Below, piece by piece: positions 1-64,000 of a stretch of DNA of 64,000 nt. Under the pieces are notes generated by a model. The model did not search any database. It was not told the origin of the DNA and saw nothing but the letters and a program-made list of their open reading frames with translations. Source of the stretch: an uncultured virus (IMG/VR IMGVR_UViG_3300027732_002873). Its lineage: Duplodnaviria > Heunggongvirae > Uroviricota > Caudoviricetes. The translations under genes were made by a program, and so were the position numbers. Location of the stretch: positions 1 to 64,000 of IMG/VR virus record IMGVR_UViG_3300027732_002873; one strand, 5' to 3'. Position 1 is the first letter of the stretch. Each line of letters begins with the position of its first letter.

Positions 1-342
1 TTAACTCCACCGCAACATAAACATCATCTTATCTTCTTGACTATCAAATTCAAGTATCATACCTGCTAGTGTACATTGTACACGACTTTCGGTGCACCAG
101 TCAAATATTTCTTCTTCATTCCGATGCCAAAATATCCAGTCAGAGATTAATAACATAGGGGCACTGAATTTACTGACTTTTGCATCAATAAATTTAATTC
201 CCCGTTCTTTTAACATCTTGTGTGCAGTATTAGCTTCTTTATGCACTAACACCATTCTATCACCCTGAGCTTCTTCTAAGAGAATTTCCCAGCATAACTT
301 AGAACTGTTATAATGTGCAGTGGGATTACTTGACATCACCAA
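1..342 (-). CDS. hypothetical phage protein
   Basis: 113-aa ORF overlapping the neighbouring ORF; C-terminal 'F...EDKMMFMLRW' resembles the end of 326..577. Confidence 0.6.
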   Translation of the reverse strand: MVMSSNPTAHYNSSKLCWEILLEEAQGDRMVLVHKEANTAHKMLKERGIKFIDAKVSKFSAPMLLISDWIFWHRNEEEIFDWCTESRVQCTLAGMILEFDSQEDKMMFMLRWS

Positions 343-577
343 ATTTTAATTTGTATATAACTGCTTCTTCATCTTCAAACACTGCTGTGATATTATATTG
401 ATATCCATAATAGTAGTCGCTGCCTGGCTGTATTTGGTGGTACGTCAAATCTCTTGCCTTCTCTTTAACATACTTACCATGATCGGTCTGTAACCAGTCG
501 TAGGAAACAGCACCTAGATATATGTCTGGATCTTCAACATCCCCTACTTTTAGTGTCTTAACAACCAACTTGATCAT
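326..577 (-). CDS. hypothetical phage protein
   Basis: 83-aa ORF tightly packed with neighbours; DVEDPDIY motif. Confidence 0.65.
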   Translation of the reverse strand: MIKLVVKTLKVGDVEDPDIYLGAVSYDWLQTDHGKYVKEKARDLTYHQIQPGSDYYYGYQYNITAVFEDEEAVIYKLKFGDVK

Positions 578-894
578 TTAAAAATGATAAGGGCCATCAA
601 ACATGCTTGAATAAAAAATCCAAAGCCAATCGTAACAATATTTAAAATATCTTTACTGATGGTAGCTTTAACAAAGAATAAGAACAAACCTGCCCAAGCT
701 AACAATACTAGATCAACCGGAGGAGTCTTTTCAGTGAGACCAGTTAGTATGGCAACTAACGTAGGAATAGTAGCCAAGTGTACAAGGATAACAGCAACCC
801 AGCCAAGTGTCTCTGCACTGACTGTGACCAATTGCTCTTTCAGATTTTTTGCACTCTCACTGGTAAAATCGTTGAGTGTTTTGAAAATATTCAT
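574..894 (-). CDS. hypothetical membrane protein
   Basis: Three hydrophobic helices; start taken at MNIFK (894). Confidence 0.65.
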   Translation of the reverse strand: MNIFKTLNDFTSESAKNLKEQLVTVSAETLGWVAVILVHLATIPTLVAILTGLTEKTPPVDLVLLAWAGLFLFFVKATISKDILNIVTIGFGFFIQACLMALIIFK

Positions 895-905
895 TTTAGT
901 CTTTC

Positions 906-1430
906 TTATTTGTAAAATATATGATTGCCGATAATGGCTACTTTTTCTTTTTTCCATCCCGGATTAATATATGTTCCGTGAAAATAAAGAGCATGGTTTA
1001 GACCTGGTAGTCTAAATTTTTCCAGTAAAACTTGTTTTGCAACAATCTCGCTTTCACGATAAGCGGCCAAGTTTTTGGGTTTTCTTACATCGCCGTTGCA
1101 GTACCAACTGAACTGGCACAGTCCTAGTGCATTGTCTTTTTGGTAAACTACTTTACAGATGTCATTGGGAAATTTTCCGCTGTCGACTCTGTTTAATGTA
1201 ACTTGGGCCACAGCAACTTTACCTTCGAAGGGTTCGTGTCCTGCTTCGTAGTAAATATTTCTGGTCAAACAGTCGAGTTGGGTATTGCGAACTTCAGCAG
1301 TGATCACACTGGAATTTAAATTTTGAGCTGCTTTCAGTGACGTTACTTTGTAGTCGTAGGCATATCTTGCCACAAAAACTACCAGCATTAGTCCTACAAA
1401 AGTAGCAACGATTTTCATGATGCGTATCAT
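906..1430 (-). CDS. cell wall hydrolase, SleB/Hydrolase_2 family
   Basis: CL..NIYYEAGHEPFEGKVAVAQVTLNRV, ICKVVYQ, CQFSW and IGNHIFY motifs; N-terminal TM helix; GAGGAG SD before ATG 1430. Confidence 0.9.
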   Translation of the reverse strand: MIRIMKIVATFVGLMLVVFVARYAYDYKVTSLKAAQNLNSSVITAEVRNTQLDCLTRNIYYEAGHEPFEGKVAVAQVTLNRVDSGKFPNDICKVVYQKDNALGLCQFSWYCNGDVRKPKNLAAYRESEIVAKQVLLEKFRLPGLNHALYFHGTYINPGWKKEKVAIIGNHIFYK

Positions 1431-1486
1431 AAGTCTCCTCCTTTTACGCGGTTGGTTAATTACGTATCTGTTACGATACATTCGTT

Positions 1487-1515
1487 ATAATAGCACTTAA
1501 TGGCTTAACTGTCAA
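1487..1515 (-). promoter_or_regulatory. sigma70-type promoter
   Basis: TTGACA-17 nt-TATTAT upstream of the SleB gene. Confidence 0.6.
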
Positions 1516-1524
1516 GTTAAACGG

Positions 1525-1830
1525 TTAAATGTATGATTTTTTGGAAAGTACGATGAAATCCTCGCCTGCGCCTAGAACGCAGGCTGTTTCTTTGTTGAAT
1601 TGGATTATAGTCCAGGTTTTGGTTTCTTGGTTAACAAACAAGGAATAGTTTGGTGCTTTACTGTCCTTTTCCGTGCCCAACCAAATAGGCGATTCTTCAT
1701 AGTCTCGTCCTTTTAAAATCGAAATCATTGTTTCGATTTTATCACAGTAAACTTCTTTTTTTGTAGTTGCTGGTTGAGCTGATGCTGTAATAGCCGCCAT
1801 AGAAGTTAGAAAAATTAAAATATGTTTCAT
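1525..1830 (-). CDS. hypothetical exported protein
   Basis: Signal peptide, two Cys; TATAAATA 4 nt upstream of ATG. Confidence 0.7.
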   Translation of the reverse strand: MKHILIFLTSMAAITASAQPATTKKEVYCDKIETMISILKGRDYEESPIWLGTEKDSKAPNYSLFVNQETKTWTIIQFNKETACVLGAGEDFIVLSKKSYI

Positions 1831-1948
1831 TGACTATTTATAAAAAAGTCAGTATAACCATTATACGTAATTAGTTTTAATAGTATTTTACTCGACCGCA
1901 TTTTACTTTAAATACTAAAAAGCCATTTAATGGTATAGGAGTAAACTC

Positions 1949-3073
1949 ATGAAAAGAACACTTGTTACCTTTGCTTTGACAGCCATTGCAATTTCTGTAT
2001 CAGCACAAACAACCACCACATCAGGCACAACAGGTGGAACAACAACCGGTACTGCCACATTAATTAATCAAGGAAGCTATGATTCTAAATCACTAGTAGA
2101 TACCAATAGCACCAGCAACAGTACCAGCACCGTTACTTCAAACAGCAATACCACTAGCAATAGCACCAGTGCCAGCACAGCCGCTGTTAATAGCACCAGC
2201 AACAATATAAACAATAACAACAGTACCAGTGTAAACACAAATAATAATATCAACAGTGGTACAAGCACTATTAACAATAACAACGTAAACTCTGGAACAA
2301 TGACATACAATAATAACAATGTCAACTCTGGAACAATGACGTACAATAACAACAACGTCAATACAAGTACAAGTACCAACGTAAACACCAACAACAACAT
2401 CAATAGTGGTACAATGACATACAATAACAATAATGCTAGTACAAGTACAGCTACAAATAACAACAACAATGTTAACACTAGCACTGCCACTAATAACAAT
2501 GTCAACACCGGTGACATGACAAATCGAAATGTCAATACAAGTACAAGTACAAGTAATAATGTTAATAATAATGTTAACGCTAGTACAGCCGTTAATCAAA
2601 ACGTACAGACAGGTGACATGACTAATCGAAATATCAACTCCACTGAGATTACACAACGTATTATTCAGCCTCCTCCAACAGCAGTGGCTCCTGCTATGTT
2701 GTCGGGTGGTAATGCTGATTTGTGTAGTACTGGTAGTAGTGGTAGTGTGCAGACACAAGTTTTCGGTGTAAGTTCGGGCGGCACTGTTCGGGACATGAAT
2801 TGCGAAAGATTAAAGTTATCTAAAACATTATATGACATGGGCATGAAAGTAGCCGCAGTTGCCACTATGTGTCAAGATCGCAGAGTATTTGATGCCATGT
2901 TAGCCGCAGGAACACCGTGCCCATATGAAGGTAAGATCGGTGAACAAGCCAAAGCATCTTGGGATGCAAATCCAGATAAGATTCCAAAATTGGATGAGGT
3001 AAAAATAGATGATACTTATAAGAAAATTGGCATTGGCGCTATCCTTGGCGTTCTTGTCCACAAGTTATTCTAA
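1949..3073 (+). CDS. secreted Asn/Thr/Ser-rich repeat protein with Cys-containing C-terminal domain
   Basis: Signal peptide, GTMTYNNNNVNS-type repeats, C-terminal TM; AGGAG SD. Confidence 0.8.
   Translation: MKRTLVTFALTAIAISVSAQTTTTSGTTGGTTTGTATLINQGSYDSKSLVDTNSTSNSTSTVTSNSNTTSNSTSASTAAVNSTSNNINNNNSTSVNTNNNINSGTSTINNNNVNSGTMTYNNNNVNSGTMTYNNNNVNTSTSTNVNTNNNINSGTMTYNNNNASTSTATNNNNNVNTSTATNNNVNTGDMTNRNVNTSTSTSNNVNNNVNASTAVNQNVQTGDMTNRNINSTEITQRIIQPPPTAVAPAMLSGGNADLCSTGSSGSVQTQVFGVSSGGTVRDMNCERLKLSKTLYDMGMKVAAVATMCQDRRVFDAMLAAGTPCPYEGKIGEQAKASWDANPDKIPKLDEVKIDDTYKKIGIGAILGVLVHKLF
2290..2361 (+). repeat. 36-bp coding tandem repeat, 2 near-identical copies
   Basis: ctctggaacaatgac(a/g)tacaataa(t/c)aacaa(t/c)gtcaa twice; degenerate copies nearby. 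Confidence 0.8.
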
Positions 3074-4754
3074 CAGTCAACAAGTTGATACGACCGGTAA
3101 CTTGACTAACTTTACTAGTCAGGCTAACAGTACTACCTCTACTTGGCAAAACGCCGGCACAATTGGAGAACCATTAACTTGCTGGGCAGGGGGTGATCCG
3201 GGTTATTGTGGTCCACTTCCTAGAGTTGGGGCCTGGGGTGTTGGCAGCAATGTTATCAACTTCTCATATGGATTAACTGACTTAAATCAAACTGTTGCTA
3301 TTAAAAATGCATTGCCCAACAGTGGTACAGGATTACAAGTCAATGGTTTCAATTTTAGTTTTCAAGCCAAGAACGGCAACGGCTGGGACAACGGAATGAC
3401 CGACACTCTAAGTGCTTACGTAAACATCTACAACAATACAAATTCAAAAGTGGTAGAAAACTACAACTGGGACTTGTCCTATAACACACAAGGTTGGAGA
3501 ACCTTTGAGTACAGTAAAACTTTTACCAACGCATACAGTGTATCTAATGTTGGCAATGCCCAGTATGGATTTGTTGGCAGGGACAATAATTATTGGGTTG
3601 GACCATACGGTCCGGAAATCATCAATGTAAATTTTAGTTTGAAATATAGTGTTGATCCTTGTGCTACCAATCCACTATACTCTCCTAGTTGCAGAGGCTA
3701 TAACGATGCAATGGCCAAACTAAATCCAGTTGTAGTTAATCCTGAAACCGTTGGACCGGCACCGCCACCTGACGAAGCGGCTCCGCCACCACCTGGTGGC
3801 CCACCCCCGCTTGGTAGTCCTCCTCCTGCTGATGGACCTATGGCAGGCCCACCACCACCCGGAGCTCCTGGACCAGGCAATAATCCTGGCTCACCACCAC
3901 CAGCAAATCAACCTCCTCCGCAGGGCGGCGGTAGTCAACCTCGAGCAGGTGAAGTTAAAACAGCAGGTGATAATAAAACAGCAAGTGATAAGACGGGACC
4001 TAGTCTAGGCAATGTTATGAGTATGATTAGTAGCAATCAAGCTAGAATAGGCAATGAGGCCAAGTCTGTTGTACAGGCTGCAGAAACTGCCGCTGCCAAA
4101 GATGCACAACAAGCACAGCAACAAGCAGAAACAGTAGCAGGCACATTAACTACACAAAGCATTACCAGCAGTATGGCACAGTCTAGTACAAGTACTGGAT
4201 CGACAGTAGTAACCAGCAGTCAATCACAAATGACTGTGGTAAATGTAGCTAGTGTATCACAAACTAGTGTAGTCAATGTCGGTGGCTTACGACCAGTAAC
4301 GCAAAGTGTATTTGCTGATCCTAGTATGTCTTCGTCATCAAACATGTCGCAGGGTCAAGTTGATATGTATAGTTTGCAGGCACCAACAAATAGTAGTAAA
4401 CAACCAGAAATAGAAGTACCGCAGAATGAAGGTATTAAGATTGGTGGACGTTCAGCATTAAATGATGCAATGGAACAGCGCCCAATGTTACAAAGTAATA
4501 ACGTACAAGAACAAAAAACTGAATCAGTAAACAGAAATGTACAGCCAAATGAACTGGCTGGACGTGTGGATATTGCTGGCATGGCAACACAGCCCGCAGG
4601 ATATCAAGCATATTCAATGATGATACCTGATGTAGCATTCTATGCACCAAAAGAGATTTACAAGAATCAAGTGAATGTAGACAATGCAAAAGTTTTGCGT
4701 CAATTGTCTAGTGATAAATTACACCAAGATTTGGTGAACCTACAATATAGATAA
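3009..4754 (+). CDS. secreted protein with Pro-rich linker
   Basis: Signal peptide, beta-rich N-terminal domain, DPC..NPLYSPSC motif, poly-Pro/Gly and Ser/Gln-rich tracts. Confidence 0.8.
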   Translation: MILIRKLALALSLAFLSTSYSNSQQVDTTGNLTNFTSQANSTTSTWQNAGTIGEPLTCWAGGDPGYCGPLPRVGAWGVGSNVINFSYGLTDLNQTVAIKNALPNSGTGLQVNGFNFSFQAKNGNGWDNGMTDTLSAYVNIYNNTNSKVVENYNWDLSYNTQGWRTFEYSKTFTNAYSVSNVGNAQYGFVGRDNNYWVGPYGPEIINVNFSLKYSVDPCATNPLYSPSCRGYNDAMAKLNPVVVNPETVGPAPPPDEAAPPPPGGPPPLGSPPPADGPMAGPPPPGAPGPGNNPGSPPPANQPPPQGGGSQPRAGEVKTAGDNKTASDKTGPSLGNVMSMISSNQARIGNEAKSVVQAAETAAAKDAQQAQQQAETVAGTLTTQSITSSMAQSSTSTGSTVVTSSQSQMTVVNVASVSQTSVVNVGGLRPVTQSVFADPSMSSSSNMSQGQVDMYSLQAPTNSSKQPEIEVPQNEGIKIGGRSALNDAMEQRPMLQSNNVQEQKTESVNRNVQPNELAGRVDIAGMATQPAGYQAYSMMIPDVAFYAPKEIYKNQVNVDNAKVLRQLSSDKLHQDLVNLQYR

Positions 4755-4765
4755 AGGAAAATAAA

Positions 4766-5386
4766 ATGACAGAAGAAATTAAAGACGTAAACGCTAAAGT
4801 TGATGAACTCGAAGCAGCCGCAAAGAAATATGCCAGCAAGGACACTGTTATCAGTATTGGTGGATATGAATTTACGCCAGCAAAACTAATGGTGGCATTT
4901 ACACTAGTGTCATCTATACTAGGCGGACTTTATGGTACCTTTGAAGTATACAAGGACTATCAAGGCATGAAGAAAAAGATTGCTGATTACTCTGCGCCAG
5001 ACCTAAGTGGTTTTGACAAACGACTAGCAGTCATAGAAGAAAATAGCCAAAAAGGTGCTGACTATACTCGTGATATTAAAGTTGATTTGAAGAATGATAT
5101 TCGTCGCAATGAAACCGTTACGGAACAAGTAGAGCGCAGTGTTAAAAATGCACAGCGTGAAACTGAAAGCGAAATGCGCGAAATGCGTAAAGCAGTACGT
5201 GAAGACTTAGAACGAGCAAGAACAGAAGCTGCCGCAATCCGTAAAGACATGGAATCAACACGTAAAGAAATCAACAGTGAATTTACATCAGCTCGCAGAG
5301 AAATCAATCGTGAAGTTGAACAGCTAAAGAAAGAAGTTGATAGCAAGATACAAAAAGCTATTGACAATCCCCTGGCCAACAAATAA
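4766..5386 (+). CDS. membrane-anchored coiled-coil protein
   Basis: One TM helix then a long heptad region; AAGGA SD. Confidence 0.75.
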   Translation: MTEEIKDVNAKVDELEAAAKKYASKDTVISIGGYEFTPAKLMVAFTLVSSILGGLYGTFEVYKDYQGMKKKIADYSAPDLSGFDKRLAVIEENSQKGADYTRDIKVDLKNDIRRNETVTEQVERSVKNAQRETESEMREMRKAVREDLERARTEAAAIRKDMESTRKEINSEFTSARREINREVEQLKKEVDSKIQKAIDNPLANK

Positions 5387-5389
5387 CTT

Positions 5390-6082
5390 TTAAGGCCTGC
5401 TGAATTCTTTAATAGCCGCTTTGACCAAGCTGTCTATGCTGTTGATTAATGGAATACCATTATGGTTGTCTTCCTTGACTGCCAATGGTATTTCAGTACA
5501 CCCCAATACCACTGCTTGAGCACCACGTGCTATCAAACTATCCACTACAGACATAAACATTGGATGTGACTGTTCAAGTTTGCCACTCTTAATTAGATCA
5601 ATGGCAGGTTGCACCAATGTCGACATTTCTTCTTTAGATGGGACGATGCAATTCCATCCCTGATCATTTAATCTAGTTTGATATAATCCTAGTTCTACAG
5701 TAGCTTGTGTTCCTATAACGCCTATAGTTGTATTAGTTACTTTTACATCACGCAATGCATTAGCCACGCTGTCGACAATATGAATAGTGCCAAGATTTAT
5801 TTTAATTATATCATTGAACCAAAAATGTGCAGTGTTACAGGGTATAACAATAGTATCGCAGCCTGCGGCTTTTAGGCCTCGAATTCCTTCCAGTAAAAAC
5901 GGTAATGGTTTGTTGTCACCAGCTCGCATACTTGTACTACGGTCTGGGATTTGTGGATTGTTCCACAAAACAAAAGGTATGTGTTCTTGATCGCATGTTG
6001 CAGGAGTTTGTGCTATAAGCCTGTTAACGAACTCGGCACTGGCTGCAGGACCCATACCACCTAATATACCTAAACGTTTCAT
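5390..6082 (-). CDS. aspartate/glutamate racemase family protein
   Basis: LGILGGMGP, IPCNTAH and LGCTEIP two-cysteine motifs; start at MKRLG. Confidence 0.92.
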   Translation of the reverse strand: MKRLGILGGMGPAASAEFVNRLIAQTPATCDQEHIPFVLWNNPQIPDRSTSMRAGDNKPLPFLLEGIRGLKAAGCDTIVIPCNTAHFWFNDIIKINLGTIHIVDSVANALRDVKVTNTTIGVIGTQATVELGLYQTRLNDQGWNCIVPSKEEMSTLVQPAIDLIKSGKLEQSHPMFMSVVDSLIARGAQAVVLGCTEIPLAVKEDNHNGIPLINSIDSLVKAAIKEFSRP

Positions 6083-6137
6083 AGTATAAAAAATACAATG
6101 ATTATAAAAATACCAACAGCAATGACAGTAGGAAGTC

Positions 6138-6767
6138 TCATTTTTTAAATAATAACGCAGAAGCAATGACTAATGCTGTTTGTGCCGCTTCGACATCTGC
6201 AGGCTGTTCTTTCCAACCTACACTGATTTGTCCTATGAATACACCGGGTTCTGCTGGCACACTGATACGGCACATATAGTTAACACCACTATCTTTATAA
6301 GTAAAGCCAATAAGACTCTGCGGTTTGAGATATGGACTACAAGGAATTTTACCGGACATTAGTCCTATGACATCATTGTTGTTGTCATAGTTTTTACTAA
6401 ACAACCCAACGTCTAATCCATTGTGTTCTTTAATCTTTCCGCCATTGCGTGTGGCCAAGAACACAATTTTTCTTGTGTTTATTAATGTGTTGACTTCCAT
6501 GATAGACACAAGTTCTACATCTGTGTGCTTCAACAAGAAATTATATGCTTCTTCATACCGACCATTCATCTTAGGCAATGCCTGCTGAGCACGGTAGCTG
6601 GCCATAAAGTTATCTTTTTCAGAATAAACTATCCAGCCACCGAAGCCCAGTATACATAAGAATACAACAGTGAATAGGCGAAATGGACTTTCGCCTATGT
6701 ATGTCAATAAACTTAAAAGAAAATCTTTAAGTTTGTCCACTTTCCGGTGCCTCTTTGTCACAGACAA
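6138..6767 (-). CDS. T4 gp t-like holin (putative)
   Basis: About 200 aa, single N-proximal TM, soluble C-terminal domain with two Cys ending GQISVGW; true start may be GTG at 6740. Confidence 0.55.
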   Translation of the reverse strand: MSVTKRHRKVDKLKDFLLSLLTYIGESPFRLFTVVFLCILGFGGWIVYSEKDNFMASYRAQQALPKMNGRYEEAYNFLLKHTDVELVSIMEVNTLINTRKIVFLATRNGGKIKEHNGLDVGLFSKNYDNNNDVIGLMSGKIPCSPYLKPQSLIGFTYKDSGVNYMCRISVPAEPGVFIGQISVGWKEQPADVEAAQTALVIASALLFKK

Positions 6768-8004
6768 ATGCTGTGACTGCTACGTTTCCGTGTACGTGAC
6801 TTGCTGTGCGAATCATATCCATTAATGGATCAACTGCAATTAGTAATACTAATACAGCTTCACTTGGTAGTTTTAACAAGTCACAGACAACTGCCACTGT
6901 AGCAACTGTAAGAATACCTGTTGTGCCTGCACTTGCCAGACCAGCTAAGATACTACCAAACAATACAACTGCTAGTCCTGTTAAACCTAATGGTGAGTCA
7001 TAGATATTAGCAATGAATACTGTAGCAATAGCATAGTAAACAATACTACCAATACGGTTAACAGTGAAACTTAGTGGAACAGTTAGTTCAACTCCACCTT
7101 TGTCGAACTTCAACTTGTGTAGTGCTTCTTGTGCATATGGGATACAAGCCAAACTACTACGTGAACTCACAGCAACAATTAATGTTTCTTTAGTTTCACG
7201 GATAACAGTAGCAAGGCTCAATCCACTACGCATCCAAATTACTACTGTACCTAGAGCAATCACTAAGAATCCACCAATTGCTTGTTGGAATACAAAGTCA
7301 AACATGGTCATAAAAATACCAACGCCAACTTTGCCAACCTGCGATGAAATCATTGCTAATAAGGCAATTGGTAGGAAGTAGTTTAGGAATTTAAAAATAC
7401 TAATACTTGCTTGTTGAACGCTCTTTAGAACTTCAACCAACATACGTTGACCCTCTGTTTTTAAGTGTCCTAATGCTACACCAAAGATTAAACAGAAGAT
7501 AACGATCTTTAAACTCTCACCATTGTTTAATGTGTTGAAAATGTTTTCTGGGATAAACTTTTCTGCCATTTTACCAGCACTAACTTCTGCTGCCACTGGC
7601 ATTGGTTCTTTAAGAGTGATGTTCAAATCAGTGCCACTGTCTTTGTCATTGACTAAAACACCAAGCTGTGTCTTCTTCTCAGGTGTCATTTCTGTGCCTG
7701 TAATCATTACAGTACCTACACCAATGACTGCGGCAATAAACATACTGCTGACAAAGCCAATGATAATCCTGCGGATTAAAGTTTGACTGCCTTCTTTTTG
7801 TAGCAAGCCAATAATACCAACTAGAATAGTTGCCAACAAGAATGGTAGTACAACTACCTTTAATAAACTAATATAGATACTGCCAATGCTGTCCAGTCCT
7901 ATGCTGAACTCAGGAGCATATACTCCGCTTAAAATACCTACGATAATTGATCCAAGAATAGTCCATGGACTAACCAGGAAACTTTTTAAATGTGCTGTTG
8001 TCAT
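6727..8004 (-). CDS. dicarboxylate/amino acid:cation symporter (DAACS, GltP-like)
   Basis: FIPENIF, SSRSSLAC, PLSFTVNRIG and AVDPLMDMIRT motifs; many TM helices. Confidence 0.92.
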   Translation of the reverse strand: MTTAHLKSFLVSPWTILGSIIVGILSGVYAPEFSIGLDSIGSIYISLLKVVVLPFLLATILVGIIGLLQKEGSQTLIRRIIIGFVSSMFIAAVIGVGTVMITGTEMTPEKKTQLGVLVNDKDSGTDLNITLKEPMPVAAEVSAGKMAEKFIPENIFNTLNNGESLKIVIFCLIFGVALGHLKTEGQRMLVEVLKSVQQASISIFKFLNYFLPIALLAMISSQVGKVGVGIFMTMFDFVFQQAIGGFLVIALGTVVIWMRSGLSLATVIRETKETLIVAVSSRSSLACIPYAQEALHKLKFDKGGVELTVPLSFTVNRIGSIVYYAIATVFIANIYDSPLGLTGLAVVLFGSILAGLASAGTTGILTVATVAVVCDLLKLPSEAVLVLLIAVDPLMDMIRTASHVHGNVAVTAFVCDKEAPESGQT

Positions 8005-8013
8005 AGTAAGTCC

Positions 8014-8229
8014 TTATTTTGCAAGTAGTTTATATAGTGCAAGGTCTCTTGCATCTTCTTTGGCACTTAATTTGATTTCATCAGCACTAGGTGTCATTAA
8101 TTTAAATAATGCAATATCTCTAGCATCTTCTTTTGCACTTAATGCGACCTCTGCCTCACTAGGGTTCCATGTTGCTTGGCATACCGTAGAAAATATTGCG
8201 GTAGCAAATAATATTGTTATTGATCTCAT
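8014..8229 (-). CDS. small exported protein with internal repeat
   Basis: Signal peptide; LSAKEDARD(I/L)AL(F/Y)KL occurs twice. Confidence 0.65.
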   Translation of the reverse strand: MRSITILFATAIFSTVCQATWNPSEAEVALSAKEDARDIALFKLMTPSADEIKLSAKEDARDLALYKLLAK

Positions 8230-8238
8230 TTTGTATCC

Positions 8239-9057
8239 TTATTTCTTTTCAGCTTTATAGCGATCCATTAACTTTTTAGTGTCAATGTTGCTGAATTCAT
8301 TTTTAATCACATAATCAACAATGCTTAATAATTGAATAGCTCGTGGATTTACTGCGATAGCAATGTTATCTACACTGTCGGATATTGTGATACTCTTTGT
8401 AGTAATGGCCGCATCAGGCTTTTCAAAAGCAATTTTCTTGATTTCAAATTCATCACGATAAGCGGCTGCAATAGTGCCTTTTGTAACATTGTCAATGATT
8501 ACGTCCCACTTATCTTCTGGAAGGAATGTTGCGTTAGGGAAGTTAATACGAGCAAATGTGTCATAGCTTGAATTGCGTATAAAACTAATCTTGCCGTTAA
8601 AATCACGGATAACTTGATAAACTTCTTTGCCTTTGCTGTTTTGACTTAGCCACAATCGGTTAATAACCAAACTCTGTCTTAGTTTAACATAAGGTGCGCT
8701 GAACTTGACAACTTGTAAACGTGGACCAGTTACAGATAATTTACTGACTGCAATGTCTGCTTTACCATCACGAACTTGTTCTACGACTTCAGCGAAGCTT
8801 TCTGCATCACGTCTGAATTGTACAGGAACTCCAAGTAATACTCCAATACGTCGAGCAATTTCAACGTCAAGACCTCGAATGTTGTCACCTTCTCCTGAGA
8901 AGAAAGGTGGAACATCTTTTTTAGTCATTGCCACAACAAGAACGTTGGCCTTCTTAATTGCGGCAATATCTGCGGGTAAGGGTACTGTGGAACCTGGCAT
9001 CTGTGCCTGGACTAGTGAGGAAACCAGTACGAATAGTAGGGTGATTAGTTTTTTCAT
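8239..9057 (-). CDS. periplasmic amino-acid-binding protein (SBP family 3)
   Basis: Signal peptide, PPF, GLDVEIA, G.ADIAVS.LSVT..R and FSAPY motifs. Confidence 0.9.
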   Translation of the reverse strand: MKKLITLLFVLVSSLVQAQMPGSTVPLPADIAAIKKANVLVVAMTKKDVPPFFSGEGDNIRGLDVEIARRIGVLLGVPVQFRRDAESFAEVVEQVRDGKADIAVSKLSVTGPRLQVVKFSAPYVKLRQSLVINRLWLSQNSKGKEVYQVIRDFNGKISFIRNSSYDTFARINFPNATFLPEDKWDVIIDNVTKGTIAAAYRDEFEIKKIAFEKPDAAITTKSITISDSVDNIAIAVNPRAIQLLSIVDYVIKNEFSNIDTKKLMDRYKAEKK

Positions 9058-9093
9058 AATGTTATATTTATGTTTAATATAATGTATTTTTCA

Positions 9094-9657
9094 TTACATC
9101 CAAAGAAACAAGCCGTTTAGGCTTAGTAATATGCCCAGCCCTGCAACAAAAAAGCTACCCCAGAACATGCCTACGCTGACTGCTAAAATACTAGCAGATA
9201 GCACAACAATGGCCAGTTGGTAAGCTGTTGACGCATAACCAATCCATGGACTAGATTTTTTAGCAATTTCTCGTTCAGCTTCCATAGCTCGTGCTTTAAC
9301 AGCAAGTTCTTTTTTATCTTCATCCATGCGTTCTTTCTCGGCTTGGAATTCTGCACGTAGTTTTGGATCAGATGCGGTCTTTGCGGCAATTTCGTATGTA
9401 ACGCCACGACCTGCTTTAGCTTGATATTGTGCCCATGTGTTGTTAGCACCCAGCGTATTGTTTAATACTGTGCTAGACAATTTGCCACCATACCATGCGT
9501 TGACTGCCAAAAGCAAAGCAAATACGCTAATAACCATACCTGCTCGATCTTTTAATTTTGCTTCACGTTCACTACGTGATCCCACTGGAGGCTTAGGTGC
9601 ATCTGGATCTTTAGGTTGTTTGTTAATTAAGTTTAATACTGAATCAATTAATGCCAT
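9094..9657 (-). CDS. DUF4337-like membrane protein
   Basis: WAQYQAK and Q.AIVVLSASIL motifs; three TM helices. Confidence 0.75.
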   Translation of the reverse strand: MALIDSVLNLINKQPKDPDAPKPPVGSRSEREAKLKDRAGMVISVFALLLAVNAWYGGKLSSTVLNNTLGANNTWAQYQAKAGRGVTYEIAAKTASDPKLRAEFQAEKERMDEDKKELAVKARAMEAEREIAKKSSPWIGYASTAYQLAIVVLSASILAVSVGMFWGSFFVAGLGILLSLNGLFLWM

Positions 9658-9659
9658 GA

Positions 9660-9776
9660 TTAATCCTTTTTAAGCATAGCCAATACTTTGGCTTGTATAT
9701 TTTTCGCAAATTGTGGTTGTGGAAAATTCCAACCAATAAAAGCACCCAGTGCTAACCAAAATAATGTTTCTAACAT
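9660..9776 (-). CDS. small membrane protein (38 aa)
   Basis: MLETLFWLALGAFIGWNFPQP...; AAGGAG SD; below the ORF-track cutoff. Confidence 0.6.
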   Translation of the reverse strand: MLETLFWLALGAFIGWNFPQPQFAKNIQAKVLAMLKKD

Positions 9777-9854
9777 GATTTTATCTCCTTATAATATGTG
9801 TATTTATTTAATTTTAGACAGAGCTATGGATAAATAACTGTATAGTAGACATTT

Positions 9855-9900
9855 ATGAACTTTGATTTTACAGACGAGATGCTGGCACAATGTATCAATA
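9855..9900 (+). pseudogene. duplicated 5' remnant of the GH19 endolysin gene
   Basis: Encodes MNFDFTDEMLAQCI versus endolysin MDFTFEFTAEMLAKCI; shares cgagatgctggca. Confidence 0.6.
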
Positions 9901-9919
9901 ATAATATTAAGGAGTTGAC

Positions 9920-10636
9920 ATGGACTGGATCCCACTGATAACAGCCAGGCATACAACATTTGCTTGGGACGATGCTGTACCTGAAGAAAGTATAATATTG
10001 TCAGCATTACAAGAAGTATATCAGCATATTCCAAGTAAGAATCTGCAATTTCCATATCAAGTACATTTGTTAAGAAATAATGACCCTGCTATTAGAAAAG
10101 AAATAATGACCATATGTCAACGAAACGGTCATGCAACCATTGAAGAAGATCCCGGAAATCCACAAGTACTTGCACCTTGGTTACTGGGTTTTAGTGCTAG
10201 ATGGGTTGGTGACTTGGAAGTGCGCTACGAAACTGAATCAATTAGAGGAACACTTGACGGCTTTGGAAAAGGGAAACACAGAACCAATGACATCGACGGC
10301 GGCCAGAGACAAACAGAAAATATAGAAATTGGCATATTTTCAGCATATATAATGCTGTCTCTTGCTAACAAAGGCATACAAACTGGAATGTGTCAAAATA
10401 TTTGTAATAATTATAAACGAGCCACTGAGATTTTTAACATAGATAATGATCCACGAGCATTGGATTTTAGATTTATTATGGGAGTGGGATACGGTAAAGA
10501 TCAACACTCTTGGCATAAATATTTTGACCCCAGAGTTGACAGCTTTAAACGAATTCCGTTTTCTCCGTCTAATGTAGAAAAAGTATATCCTCGGCCTGCA
10601 TTTGAAGACATAGTTAAACGAGTCAACCTGACATAA
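9920..10636 (+). CDS. nitroreductase-like flavoprotein
   Basis: N-terminal RHT, PSKN..FPY, GI.TG.C and MGVGY motifs. Confidence 0.75.
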   Translation: MDWIPLITARHTTFAWDDAVPEESIILSALQEVYQHIPSKNLQFPYQVHLLRNNDPAIRKEIMTICQRNGHATIEEDPGNPQVLAPWLLGFSARWVGDLEVRYETESIRGTLDGFGKGKHRTNDIDGGQRQTENIEIGIFSAYIMLSLANKGIQTGMCQNICNNYKRATEIFNIDNDPRALDFRFIMGVGYGKDQHSWHKYFDPRVDSFKRIPFSPSNVEKVYPRPAFEDIVKRVNLT

Positions 10637-10682
10637 ATTTAGTTTGATTGTAAAAAGGTAAATATTCATATAGGAGACAATC

Positions 10683-11321
10683 ATGGACTTTACCTTTGAA
10701 TTCACTGCCGAGATGCTGGCAAAATGCATCAAGAAAAATAAAAACCCCAACGAATGGTACGAGGGTTTATGCAATCAATTACCACAATTTGCCATTGTTA
10801 CCCCAGCTAGAGTTGCTGGTTTTATCAGCCAATGTCAACACGAAAGCGCAGACTTTACTGCACTAGTAGAAAACTTAAATTATAGTGATAAGGGTCTTGT
10901 AGGAACATTTAAAAAATACTTCCCTGATCTAGCAACAGCCACACCTTATGCAAGAAAACCAGAGAAGATTGCCAATAGAGTTTATGCTAATCGCATGGGC
11001 AACGGCCCTGAAGCCAGCGGTGATGGATTTAAATTCCGTGGTCGTGGACTAGTGCAACTCACAGGACGTGCAAATTACACACAGTGTAGCAAAGACTTGT
11101 TTGGTGATGATTGTCTTGTACAAAATCCAGATCTAGTCTGTGAACCAGAATACGCAGTTTTAAGTGCCTGTTGGTTTTGGCATAAAAATAAATTAAACGA
11201 TATCTGCGACAAGGGTGACGTAGTCTTATTGTCTAAACGAATCAATGGCGGTACACTGGGACTAGCAGATCGTATTCATCACTGGAATGAATGTATTGAG
11301 TTATTCGAAGCAGACCTATAA
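10683..11321 (+). CDS. GH19 endolysin (chitinase-like)
   Basis: F.SQCQHES, ENLNYS, YANRMGN, FRGRGLVQLTGR.NY and RINGG motifs. Confidence 0.95.
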   Translation: MDFTFEFTAEMLAKCIKKNKNPNEWYEGLCNQLPQFAIVTPARVAGFISQCQHESADFTALVENLNYSDKGLVGTFKKYFPDLATATPYARKPEKIANRVYANRMGNGPEASGDGFKFRGRGLVQLTGRANYTQCSKDLFGDDCLVQNPDLVCEPEYAVLSACWFWHKNKLNDICDKGDVVLLSKRINGGTLGLADRIHHWNECIELFEADL

Positions 11322-11476
11322 TGGAAACCTACATGGACGACTATGATTCTTACAAGAGGTTCACCGTCGCTTGTAAATGTCTAGCCTGTAGTTGTCAACA
11401 TCACTGCAATACGGGCTGTGAATGTGATACCTGCCCCGACTGTGAGTGTCCGCATTGTGTTACCAATGACGAATAG
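11321..11476 (+). CDS. Cys-rich metallothionein-like peptide (51 aa)
   Basis: METYMDDYDSYKRFTVACKCLACSCQHHCNTGCECDTCPDCECPHCVTNDE; TAATG coupling to the endolysin stop. Confidence 0.65.
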   Translation: METYMDDYDSYKRFTVACKCLACSCQHHCNTGCECDTCPDCECPHCVTNDE

Positions 11477-11651
11477 TATTTGCTATAATAAAAAAGCAGG
11501 TAACAACGTGGATCACTACCCAAAATGTTTTAAAGAACAGTGCAATCCTTGCTTCACGTAAGGTAAGTATGGGCACGTCGGGGCGATCATGATCCGACGT
11601 GCCCATTAGGTGTCCTGTTGCTCTAGCCCAAATACGTTCTAAGCTATTCAC
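11460..11651 (-). CDS. small membrane protein
   Basis: 63 aa, C-terminal TM, ends IANTIRHW. Confidence 0.7.
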   Translation of the reverse strand: MNSLERIWARATGHLMGTSDHDRPDVPILTLREARIALFFKTFWVVIHVVTCFFIIANTIRHW

Positions 11652-12154
11652 GCAAACAAATTCTCATTCCATTCACGATGACCTTCTCTAAAAGCCATGT
11701 TGCTTTGTGTCTCACGTACTTCTACACGATAGCACCACAAGCGTTGAGCCTCACCATGTCCTAGATAATCCGGGATATACACACCATTAACGTACTTGTA
11801 AAGCTGATCTGCTAGGCCTTCACAACCTACTTTTGGTAGTATAGTAAGTTTAGCAATGCCACGCTTTTGCATTTCTAGATACAGATCCATATGAGGATCA
11901 TCTTCGGAAACAAGTAGTGTATGATCAAATTGACTTTCCAATACACCTTTAAGTTCTTTTAAGCCGCCGTAGTCAGCTGCCCAGTTTCGTGCATCTAGAT
12001 AGTTGGTACCAAAGTAAAACTTCATGCTAAACGAGTAGCCATGAATTGTGTTACAGTGACTATCTGCCCTCCACTGACGATAAGCGCAGGGAAATGCGTC
12101 GTGATACTCTTTTGTTGATGTGTACATATATTGTACAGGTTGTAGATTTGCCAT
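11648..12154 (-). CDS. queD: 6-pyruvoyl/6-carboxy-tetrahydropterin synthase (QueD/PTPS family)
   Basis: C..IHGY, DYGGLK, FDH, CE.LA and VEVRE motifs. Confidence 0.88.
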   Translation of the reverse strand: MANLQPVQYMYTSTKEYHDAFPCAYRQWRADSHCNTIHGYSFSMKFYFGTNYLDARNWAADYGGLKELKGVLESQFDHTLLVSEDDPHMDLYLEMQKRGIAKLTILPKVGCEGLADQLYKYVNGVYIPDYLGHGEAQRLWCYRVEVRETQSNMAFREGHREWNENLFA

Positions 12155-12223
12155 GTTTTCTCCTATGTTAATTATAGCATAGGCAGCAGAATTTGTAAAG
12201 CGGGATGATGCTCAAAGGCCGCT
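12155..12223 (-). promoter_or_regulatory. candidate riboswitch in the queD leader (preQ1-I-like architecture)
   Basis: P1 AGCGG/CCGCU; loop AGCA can pair with tail UGCU; CCUAUG/CAUAGG hairpin covers the SD. Confidence 0.55.
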
Positions 12224-12234
12224 GTAAGTACTTA

Positions 12235-13191
12235 TCAAGGCCTGCCGATTAGCATGACTCGTTTGTACCCTTTTAATTGAAGTTCACCTTCAAATAAAAT
12301 TTCTTTCATTGGAAACTTTTTCTTCATATGATCAATGCCATGCACACAATTAATATGCTCGGGTATATCGAATAAGTTATTGCTTTGGATAGCGACAATT
12401 GGATTACTTTCCATTTCTTTAAATCGAATTTGATCGAACCATTCTTCATCCATGTGTTCTGCACTGGTATTAATAATTAAATCTGGCAAGAATTTTTCTT
12501 TAAGTACTTTACCAGTCGTAAAATTTTCCAAATCTAATTCGTAGCCGTTTTTATGTAATATCATATTGTTAATATCTGCACATGAGCTTTTAACTTTATA
12601 GTTTTCTAGATCATATAAATTGAACACACCATCGCTGATTTCACAACTCAGACGGTCCAAGTCTACAAATCTCATTTTACTGTAAGTTAACTTTTTAACA
12701 TATATCGATTTGAATTGTCCAAACCATCCTGCTAGCACCAGCACGTTATCGTGATTTTTTTGTATCTTATATAATTCATCTGCAAGCCAAAGTTTACTTT
12801 GTATTTGACCCCTACTAAATGCATCCGATATAGCATCCGAACTACTTTGTTCGTGTCTGAAATATCTGTGCAGTTGAAAAAATATCTTTTCGTCGGGAAA
12901 CATAATTTTAGCAATTTTGGCCCATTCATCTACTTCAATATTCTCTTCACTGTCAGTTGCAATTGCCTTGAATGCTTTCAGCACAAAAGTCAATACCTTG
13001 GGAAAATCTTCTTCGCTGGTTTTTTCTTTGGCAGAGATTATTAATTTTTTAACAGTATTCAGCGGATCGTCTGAGTAATTTAAGTTTAGATAATGATGCA
13101 CATATTCTACTGCTTCATCTCTATCTGTAAATTTTAAAAAATCTTCTAAGCCGTGTAACCAACTCAGTGTGTCCTTGCCGTTCGTTTCCAT
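12235..13191 (-). CDS. class I SAM-methyltransferase-like protein
   Basis: VLVLAGWFG, FVDLD, INTSAEHM and QSNN motifs. Confidence 0.65.
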   Translation of the reverse strand: METNGKDTLSWLHGLEDFLKFTDRDEAVEYVHHYLNLNYSDDPLNTVKKLIISAKEKTSEEDFPKVLTFVLKAFKAIATDSEENIEVDEWAKIAKIMFPDEKIFFQLHRYFRHEQSSSDAISDAFSRGQIQSKLWLADELYKIQKNHDNVLVLAGWFGQFKSIYVKKLTYSKMRFVDLDRLSCEISDGVFNLYDLENYKVKSSCADINNMILHKNGYELDLENFTTGKVLKEKFLPDLIINTSAEHMDEEWFDQIRFKEMESNPIVAIQSNNLFDIPEHINCVHGIDHMKKKFPMKEILFEGELQLKGYKRVMLIGRP

Positions 13192-13754
13192 TATTTTCTC
13201 TCAGGGTATTGTGTTATATTTAAGTTCCTGAAACAACTTTGTAGTGCCACAATTTGACTCCAACAATCCCAAGCGGCATGGTGTAGTCTCGGATTAGGAC
13301 GTTCGTGTTCTACTAGGCCATAGACTGTTCTAGTATCTTTTACCTGCCAATACTTCCATGGCGCACCTCGTTTAAGTTGTTTACACACTTCTTCTAAAAT
13401 AACAATGTCAAAGGCAGGACCATTGGCCCACATATTGTTATAGCTGCCGCACCAACGATAAAAGTCTAACATTACTTGTTGAATAGGATGTCTATCATCG
13501 TCTGTGAATGCTTCGTGTTGTACTTCAGGTTTTTGTTTACTCCACCAAGCCAGAGTGTTGTCATCAATGTGAGCACTGGGCCACGTAAAGCTAGCAGGGT
13601 CTATTCGACGATAGAAAGTATCCATGAGGATCTTGTCGCCTTCGAAACTTTCACGATCATCGGCAAAGGGATCAAAGCGAATTGCGCCTATGGTAATTAC
13701 CACCGAATTAGGAGTGGTGGCAAGGGTTTCAATGTCCACCATAATGTCTGCCAT
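13191..13754 (-). CDS. DEDD 3'-5' exonuclease (DUF5051/Rv2179c-like)
   Basis: MVDIETL, WANG..FD, DTRT and HHA.WD motifs. Confidence 0.88.
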   Translation of the reverse strand: MADIMVDIETLATTPNSVVITIGAIRFDPFADDRESFEGDKILMDTFYRRIDPASFTWPSAHIDDNTLAWWSKQKPEVQHEAFTDDDRHPIQQVMLDFYRWCGSYNNMWANGPAFDIVILEEVCKQLKRGAPWKYWQVKDTRTVYGLVEHERPNPRLHHAAWDCWSQIVALQSCFRNLNITQYPERK

Positions 13755-13755
13755 G

Positions 13756-13986
13756 TCAAGCCTTTGATTGTTTTGCTTCGAGGTTGCGCCACGCTTCCTC
13801 TTCTTCTATTGTAACATCATGCACTTGCTTTGTCAAACTCCAAGCGCCATTGCCCAGATCTGTCCAGTTAAGCGTGTCGCCTTCCTGCCAGCCTGCTCCG
13901 ACGAGCAAATCTTGTGGCAACGGCATAACCAAATCACCGCTGCCGTCATCTGCTTCTTCCAGTGTAATTGTCCACTTATTCGTCAT
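13756..13986 (-). CDS. AbrB/MazE-like swapped-hairpin protein
   Basis: GDLVMPLPQDLL...GWQEGDTL.W motif. Confidence 0.7.
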   Translation of the reverse strand: MTNKWTITLEEADDGSGDLVMPLPQDLLVGAGWQEGDTLNWTDLGNGAWSLTKQVHDVTIEEEEAWRNLEAKQSKA

Positions 13987-14431
13987 GTTTGATTACCTCT
14001 ACTCCGCTTTGTTTAAGAAATTTGATTCCATTATCGTCTCTATAATTTTCACTATAAAAAACCCTACGAATGCCTGATTGAAATATAAGTTTACTGCATT
14101 CCATGCAAGGAGCATGAGTAATAAAAATGTCTGCACCGTCACCACTGTCATTAGACTTGGCCAATTTTGCAATAGAATTACTTTCTGCATGAAGTACCTC
14201 TGGTCTTGTTGTCAATATACCATTACCTGTTCGAGTTTTAGTAACAAGATCAAATTCTGTTTCTTCGCTTTCACAGTTGTTATCCCAACCTGCGGGCATG
14301 CCATTGTAGCCCATACTGATAACTCTGTCGTCTTTAACAATAACGGCGCCCACTTGTAGCCTACGAGCATGACTCATTTTGGCTACTTCGTGGGCGATGT
14401 TGTTATATAATTTTTGAAACTTAGGCTTCAT
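13976..14431 (-). CDS. dCMP deaminase
   Basis: VGAVIVKD, GYNG, HAE.N and PC..C motifs. Confidence 0.93.
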   Translation of the reverse strand: MKPKFQKLYNNIAHEVAKMSHARRLQVGAVIVKDDRVISMGYNGMPAGWDNNCESEETEFDLVTKTRTGNGILTTRPEVLHAESNSIAKLAKSNDSGDGADIFITHAPCMECSKLIFQSGIRRVFYSENYRDDNGIKFLKQSGVEVIKHDE

Positions 14432-14930
14432 TCTTTAATTGTTTTAGAATACTATTGGCACTGGTTGTTTCTACTACAGAATAATCGTCGACTGTTACAT
14501 ATTCTATAACGCCATTATTGACGACAAATGCCCATCTTCCGCATCGTGTACTTAGACCTTCAAATGTAAAATCGTGCGATAAGTTGTTTGCTTTAACAAA
14601 GAATCCATCACCGTCTCCATAAAACTGAACATTGTTTGTACCAGCAACAGCCTGCACATGTTCTTGAAACTTCTTCATGACAAATGCATCTTGAACATAT
14701 AATCCAATAATGTCATCTATTTTACATGCAAGAATTTTTTTACTTTGACGTTCAAATTCAATCGCTTGCTCAGTATCTAATTTACTGAATGGTGCCGGAC
14801 CCATGAATACCAATAATCTTTTACCTTCGAACAGATCTTTGATACTCACGCTTTCATGAAGTCCGTTGGGGTTAATTCTATATACTACACCAAGGTCTAC
14901 TGTCTGTCCTTTTTTCAATGCCAATGTCAT
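14421..14930 (-). CDS. peroxiredoxin-5/redoxin-like protein (atypical active site)
   Basis: DLFEGK, PAPFS, DAFVM and DGDG.F motifs; the usual peroxidatic Cys after P.AFT/S is absent. Confidence 0.7.
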   Translation of the reverse strand: MTLALKKGQTVDLGVVYRINPNGLHESVSIKDLFEGKRLLVFMGPAPFSKLDTEQAIEFERQSKKILACKIDDIIGLYVQDAFVMKKFQEHVQAVAGTNNVQFYGDGDGFFVKANNLSHDFTFEGLSTRCGRWAFVVNNGVIEYVTVDDYSVVETTSANSILKQLKNEA

Positions 14931-15595
14931 TTTCTATCTCCAAATAAATTTAATAAATTAAGAAACAAGTTAATAAAATTCATGTACAGAATTAGCGCAC
15001 CGCGAACTTCAGCAACTCCGTTAGTTTCATAACTAACTTCTTCTCTAATCTTTTGTGTATCATAAGCAGTTAATCCAAGGAAGATGATGATAGCCAATGC
15101 TGAAATCACCATCTGCATAACAGTACTACCGATGAAGATATTGACAATACTGGCAATGACAATAGCAATTAAACCTACAAACATAAATTTGCCAACACTA
15201 TCCAAACTACGTTTGGTAAAATAGCCATATCCACTCATCACAGCAAACAAAATTGCGGCTCCCATGAATGCACTTACAATACTACCCATAGTAAACATAG
15301 CGAAGATTGTAGCAAAACTCAATCCCATTAATGCTGAAAATCCATAGAGCATGAGTTGAGCACCTTGTTTGTTTACCTTTTCCATGGCAAAACTAATTGC
15401 AAAAATTGCAACAAGTGGCGCAAAGATTACAATCCATTTCAATACGCCTGTAAAGAAAAATTCTAATAGTTCAGGAGTAGTTCCTACAAAATAACTAACA
15501 ATCATGCTGATGATAACTGCTAGACTCATGTGTCCATAAACACGGCCCATGGCTGAATTAATTTCAGTGGCACTTCTATAAATTGCAAATTCCAT
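14927..15595 (-). CDS. Bax inhibitor-1/YccA family membrane protein
   Basis: Seven TM helices; LTAYDTQ.I and GAL.LY.NF.NLF motifs. Confidence 0.92.
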   Translation of the reverse strand: MEFAIYRSATEINSAMGRVYGHMSLAVIISMIVSYFVGTTPELLEFFFTGVLKWIVIFAPLVAIFAISFAMEKVNKQGAQLMLYGFSALMGLSFATIFAMFTMGSIVSAFMGAAILFAVMSGYGYFTKRSLDSVGKFMFVGLIAIVIASIVNIFIGSTVMQMVISALAIIIFLGLTAYDTQKIREEVSYETNGVAEVRGALILYMNFINLFLNLLNLFGDRK

Positions 15596-15600
15596 TTCAA

Positions 15601-15924
15601 TTACCTTTCTAATAAATCACGTTTGTTGGGTTTACCGTTCCATTCCTCGTGATCAGGCAGGGCGGGTTTTTGTTTAGTAATTCTCTTCCAAGATTTACTC
15701 AATTCTTTATTCCATTCTATAAAGACTTTTTGATCTTCTGGTAAATCAGTGTCAGCATAAATTGCATCAATGGGACATTCTGGCACACACACTGCACAGT
15801 CGATACATTCGTCGGGATTAATTACTAGAAAGTTTGGGCCTTCGTAGAAGCAATCTACTGGACAAACAGCCACGCAATCTGTGTGTTTGCACTTAATGCA
15901 GTTTTCTGTTACGACATAAGTCAT
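15601..15924 (-). CDS. fdxA: 7Fe ferredoxin
   Basis: [28 protein letters not shown] and [12 protein letters not shown]. Confidence 0.95.
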
Positions 15925-15947
15925 TTATATTTCCTCTTAACTATTAT

Positions 15948-16340
15948 TTATCGGCGCATTGATGAAATTGCAATGGCTTCTTCATTACTGAAAATTGGAA
16001 CAGCATTACTTTTATGCATAGTACCGATACCCAAAACTTTTGTACCTGTATATTGTGGAATACCTTTAGTTTTAACTGCACCACTATGTCCAGTGTCTCG
16101 ACTGGCAATCTTTTGTGTTTCTCTGCCCACAGGTGCAGACAGTTTATAATCCAAAGGTTCGGCAGACATCGCTCGCTTACGCTTTTTCTCTTCTGCGTCT
16201 ACTCCCCATTTAGCCTGGAGTTCTTTCCATTCTTTGTCCAATTGTTCCGCCTTGTGTTTTGCTGCCGCACTGGCAAATTTAACCTTGCCTTTTTTCTTGC
16301 CGTTGTAGCTAAGGCTAGGGTGATGAAGATGCATACTCAT
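15948..16340 (-). CDS. hypothetical phage protein
   Basis: Basic 130-aa ORF with GIGTMHKSNAVP motif; GGAG SD. Confidence 0.75.
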   Translation of the reverse strand: MSMHLHHPSLSYNGKKKGKVKFASAAAKHKAEQLDKEWKELQAKWGVDAEEKKRKRAMSAEPLDYKLSAPVGRETQKIASRDTGHSGAVKTKGIPQYTGTKVLGIGTMHKSNAVPIFSNEEAIAISSMRR

Positions 16341-16363
16341 AGGTTCTCCAGTAATATTTGTAT

Positions 16364-16392
16364 ATTATACTACAGAAGAGATTTTATGTCAA
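16364..16392 (-). promoter_or_regulatory. sigma70 promoter
   Basis: TTGACA-17 nt-TATAAT. Confidence 0.85.
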
Positions 16393-16638
16393 TTATTTTG
16401 ATAAAGTATAGATTAGAATAGCTTCGTCTAATGCGTGTTTTAATGCGGAATTGGTTTTGGCAACTCTGCGTATATCGCCCCAAAGTTTATCTTCTTTTAG
16501 TTGTTCATGAAGACTAACTGCTCGCGGACTTTGGACGTGAAGTTGTCGTTGACTACTACCCGACTCTCGCACATAGATGGTTTCGCCACCATCCGGACTT
16601 TCGTAGATCACTGCTTCAGTGATTTTACTGACCATCAT
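16393..16638 (-). CDS. hypothetical phage protein
   Basis: [13 protein letters not shown] motif. Confidence 0.7.
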
Positions 16639-16958
16639 ACGCTGAAGCTACTGCCGCAACCACAACTGGTTTCTGCATTGGGATTTTTAATTACAAAGTT
16701 TGAACCTTCAATGTCTTCTTTGTAATCAATGACAGAACCTTGTAAGTATTGCATACTCATTGCATCAACAAGATATTTTACTCCTTGTTGTTCGATGACA
16801 AAATCATCTTCATTTTGTTCAGTTTCCAAAGTAAAGCCATAACTCATTCCTGAACAGCCGCCGCCTTGCACAAATACTCGTAGACTTGCGGTAGGATCAT
16901 TTTCTTCTTTTAAGATTGACGATACTTTTGTATCAACGTTTTCTGTAATTGTGATCAT
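16635..16958 (-). CDS. erpA: A-type Fe-S cluster carrier (ErpA/IscA)
   Basis: [12 protein letters not shown] and [12 protein letters not shown]. Confidence 0.93.
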
Positions 16959-16959
16959 A

Positions 16960-17475
16960 TTATTCCTTTGTTATCATTACTAGATGTAATCTATTTTCCA
17001 AACTGCCATTCATAAAAGTATGTGGTTTAGTTGTATCAATCCAAGTTGTCATTCCATTTGCTGGTAGATGAAACATTTGTATCGGATTTGTTATTAAAAA
17101 ATTGCATTGCTTATTAGTTATCAACGGTAAATGCAATCTTGGACTGTGATCACTATGAACACTGTAACAAGATTTAGATTTAGATAACATAATTCTTGCT
17201 CGATAAACGGGAATACCTAGCCATTTGATATATTTATCTACGGGCGTGCCAATTAAACTTGGTTGAATATATTTAAATTGTTGCTCCCACTCGGGAGTTT
17301 TTGCAACACTTTTTCCTATTCCAGAAGTCCAGTTATCTATATTTGGATCATCTGTTTGAATAGCCAGCTGGCCGTCTTCGTTATTCGGCCAATCAGCGTA
17401 TTGCTTGCCTAGATATATACATTGATCCACTATTTCTTTGAATTCAGGGTACATTGATTTAAACTGTATATGCAT
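16960..17475 (-). CDS. AspH-like 2OG-Fe(II) oxygenase
   Basis: HSD...RLHLPL.TN...H...N...R.HL. Confidence 0.8.
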
Positions 17476-17607
17476 ATTGATATTTATTCAAGATAGTCGA
17501 ATCTCTAATGTCGTTTATCACAATAACAGTCTTTTGCAGGTAGTATCGGTGAGATTGATAATCGCAATGTGCATCTTGTATTCTGAATAGAGATAATAAA
17601 TTATAAT

Positions 17608-18324
17608 ATGAATAACAAAAATATTATTGTAGGTAAAAAACATGCTGTGAGAAGACCCACCAAATATAACAGCGCCACAATTAGCCAAGAAACTGTCACG
17701 GATGAATTAGCGTTATTAACACTGGGAGACTTTGAATCTTTAAACTTTTTTATAGATCCAGGACAGTTCAATCGTGAAATTGCGAAATTTGACAGTGACT
17801 GGGTAGATTATTTGCCAAGAGCAGATAGACTTAATAATAGAAAAGGTCTAGCGGTTACTAACCTTGAAGGCAAAACACATCAGGATAATCCCAGCCAAGC
17901 ACAGGCCAGTCATGCTGCCGGTAGAAAAGTATTTGAGAAAGAGTTTTCTCACCACACAGAAGTTTACCAAAATTGTCCCAGTTTACATCCTTTATTGGAT
18001 ACATTCTCTCCATTGGGCAGAACATTTTTAGTAAAAAGTAACATGGGCGGATATTTTACTCCACACAGGGACCATCCTGAAATACCAAGAGAAACATTTA
18101 GAATTGCAGTGTTTTTAAAAAATTGCGGAACCTATGACTATGACTGGATAATCGGCACCGATACAAAACTCCAAATTGAAGAAGGCCGGGCTTATTACAT
18201 TAACACTAGACGAACACATAGAACAATTAGCTGGGTCGACAACAGCATACATCTGATTCTCAATGTACCGTTTACCACTGACAATGTATCTAAATTGATT
18301 GCAAATCTTAAACACGGGCATTGA
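17608..18324 (+). CDS. 2OG-Fe(II) oxygenase-like protein
   Basis: GGYF.PHRD and later H. Confidence 0.75.
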   Translation: MNNKNIIVGKKHAVRRPTKYNSATISQETVTDELALLTLGDFESLNFFIDPGQFNREIAKFDSDWVDYLPRADRLNNRKGLAVTNLEGKTHQDNPSQAQASHAAGRKVFEKEFSHHTEVYQNCPSLHPLLDTFSPLGRTFLVKSNMGGYFTPHRDHPEIPRETFRIAVFLKNCGTYDYDWIIGTDTKLQIEEGRAYYINTRRTHRTISWVDNSIHLILNVPFTTDNVSKLIANLKHGH

Positions 18325-18932
18325 TTTATATGAATAATGCCATTGAGTTAAACTGGCCGCCATTGGGCACAGAAGTCTCTGAAAAAATAATCAAACATTA
18401 TGAACAGTACAAGCATTACGGAAAAAGGTTCAAAAGAATAGAACAGGGTAAAAGTATGGTTCAGGATGATTTTGAAGTTGAAACGGCTGGATCTTATCAA
18501 TTGCAGAAATGGCCAGAGCATATGAATTTCCTTGATGAGATTTTTCATGGTCACAAAATTAATAGAAAATTTTTAGAATATATAACACTGCAACGAAGTA
18601 TCAACGAACTGCCGCCGCATACAGATACCTTTAGAAAGATGAGTATAATCTATGTAGTAGAAGGCGCGGCTGATACTGTATTTTACAAACAAAAGGATAT
18701 TAGTAATACCGTGGCTGCTAGAATGTTTGAAAAAAGTGAACTGACAGAAATAAATCGATATAAATTTGATCTTAACAAATGGTATCTAATTAATAATTCA
18801 GCGATACATGCAGTGGATAATTATGTAGGTAAAAGAACAAGTCTTTTGTTTGACCTTACCTACATAAAAGTATTCCAAGATTATGAAGATGCCGCAAAAA
18901 ATGTCAACGACAGTAAAATTTTATTTTTGTAA
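18321..18932 (+). CDS. 2OG-Fe(II) oxygenase-like protein
   Basis: PPHTD...IHAVDN....R. Confidence 0.75.
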   Translation: MIYMNNAIELNWPPLGTEVSEKIIKHYEQYKHYGKRFKRIEQGKSMVQDDFEVETAGSYQLQKWPEHMNFLDEIFHGHKINRKFLEYITLQRSINELPPHTDTFRKMSIIYVVEGAADTVFYKQKDISNTVAARMFEKSELTEINRYKFDLNKWYLINNSAIHAVDNYVGKRTSLLFDLTYIKVFQDYEDAAKNVNDSKILFL

Positions 18933-18934
18933 AA

Positions 18935-19633
18935 TTAATCAGTGTATGTAAAAATACTGATACCCAGTTTGCTGATAATGCCGCGCTGTCTAAAGTCGCT
19001 GGCACAATGAAGTTTTAATGCATCGAATATAATTGCAGATCCCGGCTTCCATGCATGAATCGAATTTAAACTAAGTCCATGTAACCAATTTGGTTTTATA
19101 TGTGTTAGATATTTCTGCATGTCATTGGCACTGATACCAGTCAAGGATTTGTTTTGTACTTGAGAGTATTCGTAGACTTGTTGATTATAATATGTAGGAA
19201 TATTATTGGAGCCATTAAAAAATTTACTTGGTCCTTCCAAGTAATACTGATCAAAGATACATAGACTGGGTAGCTCTGTAGAAACCACAAAATACTCTAA
19301 TTTCAATGGCAATGTAATTGCTTTATAAGTCAAAGGAAATGACTTCTCGTCATCATTGTGTATGATATGCGGCGTTTTTACATTAAAGAATGCCGCAGAA
19401 TAAATCTTAAAATCACCAATTAAAGGTCGGAGTCTTTCTACTATAGATTCTAGAATAGGATCTTTCATAATAGAATCGCAGGTCACTGGTCCTGTGTTCT
19501 TGTAAATTTTGTTGTTTGAGTTATCAAACAACTCGACTAGATACTGGATTTCTTCAGGCTGTAGAAATTCTTCTACATAGATAGTGTCAGTGAATCTGGA
19601 CACTAGCAATTCTTTATCTTCTGATGATCTCAT
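18935..19633 (-). CDS. 2OG-Fe(II) oxygenase-like protein
   Basis: HND...WKPGSAIIFD...LHC; start MRSSED behind TATAAATA. Confidence 0.75.
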   Translation of the reverse strand: MRSSEDKELLVSRFTDTIYVEEFLQPEEIQYLVELFDNSNNKIYKNTGPVTCDSIMKDPILESIVERLRPLIGDFKIYSAAFFNVKTPHIIHNDDEKSFPLTYKAITLPLKLEYFVVSTELPSLCIFDQYYLEGPSKFFNGSNNIPTYYNQQVYEYSQVQNKSLTGISANDMQKYLTHIKPNWLHGLSLNSIHAWKPGSAIIFDALKLHCASDFRQRGIISKLGISIFTYTD

Positions 19634-19677
19634 ACAATATTTATATAGATGCACAAGTCATCAGAAGATAAATTTGA

Positions 19678-19878
19678 TTATCTAATACGTTTTAAATAAT
19701 CACGACCTATGTGGCCTGCTTCGATTTCACGCAATGCTGTTACTACTGCGCTATTTTTACTTGAAACTTTTGGCATAGCGCCACGCTTCAATTCTCGGGT
19801 ACGTTGACTAGCGATCAACACTAGATCAAATCTGTTTCCCACTGCTTCCACTGCTTTTTCACTGGTAATTCTAGCCAT
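19678..19878 (-). CDS. rpoZ: RNA polymerase omega subunit
   Basis: MARIT...VGNRFDLVLIA..R.REL...ALREI..G. Confidence 0.93.
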   Translation of the reverse strand: MARITSEKAVEAVGNRFDLVLIASQRTRELKRGAMPKVSSKNSAVVTALREIEAGHIGRDYLKRIR

Positions 19879-19879
19879 T

Positions 19880-20491
19880 TTATATTTCCATTTCGTTGTT
19901 ATCTACCAAAACTAGCCAACCTAGTTTCTTTAAGTCACTGCGAATTTCGTCAGTGACCACACTTTCCGATACATAGGCTTCTGTTTCCTTGTATCGTAGT
20001 TGTTGTTCCAAAGTTAAATTATCCCATTCACTTTGTTCTATTGGACCAGCATTTTTTATACCGCTACAGTACCAGTCAATGTAGTCACCTTTTTCTTGCA
20101 TGTCTGCAATAATACCACCGGCATGTCTCCAACTACAACTCCATTTTTGATCTTTTAGAATAGGTATCATGTCATTGCGTTGAAAGTCATTGTTACACAT
20201 GGCGGCATATAAGTTTTGTGCATAAACATCATCGCCTTTGACTTTGTCACAGATCCAAGTATTACTACGCAGATCGTACTCCATGTTATCTTCGCGCCAT
20301 TGTTCTGTGGCTTCTAGTTCTTGACGTAGTTCGGCATGCGATTTATAAAAGTCCAACATTTCTTCGGCGGCTTCGGCAGACTTTGTACCATTTTCTACAT
20401 GCTTGATTAAATTGTCGATGTGGAAAGAGCCGCGAGCAGGGCTGGAATTTAACCCAGTTTTCTCTTTACTATCTTCATCTTGTCCCGCCAT
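19880..20491 (-). CDS. hypothetical phage protein
   Basis: YAQNLYAAMCNN, WSCSWR.AGG and DYIDWYCSG motifs. Confidence 0.75.
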   Translation of the reverse strand: MAGQDEDSKEKTGLNSSPARGSFHIDNLIKHVENGTKSAEAAEEMLDFYKSHAELRQELEATEQWREDNMEYDLRSNTWICDKVKGDDVYAQNLYAAMCNNDFQRNDMIPILKDQKWSCSWRHAGGIIADMQEKGDYIDWYCSGIKNAGPIEQSEWDNLTLEQQLRYKETEAYVSESVVTDEIRSDLKKLGWLVLVDNNEMEI

Positions 20492-21090
20492 TTAAATTCT
20501 TCCCAATTAAATAAAAATTCACTGTCTAACTTTTCGTATATCAGCCATTGCTTAGTATAGTTGATTTCCAAAGGAAAGTCAAGTACATTTGCACCATTAT
20601 AGAATAATCGTCGCGGAGTTCTGCCAGAAATTCTAGTAGCACTTTCACCGGCACGAGTTCTAATACATACTTTGATTAAATTTTTATTGTAATCATTAAA
20701 TGTCAACGTAATAGATTTACATTTGTTTTCAACTGCCCATGCTTTACATGCGGGAAGAATGTATTCAGCGACCAATAATTTGTTTCTATGTTCAGTGTGT
20801 GCCCATGTTCTGATACCCGCCATTGCGATATCATCAGTCCATTCACTGAAGTAAACTCCGCCACTGGCCACAGGTAGTTCATCGTCAAACAACACAAAGT
20901 ATTCACCGAGATTGAATTTGTCGTCCACTTCCAATATATAGCGCAGAGTATTATTTTCATTTCGCCAAGTTTTGCTGTGCATATTGACCATGGCAGGACT
21001 GGAATCTTTTTGACATTCCGATTCTATAGTATCCCAAAAATGTTTTAGTTCTGACTTGGTTAATTTATTGTATTTTTTTACTTTGTACAT
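20449..21090 (-). CDS. GNAT-fold-like protein
   Basis: PVASGGV...RTWAH.EHRNK pattern resembles an acyl-CoA binding motif. Confidence 0.5.
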   Translation of the reverse strand: MYKVKKYNKLTKSELKHFWDTIESECQKDSSPAMVNMHSKTWRNENNTLRYILEVDDKFNLGEYFVLFDDELPVASGGVYFSEWTDDIAMAGIRTWAHTEHRNKLLVAEYILPACKAWAVENKCKSITLTFNDYNKNLIKVCIRTRAGESATRISGRTPRRLFYNGANVLDFPLEINYTKQWLIYEKLDSEFLFNWEEFKWRDKMKIVKRKLG

Positions 21091-21833
21091 ACTAGTTTAA
21101 TCATCCATGCCAAAGGATCTATTTCCCAGAATTTATATGTTGTGCTGGGATTCTTTGCATCGCTGTGATGATTATTGTGCCATGCTTCGCCCAGTATAAT
21201 GGGCCAAAGCCATGCATTATTTCTACTATGATCTTTTGTTTCGTGATTACGATAACCAAACCTATGACCAAAATAATTAAAATTGCTGGTACTAATTTGT
21301 ATTAGCATGGCAGGAACTAGCCAAGCCCAATAGAATAATTGCAGATCTATTAAAGCTAATACAGAAATCACAGGCAGTAATAAAAGCATGTACCATTTGT
21401 GTATAAACAATTGAGCCGGTGTCATTAATTCTTTAACTAAGAATATCTTCATTTCACCCTCTTGTTGTTTCATGTGTCCAAAGCCAAATAATTTATATCC
21501 TAAATTATGCGGGCTATGCGGATCTTTGTCTTGGTCACTATATGCATGATGCAGTCTATGCAAATAAACCCATCCTAAAATACTGCCGCGACCTGTTAAT
21601 AAAGCAATAGCAGAGAACAGCCATTTAAGCACGGGATTTAGTGCAAAACTTTTATGACTATAATATCTATGAAATGTCATCCATACTCCTAGGATGTTCA
21701 AAACATAAAAACTTGTTAACATGATTAGTATGTTGTTTAATGTGTAATCAACAAAAAACAATCCAACTACGCTGTTAATAAAAACAAAAATAGTTAGTAG
21801 ATTTATATTTCTACTTGTGGATCCAAATATCAT
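21078..21833 (-). CDS. membrane fatty-acid (delta-9-type) desaturase
   Basis: His boxes HRYYSH, HRLHH, HNNHH; DPHSP. Confidence 0.92.
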   Translation of the reverse strand: MIFGSTSRNINLLTIFVFINSVVGLFFVDYTLNNILIMLTSFYVLNILGVWMTFHRYYSHKSFALNPVLKWLFSAIALLTGRGSILGWVYLHRLHHAYSDQDKDPHSPHNLGYKLFGFGHMKQQEGEMKIFLVKELMTPAQLFIHKWYMLLLLPVISVLALIDLQLFYWAWLVPAMLIQISTSNFNYFGHRFGYRNHETKDHSRNNAWLWPIILGEAWHNNHHSDAKNPSTTYKFWEIDPLAWMIKLVCTK

Positions 21834-22609
21834 CGTCTAATTAATTCAATGACTCTGGCAGCAGGATCGAATTCCCACCACTTGCCGCTGGTGCCAGATC
21901 CAAAGTCATAGTTACCTGGTCGTGCATGGTGATTGTTGTGCCATCCTTCGCCAAATGTGAACACAGCATTGATCCAAAGGTTGCGACTGTTGTCACTGGT
22001 TTCGAAATTCTTATAACCCCAGCGATGGTTCATATAGTTACTAGTTGTACTACTCCAAACGCTGAACACCGCGGGGATGACAACAACGTGCATGGCCAAC
22101 ACAGGATCTATGACGGCCCAGAATATTGTCCATAATAATAGCAGACCAAAATACCACTTGTGCATGAAGATATGATACTTGTCAAAAATCAAGTGTCGTA
22201 TTTTCCATTTGTTTGGCTCATAGTCATAGGCAGCTACCAACATCTTGGGACCACTGACCATGGGACTGTGTGGGTCACCGGGCTTGTCGCTGTACTTGTG
22301 ATGATCCCTGTGCATGCCTACCCAACCTATTGCACTGCCAGTAAAAGCTAGCGCACCCCATGTGGCACAAAAGTATTCCCAGAATTTACTGGTCTTAAAA
22401 CTTTTGTGTGTTAATAGTCTATGAAAGCCTATACTGATTCCAAGGCCGCCTATGCCCACATACATTAGCACACTTAACAACCACAGTGAACCAACTTGTG
22501 GTAAAAGTAATGCATAGAGTAGAACCAGTGCTGTAGCACTGAGTTGTACATAGGGTAGATATTGCGTGTTAGACGCAAGAGCATTGTTGATGATTCGTTT
22601 GTAATTCAT
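21830..22609 (-). CDS. membrane fatty-acid (delta-9-type) desaturase
   Basis: His boxes HRLLTH, HRDHH, GEGWHNNHH. Confidence 0.93.
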   Translation of the reverse strand: MNYKRIINNALASNTQYLPYVQLSATALVLLYALLLPQVGSLWLLSVLMYVGIGGLGISIGFHRLLTHKSFKTSKFWEYFCATWGALAFTGSAIGWVGMHRDHHKYSDKPGDPHSPMVSGPKMLVAAYDYEPNKWKIRHLIFDKYHIFMHKWYFGLLLLWTIFWAVIDPVLAMHVVVIPAVFSVWSSTTSNYMNHRWGYKNFETSDNSRNLWINAVFTFGEGWHNNHHARPGNYDFGSGTSGKWWEFDPAARVIELIRR

Positions 22610-22639
22610 AACAATATTTATTTAAATTGCTCTTAAACT

Positions 22640-22716
22640 TGGTCGGAGTACAAGGATTCGAACCTTGGACCCCCTGGTCCCAAACCAGGTGCGCTACCAG
22701 ACTGCGCTACACTCCG
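22640..22716 (-). tRNA. tRNA-Pro(UGG)
   Basis: Cloverleaf, anticodon loop UU-UGG-GA, CCA encoded. Confidence 0.95.
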
Positions 22717-22729
22717 AATATATATTTAC

Positions 22730-23182
22730 TTAACTTTCGACTTCGTTGTTTATGTATTCGTAGTTAACAGATTCTTCGTTGTCTCTAAAAACCACGGCTC
22801 CATTTTTAATATGAAATTTTCTAGCCATATCAGTTTTTGGACTCAGCGTTACGAATCTGTTAATTGTTTTTTGATTTTCTTTGATATGTTTTACTGCATT
22901 AAAGATTAATTTTTTCCCTGCGCCCGGTGCATAACTCCAAATAGTATAAAATACAGCAACTTTGGGCTCATTGCAGGTTTCAAATAATTCGGATTCAGAA
23001 CAAGGCACAGTTAGTTGATAACTGACACAGGTAATTGCTTGCACATTGTCATTCTCGTCTCTGGTTACAAAAATATCTTTGTTTGCACCAACACGCTCTG
23101 TCCGGGGAATGTGTGGACGCACTGGATCTTGACCAATCAAGTCGACAAATTTATCACTGAGATTTTGAATTAAATGTAACAT
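22730..23182 (-). CDS. GNAT-like hypothetical protein
   Basis: FYTIWSY.PGAG, TLSP.T.MA.KFH.KNGA motifs. Confidence 0.65.
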   Translation of the reverse strand: MLHLIQNLSDKFVDLIGQDPVRPHIPRTERVGANKDIFVTRDENDNVQAITCVSYQLTVPCSESELFETCNEPKVAVFYTIWSYAPGAGKKLIFNAVKHIKENQKTINRFVTLSPKTDMARKFHIKNGAVVFRDNEESVNYEYINNEVES

Positions 23183-23183
23183 T

Positions 23184-23363
23184 TTAATTTTCTTCTTTTA
23201 GTTTATCAAATTTAGAATCTAAACGATTGTCGTCGGACAATACGTCTTCTTGTTTTTCTTTTTTTGAATCGCGACCAAATATAGCGTCCCATCTAGAATT
23301 GTACTCTTCTTGCGCGATACTAAATGGCCTGGGAATTGAACCTTTGCCTGCTTCATGTGCCAT
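23184..23363 (-). CDS. small hypothetical protein (59 aa)
   Basis: MAHEAGKGSIPRPFS...WDAIFG; AAGGA SD. Confidence 0.6.
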   Translation of the reverse strand: MAHEAGKGSIPRPFSIAQEEYNSRWDAIFGRDSKKEKQEDVLSDDNRLDSKFDKLKEEN

Positions 23364-23382
23364 GATGAATCCTTTAATAAAT

Positions 23383-23456
23383 TGGAGCGGGATAAGAGAA
23401 TCGAACTCTTGACCGAAGATTGGAAATCTGCTGTTTTACCATTAAACTAATCCCGC
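23383..23456 (-). tRNA. tRNA-Gly(UCC)
   Basis: Cloverleaf, UU-UCC-AA, CCA. Confidence 0.95.
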
Positions 23457-23458
23457 AT

Positions 23459-23524
23459 ACTTTATTATAGCACACTTCAGCAGACATTGCACACTCATTT
23501 GATTACAATATGCTATAATAAAGT
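23459..23524 (-). ncRNA. conserved-stem/variable-loop hairpin RNA H1
   Basis: 18-bp closing stem ending AGCAUAUU/AGUGUGCU, 30-nt loop, 2 nt from the tRNA-Gly 5' end. Confidence 0.6.
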
Positions 23525-23725
23525 GTTTAGCTACCTACACCACATAGGCCCTAAACTGAGCTGTTACTCTGTCCATAACATTTATTCTTTTGGGCAGGTG
23601 TTATACCTTACCTAATGCGTTCCCGCCACTCCACAACAGAGCACGGATGGTCATAGCACTACATACCTAGCACTCTTTATGGTAACTGCCCTACCCACTT
23701 TAGACGTCAAAGTGTAACCGGGTTT
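23525..23725 (-). ncRNA. candidate structured ncRNA (about 200 nt)
   Basis: No long ORF, raised GC; CACUUU/AAAGUG hairpin; GUUACCAU can pair with AUGG..GUAAC; AGGU..ACCU stem. Confidence 0.5.
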
Positions 23726-23744
23726 TCTTTGATTAAATACTACT

Positions 23745-23909
23745 ATGCAATCCTATGACATTGTCACCGAAGCAGGCCTACATTTTCATGTAAGTCTAAG
23801 CAAGCAAGGCATCTGCTATATCATTGTCAAAGATATTTTTAGCAATGACTTTGAAATGCTGTACTTTACTAACTTAGATTCTGCTTTAGATTATATTCAC
23901 AGTTTATAA
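23745..23909 (+). CDS. small hypothetical protein (54 aa)
   Basis: MQSYDIVTEAG...; TAAATA-5 nt-ATG. Confidence 0.55.
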   Translation: MQSYDIVTEAGLHFHVSLSKQGICYIIVKDIFSNDFEMLYFTNLDSALDYIHSL

Positions 23910-23910
23910 T

Positions 23911-23986
23911 TGGTTGCGGGGGAAGGACTCGAACCTCCGTCTTCCAGGTTATGAGCCTGATAGTCTACCAACTGACGTACCCCGCG
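23911..23986 (-). tRNA. tRNA-fMet(CAU), initiator type
   Basis: CGCGGGG start with C1:A72 mismatch, CU-CAU-AA, CCA. Confidence 0.9.
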
Positions 23987-23998
23987 ATAAATATATTT

Positions 23999-24532
23999 AT
24001 GATTAATTGTCTTAATATAAATCTAGACATAAGTCCTCTGAGAAAGGATTTAAATATAAACTCATATGGCACACACAATCATATTAAAATATCAATTGAC
24101 GATATTAACAATGATTTAATTTTATTTTTAAAAACTTTAAATCTAACCATTGGCCGGGTAGAATTATTTTACAATCGTCCTTTTCGTTTTAGTACAATAC
24201 ATCTCGATGACACAGGCGGAGATTATATCAAACTCAATTATGTATTCGGCGGCAAAAACAGTTTAATGTATTGGTGGAAACAAAAACCTAATATATCGAA
24301 TAGTGCAGAACTCAACTCAACCGATAGTTTTTATATAGATTATAAGATCGACCAAGTTGACTTAATCGATAAACAGCCAGTAAATTTTCCTAGTATAGTT
24401 CAAGTTGGTATTCCTCATAACATACATAATTTTGAAGAACCCAGATACTGCCTAAGTTTAGTATTAAAAAAACAAGATAATACTAGATTAACTATGGCAG
24501 AATCAATTGAAATGTTCGAACAATACTTATAA
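23999..24532 (+). CDS. 2OG-Fe(II)/cupin oxygenase-like protein
   Basis: IHLD...PHNI....R; paralogue of 46128..46679; start MINCL behind ATAAATA. Confidence 0.7.
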   Translation: MINCLNINLDISPLRKDLNINSYGTHNHIKISIDDINNDLILFLKTLNLTIGRVELFYNRPFRFSTIHLDDTGGDYIKLNYVFGGKNSLMYWWKQKPNISNSAELNSTDSFYIDYKIDQVDLIDKQPVNFPSIVQVGIPHNIHNFEEPRYCLSLVLKKQDNTRLTMAESIEMFEQYL

Positions 24533-25096
24533 TAATTCTTCTGACTTCAATATTTGAACCGTGTCTACACTTAGACCGATGTCAGTACGCACATTCAATT
24601 CCAGAACTTCGTCTTGAAGACGTTGTTTAGCTTTCTTGGCCAGATTTACAAAAACTTTAAAGCCCTTGATGTCTTCTTCAGTGAACACACTAGTGGCCAC
24701 TGTGCTTTCGTAACCGTAGATACTGCGACCTTCTTCTTTACGATTTTTAATCTTGTCCAACTTGCCCAACACAACTGCTTCTTGTTCGCGAACTGCAAAG
24801 CCAGACAACTCTGTGTAGTTCTGAATTTGCTTTTCAAGACCAGCAATCTCTGTGAGTTTGTCGTCTATGCCCACACGACTGTTAACTGCGCTGACTTGCT
24901 TGCGAATGTCATACAGTGCTTTAACCAAAGAATCTCGACGATTCAAATTAGTTTTAAACACAGTCGTAGCTTTATAAATTTCCATGATTGGATCATGGAA
25001 TTCCGTTAGACTAACTTGACCTTTAAGGTCGATGCCTTTGACGACATCATTGATACTGTTCTGCAATACACTGGCTTTACGTAGACTGATATTCAT
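24527..25096 (-). CDS. coiled-coil hypothetical protein
   Basis: 189-aa helical ORF, AAGGA SD, own TTGACT-17-TATAAT promoter at 25113-25141. Confidence 0.75.
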   Translation of the reverse strand: MNISLRKASVLQNSINDVVKGIDLKGQVSLTEFHDPIMEIYKATTVFKTNLNRRDSLVKALYDIRKQVSAVNSRVGIDDKLTEIAGLEKQIQNYTELSGFAVREQEAVVLGKLDKIKNRKEEGRSIYGYESTVATSVFTEEDIKGFKVFVNLAKKAKQRLQDEVLELNVRTDIGLSVDTVQILKSEELL

Positions 25097-25139
25097 ATAT
25101 TTCCTTTAAATAATTATACAACAAAATAAAAACAGAGTC

Positions 25140-25380
25140 AAGAAAGAAAGTAACCAACTGGACAAATAACATGCGGATTAGCTTTAACTAAAATCCTGAC
25201 AAGTCACAATGCACAAGGCACAGAGACCTGTGTATATCCAGGAGCAAGACACAATTCTGTCATATCCCGAGGGTTGGAGCACACAGGCACGAGGCGTTTT
25301 CAAGGCGCCAGCCAATAATTTGTTCGGTATCGCATGAAGCGATAACGGTGTTAGTTCTCATCTCTTTCTTTTCTCCGGGT
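25140..25380 (-). ncRNA. candidate ncRNA with repeated UGUG/UUGU motifs
   Basis: Non-coding, closing AGAAAG/CUUUCU stem, internal hairpins, about 8 UGU(G) motifs. Confidence 0.45.
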
Positions 25381-25418
25381 AGTTATCTTGTGGATATACT
25401 ACCAAAAAACTTTAATCT

Positions 25419-25577
25419 TTACTTGTCTTTTGGACCACGCTTGTTACCGCGCAAGTCTGATTCAAACACTTTTACATAACTTCTCATAATTTCACCACGC
25501 TTGTGTGGATCTGTTTCATAGGCCGCAAAGCGTCTAATTGCTTTGGGGATTTTAACTGCTCTTGGATCGTATGCCAT
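25419..25577 (-). CDS. small basic hypothetical protein
   Basis: MAYDPRAVKIPK...; AAGGA SD. Confidence 0.55.
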   Translation of the reverse strand: MAYDPRAVKIPKAIRRFAAYETDPHKRGEIMRSYVKVFESDLRGNKRGPKDK

Positions 25578-25594
25578 TTTATATTTCCTTTAAA

Positions 25595-25792
25595 TTATTT
25601 TTGACTTTGTGCAATCAGTCTATTAACTACATTAAGGTCGAACTCTAAGCTAGAGATTTTTTCTTTAAGAGCCTGGTATTCTGCATTGTGTACATCTTTA
25701 CTATGAGTTACAATGTCAAAATACATGGCTGCGGCCTCTGCGTGTAGCTTCCTAACATCATGTTCTAACAACTCTCGTCTATCTACTAACAT
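25595..25792 (-). CDS. hypothetical protein
   Basis: 65-aa ORF with AAGGA SD. Confidence 0.6.
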   Translation of the reverse strand: MLVDRRELLEHDVRKLHAEAAAMYFDIVTHSKDVHNAEYQALKEKISSLEFDLNVVNRLIAQSQK

Positions 25793-25811
25793 ATTAATTC
25801 CTTTAAAAATT

Positions 25812-25886
25812 TGGCGGTCTCAACGAGAATCGAACTCGTCCCTACGGCGTGACAGGCCATTATACTAACCGATATACTATGAGACC
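25812..25886 (-). tRNA. tRNA-Asp(GUC)
   Basis: Cloverleaf, CU-GUC-AC, CCA. Confidence 0.95.
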
Positions 25887-25893
25887 AACTTAC

Positions 25894-26718
25894 CTAAGTT
25901 ATGCACTTCTGCAATAACTTGTTAACTTCTATTCTAAACACACTTTCTTTTTCTGGCCAAGCATAAATGTATTGTCCTGCAAAGTCCTTGACCAACAACC
26001 ATGTAATGCCTGCGGCTGTGTACATGTGTGTCTCCGCCTCATAGCCCGGGATAGACCTATCAAAGTTAATGCTGCCATCACCATAGTCCTGGCCATGCTG
26101 TCTAACCCAATCTGCCACACTTTGTACTTCTCTGTCTGTGTTAGGACCCATGCCGCCCAAGTTAGCTACTACAAAGATTTTGCTAGTAGGTGTCGTTGTC
26201 ATAGTCTTAAAGACACTACGCCCCAGCTGTCTAATTTGGTCTTTGACGTTACCTGGTAGTGCTGCCACTTGATGGAAGTCTGGTACCAAGTAGCCTGCCT
26301 TGCGTAATGCGTATTCTGCTGTTGTTGCTAATGTTGTAGTCTTAACTACAACTACAGGTACCATCTCAGGTGTCTCGGGCTCAACACTACTAGTCTGTTT
26401 TTGCACAGTCTTTACAGGCTGTTGCTCAATACTAGCGTTATATGACGGCAGGTCGGCATCAAGTTTGATGTCTAACATCTTACCTAGCACATCCTGCATG
26501 GCCCTGGTAGGTTTAATTTTACCTGTGGCCGCCAATGTTTTACTAACACTGGCCTTGTTAACTTTTACAACTTTAGGATTGTCTTGTTTTGCCTCAGGTT
26601 TAACCTTGGGTTTTTCTGTGTGCTTGACGATGGGACGGGCTGTGCCTGTCTTAAAGATGTTGTCGAGATCTATGTTAGTCTGTGTTTGTGTTTGTGTTTG
26701 TGTTTTTCTTGTTGCCAT
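25894..26718 (-). CDS. hypothetical phage protein
   Basis: Low-complexity N-terminus, globular C-terminus (FHQV..LPG, YIYAWP). Confidence 0.75.
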   Translation of the reverse strand: MATRKTQTQTQTQTNIDLDNIFKTGTARPIVKHTEKPKVKPEAKQDNPKVVKVNKASVSKTLAATGKIKPTRAMQDVLGKMLDIKLDADLPSYNASIEQQPVKTVQKQTSSVEPETPEMVPVVVVKTTTLATTAEYALRKAGYLVPDFHQVAALPGNVKDQIRQLGRSVFKTMTTTPTSKIFVVANLGGMGPNTDREVQSVADWVRQHGQDYGDGSINFDRSIPGYEAETHMYTAAGITWLLVKDFAGQYIYAWPEKESVFRIEVNKLLQKCIT

Positions 26719-26722
26719 TATA

Positions 26723-27841
26723 TCACCATTGTGGAAGTTTCTTCATTTTAGAAGTAAGTTTGAGACCAATTGTCTTTAACACTTCCTTACGCATCTTATC
26801 TCGTTGCGTACGGCCTGCCTTTGTCATATTGTTAGTGCCCAGTATTTCTCTACTGTACATTGTCCAACTTACTGCATGTTTAGCAATGAGAGGTTCCTGT
26901 TCTACCCATCTTGCCTTTTTAATAAACATAGCATATTCTTGGCTACTACGTGGACCCAGGGCCATCTGCGGCTCTATTAGGTCATACTTTTTAGCTAACA
27001 GGTCTTTACAAAAGCCTTCCATGCCGCCAGCATAGGAGTTAATCTTTTTAACGTGCTTAATGTTAATGCCCGTTTCATCTAAAACATATTTGACCATGTC
27101 GTAGAGTCGGTCCTGCTCGTGTTGTGCCTTCTTTTGCTTAAACAGATAATCTGTGTATGCTTTTATTTGGTTTTTTATAATCTGACCAAGTACAGGATGT
27201 TCTTCAAATTTTTGTTGCTCTGCCCAATCTAATCTTCTATCTCGGGCATCATATAATGTAATTCTGTTAGCATAGTCATGTTGGATCTGATATTGGTACT
27301 TGCTACCATTGCGGTCTCTCCAAACATATAAATCACTGGTCTCAGTGTAGTCTTTAAAGAAAGTTGCCTGTGTAGTACACCACTTTGTGCCTGCACCCAA
27401 ATGTCTTGCGGCGGTAGCGGTTTGTGGACTGGCCAACTGGCCAAAAGGACCATTGTACAATATCTTTGTGTTTTTAATAATTGGAAAGGCACCTTCTTCT
27501 TTTACAGTTTTAGTTACTAGTACTTCCTTAATCTCAGGATTGAGAACTTTATCTATGGTCTCATCTAGCTCATAAAAACTAAATTGGTTAATGTCTCGCT
27601 TAGCCAAACGAGGTTTTAGCTTGTCAAAATTTGTTAATACAGTTTTAACTCTTTCTGTATCCTCAAACTTAAATTGGTTATTGATTAGTTGTTTGGCCAG
27701 CCAAGGAACATACTGCAAGTTCTTAGTGGGATCCATTTTCTCTAGTGCAATGACGATGTCCACCACTTCCATTTTGGTATGGCGGACTACGTCTGTAAAT
27801 TTGTTTTTAAACTTTTCTACAGTTATCTCTCTTTTGGACAT
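26723..27841 (-). CDS. hypothetical jumbo-phage protein
   Basis: DPTKN.QY..WL, RDINQF and GAGTKWCT motifs; GGAG SD. Confidence 0.75.
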   Translation of the reverse strand: MSKREITVEKFKNKFTDVVRHTKMEVVDIVIALEKMDPTKNLQYVPWLAKQLINNQFKFEDTERVKTVLTNFDKLKPRLAKRDINQFSFYELDETIDKVLNPEIKEVLVTKTVKEEGAFPIIKNTKILYNGPFGQLASPQTATAARHLGAGTKWCTTQATFFKDYTETSDLYVWRDRNGSKYQYQIQHDYANRITLYDARDRRLDWAEQQKFEEHPVLGQIIKNQIKAYTDYLFKQKKAQHEQDRLYDMVKYVLDETGINIKHVKKINSYAGGMEGFCKDLLAKKYDLIEPQMALGPRSSQEYAMFIKKARWVEQEPLIAKHAVSWTMYSREILGTNNMTKAGRTQRDKMRKEVLKTIGLKLTSKMKKLPQW

Positions 27842-27865
27842 TATGTCTCCTTGTACTAAGATTGT

Positions 27866-27894
27866 AGTATACTATAGATGTCATTTTATGTCAA
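27866..27894 (-). promoter_or_regulatory. sigma70 promoter
   Basis: TTGACA-17 nt-TATACT. Confidence 0.8.
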
Positions 27895-27911
27895 TTTGCG
27901 TTTTGCCAGGA

Positions 27912-27994
27912 CATATTGAAACACACTAACTACCTTGGTATGTACTCAAGTTCATTGAACCGCTACGACCCTATCTTTAATGTGTTTCAATATG
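27912..27994 (-). ncRNA. conserved-stem/variable-loop hairpin RNA H2
   Basis: CAUAUUGAAACACAUU / AGUGUGUUUCAAUAUG, 51-nt loop. Confidence 0.6.
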
Positions 27995-28225
27995 CTCTGC
28001 ATCCCCCGGCGGTAATTGTAGTACATCAAGATATGACGCTATCATACCCATCACACGTACCTTCCACCCGCTTCCCGACAGGGACCGTTCTCGTATTGCT
28101 AACGCCAGTTCGGTTTAACTGCGGCTTGCGCCGGAGCAGATTTACCATCCCCATTGCTGGGGGCAGGCCCTTGCTCGAACCACCCGTACACATCACTGCA
28201 CTTCATCCTCTGGGTCAGAGTAGCC
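27995..28225 (-). ncRNA. candidate GC-rich structured ncRNA (about 230 nt)
   Basis: CUCUG/CAGAG closing stem; GCAA-capped hairpins (CCCCA-GCAA-UGGGG, CGGC-GCAA-GCCG); follows tRNA-Glu. Confidence 0.65.
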
Positions 28226-28243
28226 AACGATACTTGGCATGTT

Positions 28244-28318
28244 TGGTAGAGCGTAGGAGAATCGAACTCCTCTTACCGACGTGAAAGGCCAGTGTCCTAA
28301 CCGATAGACGAACGCTCC
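28244..28318 (-). tRNA. tRNA-Glu(UUC)
   Basis: Cloverleaf, CU-UUC-AC, CCA. Confidence 0.93.
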
Positions 28319-28324
28319 GAAAAA

Positions 28325-28400
28325 TGGTGGAGGAGACAGGGATCGAACCTGCGACCTATTGCTTGCAAAGCAACCGCTCTCCCAACTGAGCTACACCCCC
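28325..28400 (-). tRNA. tRNA-Ala(UGC)
   Basis: Cloverleaf, UU-UGC-AA, CCA. Confidence 0.95.
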
Positions 28401-28412
28401 ATTATAAAAACT

Positions 28413-28488
28413 TGGCTCCTCAGGCTGGGCACGATCCAGCGACCAACGGATTAACAGTCCGCTACTCTACCAACTGAGCTACTGAGGA
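28413..28488 (-). tRNA. tRNA-Asn(GUU)
   Basis: Cloverleaf, CU-GUU-AA; atypical T-loop AUCGUGC. Confidence 0.92.
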
Positions 28489-28494
28489 ATAATT

Positions 28495-28570
28495 TGGTGG
28501 GTCGTGACAGGCTCGAACTGCCGACATTCTGCGTGTAAGGCAGACGCTCTACCAACTGAGCTAACGACCC
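28495..28570 (-). tRNA. tRNA-Val(UAC)
   Basis: Cloverleaf, CU-UAC-AC, CCA. Confidence 0.95.
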
Positions 28571-28572
28571 GA

Positions 28573-28713
28573 TTATCTTGTAAATTTTCTTACTAGAACT
28601 AACCAGTAGTACTTAACACCACGTGGTGTAGGTATCCATGACAAATCGAAACTCATGCCAACTTCTTTAGGAATATTCCCATAGGCTTTTTCAATTATTT
28701 CGTTAGTTGTCAT
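28573..28713 (-). CDS. small hypothetical protein (46 aa)
   Basis: MTTNEIIEKAYGNIPKEV...; AAGG SD; lies inside the tRNA array. Confidence 0.55.
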   Translation of the reverse strand: MTTNEIIEKAYGNIPKEVGMSFDLSWIPTPRGVKYYWLVLVRKFTR

Positions 28714-28728
28714 ATTAACCTTTTACTT

Positions 28729-28816
28729 TGGCGGAGCATGTAGGAATCGAACCTACTCACCCATTGCTGAATGACAGATTAGCAATCTGTTGCCTTAACC
28801 GGTCGGCCAATGCTCC
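28729..28816 (-). tRNA. tRNA-Ser(GCU)
   Basis: Long variable arm, UU-GCU-AA, CCA. Confidence 0.95.
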
Positions 28817-28839
28817 AATGTACTTACTTATGATATCAA

Positions 28840-28912
28840 CTCACACTAATGTCCTGTAGCTAGAACAGGCCTCTCACTGTTGCCAGTGACGCAGTCACAC
28901 TTTAGTGTAAAT
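28840..28912 (-). ncRNA. tRNA-sized three-way-junction RNA candidate
   Basis: ACACUAA/UUAGUGU closing stem; UCACUG-GCAA-CAGUGA and CCUGU/ACAGG hairpins. Confidence 0.45.
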
Positions 28913-28920
28913 TAAAAAGG

Positions 28921-28986
28921 GGAGAGCCACGGTTGCAGGACCTAGTGCTTTGTTACCAAAGGAAGTGTCCAGGCGATGTGGCTCTC
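28921..28986 (-). ncRNA. small structured RNA candidate
   Basis: 9-bp GAGAGCCAC/GUGGCUCUC closing stem, UUUG-GUAA-CAAA hairpin. Confidence 0.45.
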
Positions 28987-29073
28987 AAAATTAAAACATG
29001 GCAGGTGAGGTATCCGGTTATTGATTAGTCAATAACTTTCCCATTCTCCTTTTACTTTCCTTACCACAAAACT

Positions 29074-29150
29074 TGGTGCCCAAGGAGAGACTCGAACTCT
29101 CAAAATTTGGCTTCTAAGACCAACACGTATACCAATTCCGTCACCTGGGC
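29074..29150 (-). tRNA. tRNA-Leu(UAG), short variable loop
   Basis: CU-UAG-AA, 77 nt, no long variable arm, CCA. Confidence 0.9.
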
Positions 29151-29372
29151 ATTCATATGTAAAAATACTATAGGAACCATTGTACATCTATGTCTACCCA
29201 GGGGAACGTCTCCGTCAAGGGCCTGTACGGTCATTACTTCCTACATACTCCGTCGCATCTCCAGAGCTTGCGCTCCTGTTTCATATACTTATATTGAGCG
29301 TGAGCGGCCTCACTGTCCTCGCCTTAAGTACCTAACGGTGTAGGTAACCTATAATACATTTACATATGAATG
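29150..29372 (-). ncRNA. candidate structured ncRNA (about 220 nt)
   Basis: Long imperfect terminal stem (CAUUCAUAUGUAAA...UAUAGG / CCUAUA...UUUACAUAUGAAUG); GAGC-GCAA-GCUC hairpin; abuts tRNA-Leu. Confidence 0.6.
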
Positions 29373-29403
29373 ACGCTTCACAGCGTTTCATATGTGGGAT
29401 AAA

Positions 29404-29416
29404 TTTTTAAAGAACA
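29404..29416 (-). promoter_or_regulatory. boxA-like antitermination site
   Basis: TGTTCTTTAAAAA versus rrn boxA TGCTCTTTAACA, just downstream of tandem promoters. Confidence 0.65.
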
Positions 29417-29440
29417 ATGCTAATTGCTTAACATAGAACT

Positions 29441-29469
29441 ATTATAACACAGAATCCAATTTATGTCAA
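29441..29469 (-). promoter_or_regulatory. sigma70 promoter P2 of the tRNA array
   Basis: TTGACA-17 nt-TATAAT. Confidence 0.88.
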
Positions 29470-29533
29470 TTAGATTTGGCCAACTAGTTATTGGTAAACA
29501 ATGACTACAATGAATTACTGCTTAACAAAGTCT

Positions 29534-29562
29534 ATTATACAACATCTTTTACTTTATGTCAA
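29534..29562 (-). promoter_or_regulatory. sigma70 promoter P1 of the tRNA array
   Basis: TTGACA-17 nt-TATAAT. Confidence 0.88.
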
Positions 29563-29599
29563 TTAATAGTGTAGTCTATTTATTGTTATAAATAATGTT

Positions 29600-30253
29600 A
29601 TGGAATTTGGACTATTATTTAAAACGCTTAATTATTTGAAATCCAATGTCAAGCTGAACGTTCCTTTTCAATCACTGACCGTTGATATTACAAAAGAAGA
29701 AATAAACAATCTTTTAGCATACATCAGTGATCCGGCAGTACAACATTTACTGACTCCGAACATCAAAGGAAGAGCTGACTTCGCCGAATCTAAATATATA
29801 CGATTGGCAAATGGCTGTATCAATCCTGAAGAAAACACTGATGCCAATTGGGCCGGCCTGTTTTGGCATCTTGGACTTGATAACAGCATTGAACGCATGG
29901 AGTTTAGTCGTAATGTACGAGATCTAATTGTGCCATTGGCTACAAAAATGATGACTGCGTTGAACAATTACAATCAGCGACAATATTATACACACGGAGT
30001 GGAAATCAACACACTAACATCGAATACACAAATTAAAAGTCATATAGATGGCCATCGACTTGTAGAAGAAACTACAAGAGTTCATTTGGTATTAGAAACA
30101 AACAACGAAAGCTACATTACATGTAATGACGAAAAACGTCATTTTGACACGGGAGAATGTTTTATTCTTAATAATTTAATGCGGCATTCAGTACAAAACA
30201 ACGGCACAAGTCCCAGAACACATTTGGTTATAGATTTCTTAACATTAGTTTAA
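29600..30253 (+). CDS. AspH-like 2OG-Fe(II) oxygenase
   Basis: HID, RVHLVL.TN, HSVQNNG..PRTHLVID; TATAAATA-5 nt-ATG. Confidence 0.85.
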   Translation: MEFGLLFKTLNYLKSNVKLNVPFQSLTVDITKEEINNLLAYISDPAVQHLLTPNIKGRADFAESKYIRLANGCINPEENTDANWAGLFWHLGLDNSIERMEFSRNVRDLIVPLATKMMTALNNYNQRQYYTHGVEINTLTSNTQIKSHIDGHRLVEETTRVHLVLETNNESYITCNDEKRHFDTGECFILNNLMRHSVQNNGTSPRTHLVIDFLTLV

Positions 30254-30314
30254 TGTCAACTAATTCTAAGAATATATATCATAAATAAATTTATGAAGAA
30301 TAGAAAGGAAATTT

Positions 30315-30674
30315 ATGTACACTATTAATGTTAAATGGCTTGGAGGTCCAAACTGGGATGATACCCTGCCTAGTTCATTTAATCCCAGTAAGAAAAAATC
30401 TGCCACCGAGCACTTGATAGAAACGGGCGGCCAAAGTATTGACGATGCAATTTTATCTTTTGATACCTTTAGAAGTTTTCCTATTAAGGTAACTCAGACT
30501 AAACCTATAGGCGAGGAAGTAAATTGGATTACTACTTTAATTATCGAAGAAAAAGATGAAGAGAAAGCATTAGGTATTAAGAACAAATTACTTGACACAT
30601 ATACTAAAAAACAATTAGAATTAAAAACCAATAGCGTTGGTTATCAAATTGAAATCGAAGTTATAAATTCTTAA
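30315..30674 (+). CDS. hypothetical protein
   Basis: 119-aa ORF with AAGGA SD. Confidence 0.65.
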   Translation: MYTINVKWLGGPNWDDTLPSSFNPSKKKSATEHLIETGGQSIDDAILSFDTFRSFPIKVTQTKPIGEEVNWITTLIIEEKDEEKALGIKNKLLDTYTKKQLELKTNSVGYQIEIEVINS

Positions 30675-31423
30675 TAATTTAACAAATGATCTATACCCAA
30701 TTTTTCTCTAAATTTTTGAGTATATACACCATCTATTCTTAACGACCATGTCATTTGACTGGTAGGCTCTCCGCCATGCATATCCAAGTCATTGAAAAAT
30801 ACTGCCTTGGGATACACGTCATGTTTTATACTGGTGTGTTCGTCATATATATAAAACTTTTTTAAGCCTGTGGGATTGACCCACAAAAACTCGCTTTTAT
30901 GCGGCACATATTTCATTCCATCTTTATGCAATAACAAACCGCAGTCATGTTCATGAATAAAGAATAATATACGACCGTACTGTTCAAATACTGTGCCTAT
31001 CAAACTATCCAGCCAAGTTTTTAGCTCGGGAAAATTTTTAATATTATTAGTCCATTCGTAGGAATCTTCACTGCCTTTTCTCATGTAAGCAAGTATAGGA
31101 TCTGTGCCTTTTGCAGGTTCCCTTAGATAACAAACTGTACTGGGATTATATAGATGAAAATATAATTTAGCAAATATATTTTGTTGATTGTGAGTCATAC
31201 GCTTCCATCGTTGACCTATTTCAGTTTGATCAGACAACATTTGATTTTTCATTTTCATGAAGTTACCATAACGTTCTGCATTTTCAACGCCCGGTCCGTA
31301 TACACCTGCTTTAATATCACTGACCGCAATACCTGTACAAATAGATAGATTTAGGTCTTCTAAAGTTTTAATATCTAGAAATTGTTCACAGTTAATAAAA
31401 GGTTTTCCGCCTATGCCGTTCAT
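30671..31423 (-). CDS. 2OG-Fe(II)/cupin oxygenase-like protein
   Basis: HKD...FFND.DMHGG...SLRIDG. Confidence 0.7.
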   Translation of the reverse strand: MNGIGGKPFINCEQFLDIKTLEDLNLSICTGIAVSDIKAGVYGPGVENAERYGNFMKMKNQMLSDQTEIGQRWKRMTHNQQNIFAKLYFHLYNPSTVCYLREPAKGTDPILAYMRKGSEDSYEWTNNIKNFPELKTWLDSLIGTVFEQYGRILFFIHEHDCGLLLHKDGMKYVPHKSEFLWVNPTGLKKFYIYDEHTSIKHDVYPKAVFFNDLDMHGGEPTSQMTWSLRIDGVYTQKFREKLGIDHLLNY

Positions 31424-32556
31424 TCTATTACCTTATCAAATTTAACATTTGGCAAAATTAGTCCGTCCATCATCATATCTAAAGGATGCATTTTACCATA
31501 GAAGTCATTGCTTTCCCATGCTTGTTCTTCTGGAATCCAGTTGAACCATGGATTAAATCCAAGAATAACATAGATTCGATCTGTTTTATCTGTGTTATCA
31601 ATTTGTATTTGTCTGTGTACAATGTTAGTATCCCATGTATAAGCATATCCTTTTTCAGGAACACGCGGTCCATTTTCTGCAATTTCCATGGCATATGCAT
31701 TGGTAGTTTGCACAGGGATAATAACACGAGTATTATGAACTATGGGTTCATCGCTGTGCCAAGTCCATCGATCATTTCTATTTTCGTACTCCTTGTTAGC
31801 AATTCTATAATCTCTAAATGCGCCGCGTTGCCATGCTACTCGACTTCTGAGTAATTGACAGTTAGCACTTTCAGCTAGAGTGCGAACTCCGCTTTCTGTT
31901 GCGGCATCAGTCCAGTTGGTAAAACTCCATGTATCGTAATAACTATCTTTTTCTTGATGATGGGGACTTAATTTTTCTTCGACAGGTAATTTTATAGATT
32001 CTGCTTGTTCAGCAGTAATAAGTTCTGATTGAACTAATAATCTTAGAACTTGCTGGTAACCTTCTTCTACAGCAACACGAGTCAGCGGTAATAATTTCTG
32101 ACTTTGTTCTAATTTTTTAAAAATTTCACTGCCCAGTGAAGAAAAAATGAACCAACTAATCGGACTTGGTAGTTCTCCCATGCCGGCACTTTCAGGAGTA
32201 AGGCCATGACTACTGCAATAAATAGGATTATTTTTAATACTCCAGCCGCCATAATAACTGCCGCGATTTAAAAAGTCTCTGCCTTCGTACATCCTGGTAA
32301 TTTTATTATCTTCTAAATATCCAGTACTACTATTTTTATTAATCCAGCCCCACCATTTGTGTTTGTATGTTGCTTTTTTAATATCTAATAAAAGTTGATC
32401 AGTATCAAAATCTAACTTCAACCTAGTCAGCTGTTTCCCGTCGTGCTTGGGAGTCAACTTGTTCATTTTATCAATTAATTTGTAATTATTTTCAATCCAA
32501 ACATGGCAGGGCCTATTATTAGGAACTTCTTCCTTATAAATTTTTATGCGTGTCAT
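31420..32556 (-). CDS. AspH-like oxygenase with N-terminal extension
   Basis: WHSD, RVIIPVQT, WDTNIVHR, DRIY. Confidence 0.75.
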   Translation of the reverse strand: MTRIKIYKEEVPNNRPCHVWIENNYKLIDKMNKLTPKHDGKQLTRLKLDFDTDQLLLDIKKATYKHKWWGWINKNSSTGYLEDNKITRMYEGRDFLNRGSYYGGWSIKNNPIYCSSHGLTPESAGMGELPSPISWFIFSSLGSEIFKKLEQSQKLLPLTRVAVEEGYQQVLRLLVQSELITAEQAESIKLPVEEKLSPHHQEKDSYYDTWSFTNWTDAATESGVRTLAESANCQLLRSRVAWQRGAFRDYRIANKEYENRNDRWTWHSDEPIVHNTRVIIPVQTTNAYAMEIAENGPRVPEKGYAYTWDTNIVHRQIQIDNTDKTDRIYVILGFNPWFNWIPEEQAWESNDFYGKMHPLDMMMDGLILPNVKFDKVIE

Positions 32557-32559
32557 TAG

Positions 32560-33372
32560 TTAGCTTTTCTTTTTGATTAAATCAATTATCCAGCCGCTAG
32601 GATCAATTTCCCACCAGCGTACTCGTCCAAAATTATATGCTTGCACGTCGCCATGATGATTATTATGCCAGCATTCACCTAATACAAACGGAAATAACCA
32701 CGGACTATTAACACTGTTGTCGCCGGATTCATAGTTTTGATAACCCATTACTTTAAAATGATTCAATGAATTTGTAATACTGTAGCTATGAAAAGTGATA
32801 AAACTAGGAACTATAACGAACCAAATCCAAAATTCAAAACTAATTAATGCTATTACTAAATTTGCAGTCCAATATAGTTCCATATAATATTTGTGACAGA
32901 ATGCATATACTGGATTTTTTAATAAATCAATAATATGTCTGTAATTAATATCCTTTTCTTCTATCTTCCAAAGCCATAAAAACCAGCTAGTCATCAATCC
33001 TTTATTGGGACTATGCGGATCTTTTTCGCCATCACTATAGGGATGATGCAGATCTCGATGTGTCGCTGTCCAGAAAATAGGACTGCCCTGACCCGCTAGC
33101 ATAGCAAAGAATAGAATAATGTATTTGATTGGAGTATATGTTTCAAAACTTTTATGACTAACATATCTATGATAGCCAATAGTAACTCCCAGCATCATGA
33201 TGCAAAAATATCCCAGACCTAAATACAGCCAATATAAATTTTCCCACATACCATTAAATACAGATATAATGGCGGCTATGGCTATTAAATTCATGGGAAT
33301 CAGGCCCGCCCATAAATTTTTATATTTAAAAGTTAATTTAAAAAAATCAACGAAAGTTAATTGTTTACGCAT
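32560..33372 (-). CDS. membrane fatty-acid desaturase
   Basis: HRYVSH, HRDLHH, GECWHNNHH; DPHSP. Confidence 0.92.
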   Translation of the reverse strand: MRKQLTFVDFFKLTFKYKNLWAGLIPMNLIAIAAIISVFNGMWENLYWLYLGLGYFCIMMLGVTIGYHRYVSHKSFETYTPIKYIILFFAMLAGQGSPIFWTATHRDLHHPYSDGEKDPHSPNKGLMTSWFLWLWKIEEKDINYRHIIDLLKNPVYAFCHKYYMELYWTANLVIALISFEFWIWFVIVPSFITFHSYSITNSLNHFKVMGYQNYESGDNSVNSPWLFPFVLGECWHNNHHGDVQAYNFGRVRWWEIDPSGWIIDLIKKKS

Positions 33373-33384
33373 TTTATTCCTATT

Positions 33385-34545
33385 TTAGTTACTATTTTGG
33401 TACAACATAGACGCTCTTTTTGTGCCTGTTCTTACTCTTATCTCTGTATTTAGTTTAATTCTGCCTATACTTCCCCAAACCCAGTCCTGTGTAGGACGCT
33501 CATTCGGAGGAATAATAATAGACCACTCATATTCATAACTACTGTCAATTTCTTTAAAATAACGATCGGCTACTAGCTGATACCTTCTGCTATTTGAAAC
33601 TGGAATAACCATGTGCCATTTTGTTAATCCTTTACCTTCGCAGATTTCAAACATTTTATTCCATAGTTCTAAGATACCATTTGTTTTCACGGTATACCCG
33701 GGCCGACTTTTTAAATTTCCTACTACCCAGCCGTCATTATACGGAGCAGGTAAATCACAACGCCAACCCATGCAACTTATTAAGATTCCGTCAATGTACC
33801 ATCCATATAGATAATGAGTTTTTGAGCCGTCTACTAGATAATAAGTTTGCATTCCTTCAATCCATCTAGCTCTATATTGCAATATATCACTTAAATTATC
33901 TGCTACAATTTCCTTAATATTACTTTTTGAATCAACTAATTCTTTTAGCTGTTTAAAATCAGTCATGTCTAAAAGACGTAATCCCTGCTTAACTGGAACT
34001 TCTTTTTTCTTCCAGTTATCTAATTCACTTTCATCCCCGCAGTACATAATTTTTTGCCAACAGTCGTTGTGTTCTTCGGTGGCACAGGTTAAAAACTTTT
34101 GTGGTGGTAAATAAAATTTTAAATCTGTTTTATTTTGTAGTTCGTGTATTGCCCATTCTCTCCATGCTGTGTCGCCTTGTCTACTCATAAAGGCACCTTT
34201 GGCTTTTCTAATTTCACACCAACTAATTTGATCTTCTATTAATTTAACGAAACCTTCGCTGATCTCAAAAATAGGATTTGTCAGCATGGCAGGTTTCCAT
34301 AATCTATTTAAAATACGAAAAATGCCGGCTGGCCAACAAGGCCTTGTTAATATACTAGCGATAATCTCCGGTTCTCCTGAATGACCCCAATAAATACTCT
34401 TGGCACTAACTTCCTGAATATGATATTCAGAGTAATTTTTATACAAACGATGGCCTGTTTTGATGTAATGTTTCTTTCTAAGATCTTCGTAGATCGAATC
34501 CAATACATCATCTTTGATCCAAGTCGTAACTTGATTTTTATACAT
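33385..34545 (-). CDS. two-domain protein, probable tandem GNAT-like folds
   Basis: 386 aa; each half resembles an acyltransferase fold (RILNR; NLKS.PGY..NG). Confidence 0.45.
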   Translation of the reverse strand: MYKNQVTTWIKDDVLDSIYEDLRKKHYIKTGHRLYKNYSEYHIQEVSAKSIYWGHSGEPEIIASILTRPCWPAGIFRILNRLWKPAMLTNPIFEISEGFVKLIEDQISWCEIRKAKGAFMSRQGDTAWREWAIHELQNKTDLKFYLPPQKFLTCATEEHNDCWQKIMYCGDESELDNWKKKEVPVKQGLRLLDMTDFKQLKELVDSKSNIKEIVADNLSDILQYRARWIEGMQTYYLVDGSKTHYLYGWYIDGILISCMGWRCDLPAPYNDGWVVGNLKSRPGYTVKTNGILELWNKMFEICEGKGLTKWHMVIPVSNSRRYQLVADRYFKEIDSSYEYEWSIIIPPNERPTQDWVWGSIGRIKLNTEIRVRTGTKRASMLYQNSN

Positions 34546-34547
34546 AA

Positions 34548-34715
34548 ATGAAACTAATCCCTAATCCTTGTAAAAGCATTTGTAAGCTAAATGATAATAA
34601 TATTTGCATTGGTTGTTATCGCACCAAAGAAGAAGTGGCCGAGTGGCCTAAACTCAGCAATGAACAACGATTTGTTATTGTAACACGTATTAATAAAAAC
34701 ATCAAGAGTACTTAA
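34548..34715 (+). CDS. DUF1289-like small Cys4 protein
   Basis: PCKSICKL....CIGCYRT.EEV.EW. Confidence 0.75.
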   Translation: MKLIPNPCKSICKLNDNNICIGCYRTKEEVAEWPKLSNEQRFVIVTRINKNIKST

Positions 34716-35352
34716 ACCTTCCTGGATATTTTCCTGCACTACGTTTAAAATGCTCTTCCATTGCTTGTTTATCTTTTGTTTTATGAATTGTTAATAAAAT
34801 CATTTTATTAACACCTTCTTCCCTGTCTGATCCATGCAAACATTTTGCATTATTATATGCAAACATATTTGAATCTTCTGGTAATTCTACATAATTAACT
34901 CCGGCCGCCGCTTTGAATACTTTAAATGTACCGCGTGGATTTTCGTTGTATATCATTGCTCTAAGAGCAACATCTTCTTTCGTGTGATCTCTATGAAACG
35001 GAATAGGAACATTGCTCATCCATAATCTACAAAAATGTATTTCGGCCCACGGTACTGCACTATGTAAATCATCTATAACATTTGGAAATATTTCCCGATA
35101 ATCTAAAAATGGTACTTGCCAGTGATTGTCTTTTAACATATCAGGATGTTTAGCGTAGATGTTCAAGCCTTTGAAAAAATCTATACCTTTAGATGTTTCT
35201 GAAGCTATGTTACCAGCTGGATCACTTTTTACAATGTGGCTTGCACCTGAATATTTTTTCCATTGTTCCCAGAAAAAATTCCAATCATTGGGTTGTATTT
35301 TTGGAGCATCTAATACTGTCCAAATTAAATTATCTTCTGAAATATTGTCCAT
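34702..35352 (-). CDS. 2OG-Fe(II)/cupin oxygenase-like protein
   Basis: HRD...FAYNN..CLHG...K. Confidence 0.7.
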   Translation of the reverse strand: MDNISEDNLIWTVLDAPKIQPNDWNFFWEQWKKYSGASHIVKSDPAGNIASETSKGIDFFKGLNIYAKHPDMLKDNHWQVPFLDYREIFPNVIDDLHSAVPWAEIHFCRLWMSNVPIPFHRDHTKEDVALRAMIYNENPRGTFKVFKAAAGVNYVELPEDSNMFAYNNAKCLHGSDREEGVNKMILLTIHKTKDKQAMEEHFKRSAGKYPGRFKYS

Positions 35353-36015
35353 TTATTCTGCCTCCCAAATTGGAAAGCCTTTTTCTTTTGTTTCTTTAAT
35401 TTGTTTTGCTAACAATTCTGGATATTTAACTCTGCCAAATGATTTCATTAAAATTTTGTAATATTCAGGATGATAGTCTGCGCCATGATAAAAATGTCTA
35501 TTGTTAAACGCAAATAAATTTTGTTCTGCGTTATATGGAACATAACGTTCTTCGCCAGCCGGTCCATGGCGTAATTTGAATGTAGGACTTGGATTAGTAT
35601 CGTATATTAAACTTCTAACAGCCACTGGTGCTGGCGCCATTGGAGCAGGATCTATGTGAAAATATACAGGTTTAATTGCGGCCCATAGTATAATAGAATC
35701 GCATTCATACCAAGGCATTTTTTCTTCTAATGCTTCTACATATGGATCCCATAGACTGGGTTCTAATACTACATTTTGTTTCCACGTGCTGCCTTTTAGG
35801 TAAGCATCTGTTTTCAACCAAGTAACCATACCTTCAAAGTTGGCCTCGTCGTACAATGATTTTAAGTCATTACCTGTGCTAGATTCAATACCATCTGCTT
35901 TTACTTTAGTTAATGGTTCTTTGTAGTGCTTCCATATATCCCAAAATTTGTCCATGTCATGCGGCAGTAACGGGTCGACGTCCGGGATGAAATATCCTAT
36001 TTTACTTAGATCCAT
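35353..36015 (-). CDS. 2OG-Fe(II)/cupin oxygenase-like protein
   Basis: HID...FAFNN..FYHG...K. Confidence 0.7.
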   Translation of the reverse strand: MDLSKIGYFIPDVDPLLPHDMDKFWDIWKHYKEPLTKVKADGIESSTGNDLKSLYDEANFEGMVTWLKTDAYLKGSTWKQNVVLEPSLWDPYVEALEEKMPWYECDSIILWAAIKPVYFHIDPAPMAPAPVAVRSLIYDTNPSPTFKLRHGPAGEERYVPYNAEQNLFAFNNRHFYHGADYHPEYYKILMKSFGRVKYPELLAKQIKETKEKGFPIWEAE

Positions 36016-36025
36016 TGTTCTTCCT

Positions 36026-36817
36026 TTATAATTTTTCTAATTTTTTTAGTGCATGATCACTTATTGGTATAATATAATCTGTTTTATCTCTTTCACTAGT
36101 CATAACATATTCTGAATATTTGTTTATACTGTGTTGCATTATCCTATTGTATTTATTTCCGTCAATTTCAAATCCGCTGACAATCAGCAAGATCTTTTTA
36201 TAATTAGGATCATAAGTGCTGCCGTGCCTAGTTCTTAAATTATTCCAAGCCCAACTATTTGTTTCTGACAATCTGGGAATAAATTTACGCTGGCCAGTTG
36301 CAACGGTTGCATCAGGTAACCATTCTTCCGAGAATAAAGTTGAATCTGGATTTTCATCGTATACCATCGTTCTAAAATTATTAGGGAAATCTCTAAAATC
36401 ATTGTCATCCCTGTGCAGACCAATTGATTTGGTACTTTCCCAGAATCTAAACATATGGATCTTTTTAAAAGGAAATAAATCCATTAACTGATCAACAAAG
36501 TAAGGAAACTCTTCTAAAAAATTATGTTCTTCATTGCGTGTCCAGTAACTTAGTGGAATCGAAGACAGGTTAATGTCGACACTATTATAGTCACCTTGCC
36601 CGGGCTGGCCGCCAGCAATATCTGCCACACGTTTGACAACCGGCTTCTTTCTGTCAAAGAACCATTCGGCAATACCGTCTACATTTACATTGGGAATATC
36701 TAGCGGTGTCAGACAATACTTACCCCATTGTGATTCTATATCTGTAACAGAAATATCATGTAATTTATTTGCCCAAGTCCTCACACGGTTTCGAGTAAAC
36801 AATAATTTTTCACTCAT
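36026..36817 (-). CDS. 2OG-Fe(II)/cupin oxygenase-like protein
   Basis: HRD...WAWNN..TRHG...K. Confidence 0.7.
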   Translation of the reverse strand: MSEKLLFTRNRVRTWANKLHDISVTDIESQWGKYCLTPLDIPNVNVDGIAEWFFDRKKPVVKRVADIAGGQPGQGDYNSVDINLSSIPLSYWTRNEEHNFLEEFPYFVDQLMDLFPFKKIHMFRFWESTKSIGLHRDDNDFRDFPNNFRTMVYDENPDSTLFSEEWLPDATVATGQRKFIPRLSETNSWAWNNLRTRHGSTYDPNYKKILLIVSGFEIDGNKYNRIMQHSINKYSEYVMTSERDKTDYIIPISDHALKKLEKL

Positions 36818-37442
36818 GTATAGCACCTTGCTCTAGTTGTAATTTTATATATTCTTTAAATCCATCAGTATCCACTAATGGCCCGTCTATTCTAATTAGA
36901 ATTTTACGTCCGTTAATAGGTGCTGTGGCACCATGGAAACAATTTTCGTTGTTGAAGAAAAATAAGTTTGGGCCTGTTGTTAAATCAGGAAAGGACTTCT
37001 TAAGTTTTGTTTTTTCAAAAAGAAAAAAAGTTCTATTTTCACAGTCATCGAATAATGCAATTCTAGGAGCACTGGGAAATGGATCACGCGGTAGTCCATC
37101 TTGATGCATGGGAATTGCGATTTTGTTTGACCACAATGTCAATCCCTGCACATCATACCAGGGTAAGGCTTTAATTACATCTTTGATTAGTTGCGAAAAT
37201 AACTCTTCATTGGGATGATAGTTCACTTTCCATACTATAGTTTTTTGATAGTCTGGCTTTTGCCATATGGTAACGCCGTCCCAAAACTCACCGTTATAGC
37301 CACTGCCGTTTCCTCTGCTGTCTTTTTGTGTTCTATTAATGGGAATGTTTACGCAGTCCCACCAAGCCCAAAATTTATCTTTATCCAATTCTAGCCTAGG
37401 CAGATTGGGTATAAAATAACTAATAGTCGATAAATTGTTCAT
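36810..37442 (-). CDS. 2OG-Fe(II)/cupin oxygenase-like protein
   Basis: HQD...FFFNN..CFHG...K; TATAAATA 6 nt upstream. Confidence 0.7.
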   Translation of the reverse strand: MNNLSTISYFIPNLPRLELDKDKFWAWWDCVNIPINRTQKDSRGNGSGYNGEFWDGVTIWQKPDYQKTIVWKVNYHPNEELFSQLIKDVIKALPWYDVQGLTLWSNKIAIPMHQDGLPRDPFPSAPRIALFDDCENRTFFLFEKTKLKKSFPDLTTGPNLFFFNNENCFHGATAPINGRKILIRIDGPLVDTDGFKEYIKLQLEQGAIHE

Positions 37443-37463
37443 TATATGTATTTATAATTAAAT

Positions 37464-38294
37464 TTATATATTTGACAAGCATTTAGATAAGTCTGCCCAT
37501 AACTGATCATTTTCAATAAACTCCATGGACGAAAAATCTATAATAGAATCATATATAGGTTGACCGTATAATTCAGATGTCTTGGATGGTTGCTGTTGTT
37601 TGATATATTTTATTTTTTCAAATAATTGTAGAATTTTATTAAATCCAGGGTCGACTTGAAAATTTGAAAGATACACCCTGTTACTTGTTACTGCTAAAGG
37701 AGTGAAATATTTAGATATTCTACTTTCATAAATTTTTTTCCATTTTCTATTAAAAAGTATATTATCATCTCCGCGTTCATGTACTGCGTCATCAACTATA
37801 ATAATAACTTTTTTTGATTTTGTTATACAATCGTTGATTACATTCAAAAGACAATCTACTTCAATATCTCTGTTTTTATTAAACAAGTCCCAAAAAATTA
37901 CGCCAGCATCTTTATCTATTATTGCATTATTTTTTACGTCCATGTCTATTATAGAATAATTAGTATTGCCAATGAGTTGCATATTAATTTGTAATAATTG
38001 CTGTATATTTCTATTAACAACATCATAATTAATTATTTTTTGTTTATCAAAGTCCCTGTAATAATTTACCTGTGAAAAATTATCTATCAAATATCCATGT
38101 GTTGTCAATGACGTATTAAAAAACGCAGACTCGCCTTTGAATGCACCGTATTCTATATAATTGTCTGCGGCATACAATTGGCAAATTGCATTTAAAAATA
38201 AATCCAAGGCAGTGGATCTTGGATTTAAAGTCCAATGCACTCTAAAACTCCATATACTACGCAACAATAATATTTTATCTAAATTAGATGCCAC
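37464..38294 (-). CDS. class I SAM-dependent methyltransferase-like protein
   Basis: YIEYGAFKGES, IDNF and IIVDD motifs. Confidence 0.7.
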   Translation of the reverse strand: MASNLDKILLLRSIWSFRVHWTLNPRSTALDLFLNAICQLYAADNYIEYGAFKGESAFFNTSLTTHGYLIDNFSQVNYYRDFDKQKIINYDVVNRNIQQLLQINMQLIGNTNYSIIDMDVKNNAIIDKDAGVIFWDLFNKNRDIEVDCLLNVINDCITKSKKVIIIVDDAVHERGDDNILFNRKWKKIYESRISKYFTPLAVTSNRVYLSNFQVDPGFNKILQLFEKIKYIKQQQPSKTSELYGQPIYDSIIDFSSMEFIENDQLWADLSKCLSNI

Positions 38295-38803
38295 GGATCC
38301 TCTTTAAATCTAAAACTAAAACAATATCTATCTGAATCAGATTTATTAATAATAGAATGTGGTAGTTTAATGTTTATAAATGTTGGTTGTTTGAGTACAT
38401 ATCTGCCCAGTTCTTCTAGATCGTGATCAATATATTCTGCATATTTTATATTAGTAACTGGAGTGAATTTTTCTACTATTATTCCTTTGAGTTTATAAAA
38501 TACAGTATATGCATCAGGTATAACTTCTATTGGAAAATTAAGTGCAATATTTTGATTTCCAGTATCAACATGTATAGCCTGCTTACTATGTGCTAGTTGA
38601 ACTAAATGAGCACATGTGTGTACAGTAAGTCCTTGTTCCTTAAACCACGTATTAATAGTGGGTAAATTTAATAATAATTCTGGTATATCTGTGGGATAAA
38701 AATGCATTGGAAATTTTTTTGTCCGATGATAAGCAACTATTTCTTGTTGTATTTGTTCCTTGGGTAAATTATCGAAATATTTATATATGAAATTATTTTT
38801 CAT
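38279..38803 (-). CDS. 2OG-Fe(II)/cupin oxygenase-like protein
   Basis: IHVD, ALNFPI, PHSI.N....R; start MKNNF overlaps the upstream stop. Confidence 0.7.
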   Translation of the reverse strand: MKNNFIYKYFDNLPKEQIQQEIVAYHRTKKFPMHFYPTDIPELLLNLPTINTWFKEQGLTVHTCAHLVQLAHSKQAIHVDTGNQNIALNFPIEVIPDAYTVFYKLKGIIVEKFTPVTNIKYAEYIDHDLEELGRYVLKQPTFINIKLPHSIINKSDSDRYCFSFRFKEDPWHLI

Positions 38804-39444
38804 GAATGTGTGATGCAGTAACTTTGATATTTTTCTGCACTCCGTTGTAATAGCGCAGTCCACGCTGGTTGATCAATATCGCTGATTACTAAACTGCACA
38901 TAATTTTAAGTCTATTAGCATAAACTGCTCCATGATATGTTCTATCATTATCAAAGGCAAATGAATTTGTATCTTCTGGTAGTGTTTGATAATATTTTTT
39001 TGCATCTAATCTTTTTTTAGTATAGTAAAAAGTTGGCTCAGTGTTGGCATCATAAAACATTATGCGGGGCGCTGTTGGCCCCACGATTGTATCCTTGGTA
39101 AGATATAACCCGTCGCGATGTTCTCCAATTATTCTGTAATTACTGATAAATTGAATTCTACGAGTAGTAAATGGCAGCGCATCAATCCGTGCTCGTAGCT
39201 TGGGAAATACATCACTGTAATCTTTGATTGTGGTAGTGAACATGGGAATATCTTTGTTACCAGTTATTTCCCAAACGAAACCTTTCCAACCAGGCTCTAC
39301 TTGTCCGTTGCCATTTGCATCTGGATGATGACGTTTAAAAATTTTTGCATCTTCATTCCATACTTGCCAAAAGTCTGTCCAGCTGTCGGGCTCAAACTTG
39401 GGTAAATCCAATGGCACTGAAATTATTTGTTCTATAGGTATCAT
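38800..39444 (-). CDS. 2OG-Fe(II)/cupin oxygenase-like protein
   Basis: HRD...FAFDN..TYHG...K. Confidence 0.7.
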   Translation of the reverse strand: MIPIEQIISVPLDLPKFEPDSWTDFWQVWNEDAKIFKRHHPDANGNGQVEPGWKGFVWEITGNKDIPMFTTTIKDYSDVFPKLRARIDALPFTTRRIQFISNYRIIGEHRDGLYLTKDTIVGPTAPRIMFYDANTEPTFYYTKKRLDAKKYYQTLPEDTNSFAFDNDRTYHGAVYANRLKIMCSLVISDIDQPAWTALLQRSAEKYQSYCITHS

Positions 39445-40187
39445 ATTTTTAATTTATTAAGCTGAAAGAACGCAGTTATGAATCTATTAATTCTTGCGGC
39501 TGCCGCGCGATGACCTTCTTGATTGAAATGTACTCCATCGGCGCAGGGATATAGATTACGATATTCGGATAACTTTAAGTCTCTTATAACTGCGCGACTG
39601 GTATATTCATATAGAATCATTTCGGTCCAGTCGACTATTACATACGGAATTTTTTTAACGGCAAGTTTCCATAACATACCCATTATGATATGTCTGTCTT
39701 GATCACGCTTAATGTCGATGTCTATGTATTTTGCAATATAGTTTACTAAATCTTTTCTATCATGATAAGTTTCGATACTGCTCAATGGCTGTGATTCGAT
39801 TAGGCCATGATTGTTTGTGTGCTCGGACCGGCTGTGATTTCTGTAGTCAAAATCTTGTATTGTAGGAATATTATCTTTCCAGTGTTTATCTGCAAATATA
39901 TCTGTAGTATAATCAAACCTCATACCAGTTGTTAGTCCTATGATTATAAAGTCTGGTTGGAGTGTAAACGCATAGTCTAGTTGCTTGGCAATACAGTAAT
40001 TACTGGCGCCAGGCTTAGACAAATTTACAATACTTGCTCCCAGTGTTTCTGCCACAATCTCTGGATATCCTTGATTAGATTTGACTATGTGTGTTTCATC
40101 ATGATAGTCATTTTCTAAATAATAGCCATGGGTTACACTGTCACCGCAGGCAACAATATTCTTAAAATAATTACCAGACATGTTCAT
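39441..40187 (-). CDS. SGNH/GDSL hydrolase or acyltransferase
   Basis: GDSVT.G, NLS.PGASN and DGVHFN..GH. Confidence 0.85.
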   Translation of the reverse strand: MNMSGNYFKNIVACGDSVTHGYYLENDYHDETHIVKSNQGYPEIVAETLGASIVNLSKPGASNYCIAKQLDYAFTLQPDFIIIGLTTGMRFDYTTDIFADKHWKDNIPTIQDFDYRNHSRSEHTNNHGLIESQPLSSIETYHDRKDLVNYIAKYIDIDIKRDQDRHIIMGMLWKLAVKKIPYVIVDWTEMILYEYTSRAVIRDLKLSEYRNLYPCADGVHFNQEGHRAAAARINRFITAFFQLNKLKI

Positions 40188-40974
40188 TAAACTTTGTTTC
40201 GTTGATCAAATGTTCAAATGTACGTCTTTCTTCAGGAGTATATTGTTCTTCGTATTTGTATAGTTCTTCGTGCTTGATACAATTCAATCCTCGGTCCTCA
40301 TTGTTCTCTAGCAATTTTTTGTGCCGTACTGAATCAATAGTACCTTGTACCGAAATAATAACTTTGTTATCACCCGGTTCGTAGGTAGATCCATGTTGGG
40401 CACAGAAATTATTTAATAGCCACCAGCTGCCTATTTTTCCTTGCCAAAATTTCTTAGGTAAACGTTTAGTTAAATGTGTAAATCCTGCACTAACCGGCTC
40501 TATAGCACGTCTACTGCCCCATTCGGACATAGGCTTACCTTGTACATAAAAACCCTTCTTTTCACAGCCTCGAAGATGCATTCGATAGCTAGCGGGTTCA
40601 CATGTAGCATCGGGCACGTGACTTTTACTACGGTCTACATGGCTAAGAACTTCTTTAGTGGATTCTAATAATACAATTCTTTCAATATAAGTCAATGGCA
40701 ATTGATTAAAATAATGCAAAGCTTCGGGAAATTTAACAACAAATTCATTATTCCACGGATTTCCTGGAATTGAGTTGTCCACTCTCACAGGATCGTTGAT
40801 ATCTACGTCATTTCTAATATGTGAACTTGCCCAAGGATAATCCAATGTGCTTGCGCCAATATTATCAAGTTTATGTTTCTTACTGTCATGCCACTCTAAT
40901 ATCCTATCTACTAGTTCTTTTGGCATTACTTCCAGCGGGGTGTCAGATACCATTTTTAAATTATATTTTAACAT
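40171..40974 (-). CDS. 2OG-Fe(II)/cupin oxygenase-like protein
   Basis: HVD...WLLNN..AQHG...K. Confidence 0.65.
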   Translation of the reverse strand: MLKYNLKMVSDTPLEVMPKELVDRILEWHDSKKHKLDNIGASTLDYPWASSHIRNDVDINDPVRVDNSIPGNPWNNEFVVKFPEALHYFNQLPLTYIERIVLLESTKEVLSHVDRSKSHVPDATCEPASYRMHLRGCEKKGFYVQGKPMSEWGSRRAIEPVSAGFTHLTKRLPKKFWQGKIGSWWLLNNFCAQHGSTYEPGDNKVIISVQGTIDSVRHKKLLENNEDRGLNCIKHEELYKYEEQYTPEERRTFEHLINETKFNEHVW

Positions 40975-40976
40975 TT

Positions 40977-41624
40977 TTACTCTCCAACAAGATGCCAAGG
41001 GTCTTTTTTAAATCTAAAACTTATTCCGGCTCTAAGCACTGGTCCGTAATTAATAACTCCGTGTGGTTGTTTTATATTTAACATCACTGGCCCATTTAGT
41101 GTGTATCTTCCAACTTCAATGGGATCGTCGGTGACAAACTTCATAAACTTTCGTTTCTCTTTGGTTCCTTTAACAATGTCTATTAACTCCACTGCTTCTA
41201 ATCGTCCGTTGTTTTTTAAAAATTGAGTATAAGAACTAGAACAATCTGTTAATGGAAAATTTAATGCCAGAATTTCTGGTCCCTGATCCATGTGTGTTGC
41301 ATTTATTGAATGTGGGGGAGTGCTTACATAGGCTATGCGTTCGATGTCACCTAAATTATTTTTAATAAAATATTTTTGTAATTCTGGCAAATGATTCATT
41401 ACACGATTAGAATCTAAATGAACAAATGTAAATTTTTCCAATGGACCCAAACTATCAGCTTCGGGGTTGTTGGGATCGGATAATATCATAATTGTATTAC
41501 CGTCTTTATTTTTACGATTTACTACTCCAACAGTTCTGTGCCGCTTATAAAAAACAGCCAGCTCTTGTTCTAAAATACTGATATTTTCTATTTCTAGAAT
41601 TTTAAATAAAAAAGTTTCTTTCAT
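40977..41624 (-). CDS. 2OG-Fe(II)/cupin oxygenase-like protein
   Basis: HMD, ALNFPL, PHGV.N....R; TAAATA-5 nt-ATG. Confidence 0.7.
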   Translation of the reverse strand: MKETFLFKILEIENISILEQELAVFYKRHRTVGVVNRKNKDGNTIMILSDPNNPEADSLGPLEKFTFVHLDSNRVMNHLPELQKYFIKNNLGDIERIAYVSTPPHSINATHMDQGPEILALNFPLTDCSSSYTQFLKNNGRLEAVELIDIVKGTKEKRKFMKFVTDDPIEVGRYTLNGPVMLNIKQPHGVINYGPVLRAGISFRFKKDPWHLVGE

Positions 41625-41632
41625 GCAATTAT

Positions 41633-42451
41633 TTATTCCTGCCAGTAAGGAGCAGTGCCAACTCTTTTGCCATTTTTATAGGCAATCAATATGCTGTCTG
41701 TTTTTGTTAGTCCGTGTTTTTCGCACATAGCAGTCAATCTGTCGCCACCGTAAGTATTCCAAAAATAATCAGGTGGTAGTTTACTCATAATATGAGTTGC
41801 CAGCTTAACTCCGGATAAGTTTACGTAGCCTATCTTATTCAATAAAGATATGTCTTTTATTTCTGTTTTACTAAAGCACACGCCTATTCGATTATACGGA
41901 ATTGACAATGTTTTACTAAAACTAATCCCAACGGTTTCAAAATTACTGACATCTAGATTAGTGGGCTTTACCATACCCAAATAAGCGCAGTCTAAATGCA
42001 TTCTTTTAGCAGTGCATTGATTGGCAAATGTTAATTCAGTATTATCACCATAATTATATCCTGGCCAGGATACTACTAAGTCGTCGACATCTGCAGGTTC
42101 AGATAACTCTGTATAGGGTCTGCCTGTTGCACTATGCCAATGTTGGTAATAACTATAGTCATCCTTATTCCATGCTATATTGTAACTGCGATTAAATAGG
42201 CTGATTAGATAATCGGTGTTACCATCAGTAACATACATAAAAGGGAATTTTTCTAAACCAGTTAACCAATTCGCAGACCAGCGCAGAGTGGTAATTTGTA
42301 AACGCTTAATTGGACCGATGCGTTCAGCCCAATTGAATTCTTTATCATAGGGACTAAACGTTTCGGCCGTTGCCGATGAAATTATACTAGAAACAAAATC
42401 ATCTCTAATTGGTTTAATTCTACTGGTATAAAGTTCATCACTAGACTGCAT
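41633..42451 (-). CDS. PLP-dependent aminotransferase-like protein (fold type I, compact)
   Basis: LDCAY and SFSK....NRIG motifs. Confidence 0.75.
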   Translation of the reverse strand: MQSSDELYTSRIKPIRDDFVSSIISSATAETFSPYDKEFNWAERIGPIKRLQITTLRWSANWLTGLEKFPFMYVTDGNTDYLISLFNRSYNIAWNKDDYSYYQHWHSATGRPYTELSEPADVDDLVVSWPGYNYGDNTELTFANQCTAKRMHLDCAYLGMVKPTNLDVSNFETVGISFSKTLSIPYNRIGVCFSKTEIKDISLLNKIGYVNLSGVKLATHIMSKLPPDYFWNTYGGDRLTAMCEKHGLTKTDSILIAYKNGKRVGTAPYWQE

Positions 42452-42452
42452 A

Positions 42453-42680
42453 TTACATTGCCAAATGATCTAACAAATCGCCCACTGTTTTAATATCATT
42501 TTTAGGATCTGAGATTTCTACACTGTAACGTTCTTCGAATTCTAGTTGTAGTTCTACAATATCCAAACTATCTAATCCCAGATCTTGAAGCGGTGTGAGT
42601 CTAGTAACGTCTGGCATTTCCTTTTTAAAAAGGTCTGTAAAAGCTGATCTTAGAAAGTCGAATTTTTCTTGATCTGTCAT
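42453..42680 (-). CDS. acpP: acyl carrier protein
   Basis: LGLDSLDIVEL phosphopantetheine site, TVGD; start MTDQ with GGAG SD. Confidence 0.9.
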   Translation of the reverse strand: MTDQEKFDFLRSAFTDLFKKEMPDVTRLTPLQDLGLDSLDIVELQLEFEERYSVEISDPKNDIKTVGDLLDHLAM

Positions 42681-42726
42681 AATTTCTCCAATGTTAGTTA
42701 TCAAATACTTATAATTAAAACTCTTA

Positions 42727-43542
42727 TTAGTTTGGTTGCAACGCCCACTGTTGCCACTCTCTAAAAGTTTCATCTGCCCATTCCTTTTTAAACTCATGGC
42801 GGACATGAACTTTTTGATTGGGCCAGTACCTAGTAAACGGAGTAAAGTTAGGGGATGTCATCCAACTGTGTGTATCGCCCGGATAAAGCTTCAATGATAA
42901 TTTTTTATCACTGTCTGTATAAAAAGATGAACAATTATTAGGAATACTCAACGGATCGAGTTCAGTTGACCAAATACGCAAGGGTGTATGTATATTTCCA
43001 AAAAACTGGCGGCGCGGCCTACAATCTGGCCAAATTAAGGCCACTGTTTTAAACAGATAAGGCTTACCGGTAACAGTAGAGCGGTTATGAGCAGGTGCCC
43101 ATAAACCAACAGCGCCGCCATAACTAAATCCGAACAAATGAACATCACCATTGGACCACGGCTGTGTTTTGATCCAATCTCCAAGTTTCTGAGTATGTTC
43201 GGCTTGATTACTAATTTGTTTTCCAATAAGTTTGACATTATCATCAGACCAATCACACTTCCCGCCAGTTTCACCTTTAGTATAGTCATTCACATACTGC
43301 GATATGACAATGTTGGCGCTGGGCCATACTTCTTGGAATTTTTTCAAATGATATTGCTGATACTGTTTGCCTGATTTATCTAATCCATTACACCCAGGAA
43401 TGTATAGTATTGTAGGGCCATTATTGTTAGTAATAATAATGTCAACTGTTGTTGAATCTACAGTCTGCCTAGACATACCAGACGAATTAACACTGACACA
43501 TCCACTAATTAAAAACATTAGTAAACTAATTAGATATTTCAT
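42727..43542 (-). CDS. exported alpha/beta hydrolase (dienelactone hydrolase-like), possible lipoprotein
   Basis: Lipobox-like ISGC; GFSYGG, DP and YPG.TH motifs. Confidence 0.75.
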   Translation of the reverse strand: MKYLISLLMFLISGCVSVNSSGMSRQTVDSTTVDIIITNNNGPTILYIPGCNGLDKSGKQYQQYHLKKFQEVWPSANIVISQYVNDYTKGETGGKCDWSDDNVKLIGKQISNQAEHTQKLGDWIKTQPWSNGDVHLFGFSYGGAVGLWAPAHNRSTVTGKPYLFKTVALIWPDCRPRRQFFGNIHTPLRIWSTELDPLSIPNNCSSFYTDSDKKLSLKLYPGDTHSWMTSPNFTPFTRYWPNQKVHVRHEFKKEWADETFREWQQWALQPN

Positions 43543-43578
43543 TTTAATATTTCTTTCAAGTAAAATTGTATAATACTA

Positions 43579-44181
43579 TTATGTAATAGTATTATTGCCG
43601 TTTTTAAAACCTACACTTCCGCCTTCTTCTTCAATACGTTTGATAACATCTTCAAATAAGATAGGAGCAAAGTCAGTTTGCTCTACACAAACACAATGAT
43701 AGCGTACATCCGGTTCGTCACTGTATAAGATTTCTCCGGTACGTGCATCGACTCCGCGGGCCTTACGTACACGATTTGCGTGTAAGTGTCCGTGAATGTT
43801 AGTGCCAAAACGACCTAAGCTATCACTGTGTACAGGAATATGGCTAAGTATCATTCCGTTCATAACATGGTAAGCACGTAGTTCTCGAAAGTATTCTCTA
43901 TACTCGTCATCTCGAAAGATGTCGTGGTTGCCACGAATTAGCACCTTGTCGCCGTTTAGACGAGCAAGAGTTTTCAATGACTTACGGTTAATGACAACAT
44001 CGCCCAGGTGATAAACTTTGTCGTTGGGTCGAACGCTGTCATTCCAACGACGGATCATTTCTTCGTCCATTTCGTCGGCATCGTCCCATGGGCGAAGTTT
44101 TGTAACTCCGTCGTTGCGTGTGAAGCGACATACTCCGGTGTGACCGAAATGCGTGTCGCTGACTAAAAATACACTGGGCAT
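43579..44181 (-). CDS. calcineurin-like metallophosphoesterase
   Basis: SDTHFGH, HLGDV, GNHD and HGHLH; sigma70 promoter at 44208-44236. Confidence 0.92.
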   Translation of the reverse strand: MPSVFLVSDTHFGHTGVCRFTRNDGVTKLRPWDDADEMDEEMIRRWNDSVRPNDKVYHLGDVVINRKSLKTLARLNGDKVLIRGNHDIFRDDEYREYFRELRAYHVMNGMILSHIPVHSDSLGRFGTNIHGHLHANRVRKARGVDARTGEILYSDEPDVRYHCVCVEQTDFAPILFEDVIKRIEEEGGSVGFKNGNNTIT

Positions 44182-44269
44182 ATATTGCTCCTTTCATTTG
44201 AATTTGTATTTTAACATATACACTGATATATGTCAATATTATTGAAAAACAATTACATGCAATAAGTTA

Positions 44270-44842
44270 TTATTGTAGTAAATATTTTATATCTTTGGTG
44301 AACGCAATGGTGGCAGTTAGCCGGGGTCCTAGACAATCGGGATTTGTGTACACACCGTGGGCTATTCCTGAATCAAACACGATTGGGGAAATTAATTCGG
44401 CTGCACAAATTTCCTTTAACGGATTTCCGTTTCCAATAATACAGTCATTGACTGCGTCATATTGGCTTATAGCAAAGAATGTGTCTCCTTCATTGCCTTT
44501 TTTTTCGATGACACTGTTTCCGTTCAAATCAAAAAACTTAGTATAAGATCCTGCACAATTTCTAACCGGAAATAACATCCTAATAAGGCCACCAGAGTCT
44601 ATGTGTACGCCCCCGTAAACTTTGGGCTTTCTATGTATTATAGAAATCATTTCTATATCTGCATCGACTATTTTTCTTAATTCAACTGCTAACTCAGGAA
44701 CAAATTTTAAAACATCATCCTTTTTTAAAGTAGTCCAAGGAGATGCGTTTTTTAATACATCAGTGTGATGTAAAACATAATCATATAACTTATCAGAAAT
44801 TAGTTGATGTTCTTTAATTGATATATATTTAAAAGGTATCAT
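44270..44842 (-). CDS. 2OG-Fe(II)/cupin oxygenase-like protein
   Basis: HID...AHGV......R. Confidence 0.7.
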   Translation of the reverse strand: MIPFKYISIKEHQLISDKLYDYVLHHTDVLKNASPWTTLKKDDVLKFVPELAVELRKIVDADIEMISIIHRKPKVYGGVHIDSGGLIRMLFPVRNCAGSYTKFFDLNGNSVIEKKGNEGDTFFAISQYDAVNDCIIGNGNPLKEICAAELISPIVFDSGIAHGVYTNPDCLGPRLTATIAFTKDIKYLLQ

Positions 44843-45513
44843 GTCATGATAACTTCGGGCATTACAGTTTTCTGTTGGTGTTTATTGGGTAAAACATAAG
44901 GACGTTCTCCTTTGTAATCAAACCAATGCCGGCCATTCTCATCAACTTCTGGAATGGAAACTAGTTTATTAGCCACTGTAACTGTTAATATAATTCTAGC
45001 TCCGGGTGCATCACTGAACAATGCTGTTGCGCTGGGGTAATGTTCTAAACCGTTATTATCTACATTACCAAACACTCCTGCTTTGAAGCCAAGGCTTTCT
45101 GCGGCCATCATGGCATAAGTTGCCGATATCATTGCATCCCTGATACAAAAAATCAAAGTATCTATACCATTGGTCTTCATAGTAACAGCTCGTTTAGGCG
45201 TAACTACAAATACCAAACTTAATCCACTTAAAATTGGTTGTATCATTTCTCTGCCACTATACGGATCTGTTATTTTTGGATGTGTGCCGTCGCCATTCAT
45301 ACATCTATAATATTTTAACAAAGCTTCTTTTTTTTCTATACCGGCTGTACTATTAGTTAACGCATGGATTTTATATCCATAATTTTGATCAAGAGAGGGT
45401 GCTAATTTTGCAATATCTAGAATTTTTTGAATATTTTCTTCAGATATATTATCAGTTTCTACTAAACGTGGAGTTTTTCTTTTTTCTACCAAAGTTTTTA
45501 GTTGATCATACAT
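44839..45513 (-). CDS. nitroreductase-like protein
   Basis: KRKTPR, A.LAPS..QN and AAESLG motifs. Confidence 0.75.
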   Translation of the reverse strand: MYDQLKTLVEKRKTPRLVETDNISEENIQKILDIAKLAPSLDQNYGYKIHALTNSTAGIEKKEALLKYYRCMNGDGTHPKITDPYSGREMIQPILSGLSLVFVVTPKRAVTMKTNGIDTLIFCIRDAMISATYAMMAAESLGFKAGVFGNVDNNGLEHYPSATALFSDAPGARIILTVTVANKLVSIPEVDENGRHWFDYKGERPYVLPNKHQQKTVMPEVIMT

Positions 45514-45593
45514 ATAATTCTCCAATATTTAAATACACATTCATGTAATATATTTATAATAAATTATGTCCGAAAAGATCCGAACTACTAACT

Positions 45594-46061
45594 TTATATA
45601 TTATTTTTAAAAGTTCGCCAATCATCAATGTTGGGCTTTTCATCTTCATCATAAGTCCATCCCAGTGCTTTCATCATGCGATGCTTGACAAGTAAGTTAG
45701 GGCTACGGAATCGTCCAGTATCTTCAAAACCCATCATCACTCCGACTTCGCAGACCGCGCCACTACGACAAATGCCTGCATAGCAATGAACGACAACATT
45801 CATTCTATTGAGCTTGGCGTGTTGCAGTAGTCTTACCAATTCATTGGCCTGCTCTTGGCTACAACGCATGGCTTCATCTAATGCAAAGTCATTCTTTTCA
45901 ATGTCAAGGAACTCAAAATTATGCTGTTCTTTAAACTTGTGAGCAGGTATAGGTCTCCAGCTTGCTGGATCGACAATACTGATCAGCATACTGTTCTCAC
46001 CAGGCTCGTGATGGAATCTTTTTGGGATATCATCTGCGGCTACGTTTTCAATCCATGGCAT
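45594..46061 (-). CDS. protein tyrosine/dual-specificity phosphatase-like protein
   Basis: VVHCYAGICRS (CX5R); TTGACT-17-TATAAT promoter at 46080-46108. Confidence 0.85.
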   Translation of the reverse strand: MPWIENVAADDIPKRFHHEPGENSMLISIVDPASWRPIPAHKFKEQHNFEFLDIEKNDFALDEAMRCSQEQANELVRLLQHAKLNRMNVVVHCYAGICRSGAVCEVGVMMGFEDTGRFRSPNLLVKHRMMKALGWTYDEDEKPNIDDWRTFKNNI

Positions 46062-46127
46062 TATTTTTCCTTTGTTTGTATTATACTATACTTTGATGTT
46101 CGAGTCAAACGACGACTAAATATAATT

Positions 46128-46679
46128 ATGTCCGATTATTGCGTATATTTAAATTTAAATATTAATCCAGCGACCATAGATCACCTCGAGTTGAAAAAGA
46201 AATATCAAACTCCCATTGATCATGAAAATATAAATCCTGATTTTATTAATTTTTTAAAAAATCTTGGTATACAAATTTGGTACATGGAATCATTTTATTC
46301 TCGTCCGTATGCCAACCTAAGTAAACAAGGAATCCACACAGATTGCATGGGAGGTGATTACGTTAAAATAAATTTTATATACGGCGGCCATGGCAGTCTA
46401 ATGCATTGGTATAAAGTAAAAGAAACATCTTCTGCGCCAGCCGTAGTAGAAAAAACACCGATCAATACCCAATATATACCATGGAGACCAGATATGGTCG
46501 ACTTGGCGGAAAGTAGCCCATTAAGTTATCCTAGTTTAGTGCAAGCGGGATGTCCGCATAATGTAACTACTACAAAAGAAGATCGTTTATGCATTACTGT
46601 GGTATTGGTTGATTTAATAACAAAAAAAAGACTTACTATGGCAGAAGCGAAACTTAGATTTCAGGAATTTATAATCTAA
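46128..46679 (+). CDS. 2OG-Fe(II)/cupin oxygenase-like protein
   Basis: IHTD...PHNV....R; start MSDY behind CTAAATA. Confidence 0.7.
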   Translation: MSDYCVYLNLNINPATIDHLELKKKYQTPIDHENINPDFINFLKNLGIQIWYMESFYSRPYANLSKQGIHTDCMGGDYVKINFIYGGHGSLMHWYKVKETSSAPAVVEKTPINTQYIPWRPDMVDLAESSPLSYPSLVQAGCPHNVTTTKEDRLCITVVLVDLITKKRLTMAEAKLRFQEFII

Positions 46680-47215
46680 TCGTCGATGTAACCAGTTTCT
46701 TGCAACATACTGTGTACCTGATCAAAGGTATAGTTACTTGATTGTAATACCAGAGCAACTCTGTCAACAGTACTGGATTTTAGATTCTTAACGCTGTGTG
46801 GGCTAGACACATCCAATAACCAAGCATCTCCGGATTCTGCTACAAAACTTCCAGCGTGTTCTAAATTTTCTTCTTTAAATGTCCTGCCAGTAGTTTGAGT
46901 AGTCATTTTAACTCCTAGGCTAGCATCTACTTTCTTAAAGAAATTTGTTTGGCAATCAACGGCTTTGACATAAAAATTTATAGTAGCATACACGTAGCTA
47001 TCTGTATGAGGAGGAATGTTATAATTTATTTTCATTTCTCTTGCAAAGAAATCTTTTCTATATCTCTCAGGGATAACCGAAAGCATCAAATCTTTATTGT
47101 AATTATCAATGTTATAGAATCCAATGCCCTTGCCATTGATGGCATATTCGTTGATCAATGATGTTTCTGTAAAATTACTAACATCAAATTTTTTATTAAG
47201 TTTGATAAATTGCAT
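46676..47215 (-). CDS. 2OG-Fe(II)/cupin oxygenase-like protein
   Basis: PPHTD...PHSV......R. Confidence 0.72.
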   Translation of the reverse strand: MQFIKLNKKFDVSNFTETSLINEYAINGKGIGFYNIDNYNKDLMLSVIPERYRKDFFAREMKINYNIPPHTDSYVYATINFYVKAVDCQTNFFKKVDASLGVKMTTQTTGRTFKEENLEHAGSFVAESGDAWLLDVSSPHSVKNLKSSTVDRVALVLQSSNYTFDQVHSMLQETGYIDD

Positions 47216-47220
47216 AATTA

Positions 47221-47238
47221 TATTTATAGGTATAAATA
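47221..47238. promoter_or_regulatory. back-to-back T4-type late promoter motifs
   Basis: TATTTATA-gg-TATAAATA, each 5-6 nt from the ATG of a divergent gene. Confidence 0.7.
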
Positions 47239-47244
47239 CTTTTT

Positions 47245-47790
47245 ATGAACACTGCTGATTTTTATAAGCCTGTACACATCGAAAATCTCAACGAAATACA
47301 ACAAGAAGTATTAAAATTAATACCTGAATATTTACTCGATAAAACAACATTAACTTATATAGAAAATAATAAGGAAATATTTCTTAAAGTTGCCGCACTA
47401 CGCGATTTTTTAAAAAGTAAAAAAATGCTCGATTCAGTGGGTTCGATTGCTGTCAACGTAACCGTTGGAAAAGACGCCGGAACTTATCACATGGACAGTG
47501 GTCCTTTTAAACATAGTTTAAATATACCAATAATCGGCTGTGAAAATACTTGGATTAATTTTTTTAAAGTGAACTCTGATTATACCATTGTCAAAGTAAA
47601 CAATAAGGGTAAGACTCATCAATTTTTTAGATACACCGAAGACCAGTGCGAACTAATATATGAAGCTGAAACATATGAGCCATACATATTGGGAGTAAAA
47701 ACTCCGCACAGAGTTGTCAATAATGGTGATCAGACTAGGATCATGATCTTAATAAGATTGTTTCCTGGACCCTGGGAAGAAACTATTTAA
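47245..47790 (+). CDS. 2OG-Fe(II)/cupin oxygenase-like protein
   Basis: HMD, LNIPI, PHRVVN....R. Confidence 0.72.
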   Translation: MNTADFYKPVHIENLNEIQQEVLKLIPEYLLDKTTLTYIENNKEIFLKVAALRDFLKSKKMLDSVGSIAVNVTVGKDAGTYHMDSGPFKHSLNIPIIGCENTWINFFKVNSDYTIVKVNNKGKTHQFFRYTEDQCELIYEAETYEPYILGVKTPHRVVNNGDQTRIMILIRLFPGPWEETI

Positions 47791-47793
47791 TAA

Positions 47794-47870
47794 TGGCCGG
47801 CCCTGAGAGATTCGAACTCCCAACTTCCAGTTTCGAAGACTGGCACTCTATCCAATTGAGTTAAGGACCG
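47794..47870 (-). tRNA. tRNA-Arg(UCG)
   Basis: Cloverleaf, CU-UCG-AA, CCA. Confidence 0.93.
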
Positions 47871-47874
47871 CGGG

Positions 47875-48804
47875 TTAAATTTTATATTTTTCAGACCTAA
47901 TATCAGTCGGACAAGTACAATATTTAAATGGACAGGCTAGATAGTTAGTATCTAAATTAAAATCAGTTATGTGACCCAGAGATTTAGCATTACATATTCC
48001 GGCATTGACTTTTCCGTTAAAATCAATCACTAAACTTTGACTAGCTACTTTACATTTCCAACCTTTAAATTCATTCCAATTATTGATAGTAATTTTACCC
48101 AGGACTAAATTTTCAGCTGATCCGTCGTCGAAATATATCACTGAGTTAATAAAGCCACGGGATGATGACGGATTCGCAATGTGGTTTTTAATCCATGCGG
48201 TTTGTTCATCTGTATAAGAATAATTTTCTCTAGTTGTTTCTAAATAATTTAGAACTTTTGTAGTTACCATTGGTTTCAAATAATCATCTATATTGTCGTA
48301 TAACTCTAATACAGTATCCCATCTGTCAGGATCGCAACTAAGGTTGAACAATATCGAAGTGCCGGACTCTACTATAGATTTTGCCAGATTATTTACTTTA
48401 TCTATCTTTGTAAACTCTGGATGAAGGGACATTGTTACATTATCTAAAAATGGCAAAGCTTCGCTCCACCATTCATCACTTCTAGATCCGTTGGTAGTGA
48501 CACCTAGATAAACATTTTCTACACTCATATATTTTATAATGTCAAGGAAATTAGGATGCAATGTCGGTTCGCCACCACCAAACTGAAGATTTAAATGCGT
48601 TCCGGAAGCTGCCACAGCTTTCAGCTTGTCCATAAAAATTATAATGTCAGAATAAATTGGAAAGCCTGGTAATTTTCCATTGGCATACTTTCCGCTGTGC
48701 AAGAAACTAGGACAGTAATTGCATTTAAAGTTACAAAAATCAGTGAGCTTCCAGTATATATTTATAACTGGTTTTTTGGGAATAATTTTAATAGGTTGTT
48801 TCAT
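47875..48804 (-). CDS. radical SAM protein with C-terminal Cys cluster
   Basis: CNFKCNYC, GGEPT, TTNG; start MKQP. Confidence 0.9.
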   Translation of the reverse strand: MKQPIKIIPKKPVINIYWKLTDFCNFKCNYCPSFLHSGKYANGKLPGFPIYSDIIIFMDKLKAVAASGTHLNLQFGGGEPTLHPNFLDIIKYMSVENVYLGVTTNGSRSDEWWSEALPFLDNVTMSLHPEFTKIDKVNNLAKSIVESGTSILFNLSCDPDRWDTVLELYDNIDDYLKPMVTTKVLNYLETTRENYSYTDEQTAWIKNHIANPSSSRGFINSVIYFDDGSAENLVLGKITINNWNEFKGWKCKVASQSLVIDFNGKVNAGICNAKSLGHITDFNLDTNYLACPFKYCTCPTDIRSEKYKI

Positions 48805-48840
48805 CGTGTATTTAAAGGTCAAATATGCTTTTTTTATTTT

Positions 48841-48928
48841 TGGCGGAAGCGGTGAGATTCGAACTCACGGAGCCTTTCGACCCGACAGTTTTCAAGACTG
48901 TTGCAATAGACCACTCTGCCACACTTCC
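48841..48928 (-). tRNA. tRNA-Ser(UGA)
   Basis: Long variable arm, CU-UGA-AA, CCA. Confidence 0.95.
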
Positions 48929-48934
48929 TTTATT

Positions 48935-49010
48935 TGGAGCGGCTAACCGGGTTCGAACCGGTGACATTCACGTTGGCAACGTGATGCTCTACCAACTGAG
49001 CTACAGCCGC
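48935..49010 (-). tRNA. tRNA-Gly(GCC)
   Basis: Cloverleaf, UU-GCC-AA, CCA. Confidence 0.95.
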
Positions 49011-49017
49011 ATTTTTT

Positions 49018-49091
49018 TGGCACCCGGGATAGGAATCGAACCTATACTAGCAGAGTCAAAGTCTGTTGTGCTGCCACTACACTACCCGGGA
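49018..49091 (-). tRNA. tRNA-Gln(UUG)
   Basis: Cloverleaf, CU-UUG-AC, CCA. Confidence 0.93.
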
Positions 49092-49100
49092 ATAAAAAGG

Positions 49101-49246
49101 TTTTCAGGAACTAGTCTTTGTACTATAGACTAGCGTGTCTCGTATAGGCAAGTTTATACACCCATCAATCATACTATAGTGTCATCACAGTTAACCCCAC
49201 TGTGACTAGATTGACAGGGACTCGAACCCATCGTCTATCCCGAAAC
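49101..49246 (-). ncRNA. tRNA-like/Y-RNA-like structured RNA candidate
   Basis: UUUCGGGA/UCCUGAAA closing stem, T-arm GGG-UUCGAGU-CCC near the 5' end, further hairpins; no anticodon arm. Confidence 0.55.
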
Positions 49247-49247
49247 T

Positions 49248-49324
49248 TGGTAGCCTCACTCTGACTCGAACAGAGGACCTATGCGTTATCAACACATTGC
49301 TCTAACCAACTGAGCTATGAGGCT
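49248..49324 (-). tRNA. tRNA-Ile(GAU)
   Basis: Cloverleaf, UU-GAU-AA, CCA. Confidence 0.93.
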
Positions 49325-49328
49325 AAAA

Positions 49329-49403
49329 TGGTACTCGATAGCGGAGTTGAACCGCTCTTACCTGGTTGAAAACCAGATGTCCTAACCGATAGACGAATCG
49401 AGT
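49329..49403 (-). tRNA. tRNA-Glu(UUC), second divergent copy
   Basis: Cloverleaf, UU-UUC-AA, CCA. Confidence 0.9.
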
Positions 49404-49409
49404 AAATTT

Positions 49410-49485
49410 TGGTGCCACAAACTGGACTTGAACCAGTAACACAAGAATTTTCAATCCTCTGCTCTACCATTGGAGCTACTGCGGC
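49410..49485 (-). tRNA. tRNA-Phe(GAA)
   Basis: Cloverleaf, UU-GAA-AA, CCA. Confidence 0.93.
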
Positions 49486-49494
49486 AAATTTGAT

Positions 49495-49570
49495 TGGGGA
49501 GTCGTACGGGAATCGAACCCGTATTAACGGAATCACAATCCGTGGTGTTAACCGTTACACTAACAACTCC
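49495..49570 (-). tRNA. tRNA-His(GUG)
   Basis: G-1:C73, UU-GUG-AU, CCA. Confidence 0.93.
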
Positions 49571-49571
49571 A

Positions 49572-49646
49572 TGGTGGTGATAGTTAGATTTGAACTAACG
49601 ACCGGCCGCGTATGAAGCGGATGCACTACCACTGTGCTATATCACC
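49572..49646 (-). tRNA. tRNA-Met(CAU), probably elongator
   Basis: Paired 1:72, UU-CAU-AC, CCA. Confidence 0.88.
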
Positions 49647-49718
49647 ATATAGAAACACACTTAAAACTGCTGTTAAACCCTTGCAGAGGCATGCCTAGTT
49701 AAAAAATGTGTTTCTATA
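49647..49718 (-). ncRNA. conserved-stem/variable-loop hairpin RNA H3
   Basis: AUAGAAACACAUU / AGUGUGUUUCUAU, 43-nt loop; fills exactly the spacer between tRNA-Lys and tRNA-Met. Confidence 0.6.
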
Positions 49719-49794
49719 TGGTGGGACCAGCGAGATTCGAACTCGCGACCAACGGATTAAAAGTCCGCTGCTCTACCGGCTGAGCTATAGTCCC
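49719..49794 (-). tRNA. tRNA-Lys(UUU)
   Basis: Cloverleaf, CU-UUU-AA, CCA. Confidence 0.95.
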
Positions 49795-49905
49795 ATATGA
49801 TCCATGCTCCAAGAGCGTGGATGGATTTGTAAAAATTTTCTTTTACGTGCCATCCATGACCATACGGGTCAAAGATGACACTATCGTTTCGCCGAACGTT
49901 TCATG

Positions 49906-51156
49906 TCATTTTTCCTTATCTAAAATTAACGGGATACCAAATGTATTCTCGAACGATTCGTTTCTAATCTTATCGTATGTTTGAGTAAACTCTATAAAGT
50001 TCTTCTCATCGAGCGGCCTAGAAACATTCAACATCTTCACCACCTTCGGACGTAAATTCAGCAATTCATTTCTAAATATTGCAAAATTAGGACAGTCTAA
50101 TATATCTACTGCTAAATCAATTTCACGTAACATACGTTCTTTGAGATGTGCAGGTGCAGATGTAAAACGAAGACTTTGCACTAATATAGTATAACATTTA
50201 ATCAATATGTTATTATTTTCACGATATAGTCTCATCAAAAATAATGCCAGATTAGATACATCTAACAAAACATAAGCTGAAATTGCAACATTTATCGAGC
50301 ATAATATTGGCTTTGGCATAGAATTGAATGTTAATACATTTTTTTCAATTGTGTCCCACTTTGTACCGTGTCTAATGTATTCAGCTGTTTTACCAACGCC
50401 GTCGATGCTCATGGTAAATTCTACTTTAGGGAATTTCATTAAACGATCTACAAACAGTTTATTATATACACTTGTATTTGTAAATAATTCTAATTCAACT
50501 TGCTCGTTAAATTTGTGTTCAATTAAAAAATCAAGATAATCATAATAACCTTTGATTAGAAATGGTTCCCCGCCAGTAAAACATACTTTACGCAATTCAC
50601 TTAGTAATTCGATATTCTTTAAACCTTGAATATTATCATCAGTAATTTTTAACACGCTGTCGTCAGTGTCTTCGAAAAAGATATTATCGGGATTATGAAT
50701 ACCATTACTGGCTAAATTGTATTTTTGTTTTTCTTTTGCAATTTCAGAACTCGATGTTTCGTCACACATTCTGCATTTCATATTGCACAAATTACTAAAT
50801 CTCAATTCTATTCGTTTAGGCTTTGTGGGAGTATCAACAGTTATATCGTCAAACCATGGTTGATCTTCTAGATAGGGCTCTTCACCTATGTTCCAGTAAC
50901 GCCAAGAAGCACCCCTGGTACTTTTGAGACCTAATCCTTCTTTCGTTTCGCAATTTTCGCATTCTTTTGGGCGTATGCCATTAATCATTTTTTGTTTAAT
51001 GTCTACTAACCACTCGCTGTTTATATACTCTTCCATGGTCATGTTCATGAGACCGTTTCTTATGATATGGCACGGACTTGGAGAGTTGATATGAAAATAC
51101 ATTGCAGTCCATGGATTTGGACATATAACAGTTTGAGAGAATTTGGTTTTTGACAT
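49906..51156 (-). CDS. radical SAM protein with N-terminal Twitch/SPASM-like domain
   Basis: CPNPW...PC...CENC; CNMKCRMC; TGGEPF; SIDG. Confidence 0.9.
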   Translation of the reverse strand: MSKTKFSQTVICPNPWTAMYFHINSPSPCHIIRNGLMNMTMEEYINSEWLVDIKQKMINGIRPKECENCETKEGLGLKSTRGASWRYWNIGEEPYLEDQPWFDDITVDTPTKPKRIELRFSNLCNMKCRMCDETSSSEIAKEKQKYNLASNGIHNPDNIFFEDTDDSVLKITDDNIQGLKNIELLSELRKVCFTGGEPFLIKGYYDYLDFLIEHKFNEQVELELFTNTSVYNKLFVDRLMKFPKVEFTMSIDGVGKTAEYIRHGTKWDTIEKNVLTFNSMPKPILCSINVAISAYVLLDVSNLALFLMRLYRENNNILIKCYTILVQSLRFTSAPAHLKERMLREIDLAVDILDCPNFAIFRNELLNLRPKVVKMLNVSRPLDEKNFIEFTQTYDKIRNESFENTFGIPLILDKEK

Positions 51157-51189
51157 AGTCTATTATTTAGTACACTGGCATTACTTATT

Positions 51190-51263
51190 TGGCGTACCCA
51201 CTAGGACTCGAACCTAGACTGACGGTTTTGGAGACCGCGATGCTGCCATTACACTATGGATAC
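51190..51263 (-). tRNA. tRNA-Trp(CCA)
   Basis: Cloverleaf, CU-CCA-AA, CCA. Confidence 0.93.
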
Positions 51264-51271
51264 GAATTGAA

Positions 51272-51490
51272 TTTGTAAGTAGTGCTACCACGTTATCAGC
51301 ACCATTCACCCGATTATACTAGTCCGGACGGGAGTCGGTACGTCACTTGGGATTCATCCAGCTGATACGCCATAATGTATACCGATTACCAACGAAGGCG
51401 ATCAGTCGGGCATCGAACCCGCAACCTTTTACTAGACAGTACCTTCGAAGAATACTGAACAGCGTGACTTCACTTGCTGACACTTACAAA
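51272..51490 (-). ncRNA. candidate structured ncRNA (about 220 nt)
   Basis: UUUGUAAGU/ACUUACAAA closing stem, GUCAC/GUGAC pairing, T-arm-like CGGG-UUCGAUG-CCCG; between tRNA-Asp and tRNA-Trp. Confidence 0.65.
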
Positions 51491-51493
51491 ACT

Positions 51494-51568
51494 TGGCGAT
51501 GCGTGGGAGAGTCGAACTCCCGTCTTCGGATAGACAATCCGAGATAATAACCGTTATATGAACGCACC
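51494..51568 (-). tRNA. tRNA-Asp(GUC), divergent copy with U37
   Basis: Cloverleaf, loop UU-GUC-UA, CCA. Confidence 0.88.
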
Positions 51569-51574
51569 TAAATT

Positions 51575-51659
51575 TGGTGGAGATTACTGGGATCGAACCA
51601 GTCGTGCCCTAAGGCGGCGGATTTACAGTCCACTGCATCACCATTGATGCTTCATCTCC
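51575..51659 (-). tRNA. tRNA-Tyr(GUA)
   Basis: Variable arm, CU-GUA-AA, CCA. Confidence 0.93.
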
Positions 51660-51660
51660 A

Positions 51661-51715
51661 TTAAACATACTGTCTGCGACATTTTAGTCCAGGCCAGATC
51701 AATATGTGTATTAAA
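51661..51715 (-). ncRNA. conserved-stem/variable-loop hairpin RNA H4
   Basis: ACAUAUU / AGUAUGU, 29-nt loop; abuts tRNA-Tyr 5' end. Confidence 0.5.
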
Positions 51716-51744
51716 ATAATAAATATATTAAACTAATAATTTAT

Positions 51745-52074
51745 ATGAATGAGATATTCACCGAACTTAACGAAATATTTAAAAGGAGCCCTGCTCGTTT
51801 TTTAAAAACATATTTTCGTGCTAACATATCTCCAATATCAAATTCTACAATTAAAGTAGAGATATCATCTACTTTAGATTTTTTTGGAGATCGAGTGGTA
51901 AATCCATTCCCTAACTATCAAGAAGACTATCAAAAATTAATAGAAAAATGGCACGCCACTGGCATTGCAATAGGTTCTATAGAGTACTACTTAACTGATA
52001 AAAAACTTAATTATTCTAAAGAAATTTTTGTCGTCGACGATGAAATTAATGCGAGGTTCATAATCAATGTATAA
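51745..52074 (+). CDS. hypothetical protein
   Basis: 109-aa ORF antisense to the tRNA array. Confidence 0.6.
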   Translation: MNEIFTELNEIFKRSPARFLKTYFRANISPISNSTIKVEISSTLDFFGDRVVNPFPNYQEDYQKLIEKWHATGIAIGSIEYYLTDKKLNYSKEIFVVDDEINARFIINV

Positions 52075-52660
52075 TTTTATTAAACAAGATACATTTAAAA
52101 AATGTCAACGATCCTTTGATGTTCACAATCAGCTTGACGGTGAATTTATGAATTTAATAAAAAACACACACGATGACTTTATTTCTCACGAAAAGTTAGA
52201 TATAAACAGTTTTGTTATTACCGACGAATCAGAGATAAAATTAATTCATTCAAGTGCTAATCACGAATATGAATTACCTAAGTTTGCATGGAAAACTAAT
52301 ACTCAGGTAATAGCACCTATATTAATCTTGTGTACGCCAAAAAGAAATAACGATATGCACTCAATGATGCAAATTGGCAGGTTACAAACTAAACTAGGCA
52401 TGCTAGCAATTGAACAAGGATATTTAACTGGCTTCTGCTGTAGTTTCAAGATTCATGCAATGTCAGCTTGGGATACTTTAAAAAAGTATATTCAAATTGA
52501 CGAAGCTTCGGGTCAACTGATTGCTCCAATAACATTATCTATAGGAAAGCCATTTGATGCCACAAAACCATATAACTGGTCTCACATGCATTATAAGTTT
52601 CACGGGCACCATTATAGAACCGATTATACTAATATTACAGTAACATATCCCGAAGAATAA
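52067..52660 (+). CDS. nitroreductase-like protein (divergent)
   Basis: CQRSFD, N.QV.AP, G..TGFC.. and LSIG motifs. Confidence 0.6.
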   Translation: MYNFIKQDTFKKCQRSFDVHNQLDGEFMNLIKNTHDDFISHEKLDINSFVITDESEIKLIHSSANHEYELPKFAWKTNTQVIAPILILCTPKRNNDMHSMMQIGRLQTKLGMLAIEQGYLTGFCCSFKIHAMSAWDTLKKYIQIDEASGQLIAPITLSIGKPFDATKPYNWSHMHYKFHGHHYRTDYTNITVTYPEE

Positions 52661-52748
52661 TTTAAACACACTCTTTGGAATGTGTGTATTAAAGCATACT
52701 AAGGCCAATGTAGTGGACCATCCTTAATTTAGTAATATGCTTTAATAC
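52661..52748 (-). ncRNA. tandem hairpin RNAs H6 (33-nt loop) and H5 (6-nt loop)
   Basis: GUAUUAAAGCAUAUU / AGUAUGCUUUAAUAC followed by ACACAUU-CCAAAG-AGUGUGU. Confidence 0.55.
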
Positions 52749-52872
52749 GATCTAATTTTTAGTCCCACACAAGGGATTCCATCCTAGTCGCCGCCCGTTT
52801 ACATCAATGTTTATAGTGCGATGTCAGGACCTCGTTTCCTGGGCATTTCTGCTCTTATTACACACTCTGCGA

Positions 52873-53037
52873 TCAACGATGCTTGCTGACAAACATCTCC
52901 CGCTTTTTCAAAGCTAAGTGCATGACTTCAGCACGTTTAAATTTGTTAAGAATCAACTGTTTAGTTTCTTCTCGAGTTAACGTATGCTGTCGAATCCACT
53001 CAGCTTCTTTTTGTTTCTTAATATCTACGTCTGTCAT
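52873..53037 (-). CDS. small basic hypothetical protein (54 aa)
   Basis: MTDVDIKKQKEAEWIRQH...; AAGGA SD; first gene after the attenuator. Confidence 0.6.
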   Translation of the reverse strand: MTDVDIKKQKEAEWIRQHTLTREETKQLILNKFKRAEVMHLALKKREMFVSKHR

Positions 53038-53054
53038 AATTCCTTTTCGCAAAC

Positions 53055-53083
53055 AAAAAACCCTAGGGTTTTTAAGCCTAGGG
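53055..53083 (-). terminator. intrinsic terminator (attenuator)
   Basis: CCCUAGG-9 nt-CCUAGGG-UUUUUU. Confidence 0.85.
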
Positions 53084-53109
53084 TCCTTGGAAGTTAAAAT
53101 GTAATCTTA

Positions 53110-53235
53110 TTACACTTTGGTCTCCAGGACCCCGATACGCTCTTGTGAATCATCATAGCTAATAAACCAAATAGACGGCACTAAGCCCATCTGCTTGGAT
53201 GTATTAAAATGTTTATGATTCACAATCGTTTGCAT
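53110..53235 (-). CDS. putative attenuator leader peptide (41 aa)
   Basis: MQTIVNHKHFNTSKQMGLVPSIWFISYDDSQERIGVLETKV; AGGA SD; 3' end holds the antiterminator strand GGGGUCCUGGA. Confidence 0.7.
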   Translation of the reverse strand: MQTIVNHKHFNTSKQMGLVPSIWFISYDDSQERIGVLETKV

Positions 53236-53284
53236 ATCTTTTCCTAAAATTTCTTTCTTAACGCTTTCTTTAGCGTATGTGTAT

Positions 53285-53313
53285 ATTATACATTTATTTA
53301 TCTTTTATGTCAA
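53285..53313 (-). promoter_or_regulatory. sigma70 promoter of the leader/tRNA operon
   Basis: TTGACA-17 nt-TATAAT. Confidence 0.88.
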
Positions 53314-53343
53314 TTACTTTTGAGTAAACATAAAAACTAATTT

Positions 53344-53419
53344 TGGTGCCCCCACGATGATTCGAACACCGGACCTACTGATTACAAATCAGTTGCTCTA
53401 CCAGCTGAGCTATAAGGGC
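53344..53419 (-). tRNA. tRNA-Thr(UGU)
   Basis: Cloverleaf, UU-UGU-AA, CCA; own TTGACA-17-TACAAT promoter at 53439-53467. Confidence 0.95.
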
Positions 53420-53479
53420 TTTTGTTTAACTTGTGTCTATTGTACTGTATTTACAATTTTGTGTCAATATATTTTTCTT

Positions 53480-54895
53480 TTATATGTCCAATCCCGGCAC
53501 ATGTTTCTTTAAAAGTTCTGCAATATCAGACAATGTATGTTTCCAGTTTAGATTTCTAGACTGATCCATTAGATTCATTACTTGCACAAAAGTTTCCAAA
53601 TTTGATTCCGTGTTTGGTGTAGATGTTGTTGGGTTGTCACGAAAATGCTTTATTTGTTGTTGAACGAAATTTTCATATCCTCGGATAGATTCACATTCTT
53701 CGGATTCTAAAAATTTAGTAAGCACTGAAATTACTTCTTCTTTAGCAGAATTAGGTAAATTCGACACATTCATCCATCCCGGTCTAGTTACAAATCTCAA
53801 TGACATCGAAGCACCTATCTGTTTTGCTAACTTTGCAACGCGAATTACACCATAAACATTGGCCAAGTGACAAACTATGCTTATGTATTTAATTTTTATG
53901 TTGGCTTCTTGAATTCGAGTTATGTTATCATATAACTTGTCAAAATTTCCAGGATTTCGAACCACATTATAGCGGTCACCAGTGTCGTCGACGCTGACCC
54001 TCAATTCAACTTCTTTAAAAAATTTCCATTTGTTAATTATGTTTGAATTGACAACTGTCAAGTTTGTGTCGTAACACAGCATAATATTTTTAGCAAAATC
54101 GTTTTCAATTAGATAAGTTAAGTGTTCTTCCATTGCTGGTACCAGCAAGGGCTCTCCGCCTGTAAAGTAAATATGCTGTAACTGGGGCGCAATTTTTTTA
54201 AACTGATTTTTCCACGATTCAGTTTCCCACCAGTTTTCTTCATTTTGCAATTTCAATTTGCCTAACTGATTCTTTTCAAGAGAATAAAATTTAGTTTTAT
54301 CTTTCCAGTACTGAGTATTTCCAGTGACTGGATCTATTCCACCCAATTGAAATTTAACTGATCGTCCGCTGGCTTCAGTTTTTGAAAATTTTCTAGACAG
54401 CAGATCCCAGTCTTCATACCACAGACTACTATTTCCTGGATCACACATAATGCACTTGAGGTTACACAGATTACCAAATCTTATATCTAAATTAATTAAC
54501 TTAGTAGTGTCGACATCAACGGAGCCATCATCGTTTGTTACATCAAATGCTTCACCGGCTTTGACATAGTCAAGTTTATTTTGAGATAATCTGATAAACT
54601 TTTTACGACGACTCGTATCATTGCTGTAATTTTCCCAATTATAGCAATTACTACATCGTTGAGGTTTAATGTTATTACTTAAATCTAACCTGTGTTGTTT
54701 GTGTATTTCGCTGTTCATTGCCGTGATGATTGAATGTGTTTTTACATTCATTGGAGTTCCGTTGGCCTCTCTGGTTAGGCCGCCGTCAGAAGACAAACAG
54801 CAAACTCTTAAATCGCCTTGCATATCAATCTGAATCTGATTATATACTTCTGGACAAAAACTTTCGTTGCTAAAATTATTTCCTTTTATAGTCAT
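53480..54895 (-). CDS. radical SAM protein with N-terminal Twitch/SPASM-like domain
   Basis: FCP...VCC...CSNC; CNLKCIMC; TGGEP; CTAAATA-5 nt-ATG. Confidence 0.9.
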   Translation of the reverse strand: MTIKGNNFSNESFCPEVYNQIQIDMQGDLRVCCLSSDGGLTREANGTPMNVKTHSIITAMNSEIHKQHRLDLSNNIKPQRCSNCYNWENYSNDTSRRKKFIRLSQNKLDYVKAGEAFDVTNDDGSVDVDTTKLINLDIRFGNLCNLKCIMCDPGNSSLWYEDWDLLSRKFSKTEASGRSVKFQLGGIDPVTGNTQYWKDKTKFYSLEKNQLGKLKLQNEENWWETESWKNQFKKIAPQLQHIYFTGGEPLLVPAMEEHLTYLIENDFAKNIMLCYDTNLTVVNSNIINKWKFFKEVELRVSVDDTGDRYNVVRNPGNFDKLYDNITRIQEANIKIKYISIVCHLANVYGVIRVAKLAKQIGASMSLRFVTRPGWMNVSNLPNSAKEEVISVLTKFLESEECESIRGYENFVQQQIKHFRDNPTTSTPNTESNLETFVQVMNLMDQSRNLNWKHTLSDIAELLKKHVPGLDI

Positions 54896-54945
54896 GTTGA
54901 TATTTAGCGATTAAAATTAAGAATCTGCATGATACAAGTTTTGTT

Positions 54946-55020
54946 TGGTCCGGCCTACAGGAATCGAACCCATATTCACGGTGTAGAAGACCGCTGTATT
55001 ATCCATTATACTAAGGCCGG
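54946..55020 (-). tRNA. tRNA-Arg(UCU)
   Basis: Cloverleaf, CU-UCU-AC, CCA. Confidence 0.93.
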
Positions 55021-55027
55021 TTGTTTA

Positions 55028-55113
55028 TGGTGCGAGTACCCGGGGTCGAACCGGGATGCCATTACAGCGAGAGATTTTAAGTCTCTTGAGTCTACCAATT
55101 TCTCCATACTCGC
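55028..55113 (-). tRNA. tRNA-Leu(UAA)
   Basis: Long variable arm, CU-UAA-AA, CCA. Confidence 0.95.
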
Positions 55114-55119
55114 AAATTC

Positions 55120-55196
55120 TGGTGGGACTCCTGTGATTCGAACACAGCACCAATGGATTATGAGTCCACTGCTCTAACCTAATGAGCTAGAGTCCC
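55120..55196 (-). tRNA. tRNA-Ile2(CAU), lysidine type (probable)
   Basis: GGUUAGAGCAG..GACUCAUAAUC resembles ileX-type tRNA; directly downstream of tilS. Confidence 0.85.
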
Positions 55197-55242
55197 TAAA
55201 TAATTATATACTACTTTTATTTATGTAGCAATTATAACAGGT

Positions 55243-55857
55243 TTATATATTTGTGTCAATGCTTTCATAAATTTCTTTTACTTTCCTTGCTACAACTTTT
55301 GCCAAGCCAGGATTGACATGAACAGCATGTGGCACGAGTTCATGACGAACATAATTACGCATGAATTTTGTATCCTTGTTGCTTTCATCATTGACCCAAG
55401 GTACTTGATTACGATTAGCCCAGTCAATTAGTTCCTCTTTAGGTGTAAGTAAAAAAGGTCTAACAACTTTATTTCTACGATAAGGAATTATTTTAGCAGT
55501 TCCATGCATCATACTCCAAAGATAAGTTTCTACACAATCATCTAAATGATGTGCTGTAATAACACCTTGGCCTAGTGTATCTAACCAACTATAGCGTTGA
55601 TTGCGATAAAACTCTTCTAGGCTTTCTATCTTAACTTTAGGGCTACTAATACGTCCCAATGCCAAGGGCCATTTACGATGCACACAATATTGCGATACTA
55701 ATTCAAATCCTAGTTGACTTGCCGGTGTGCCGTGATGAAAGAACGCACATTTAATTTCTCTACTACGGCTAATAAAGTCTGCCACAGCCATGCTGTCAAC
55801 ACCGCCGCTGACAGCAATAACTGGTTGCTGGGGCAGTTCACCTAATAAGTTAATCAT
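55243..55857 (-). CDS. tilS: tRNA(Ile)-lysidine synthase (PP-loop domain only)
   Basis: AVSGGVDS, RY, TAHHLDD..ET, RPFL, DESN and RN.VRH motifs. Confidence 0.92.
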   Translation of the reverse strand: MINLLGELPQQPVIAVSGGVDSMAVADFISRSREIKCAFFHHGTPASQLGFELVSQYCVHRKWPLALGRISSPKVKIESLEEFYRNQRYSWLDTLGQGVITAHHLDDCVETYLWSMMHGTAKIIPYRRNKVVRPFLLTPKEELIDWANRNQVPWVNDESNKDTKFMRNYVRHELVPHAVHVNPGLAKVVARKVKEIYESIDTNI

Positions 55858-56252
55858 GCCGCAAGACTTTTGATCATTGTGTAGTGATTCCACGCCGACT
55901 GCACACTTTCATTATCTGACACAGGACTAGGTACAATGTCATACCAAGTGTCTTGCAAACTATGAGCATTACTATACATGCCCTTGACAACTGCTCTAGG
56001 CTGATGTAGCTTGCCGCTTTCAAACAAACGTTGAGCAACGGCACAGGCATCGGCCAAGCTGTAGGCGCTCATATCATAGGCAGCTCTTCTACCACTACCT
56101 TGATGTTCATAGTAGTATTGTTCGATGACATTCATTAATGTTTCTATAGTAGGGCAGTTTGTATTGCTGACAACGAACAATACATCTTCTTCATTGACTT
56201 CTCCGGCAAGTATACTTTTAACACACTTGCCCAGACTTGTTCCGATTTTCAT
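55854..56252 (-). CDS. hypothetical phage protein
   Basis: IGTSL.KCV..I..G.V and GKLHQPR motifs. Confidence 0.7.
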   Translation of the reverse strand: MKIGTSLGKCVKSILAGEVNEEDVLFVVSNTNCPTIETLMNVIEQYYYEHQGSGRRAAYDMSAYSLADACAVAQRLFESGKLHQPRAVVKGMYSNAHSLQDTWYDIVPSPVSDNESVQSAWNHYTMIKSLAA

Positions 56253-56473
56253 TCTTCAACTCTAAAATGTTGTTTCATCTGTTGAGCAGTCAAACAGTCA
56301 CGGTCATCCAATCCCGTTGCCGCACTAAACTGTCTATTAGCAATAGCAACACATTCCTTGACAATCAACTGGGCGAACTTTTCAAGTATTGGATTTCCTT
56401 GTTGATCTGTACCGGACATCCAAAGAGAGGATACACTAGCCTGTTCAGCAAGTTGTTTTAATCGTTGGTTCAT
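56249..56473 (-). CDS. small phage protein, MNERI-EKFAELIV family
   Basis: Paralogue of 56470..56694 and 63339..63572. Confidence 0.7.
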   Translation of the reverse strand: MNQRLKQLAEQASVSSLWMSGTDQQGNPILEKFAQLIVKECVAIANRQFSAATGLDDRDCLTAQQMKQHFRVEE

Positions 56474-56670
56474 TCTTCTACTCCAAAATGTTTTAACACA
56501 TCTGCCGAGACAACTCCATAATGAGATTCATTCTCCATAAATTGCTCATTTTGTATTCTTACCATTTCTGCACATTCCCGCACAATCAACTCGGCGAATT
56601 TTTCAAGTATTGGATTTCCTTGTTGATCTGTACCGGACATCCAAAGAGAGGATACACTAGCCTGTTCAGC
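56361..56670. repeat. about 89-bp direct repeat (56361-56449 and 56582-56670)
   Basis: About 70 bp identical (ttttcaagtattggatt...cctgttcagc) between tandem paralogues. Confidence 0.9.
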
Positions 56671-56694
56671 CAACTCTTTAATTCGTTCGTTCAT
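56470..56694 (-). CDS. small phage protein, MNERI-EKFAELIV family
   Basis: Tandem duplicate. Confidence 0.7.
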   Translation of the reverse strand: MNERIKELAEQASVSSLWMSGTDQQGNPILEKFAELIVRECAEMVRIQNEQFMENESHYGVVSADVLKHFGVEE

Positions 56695-56912
56695 CGTCGA
56701 TACTCCTTGCCTGTTTGTGGCAGTTGATTTTCTTTAATGCTAAACTCGTAGCCACCCAAGCTACCAGCATACGTGCCCATATTGTAAGTCAATTTAATAC
56801 GAACTGTATTAACTGCCACATCCATGAATGCATGTTCTTTAAAAGCTAATACATGACATTGTACTTTCTTTCCGTTGTCAATGCAAGTCAATGTTAGTTC
56901 TTTATCAATCAT
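56691..56912 (-). CDS. hypothetical protein
   Basis: Start MIDKEL overlapping the upstream stop. Confidence 0.6.
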   Translation of the reverse strand: MIDKELTLTCIDNGKKVQCHVLAFKEHAFMDVAVNTVRIKLTYNMGTYAGSLGGYEFSIKENQLPQTGKEYRR

Positions 56913-57492
56913 TTTCTTCCTCTTCTTCGGCTTCTTGTTCAGCCAGTTGTTCGCTGATACCAAAGGTGTCGTCAAGTTCTTCTGGTACTTGTTCTTTAAC
57001 TTGGGCACTAGTCAAACTGGATAGGTCGTAGTTTTCTTCGCTGCCATCAAAATATTGGCCACAAAAGTTTTCGCCGGATTCATAGTACATTGCTTCTACA
57101 TCGAATTCAAGTTCCACTAACTTGTCATAAAAATTAATGGGAGGACTCCATGCTGTATCGAAACTCAAAGTAACAGCATAACCAGCATTGACTTTTTTAA
57201 TTTCGTAGTCATCGCCGCCATTGCTGATATCCCACTTACAACCCCATTCACCTATGGCAAAATCATACCAACTTGCATAGCCATATGTCTTGACATTGCC
57301 TTCGCGCTGGGCAGTTAGTCTTGCGTGTTCTAACTTATCACCATATGATCCTTCTGTGGTGTCTGCCAATGCCTGTGGCACAGGAACAAATTCATTAAAT
57401 AAAGCATCTTTTTGAGCAGACTTGACTGCACGACTGATCATTGTGCGATCACTGTGCGTAAGTGTAACAACATTAGAACACCAATTAGGCAT
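56905..57492 (-). CDS. DUF1281/Api92-like protein
   Basis: MPNWC.N, WYD....WG.KWD, FDTAWSPP and YYE.G motifs; AGGAG SD. Confidence 0.75.
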   Translation of the reverse strand: MPNWCSNVVTLTHSDRTMISRAVKSAQKDALFNEFVPVPQALADTTEGSYGDKLEHARLTAQREGNVKTYGYASWYDFAIGEWGCKWDISNGGDDYEIKKVNAGYAVTLSFDTAWSPPINFYDKLVELEFDVEAMYYESGENFCGQYFDGSEENYDLSSLTSAQVKEQVPEELDDTFGISEQLAEQEAEEEEEND

Positions 57493-57606
57493 ACGCAATC
57501 TCCTTGACATAGTAACCGCTATAGGGATAGTTTTCGTGTAGCCATTCAAGTAGGCCTGGTTCCCAGGGATAGTTGATACTGCCTTCCCGATTTGTAATAA
57601 ATTTAA

Positions 57607-57804
57607 TCATGCCATTTTATCTACGTTTTGTCCATTGCGATTCATACGACAATTCATTTCCATGCGTTTTTGTTCTGCAATAGTTGCATTTTCTTTAGCT
57701 CTGCGCTCTTCAAGCACTCGCTCTGTGTGACGAATGTCTGCTTGTTTAGCCAAATTACGATTATATATCTCAATCGATTGTTGAGAAATTCTGCTTACTT
57801 CCAT
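57607..57804 (-). CDS. hypothetical protein
   Basis: Helical ORF ending GQNVDKMA. Confidence 0.55.
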   Translation of the reverse strand: MEVSRISQQSIEIYNRNLAKQADIRHTERVLEERRAKENATIAEQKRMEMNCRMNRNGQNVDKMA

Positions 57805-57805
57805 T

Positions 57806-58477
57806 TTAGATCCTTTTGACACGGGTTAACCAAGTTTCCTTGACACCAGTGTATTTGTCAACGTCATGACGCTTTACACTTCCTTTAACACGAATCTTTT
57901 CGTTGGCAGGGAAAATATCCTTGCCATGTGCTGTGGAGAACTTAAATATATTTACTCCATCTGTAGCAGTATTGATAAAAATATTATAGTTTTTGCTATA
58001 AAATGTATCAATAATTTCTACGTCAAGTTCGTGCTTGCTGGCTTCTGTGCCAACGAACATTGAAGTGGCCATGAATGTTTGTTTCTTTTCCTGCTTGACT
58101 TCACGCTCAAGGTCCTTACGATATGTCTGCACTAAACAGGACATGCAAGCGATTTCATATTTTCCCACTGACTCCATGGCAACAATATTAGCAATGGTGG
58201 CCATAAAGCCGTTGGCAATCGGACCTGACAAAGTTTTAAACAGTAGGCCTGAAAAATGCTTGGCAAGTTTTTCACCAAACTCTTTATCTTCATCTGTAAG
58301 GGCACCGGGATTTTCGCAGAGGCTCATGGCCAAGTCTTTGTTAAACTTGGCGCCTTCTGGAAAGGGGTGAGTATTTTGATTGATATATCGGCCTTCGTTG
58401 ATACGATCGGCGGCAGAGATAGCCGACCATGCAAGGCTAATGGGAAAAGATACTTTTTTACTAGTTGAGTATGCCAT
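57806..58477 (-). CDS. hypothetical protein with C-terminal OB-fold-like region
   Basis: KG.VK.H....GVKET.LTRVK; sigma70 promoter at 58506-58534. Confidence 0.7.
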   Translation of the reverse strand: MAYSTSKKVSFPISLAWSAISAADRINEGRYINQNTHPFPEGAKFNKDLAMSLCENPGALTDEDKEFGEKLAKHFSGLLFKTLSGPIANGFMATIANIVAMESVGKYEIACMSCLVQTYRKDLEREVKQEKKQTFMATSMFVGTEASKHELDVEIIDTFYSKNYNIFINTATDGVNIFKFSTAHGKDIFPANEKIRVKGSVKRHDVDKYTGVKETWLTRVKRI

Positions 58478-58534
58478 ACAACCCCCGTTTTGTTACAATA
58501 CAAGTATTATAGCATAACAGGGAGTTTATGTCAA

Positions 58535-58828
58535 TTAAATTGTTTCTTTAGCCGCAAAACTCTCTGTTATATTATTATTATAATTGTACAGCTTTCTTGT
58601 CGAAATTCCGTTTTGAATAGTATCATCACTGATAAAACTTGCATATGCCTCAAAATCTGGGTATATTATAGTATATGTTCTGACCAATCCATTTGCACTA
58701 TCTTGAAAAGATGACGTACGATTATGATTAGTTGACATGTATGCGAAGTGTGTCTCTGCTTGTGCGGTGCTATTGAACCACGGTGTGTTTGTGCTCTGAC
58801 GTGTATAAGATTTAGTTACTTTAACCAT
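58535..58828 (-). CDS. hypothetical protein
   Basis: 97-aa ORF, AAGGAG SD. Confidence 0.65.
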   Translation of the reverse strand: MVKVTKSYTRQSTNTPWFNSTAQAETHFAYMSTNHNRTSSFQDSANGLVRTYTIIYPDFEAYASFISDDTIQNGISTRKLYNYNNNITESFAAKETI

Positions 58829-58917
58829 ATCTACTTCTCCTTAGTTATTTGTTAATTATTTATCTTTTTCTATTAAATAGACAATTTTGTTGGCGAAGCA
58901 GGTATATAAATAATATG

Positions 58918-59415
58918 ATGAATAAACTGTTTATACAAGAAACTACATACGATTTCCTTAAGACTTTTGAAGATATATTGTTGCAAGACAATGTATTTTT
59001 AGATACTTCATTTTACACTAATGGTATAGAAAAAGAAGATGCCAATCATTGGTATTTTATAGCCAAGATTAACGATGAATTCGCAGGGTGTAGTGCCTTA
59101 GTTAAATATTTCAACATCAATGATCAAACATGGAAAATCTATCATAGATTATCATATACGGTTCCTAAATTTAGGAAAATGGGTGTTTGGAATGCGTTGA
59201 TGGAATTCAAAGTCAAATTGTGTCACGAAAACAAACTAAACAATAGTGATAAAACATCACATCATGTTTCATGTGATCTAAGTGATTGGAGATATAGAAA
59301 AACCGGTTGGCGCCTACACGGTGCCAAAGAACTTCAATTAAAAGATAAAAGAATTTTTCAAGCTACTTGGTTTTTAGATTGGATCGAACTTAAAAAATTA
59401 TATAACCTGGAATAG
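58918..59415 (+). CDS. GNAT family acetyltransferase
   Basis: YTVPKFRKMGV acetyl-CoA motif A; TATAAATA-5 nt-ATG. Confidence 0.75.
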   Translation: MNKLFIQETTYDFLKTFEDILLQDNVFLDTSFYTNGIEKEDANHWYFIAKINDEFAGCSALVKYFNINDQTWKIYHRLSYTVPKFRKMGVWNALMEFKVKLCHENKLNNSDKTSHHVSCDLSDWRYRKTGWRLHGAKELQLKDKRIFQATWFLDWIELKKLYNLE

Positions 59416-59416
59416 G

Positions 59417-59773
59417 TTATCTAGTCATGCAACTTTGATAGTGCTGGCGAGCATCCTCTATGCACATAGCACGGGTATCTCGGTATTGCATGTTCCAACA
59501 ATTACGTTCTCGGTCTGCGTATTGTTGGCATTGATAACTGCGATTTGGCACAATGACTTGTCGCTCCACATACACGGTTTGGCCACGCTGAGTTGGTTGT
59601 TGGCCACCAATTATTGTTCCTACACCAGCGCCAAGAATGGCACCGCCAGTGCCACCAAGCTGACGACCAATTACTCCGCCGACGACTGCACCAGTTAATT
59701 CATTACTTTGCTGATGTGTGGCACAACCCGAAAGGGCAATTAGTACTAAAGTACCATATACTATTTTACGCAT
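59417..59773 (-). CDS. glycine-zipper lipoprotein
   Basis: Lipobox LSGC; GAVVGGVIG...GAILGAGVG. Confidence 0.8.
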   Translation of the reverse strand: MRKIVYGTLVLIALSGCATHQQSNELTGAVVGGVIGRQLGGTGGAILGAGVGTIIGGQQPTQRGQTVYVERQVIVPNRSYQCQQYADRERNCWNMQYRDTRAMCIEDARQHYQSCMTR

Positions 59774-60125
59774 AATCAACTTCCTTTACATGTTTACAAG
59801 ATTTTCTAAATTGAAATCCACTGCAAGTGCAATGACTTTTACCAGAATTAACTGTTACTGTATAAGTATCGCCTTTACTGCCTTTGACAGTAAAAGTTTT
59901 AACCGTAGATTCTTTTTGTTCTATTGTTTGATTATTTATTGAAACAATAGTTGACCTATTTAATACTCTAAATGGGAATTCTGGATTGCCAGTGCTCAAC
60001 GCAATCTGTCCTGGATTTAGCCATTTGACCTGTACCTCATCACCTTCATATTCGAAGAATTCGGGTTGGTCAAACATCCAAATGCCAGGACGATTAAACT
60101 GCGGATTTTGTACTTTAACTTTCAT
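59766..60125 (-). CDS. SWIM zinc-finger protein
   Basis: CTC.GF.FR.SCKH; promoter at 60132-60160. Confidence 0.8.
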   Translation of the reverse strand: MKVKVQNPQFNRPGIWMFDQPEFFEYEGDEVQVKWLNPGQIALSTGNPEFPFRVLNRSTIVSINNQTIEQKESTVKTFTVKGSKGDTYTVTVNSGKSHCTCSGFQFRKSCKHVKEVDYA

Positions 60126-60160
60126 ATGTAAAGTATAACACCAAAATCAATTCATGTCAA

Positions 60161-60676
60161 TTAAAGTTTAGCACCCAGTTTGGTCAACTGCTCGCGTAGA
60201 ATTTCTTCCACAAATTCGTTGAATGTCAAATCACGCTCATGTGCCATTTTCATCAAAGTAAAGACCAAGTCGTCTTCCAAGTCCAAAGGAATAACAACAC
60301 GAGTATCATAGTCCTCACCTGCAACAATGGCCAAGGCCTTTTGAATCCAATCATCATCTGTTTCCAAATCAACATAGTTGACATCGTCCCATGCTTGGTT
60401 CAATGCCACGTTTCGGTCAGTGCTTTCAGTGTCACGTTCTGATTTGAAATCAGGATTGACTAAACGATAAGCACGTTGAGCCCTATAATCATGACTTTGA
60501 ACTTCGTAGACAACTTGTGTCTTTGTATCAAAGATGACTGTGAAGCTATTCCCGTCTTGTTCACCGCTCCAACTGTCTAGACTGTAAGAGTCTGCTCCAT
60601 AGCAATCCCAGCAAAAGTTGCTGCCTTCAGTAACACGATACTCGACCACTTCCATCCATTCTTTTAGCGTAATCAT
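60161..60676 (-). CDS. hypothetical protein, C-terminal ribbon-helix-helix-like
   Basis: AHERDLTFNEFVEEIL. Confidence 0.65.
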   Translation of the reverse strand: MITLKEWMEVVEYRVTEGSNFCWDCYGADSYSLDSWSGEQDGNSFTVIFDTKTQVVYEVQSHDYRAQRAYRLVNPDFKSERDTESTDRNVALNQAWDDVNYVDLETDDDWIQKALAIVAGEDYDTRVVIPLDLEDDLVFTLMKMAHERDLTFNEFVEEILREQLTKLGAKL

Positions 60677-60684
60677 ATTTGTCC

Positions 60685-61533
60685 TTAAATGTTAATAAAC
60701 TTAGTTTTGTCCCAACCACTGTCTGGCTCGTGTCCTTCATATCCTCTAGGATTGCAAAAAACACGAGTCTCACCTATAACATAATCAAAACAATAATGAG
60801 TATGTCCATGTGTCCATATTACAATCTGCGGATGATCTAATATAAACTCTTCTAATCTGCTATGATAAGCACCATTCATAATAGACTCGTCTTTATACAT
60901 CTCATGAGTGCTTAAATGACTGGGACTATGATGCCCAACTACCACGCACTTCTTGTCCTTATGTTCTGTGACAATCTGTTTAATATAACCCAAAGTCTGT
61001 GTATGGCGAACAACAGTGTCTTCGGGTTTTAAATTAGTAAAGCCTGCTTTATCTTTTTTAATAACTCTAAAGTCGTTCATCATATCACGCACAGCATGAA
61101 GTGTCAACGGATCGTGCTTGTTCATATCTGTCCAAAGAGTGCCGCCGACAAATACCACATCATCGATGACTTTCATATCTCGTTCTAGAAAATATACATT
61201 GTTGAACTTAGCACATTCTTCACGTAGATGATCCAAGCTGGCATCCCATCTTCCGTGATAGAATTCATGATTACCTGCCACATAAACTACATGCGGGAAT
61301 TGAAAACTGCAACGTTTTAGGAAATCACGGAATCGCTTGGCCACGGCTTGTCTACGACCCAAGTTATCCAAATTGACATTACTGTACATACCATAACTAG
61401 ACTCGGGATGGTCGTGCAGGTCCTCGGCTGTCATAATGTCGCCGCTGAGGATGAGAACATCACAGTTCTCATCATTGGGAATATTAACGTCACTGAACTC
61501 TAAGTGTAGATCAGAGACAACTTTGATTTTCAT
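60685..61533 (-). CDS. metallophosphoesterase
   Basis: SDLHLE, GD, GNHE, HH.P and HGHTH motifs. Confidence 0.92.
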   Translation of the reverse strand: MKIKVVSDLHLEFSDVNIPNDENCDVLILSGDIMTAEDLHDHPESSYGMYSNVNLDNLGRRQAVAKRFRDFLKRCSFQFPHVVYVAGNHEFYHGRWDASLDHLREECAKFNNVYFLERDMKVIDDVVFVGGTLWTDMNKHDPLTLHAVRDMMNDFRVIKKDKAGFTNLKPEDTVVRHTQTLGYIKQIVTEHKDKKCVVVGHHSPSHLSTHEMYKDESIMNGAYHSRLEEFILDHPQIVIWTHGHTHYCFDYVIGETRVFCNPRGYEGHEPDSGWDKTKFINI

Positions 61534-61754
61534 TTTGAAAGTTTATTTATTAGACGCTCATGCATCCATTCTTCTTCACCGGAAAACTTTGGTGACTTTT
61601 CAATTAGGTCCTCAAGAAGAAACTTAATTTCCATTAAGTCCTTCTTAATTTCAAATTGTGTGAAGCCGTCATTTCCAGGATAACAGCATTCACGACTCAT
61701 CATCTGGAGGTCACCTTTAATTTTGCTAACACTCCAAGACACGTTAAATCCCAT
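61530..61754 (-). CDS. hypothetical protein
   Basis: 74-aa ORF coupled to neighbours. Confidence 0.65.
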   Translation of the reverse strand: MGFNVSWSVSKIKGDLQMMSRECCYPGNDGFTQFEIKKDLMEIKFLLEDLIEKSPKFSGEEEWMHERLINKLSK

Positions 61755-61933
61755 TATGCAAAGCTGTATGGCTTGCGAACTTTAACTCGCTTGGATTTAC
61801 CCAAGTTAGTTTTAATCTCCGCACTACGGTCCTGTAGCCACGATTCCTTTTCTGCCTCGGCCTTTGCTGATTGGAAGTCTTCAAACACTTTGCGGAATTT
61901 GCCACAAGTTACTGTCCAAGTCATATTTGACAT
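61754..61933 (-). CDS. small hypothetical protein
   Basis: MSNMTWTVTCGKFRKV...; AGGA SD; promoter at 61967-61996. Confidence 0.55.
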   Translation of the reverse strand: MSNMTWTVTCGKFRKVFEDFQSAKAEAEKESWLQDRSAEIKTNLGKSKRVKVRKPYSFA

Positions 61934-62004
61934 TTTACTATCCTATTAAATTAAAAACACAGCCTAATTATAACACTAATTCAAGTGGGCTGTCAACACT
62001 TAAA

Positions 62005-62325
62005 TTATTTAAAATCAAACATTTTCATTTGAGTTTCATCAGCAACCACTGCTTTGCCTTTGAACCTAGCTTCACAACGTTGCTTGACTTCTTCAAAGTT
62101 ACTGCCTTGTGCAATAAATTCTCGGGTATCTTTTTCGTACAAATAAAACATATTATCATGTTTTTCAATGTCGACGCGAATAAAATTATTTTTAATTTGA
62201 TCAGCCATTCCTTTGATCTCTTCTTCTAAAATGATATTCTTAGCAGTAAGATACTTTTGCCATATTTTTATAACCAGCCAAAATACAACTACCCAAAAGA
62301 TTGTATCAGTGAAGAAGTCCATCAT
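62005..62325 (-). CDS. hypothetical membrane-anchored protein
   Basis: N-terminal TM; FIAQG motif. Confidence 0.65.
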
Positions 62326-62942
62326 GGTCGTTTGTAAATTACTTGGTCGGCCAAACCGCTTGCCACTGCTTCTTCTGCTGATAGGAAAGTATCAAACTTC
62401 ATTGTAGCAAACAGTTCGTCATATGTCTTGCCAGCGGTATTGTGACGCACATACAATTCTGTCAATCTTTTGTTGATTCGCACACTTTCCTCAAAGCTAC
62501 GTTTTTGATCTTCAAACTGTAGATCCTGTACGTGAATAGATCCACTGGTGCCACGTGTGCCCGAACTAACACGATGGATCATTGTACGACTTTCTGGTAG
62601 CACAAAACGCTTACATGGTGCACCTGCCTGCGCTAGAAATGAACCCATGCTTGCTGCCTGTCCCATGACATAAGTAGATACATCTGGTTTAATAAACTGC
62701 ATAGTATCGTAGATAGCCAAGCCAGCCGTTACACTGCCGCCGGGACTGTTGATAAACATTGTAATGTCTTTACCAGCATCTTCGCTTTCAAGGAACAATA
62801 GCTGACCCACGATAAGGTTAGCCATTTGATCTTCTACTTCGCCTTCCAACATGATGATTCGGTCTCGCATTAAGCGACTATACAAATCCATGGCACGTTC
62901 TGTATTACCCGTGCGCTCTAGAACCATTGGAACTAAACTCAT
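62322..62942 (-). CDS. clpP: ATP-dependent Clp protease proteolytic subunit
   Basis: [26 protein letters not shown] and MIH motifs; promoter at 62969-62997. Confidence 0.95.
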
Positions 62943-63015
62943 AAACTTCCTTTTTGTTTTAAAAATTAATTATACACTAAAATCTTTTATATGTCAAATC
63001 ATTGATAAACTTCAT

Positions 63016-63336
63016 TTATGAAATACTAAATTCTTTTTCTAAATCTTCGTCACTATAAAAGAATCCCTGTCCTTGATCATATTTATTCTGTGACAATTCT
63101 TTGAATGCTTCTCCGTTGTAATAACGTTCTATGACCATGCGCCAAGATTCTTCTGGGCGATCAATTAGTTCGAAACCATCGACTCGACCATAACCATCAT
63201 AGGTGCCGCTGATACGATCGCCATTTTTAAACAGTACAATAACATCGCTGGCAAAACTCCAAGGAGTTCCTTGTACTGCAACTTCTGCCATCACTGGTTT
63301 TTCAGATTTGGCACACTTCCAACTAAAAAATCCCAT
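63016..63336 (-). CDS. hypothetical protein
   Basis: MGFFSW.C, YDGYG and DQGQG motifs. Confidence 0.65.
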   Translation of the reverse strand: MGFFSWKCAKSEKPVMAEVAVQGTPWSFASDVIVLFKNGDRISGTYDGYGRVDGFELIDRPEESWRMVIERYYNGEAFKELSQNKYDQGQGFFYSDEDLEKEFSIS

Positions 63337-63338
63337 TA

Positions 63339-63572
63339 TCAAATCTCCGGAAATTTATATACTTGCCATTCAGGTTCTTCGCCAAAATGAGCTTCGGTCA
63401 ACGCACGAGCCGCATCAGTGTAGCCATGATTGATTAATACTTGGATACAATCCTCGACAGTTAACTTGCCAAACTTTTCAATGGACTTGTGAGCGTAGTC
63501 ATCCATTTCATCCCAACAGCCAGTGGCAGTGAGTCCGGACTGATACATCAAGTCTTCGATTCTATTATTCAT
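63339..63572 (-). CDS. small phage protein, MNERI-family paralogue
   Basis: MNNRI...EKFGKLTVEDC. Confidence 0.65.
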   Translation of the reverse strand: MNNRIEDLMYQSGLTATGCWDEMDDYAHKSIEKFGKLTVEDCIQVLINHGYTDAARALTEAHFGEEPEWQVYKFPEI

Positions 63573-63745
63573 TTGAATTCGTAGGAGTCAAGAATTATAG
63601 CACCGCCAATGATCAACCATAACAATGCTAGGCCATAATTTCCTTGGACAGCGAAATTGATTCCGCTTAACACATTAACGCCGCCAATACTGTAACCAAT
63701 AGCTTTGCGATTATTACCAAACCAAACAATGAATTTATCTAACAT
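63569..63745 (-). CDS. small membrane protein
   Basis: MLDKFIVWFG...; two TM helices; AGGAG SD. Confidence 0.6.
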   Translation of the reverse strand: MLDKFIVWFGNNRKAIGYSIGGVNVLSGINFAVQGNYGLALLWLIIGGAIILDSYEFK

Positions 63746-63763
63746 TTTTATCTCCTAAAAGTA

Positions 63764-63973
63764 TTACTCTTTACCACGCCAATGTTTTTCACTGACGCAT
63801 ACTGTTAAAATTTTGTGACGATCAACACCTTCAATTGGGCTAGGGTATCGCCAAATACCAGTCTTGTCTTTAACACAACTATGCTCCACAGTACCTTTCA
63901 TTTGAACTGCTACCTTATCCACACTTTCACCTGTGGGCAATGAAAGGAAGATAATTAAAAACCAAGTAGACAT
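63764..63973 (-). CDS. hypothetical protein
   Basis: 69 aa, hydrophobic N-terminus, GGAGG SD. Confidence 0.6.
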   Translation of the reverse strand: MSTWFLIIFLSLPTGESVDKVAVQMKGTVEHSCVKDKTGIWRYPSPIEGVDRHKILTVCVSEKHWRGKE

Positions 63974-64000
63974 TAAACAACCTCCAACATACTTGCAGGC

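Follow-up and report, generated by a model that had tools for sequence, protein, structure and literature searches.

Known systems with comparable hairpins

Leader-trailer helices that are cut by RNase III are found in bacterial rRNA operons, and the maturation of the T4 tRNA cluster includes an RNase III step. The tRNA-miRNA transcripts of murine gammaherpesvirus 68 (MHV68) carry tRNA-linked hairpins which are released by tRNA processing enzymes. In two-piece tmRNA, an intervening segment joins the 3' CCA end to the pairing 5' end and is removed in maturation (PMC9004378, which cites Keiler et al., 2000 and Sharkady & Williams, 2004). T4-type phages carry promoter-early stem-loops (PeSLs) (PMC4122927; PMC2839356). 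These are short, of the G/C type, joined to a sigma-70 promoter, and located between ORFs (PMC4122927).

The DNA analysed here (the window) is a stretch of 64,000 nucleotides from an uncultured virus of the Caudoviricetes (IMGVR_UViG_3300027732_002873). It carries six hairpins, which are genuine members of a large, uncatalogued RNA hairpin family. With the RNase III leader-trailer helices they share a long uninterrupted stem that flanks mature ends in a polycistronic precursor and encloses an interior, but their stem is near-constant across many sites and phages, their interior is short, variable, and optional, and cleavage is only proposed here. As in MHV68, a hairpin may follow straight after a tRNA, so that tRNA 3' processing would free it; however, the phage hairpins belong to a bacterial setting with no microRNA pathway, and they pair with the 5' end of the next tRNA. 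Like PeSLs, they are repeated conserved stem-loops in plastic T4-like regions, with insertions, deletions, and exchanges between relatives, but they have 18-20-bp AU-rich stems, large inserts, and a fixed register to tRNA ends. The T4 RNAs rnaC and rnaD (NC_000866) are likewise extra small RNAs, of unknown function, which are co-transcribed with phage tRNAs, but these are single RNAs of 119-139 nt and not a repeated stem family. When the T4 tRNA region (68000-75000) was searched with hairpin model R1, no member was found, and the best match (10.3 bits, E 0.63) lies at neither rnaC nor rnaD.

Six hairpins in the window

A first-pass annotation had described six minus-strand elements (H1 to H6) with a common inner stem, RCAYAUU/AGURUGY, and loops of 30, 51, 43, 29, 6, and 33 nt. 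Refolding and a motif scan confirmed the minus-strand folds, coordinates, and loop lengths of all six, and the six minus-strand matches of the motif RCAYATT..AGTRTGY are these elements; one further match, on the plus strand of the 77.4-kb contig, is likely a chance occurrence. The orientation had been deduced from a constant U·G wobble. In agreement with this, the MFE (-8.5 to -30.9 kcal/mol) is lower on the minus than on the plus strand in every case. A covariance model, whose training alignment included all six window elements, was applied with filters off (scores are given below); four elements score on both strands, each 11-16 bits higher on the minus strand, and H4 scores on the minus strand only. 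There was no separate match for H5, and the model detected no additional family member in the window.

H1 (23459..23524, minus strand) has a 19-bp stem with the core GCAUAUU/AGUGUGC and a 30-nt insert (47.1 bits). It ends 2 nt ahead of the tRNA-Gly(UCC) gene directly downstream (23383..23456, minus strand) and is devoid of the consensus CCA base. H3 (49647..49718, minus strand; 63 bits) had been described as an exact fill of the spacer between two tRNAs, and this is correct: it occupies the entire 72-nt gap between tRNA-Lys(UUU) (49719..49794, minus strand) and tRNA-Met(CAU) (49572..49646, minus strand), with 0 nt to spare. Its pairing (49643-49723) extends into both tRNAs. tRNA-Lys contributes its terminal CACCA, with the 3' CCA at the base of the 5' arm, and tRNA-Met contributes its initial GGUG, the first bases of the tRNA pairing with this CCA. 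H4 (51661..51715, minus strand) is degenerate, with the core ACAUAUU/AGUAUGU, an interrupted outer stem, and a 29-nt insert (27.5 bits, E 3e-4). It ends 1 nt ahead of a long-arm tRNA (51578..51659, minus strand), which was called by Rfam only (36 bits) and whose anticodon loop we read from the sequence as GUA (Tyr).

H2 (27912..27994, minus strand) has the canonical arms CAUAUUGAAACACAUU/AGUGUGUUUCAAUAUG and a 51-nt insert (56.9 bits). Upstream is a conserved non-coding RNA-like stretch of about 245 nt, and downstream is a promoter-like site of the sigma-70 type, TTGACA-17-TATACT (27866..27894, minus strand, 11/12 matches), which lies about 17 nt past the H2 stem (the pairing reaches 27911) and heads a 372-aa ORF (26723-27841). 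H6 (52686..52748, minus strand) has the arm variant GUAUUAAAGCAUAUU/AGUAUGCUUUAAUAC and a 33-nt insert (41 bits); this variant is also present in the related loci L005 (7-nt loop) and L022 (39-nt insert). H6 is in tandem with the mini-hairpin H5 (52661..52693, minus strand; ACACAUU-CCAAAG-AGUGUGU), which had been noted as nearly empty. Such tandems of a large hairpin and a mini-hairpin are likewise present in L029, L005, and L022, where the H5 counterparts are capped by CGAAAG or CGCAAG (C-GNRA-G). H6/H5 lie at the junction of a minus-strand unit with the end of a plus-strand ORF.

The surroundings of H2 and H6/H5 might indicate a transcript 3'-end element, that is, a terminator-like or exonuclease-blocking hairpin which closes tRNA/ncRNA units, comparable to the stem-loop half of PeSLs. 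Strong promoters also follow hairpins in L049 (two) and L063. In addition, RNA-library contigs from three runs in three studies start close to a perfect promoter (53313-53285) and end at 52767-52787, just ahead of H6. However, they end before the hairpin and not after it (15-35 nt short of the H6 5' base). These are assembled contigs, for which DNA carry-over is possible, and they are a weak hint at the processing role discussed below. Many hairpins lie between tRNAs inside one array, and only eight of 85 unique hairpins are followed within 75 nt by even a loose promoter motif. The stem is not followed by a U-run, none of the six elements was called terminator-like, and the consensus directly after the stem is GGU(A/G), unlike an intrinsic terminator with its G+C-rich stem and U-run. 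We thus consider a 3'-end function decidedly unlikely.

A hairpin family in uncultured T4-like phages

The observation made in the window holds, and the family is far larger than the window. The same hairpin, with the consensus CCAUAUUGAAACACAUU–insert–AGUGUGUUUCAAUAUGG, was found in more than 100 uncultured viral contigs, the carriers being uncultured T4-like lake phages. The complete 169-kb phage record G004 has one convincing copy; one other, short match in the motif scan was read as chance. Related phages also have sister hairpins whose arms differ in sequence but which are built alike (CCA..UGG base, 18-24-bp stem, interior of about 80 nt). There was no convincing copy in prokaryote genomes, no copy in GenBank phages, and no record of the family in the literature searched. 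No Rfam 15 family overlaps the six hairpins, either at the gathering score in the window or at E <= 1 over 22000-56000. The same applies to the hairpins of 12 related loci (E <= 0.05-0.1), except for tmRNA models that span those of L024 and L068.

The first-pass annotation had stated that the outer stems differ in sequence but stay paired. Among 55 sequences, 96.2% of the stem cells are paired compared to 86.8% in shuffles (0/500 as high), and this drops to 30-52% when the partner is slid. Both sides have changed in 13 of the 19 stem pairs, which is strong covariation; the stem pairing is under selection. Of 91 distinct model matches, 87 retain the U·G wobble, and several stem pairs are invariant, a constancy which is inflated by the arm-sequence-based sampling.

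Resemblance to CRISPR repeats was considered because the arms contain AUUGAAAC and GUUUCAAU, which we take to resemble the ends of some type I/III repeats, and because empty hairpins have the form of a repeat without a spacer. A crRNA mimic or RNA anti-CRISPR, for which these 8-nt strings and the empty form are the only indication, is disfavoured and extremely improbable: the arms are inverted, not direct, and a search of 596 Gb of prokaryote genomes for the arrangement 'arm end - 25-55 nt - arm start' returned 21 single matches, with no multi-hit array and with the extended arms in none of them. Nor was a CRISPR-like array with these arms found in 185,579 prokaryote species genomes.

A long closing stem with a variable module is also a feature of Y RNA/YrlA (RF02553), and in L062 a YrlA-like match below threshold (40.6 bits; cut-off 69) lies about 65 nt from the hairpin. 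However, the hairpin stem is devoid of the bulged Ro-binding site. Neither RF02553 nor RF00019 matched the hairpins, and TROVE (Ro60) was found in 0/5 phage records, one of them complete. Integron attC sites are imperfect hairpins with extrahelical bases which lie at the 3' end of ORF cassettes and go with an IntI integrase; here the helices are perfect and the neighbours are RNA genes.

Strand and register relative to tRNAs

In 69 related loci (437 kb), the core with at least three extra pairs occurs 98 times on the tRNA strand and never on the other strand. For the 91 distinct model matches, the best score is on the tRNA strand in 88 cases and on the other strand in one, and there is no tRNA nearby in two. 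The co-orientation of the hairpins with all tRNA genes implies joint transcription. The register is precise: in 37 of the 38 cases with a tRNA within 30 nt, the upstream tRNA has its 3' CCA exactly 7 nt ahead of the core, and the downstream tRNA starts 8 nt past the core in 14 of 28. A tRNA abuts on at least one side in 46 of 101 hairpins and on both sides in 10. Within 60 nt, 57 of the 101 hairpins have a tRNA and only eight an ORF of at least 80 aa. The hairpin neighbours are RNA genes, not proteins. This also sets the family apart from PeSLs, which lie between ORFs in hyperplastic regions and directly precede an early promoter of the sigma-70 type; in the window, a promoter motif accompanies H2 only.

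In two contigs, L024 and L068, a permuted tmRNA has the hairpin as its intervening segment (in L024, beta_tmRNA 135 bits, tmRNA_permuted 126 bits). The permuted tmRNA of L001 has no hairpin-model match inside, and no tmRNA was found in the window. Compared to this segment, most hairpins lie between two different RNAs (tRNA-tRNA, ncRNA-promoter), and the hairpin sequence is common to dozens of sites per island.

Variable inserts on constant arms

The inserts are either 4-7 nt or 27-122 nt long, with none between, and empty hairpins with 4-7-nt caps recur across the family. The loops had been described as unrelated. This is true for the six inserts of the window, and throughout the family 78 inserts form 59 clusters, 49 of which are singletons. 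Certain classes of insert are found in more than one contig and conserve both a sub-hairpin and a single-stranded stretch; in class A, one pair is compensated among nine sequences. In L063, three hairpins with unrelated inserts have the doubly compensated arm variant GUUCA/UGAAC in common. At one site in three related contigs (L001/L005/L022), there is no hairpin, an empty hairpin, or one with a 39-nt insert.

The annotation had proposed a constant protein-binding handle with exchangeable cargo. According to this model, the constant stem would be the handle by which a phage or host protein binds, and tRNA processing would free hairpin RNAs of 70-150 nt whose inserts serve as decoys, aptamers, or guides in trans; it is compatible with a processing function but places the function in the released RNA. 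The strand-specific family, the near-constant stem including its wobble, and the inserts exchanged on constant arms support parts of it, as do the recurring insert classes, the bimodal insert length, and hairpin arrays without intervening tRNAs (L035, L063). The register would allow excision of a 14-bp hairpin by RNase P and tRNA 3' maturation. The AUG noted in all five long loops is indeed there, but AUG is not enriched in the family (39/78 loops vs. 43.9 +/- 4.3 in shuffles), and neither are palindromes. Against the 77-kb phage contig, the five long inserts of the window match no better than shuffled controls do. The degree of structure in the inserts exceeds that of shuffles only slightly (mean z -0.38; 19% below -1), and most clusters are singletons. 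The empty hairpins are kept, which indicates that the stem has a role without cargo. Candidate binding proteins were not found (TROVE 0/5 records, RNase III 0/5), and the gene for an RNase H-like protein (PF04308) shows no linkage to the hairpins (11/78 loci). On balance, we regard a function in the released RNA as unlikely, though not far-fetched.

The exchange of inserts may also be viewed at the DNA level, as that of a selfish or recombinogenic repeated palindrome (MITE/REP-like, or a PeSL-like shuffling site) which spreads in tRNA islands and whose arms serve as mini-homologies for insertion, deletion, and exchange, without RNA function. The 17-19-nt arms are inverted as in MITE/REP elements, absent, empty, and loaded states occur at one site, and the L063 arm variant is common to three paralogues. 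There are many copies per island, the element is missing from many related islands, and HNH endonuclease genes are frequent in them (12/69 loci). The minimum spacer of about 27 nt would stabilise a long DNA palindrome. However, MITE/REP copies within a genome share their interior and the hairpins do not. At the sole polymorphic site examined (L001/L005/L022), there is no target duplication, and the hairpin-less allele resembles an imprecise deletion. The arms stay paired through compensatory changes, for which neutral terminal repeats have no need. All 98 copies in the related loci are oriented as the tRNAs are, their register to CCA and G1 is base-exact, and the hairpin acts as a tmRNA linker. 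A purely DNA-level element is therefore rather improbable.

A possible role in precursor processing

Processing sites of the tRNA precursor had been named in the first-pass annotation as an alternative that would refute its model; they are the leading reading here. We tentatively favour, as possible and close to probable, that the hairpins are cis-acting double-stranded processing or punctuation stalks of polycistronic small-RNA precursors, able to carry a variable insert. An uninterrupted helix of about 18-20 bp beside mature RNA ends is consistent with an RNase III stalk. The selected pairing, the strand bias, the register to tRNA ends, the tmRNA linkers, the RNA-gene neighbours, the empty forms, and the sister hairpins all speak for this reading.

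Several points argue against the stalk reading. As such, tRNA arrays do not need the hairpin: among 78 related tRNA-island loci, found via a neighbouring gene, 67 have no match at E <= 1e-4, and 45 of these carry at least five tRNAs. A generic RNase III site would not need such sequence constancy, and a pure spacer model does not predict bimodal insert lengths. Among the six window elements, the canonical register on both sides is seen in H3 only. RNase III is encoded in none of five phage records, so that the host enzyme must be assumed.

Under the stalk reading, long transcripts of tRNA/small-RNA islands would carry the hairpins, and the 18-20-bp AU-rich helix would form in the transcript. 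The register shows that, in the canonical case, the upstream tRNA supplies C74-C75-A76 to the helix base and the downstream tRNA supplies U(-1)-G1-G2. As both tRNAs contribute to the base, the helix ties the 3' CCA end to the next 5' end, and this fixed register makes a release by tRNA processing, as had been suggested, plausible. Such a tie parallels the two-piece tmRNA precursor, in which the hairpin, as seen in two contigs, is the excised linker. A double-strand-specific endonuclease may then cut the helix and free the flanking RNAs, with host RNase III as the obvious candidate; alternatively, RNase P might act on the 3' side and 3' maturation of the RNase Z/BN or RNase E type on the 5' side. 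The capped hairpin with its insert would then be released and be either a by-product or a small stable RNA. The recurrence of empty hairpins indicates that the stem works without an insert. The insert would thus be optional, and the arms may double as short homologies by which these phages swap or lose inserts.

The hairpins of the tRNA island

The coordinates claimed for six minus-strand hairpins in the first-pass annotation (H1 to H6; 23459-23524, 27912-27994, 49647-49718, 51661-51715, 52661-52693, and 52686-52748) were borne out. All six are marked by the inner-stem motif RCAYATT..AGTRTGY (the core), for which the plus strand carries a single match, likely by chance. Each element folds into a hairpin as described, the minus-strand RNA being more stable in every case, and H3 does fill the Lys-Met spacer to the base. 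Neither a relaxed scan for hairpins nor a model search run without filters detected a seventh member in the window.

The window carries 26 tRNA genes called by ARAGORN and a 27th found with Rfam; they occupy the region from 22.6 to 55.2 kb and are without exception encoded on the minus strand. The 27th (51578-51659, minus strand; Rfam 36 bits) is a long-arm tRNA of 82 nt which was missed by ARAGORN and whose anticodon loop is read as GUA (Tyr). The tRNA genes are interspersed with numerous genes of unknown function and with three radical-SAM genes, one of which codes for a SPASM domain. Together with a PP-loop ATPase gene, the radical-SAM genes are located amid tRNA clusters at 47875-48822, 49906-51156, 53480-54895, and 55243-55893 (minus strand), and the products of these four genes may be tRNA- or peptide-modifying enzymes. 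At 51745-52660 (plus strand), two ORFs of 109 and 197 aa, framed by H4 and the H5/H6 pair, are oriented against all surroundings; searches of Pfam and PHROG returned no match for them. An Asp/Glu racemase, a sodium:dicarboxylate symporter, and a family-3 solute-binding protein are encoded adjacent to each other at 5390-9057 (minus strand), and elsewhere the window codes for fatty-acid desaturases (21078-22609 and 32560-33372), an acyl carrier-like protein, and ClpP.

The window is the first 64 kb of a 77.4-kb virus record with a G+C content of 37.6%, and a near-identical IMG/VR record of 111.6 kb has a completeness rating of 31%. When the 47.0-53.5 kb stretch was compared to GenBank phage records by megablast, only tRNA genes matched. 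Gp23, the T4-type major capsid protein, is encoded by three of five related long records. Metagenomes from fresh water and from lakes contain the stretch again, as do six RNA libraries. This points to a large, uncultured, T4-like phage of lakes as the source.

H2 is preceded by a conserved non-coding stretch of ~245 nt and followed by a near-consensus promoter. The stretch, located between tRNA-Glu and H2 (27998-28243, minus strand), folds better than shuffles (z -2.51 for a 341-nt fold that also spans H2). In 12 of 68 hairpin loci, it has counterparts with 76-92% identity across 49-171 nt. A perfect TTGACA-17-TATAAT promoter is located after tRNA-Thr (53285-53313, minus strand). RNA-library contigs from three runs in three studies start near this promoter, cover ~500 nt (52767-53268, with ORFs of only 41 and 59 aa), and stop 15-35 nt before H6. 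The RNA evidence consists of assembled contigs of four RNA-library runs, in which depth and uncovered parts carry no weight; the stop before H6 is a weak hint of a processing stalk, against which a 3'-end element was weighed as a rival.

A hairpin family in related viral loci

A 20-base two-arm pattern derived from H2 and H3 retrieved 72 loci from IMG/VR, and their flanks yielded a longer consensus (CCAUAUUGAAACACAUU - insert - AGUGUGUUUCAAUAUGG, the insert being the loop interior and the arms the two halves of the stem). The 17-nt 5' arm alone matched 119 stretches; in the 80 loci that were fetched, 77 of 87 such arms had a matching 3' arm, the inserts of these hairpins being 29-122 nt long. 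A covariance model built on an alignment of 55 hairpins produced 353 hits (both strands counted) in 438 kb of related loci, and the copies in a single island can number ten or more.

A scan of 596 Gb of prokaryotic genome sequence with the two-arm pattern gave only 21 single hits, none with the extended arms and none in a tRNA array. Only two chance-level hits, nothing convincing, were obtained from 50,697 GenBank phage records, and the T4 tRNA region gave no hit. A search of Rfam, as proposed at the outset, likewise found nothing convincing, and sequence-string and keyword searches of the literature (subscription journals being outside their coverage) returned no description of the element. 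The nearest described repeated stem-loops, the PeSLs of T4-type phages, differ from the hairpins in every defining feature tested. The family is real and, apparently, undescribed.

The hairpin is missing from 67 of 78 related tRNA-island loci, 45 of these 67 having at least five tRNAs, which makes it an accessory device rather than a necessity. Sister hairpins with different arm sequences follow the same plan, which suggests that structure, more than sequence, is the functional core.

A second family of long hairpins, with arms CAUUAGUUUUGCUGAUGUA / UGCGUCAGCAAAACUAAUG and interiors of ~80-92 nt, is present also in islands that lack the main family. Its members were located in the related loci L003 (2507-2631), L006 (17-146), L036 (395-522), L222 (560-681), L224 (2497-2616), L236 (457-586), L247 (2725-2855), and L250 (1709-1825).

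Pairing, strand, and the conserved wobble

The hairpin is an RNA-level structure. Pairing in the alignment of 55 hairpins amounts to 96.2% of cells compared to 86.8% after shuffling (none of 500 shuffles as high), and drops to 30-52% when the partner is slid. Changes on both sides were found for 13 of 19 stem pairs, with free covariation at the innermost-facing first pair of the core interior. Whole arms also vary in a complementary manner (UUGAA/UUCAA, UAGAA/UUCUA, GUUCA/UGAAC, UUUCA/UGAAA, and GUAUUAAAGC.../...GCUUUAAUAC).

The U·G wobble in the core, which had been claimed to be constant, is kept in 87 of 91 distinct model hits and is replaced by C-G in the other four; U-A occurs at this position in a few lower-scoring relatives. 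Hairpin loci were sampled through their arm sequence, which inflates apparent sequence constancy, but not orientation or register. Across 69 loci, the extended motif occurs 98 times on the tRNA strand and never on the opposite strand, and the tRNA strand is the best-scoring one for 88 of the 91 model hits.

Register relative to mature RNA termini, and the tmRNA linker

Among 38 hairpins with a tRNA located within 30 nt upstream, the distance from its CCA end to the core is exactly 7 nt in 37, which makes the CCA the base of the 5' arm. Of 28 downstream tRNAs, 14 start 8 nt past the core, a spacing at which their G1-G2 pair with C75-C74 of the tRNA upstream. Each of the three CCA nucleotides of this base is kept in 64-76 of 84 unique hairpins, many of which have no upstream tRNA call. 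A tRNA is abutted on at least one side by 46 of 101 hairpins (on both sides by 10), and only 8 of the 101 have a protein-coding neighbour within 60 nt.

Permuted (two-piece) tmRNA genes were found in three phage tRNA islands (L001, 4892-5172, minus strand; L024, 2889-3258; L068, 2892-3091). In the latter two, the hairpin is the exact intervening segment of the permuted tmRNA, stacked on the acceptor stem; none of the listed model hits falls inside the tmRNA of L001. A complete phage record of 169 kb has the tmRNA-linker copy as its one convincing hairpin, together with one other short motif match, likely by chance.

In L001, L005, and L022, the hairpin at 2993-3069 is preceded by a strongly conserved stretch (~110 nt upstream) whose end, ...GGGAACCA, directly adjoins the base of the hairpin. 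This stretch may represent another CCA-ended RNA which is called by no tool.

Inserts

Inserts are either 4-7 nt long (empty forms, some capped C-GNRA-G) or at least 27 nt long, with nothing between in any listing. Such a bimodal length, together with the sequence constancy, suggests either a specific partner or a DNA-level constraint. Besides the 3'-end element, the rival readings weighed were the initially proposed constant protein-binding handle with exchangeable cargo, a recombinogenic repeat acting at the DNA level, and a crRNA mimic. That inserts are exchangeable on constant arms was supported: three hairpins of one locus (L063) share a common derived arm variant and carry different inserts. 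At a site upstream of tRNA-Cys, the states seen in L001, L005, and L022 are no hairpin, an empty hairpin, and a 39-nt insert.

The 78 inserts form 59 clusters, 49 of them singletons, and are only slightly more structured than shuffles (mean z -0.38). A few classes recur between contigs; in one of them, a small hairpin with covariation and an invariant single-stranded run are preserved. For the five long inserts of the window, the longest exact matches to the 77.4-kb phage contig are 10-13 nt, within shuffled controls. The AUG noticed in the window loops is not a signal, being present in 39 of 78 loops versus 43.9 expected.

Palindromic kissing-type loops were rejected as a general feature (6-mers in 32 of 81 versus 38.2 expected; 8-mers in 12 versus 11.8); one insert class keeps a self-complementary hexamer. 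The T-loop-like motif GGTTCRA is real but rare (3 of 86 inserts versus 0.43 expected), so that inserts are not tRNA remnants in general.

Candidate partner proteins

None of five phage records encodes RNase III or a TROVE protein. Sub-threshold hits to YrlA (Y RNA-like) were obtained in L062 (3143-3244, plus strand, 40.6 bits, full length) and L063 (5184-5240, 29.9 bits, partial), and a similar motif follows hairpins in L028, L035, L063, and L064.

The commonest island protein gene codes for PF04308 (RNase H-like, YkuK family; L032, 970-1569, minus strand, and relatives), being present in 17 of 69 hairpin loci and in three of the five phage records; HNH endonucleases are second (12 of 69). The PF04308 family is uncharacterised (PMC3985635). 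Only 11 of its own 78 loci have a hairpin within 5 kb, so there is no specific link.

Mechanism and implications

We infer that the helix is a processing stalk and that the hairpins are processing or punctuation hairpins of RNA operons, a known kind of element, with a fair chance of more. A double-strand-specific nuclease may cut the helix, presumably the host RNase III, because none of the five phage records encodes this enzyme. Alternatively, RNase P and tRNA 3' maturation could cut at the two feet of the helix. Both routes would free the neighbouring RNAs and release a capped hairpin.

We consider it rather unlikely that the hairpin is a universal socket for small-RNA expression. In this reading, tRNA processing would excise a constant stem, perhaps bound by a dedicated protein, on which the phage lineage displays a rapidly changing collection of inserts of 27-120 nt. 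These would serve as decoys, aptamers, or guides that target host factors or defences, and phages would exchange them via mini-homology recombination at the arms. If true, this would be an RNA analogue of a gene-cassette system, built on tRNA punctuation.

The tRNA islands of large phages also hold several uncatalogued RNAs. To our knowledge, the processing of such mixed polycistronic precursors into functional molecules has been worked out mainly for phage T4. The hairpin family provides a concrete, testable element: one short sequence which pairs a CCA end with the first bases of the next RNA and which also serves as a tmRNA linker. As a processing stalk, it would yield a simple new rule by which RNA gene borders could be annotated in the genomes of hundreds of uncultured phages, and a portable module to release RNAs from operons. 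If the inserts are functional, they would constitute a new class of phage small RNAs.

Follow-up and report, generated by a model that had tools for sequence, protein, structure and literature searches.

A conserved cis-regulatory unit precedes a tRNA gene array in the genome of a lake phage, and its layout suggests that it probably works as a ribosome-mediated transcription attenuator heading an operon of a small gene (ORF2), a structured RNA and the tRNA genes. The end of its short leader reading frame folds either as an intrinsic terminator or as a hairpin that cancels the terminator, and lagging ribosomes therefore probably raise the phage's output of its own tRNAs. The unit was characterized in a window of 64,000 nucleotides, which is the whole stretch of DNA analysed, and the coordinates of its elements all refer to the - strand (Table 1). 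Across 24 related phage and metagenome sequences, which form two diverged clades, one order is kept: promoter, open frame of 37-46 codons, stop beside the antiterminator 5' arm, antiterminator overlapping the terminator, ORF2, structured RNA and tRNA array.

The carriage of tRNA genes by phages is a matter of debate, the proposed reasons being codon-usage matching, compensation for host tRNAs that are degraded, and evasion of defences that cleave tRNAs. If the attenuator reading is correct, a conserved cis-element would tie a whole tRNA array to the decoding speed of a short test message, leader-peptide attenuation as found in amino-acid operons and in whiB7 would extend to tRNA genes, and a direct experimental handle would be gained on why and when phages use such genes. 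Two uncharacterised parts that would be co-regulated with the array, ORF2 and the roughly 200-nt structured RNA, are flagged at the same time.

Table 1. Elements of the leader unit, its surroundings in the window and the RNA-library contigs that bridge the terminator
Feature	Position	Strand	Remarks
Sigma-70-type promoter	53285..53313	-	Perfect -35 and -10 hexamers, 17-nt spacer; nearest strong promoter 5' of the tRNA array
5'-terminal transcript hairpin	53261..53276	-	From the fold: 5-bp stem, 6-nt loop
Shine-Dalgarno (SD) core AGGA	53242..53245	-	6 nt ahead of the ATG; in all clade-1 sequences
Leader ORF	53110..53235	-	ATG at 53235; 41 codons plus stop (53112-53110)
Antiterminator P1, 5' arm	53122..53133	-	Leader codons 35-38
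Inner hairpin P2	53096..53118	-	10 bp; contains the leader stop
Antiterminator P1, 3' arm	53080..53092	-	Final 4-5 bases double as the start of the terminator 5' arm
Intrinsic terminator	53055..53084	-	8-bp G+C-rich stem 53084-53077/53067-53060, 9-nt loop, U6 to 53055
ORF2	52873..53037	-	54 aa; SD about 10 nt and start about 20 nt past the U tract; first gene after the terminator
Conserved structured non-coding RNA	about 52665..52872	-	Between ORF2 and the first tRNA
Two overlapping ORFs	51745..52660	+	109 and 197 aa; insertion in this phage and its closest relatives; outside the conserved unit
tRNA array	47794..51659	-	Tyr, Asp, Trp, Lys, Met, His, Phe, Glu, Ile, Gln, Gly, Ser, Arg; interleaved with a radical SAM gene
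Contig X1	52771-53268
Contig X2	52767-53231
Contig X3	53016-53244

The initial annotation had placed a perfect promoter and an SD-led leader frame ahead of the array, and both were found where it had drawn them. The promoter is kept in all 20 clade-1 sequences. Near-consensus promoter sites, with at most one mismatch, number 18 in the window against 1.41 expected, all of them on the - strand; the next one after 53285 on that strand lies at 46108-46080, and the window scan gave none between 53285 and 46108. The hairpin at the 5' end of the transcript keeps its stem in clade-1 relatives with a variable loop and was not found in clade 2. Four full-length homologues of the leader, each of 41 residues, are present in a protein collection, and neither the leader ORF nor ORF2 gave anything above threshold in Pfam or PHROGs. 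The leader contains no codon run for any amino acid. A search of 53055-53313 with Rfam 15 returned no family at E<=1 except a chance-level snoRNA row (20 bits, E 0.32), the T-box covariance model being among those with no match there. The window holds no second copy of the element, the terminator region giving one match at up to 3 mismatches. A second tRNA array (29150-28244) comes with two promoters and a non-coding RNA of about 290 nt, and it has no comparable leader ORF or terminator.

The core of the unit consists of two competing structures. The U-tailed stem that had been proposed as the terminator was confirmed in its place, with its stem now read as 8 bp; a consensus scan had missed it because its loop is longer than 8 nt. 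The proposal that leader codons 35-38 pair with an arm overlapping this terminator was likewise upheld, since folding yields both structures, and because they compete for 4-5 bases at the start of the terminator 5' arm, P1 and the terminator are mutually exclusive. Among folds of the 96-nt 3' part, P1/P2 has the lowest free energy (-35.3 kcal/mol, z -4.51; none of 200 shuffles did as well), and in 18 of the 20 clade-1 sequences the antiterminator conformer is favoured over the terminator-enforced fold by 3.1-6.9 kcal/mol. L021 and L022, together with four of the five clade-2 elements, have the terminator and not the antiterminator as their full-length minimum-energy fold.

A geometry of the trp/his type had been suggested for this arrangement. 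The mutual exclusion on which that suggestion depended is real, but the regulatory codon run is missing, and in clade 1 no upstream strand for a 1:2 pairing was found by which an untranslated leader would be terminated; without translation, the clade-1 RNA adopts the antiterminator fold. A candidate 1:2 strand in clade 2 appears in the full-length fold of four of five sequences and is absent from the co-transcriptional snapshot. The whole transcript of roughly 220 nt folds to -76.2 kcal/mol (z -7.95). Two further pairings in this full-length fold, one between the SD region and the terminator 3' arm and the other a long hairpin within the ORF, were set aside after a by-eye comparison in which they were not kept in relatives.

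Clade 1 was assembled from an alignment of leader homologues, which led to 18 metagenome and three viral loci. The promoter, 5' hairpin, SD and 3' element recur in all 21 of these loci, the leader frame is open in each of them (40-46 codons) and in five of five clade-2 loci (37-39 codons), all length differences are in frame, and each of 20 clade-1 sequences has an ORF with SD and start between promoter and terminator. The antiterminator arm is read in two other phases by L021 and L022, making three in all, so that their C-terminal residues differ, and the frame still ends within P2; this last point is a weak one, because P2 is A+U-rich and offers stops in several frames. Among named phage genomes, blastn of 52700-53500 matched tRNA-Thr only, and tblastn of the 197-aa ORF gave no match. 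L003 was set aside, its radical SAM gene being 83% identical with no synteny beyond that gene.

Conservation of the helices was measured in 15 distinct clade-1 sequences, with slid partners as the control. Paired cells amount to 97.7% for P1/P2 against 23-61% with slid partners, and to 100% for the terminator against 6-75%. The clade-1 helices are almost invariant, no variation being seen in 7 of the 11 pairs of P1 and in 7 of the 8 pairs of the terminator, and P1/P2 is sequence-invariant in 18 clade-1 sequences. Covarying stems had been named as a mark of the proposed switch; pairing is indeed kept, but the covariation within clade 1 comes from the single lineage of L021 and L022, where compensatory change affects a single pair in each of P1 and the terminator. 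In that lineage the column common to both helices changes from U to C, which converts a G.U pair of P1 to G-C and a U-A pair of the terminator to C-G. The outermost P1 pair is seen as G.U, A-U and G-C, and the loops of P2 and the terminator vary in sequence and length while the P2 stem is kept. Overall, the 3' 80 nt of clade 1 are far more conserved than the coding middle.

The coding part of the leader is also constrained. Its pN/pS is 0.56 as a whole, 0.40 at the N-terminus, 0.63 in the variable middle and 0.77 at the RNA-constrained end, and the peptide or the codon set is therefore under some constraint; the poor peptide conservation that had been expected of such a leader was not observed. 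Some leader residues are common to both clades, and the leader may therefore act as a peptide.

The second clade was reached through an alignment of ORF2, which added seven viral loci, of which five are distinct; scanning viral sequences again with a wider ORF2 alignment gave no new loci. ORF2 is 48-75% identical in this clade, and the leader is very different. A consensus promoter is followed 7 nt after the -10 hexamer by an ATG without an SD, and the leader mRNA is thus apparently leaderless. The 3' end consists of an antiterminator 5' arm, the stop, a short inner hairpin, the 3' arm and a terminator with a U tract, with SD-ORF2, the structured RNA and arrays of 12-28 tRNAs farther downstream. 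Of the seven bases of the terminator 5' arm, six also belong to the antiterminator 3' arm, compared with an overlap of 4-5 nt in clade 1. The antiterminator pairing is conserved as a geometry in 20 clade-1 and five distinct clade-2 sequences. That clade 2 builds the same exclusion from other bases, with the antiterminator displaced along the arm of the terminator, is among relatives the strongest argument for its selection.

The content of the leader was compared with that of the array. Two compositional features that had been pointed out in the window proved to be ordinary: 18 distinct amino acids are reached by 22% of random 41-residue windows of the phage's own ORFs, and, apart from the RNA-constrained end, the share of G/C-ending codons is nothing out of the ordinary, the first 31 codons having a GC3 of 0.39 against 0.31 for phage ORFs, a value that 27% of windows reach. 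A coverage test then counted the leader residues, with the last 6-10 codons excluded, for whose amino acid the downstream array encodes a tRNA. Two clade-2 loci stand out in this test, namely L029, with 28/30 residues covered (expected fraction 0.46, P 4e-8), and L031, with 29/31 (expected fraction 0.50, P 2e-7), and L019 follows with 22/29 (P 0.006); because the loci are related, these P values are not independent. The match is not significant in L025 (32/34, expected fraction 0.85), L034 (27/32, expected fraction 0.78), L006, L011 or the window itself (22/30, expected fraction 0.62, P 0.13). Leader composition thus follows the downstream tRNA set clearly in clade 2 and weakly in the window.

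Individual loci illustrate the same tendency. Every array amino acid is present in the leader in L025, L029 and L031, and the L029 leader is without Leu, Glu, Asp, Val and Thr, matching its array. Further correspondences were noted by eye, post hoc and among related loci: a locus with a Tyr-less leader has no downstream tRNA-Tyr, one with a Leu-less leader has Leu tRNAs only in an upstream array, one whose leader includes Asp, Glu, Thr and Pro carries the matching tRNAs downstream, and two clade-1 loci with Phe-less leaders have no tRNA-Phe. There are exceptions, since the L011 leader has Phe without a tRNA-Phe, Asn is found in every leader while most downstream arrays have no tRNA-Asn, and one Leu codon of L031 is unreadable by the Leu tRNAs of its array. 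In a hand tally over eight related loci and 20 amino acids, those in the array were in the leader in 92 cases and not in 11, and those not in the array were in the leader in 31 cases and not in 26.

A leader with pN/pS below 1 both overall and at the N-terminus, with four full-length homologues called as proteins, with residues common to both clades and with ordinary amino-acid diversity could also be a small early gene of the usual kind, having its own promoter and a constitutively leaky terminator, such terminators being common between phage early genes. The hairpin would then set a fixed level of read-through or stabilise the 3' end, and translation would have no regulatory role. We consider this unlikely, since the stop lies at or in the antiterminator in every sequence despite three phases and differing C-termini, the overlap of hairpin and terminator is built from different bases in clade 2, the 3' 80 nt exceed the coding middle by far in conservation, and the L029 leader omits the same five amino acids as its array; nor did Pfam or PHROGs give a family match for the supposed gene product.

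Downstream of the terminator, ORF2 is present in both clades and is under purifying selection (pN/pS 0.32). It is basic and is predicted to form a two-helix hairpin (AlphaFold2, pLDDT 90.8). Foldseek with this model gave 0 matches in the PDB, and an Atlas search with ORF2 gave scores of 0.79 only. Being selected and having no promoter of its own, ORF2 can be expressed only by read-through of the terminator, which must therefore take place. The structured RNA that follows comprises 38 pairs, 16 of which show compensatory changes (RNAalifold), and has no Rfam match at E<=1.

The constant position of ORF2 directly after the terminator and its character as a basic two-helix protein might suggest that ORF2, acting on its own leader, or another protein or RNA binds P1/P2 and decides the fold in a RAT-like manner, with the ribosome irrelevant, and the invariance of P1/P2 in 18 clade-1 sequences does go beyond what pairing needs. 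The clade-2 hairpin, however, has a wholly different sequence although ORF2 is still 48-75% identical, the antiterminator is already more stable without any factor, the open frame would go unexplained, and ORF2 matches no fold or family, all of which makes regulation by such binding highly improbable.

Synteny of the unit with a tRNA array is found in 11 clade-1 and four clade-2 loci. In the 11 clade-1 loci, no cassette intervenes, and ORF2 and the first tRNA share a strand and are 181-239 nt apart; in clade 2 the corresponding gap, obtained by hand subtraction, is about 230-290 nt in three loci and about 1.4 kb in the fourth. Internal promoters of the array had been named as a point against leader control, and no strong one was found between leader and first tRNA, either in the window or in the 18 of 18 clade-1 loci scanned, which hold no promoter-like site of at least 10/12. 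The 13 tRNAs listed in the initial annotation are correct, tRNA-Tyr (51578-51659) being detected only by Rfam (36 bits) and relaxed ARAGORN, but the array is not directly downstream of the leader, as ORF2, the structured RNA and two + strand ORFs intervene.

These + strand ORFs form an antisense cassette of about 900 nt between the unit and the tRNAs of the window. Compared with L002, a 97%-identical relative, 12 of 16 substitutions fall at third codon positions (hand count), and the ORFs therefore look real. The cassette is absent in 11 relatives and is flanked by two copies of a hairpin motif. From the window alone, leader control of the tRNAs looked doubtful, and it was the relatives that changed the picture.

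Contigs from RNA libraries bridge the terminator without differences in three of four freshwater runs (Table 1), with no bridging contig in X5. None reaches upstream of 53268 among the 32 of 160 pieces listed, and the upstream radical SAM gene (53496-54783) has little or no cover in three of four runs, its uncovered parts providing no evidence. Contigs spanning leader, terminator and ORF2 are compatible with read-through, bearing in mind that such libraries can hold DNA and that a contig is not equal to a transcript.

The terminated transcript of roughly 220 nt might itself be the product, namely a trans-acting structured small RNA, possibly with a dual function, to which the ORF is secondary. 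The stability of its full-length fold (-76.2 kcal/mol, z -7.95) and its nearly invariant 3' domain with a U-tailed terminator would fit such a role, and attenuator-derived small RNAs are known in Sinorhizobium, as described in passages of PMC6614838. Translation is nevertheless favoured by the in-frame indels and by the kept SD or start, the long-range pairings of the full-length fold are not kept in relatives (by eye), no Rfam family matches, and a promoterless ORF2 would remain unexplained, so that this possibility appears improbable.

For the attenuator reading, the position of the ribosome relative to the two arms is decisive. The antiterminator 5' arm lies 10-21 nt ahead of the stop in clade 1 and directly ahead of it in clade 2, and from this geometry a ribosome with the stop in its A site masks P2 entirely and the P1 5' arm for the most part, leaving the terminator 5' arm free. 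A footprint model was applied to 16 sequences, in which only the RNA 3' of the ribosome is folded, before the terminator 3' arm is made. With the A site in early codons, 4-7 (mostly 6-7) of the seven bases of the terminator 5' arm are paired upstream in 16/16 sequences; with the ribosome near the stop, fewer are paired (0-5, depending on the sequence). By this geometry and model, a ribosome at the leader end would occlude the antiterminator 5' arm. A first version of the model, which counted any upstream partner across the ribosome, was noisy and was replaced.

From this layout we infer how the ribosome would be coupled to transcription, which signal it would report and in which direction control would run. 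Host RNA polymerase would start at the consensus promoter. Should the first ribosome keep up and occupy the last roughly 10 codons or the stop as the polymerase reaches 53055, the antiterminator 5' arm would be covered, the terminator would fold, and transcription would end after about 220 nt. Should the ribosome lag in the first roughly 30 codons, or not be loaded at all, the more stable antiterminator would form first and capture the terminator 5' arm, and transcription would continue through ORF2 and the structured RNA to the tRNA genes. Since codons of the downstream tRNAs make up much of the leader, clearly in clade 2 and weakly in the window, slow decoding of array-matched codons is the likely signal, which would place the supply of phage tRNAs under negative feedback.

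In its most specific form, this reading makes the unit a decoding homeostat, with the leader as a test message in the codons of the array, and the array switched on when tRNAs are scarce and switching itself off once they are restored. Such a homeostat is plausible, and we put it forward tentatively, as a possibility drawn mainly from two related clade-2 loci. Scarcity of tRNAs could reflect a host pool mismatched to the phage, decay of host tRNAs driven by the phage, or host anticodon nucleases; a sensing of tRNA depletion or of host nucleases is likewise a tentative suggestion.

The class of mechanism, attenuation of the trp/his or whiB7 type, is known, and its use on phage tRNA genes did not come up in the literature searched: full-text searches, judged by titles and abstract openings, gave no report in which a leader peptide attenuates tRNA genes of phages or bacteria. 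In enterobacterial amino-acid operons, such attenuators include those of trp, his, leu and phe and the multivalent thr and ilvGMEDA leaders. Like the trp/his type, the phage unit combines a short ORF close to the promoter with an intrinsic terminator and an antiterminator that have bases in common, and it is proposed to work alike, in that a ribosome at the stop would mask the antiterminator 5' strand and a lagging ribosome would lead to read-through. It would also resemble the thr and ilvGMEDA leaders, which sense several amino acids together. In contrast to the trp/his type, the phage leader has no codon run for a single amino acid, clade 1 lacks an upstream strand that forces termination when the leader is untranslated, and the targets are phage tRNA genes along with ORF2 and the structured RNA instead of biosynthetic enzymes. 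The phage element has no sequence relationship to the enterobacterial attenuators, of which the pheL leader is treated in passages of PMC3082878.

The whiB7 (wblC) attenuator of mycobacteria and other Actinobacteria, as presented in passages of PMC10274678, is believed to bring about antitermination by stalling in a uORF, whose coding sequence sets the starvation that is sensed and whose sequence varies while its composition is kept. As far as those passages go, the likeness to the phage unit is one of logic only: the whiB7 uORF is Ala-enriched, whereas the window leader has no Ala, and the whiB7 element is bacterial and controls a transcription factor of the WhiB family, whereas the phage element precedes ORF2, a structured RNA and tRNAs.

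Two further systems help to place the unit. T-box riboswitches, which lie upstream of translation-related genes, respond to the charging state of tRNA by antitermination; they bind tRNA directly and have no leader ORF, whereas the phage element has one. The pyrBI leader of E. coli, of about 44 codons, has no special codon run, and its outcome is set by the distance between ribosome and polymerase. The phage leader is similar in having no codon run and in the proposed dependence of the outcome on how closely the ribosome trails the polymerase, but the sign of the response should be reversed, since the pyrBI ORF extends across the terminator, so that termination is blocked by a closely following ribosome, whereas the phage ORF stops before it and a close ribosome should promote termination.

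Near-consensus sigma-70 promoters (at most one mismatch) number 18 across the whole window, where 1.4 are expected, and every one lies on the minus strand; the whole window is a single long early-type transcription region. Upstream of the second tRNA array, two perfect promoters are accompanied by about 290 nt devoid of any ORF, and its head is therefore unlike that of the array headed by the leader peptide. The leader itself starts differently in clade 2, a diverged group with the same gene order, where its ATG lies 7 nt 3' of the -10 hexamer and lacks a preceding SD in all five distinct loci (L029 and L031-L034, at about 2760-2810). Its message opens with two ATG codons and is apparently leaderless.

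The structured RNA following ORF2, the 54-aa gene after the leader terminator, folds into multiple hairpins with conserved loops, one stem carrying a variable insert. Of the 38 pairs that RNAalifold yielded, 16 show compensatory changes, and no Rfam match was obtained at E<=1. Beyond this RNA a cassette missing in 11 relatives is inserted, with a copy of one hairpin motif on either side (52679-52694 and 51701-51716), and neither of its genes matched any family or phage.

Features in and around the tRNA arrays
Feature	Coordinates	Strand	Remarks
Upstream of second tRNA array	29150-29562	-
Structured RNA, ~200 nt	52665-52872	-	Between ORF2 and first tRNA; conserved in both clades
Two-gene cassette, 109 + 197 aa	51745-52660	+	Genes overlap by 8 nt; strand opposite to array
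tRNA-Tyr	51578-51659	-	Rfam, 36 bits
tRNA-Ile (TAT), 92 nt, first array gene	L006 1649-1740; L011 3558-3649; other loci too		ARAGORN
Radical SAM genes (2)	53480-54895; 49906-51156	-	Interspersed among tRNA genes; SPASM domain in one
PP-loop ATPase gene	55243-55893	-	PF01171, E 8e-32

Default ARAGORN did not call the tRNA-Tyr gene, which was found by Rfam and, once its threshold was relaxed, by ARAGORN too. This applies equally to its counterparts in L006 and L011, two related loci with a similar leader and array, and to a tRNA-Ser of another relative, L039. In many relatives, the array begins with a gene that ARAGORN calls as a tRNA-Ile of unusual length.

A PP-loop ATPase gene adjoins several tRNAs with the CAT anticodon. 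This kind of ATPase includes tRNA(Ile)-lysidine synthase, and one of the nearby CAT-anticodon tRNAs may be a lysidine-modified tRNA-Ile.
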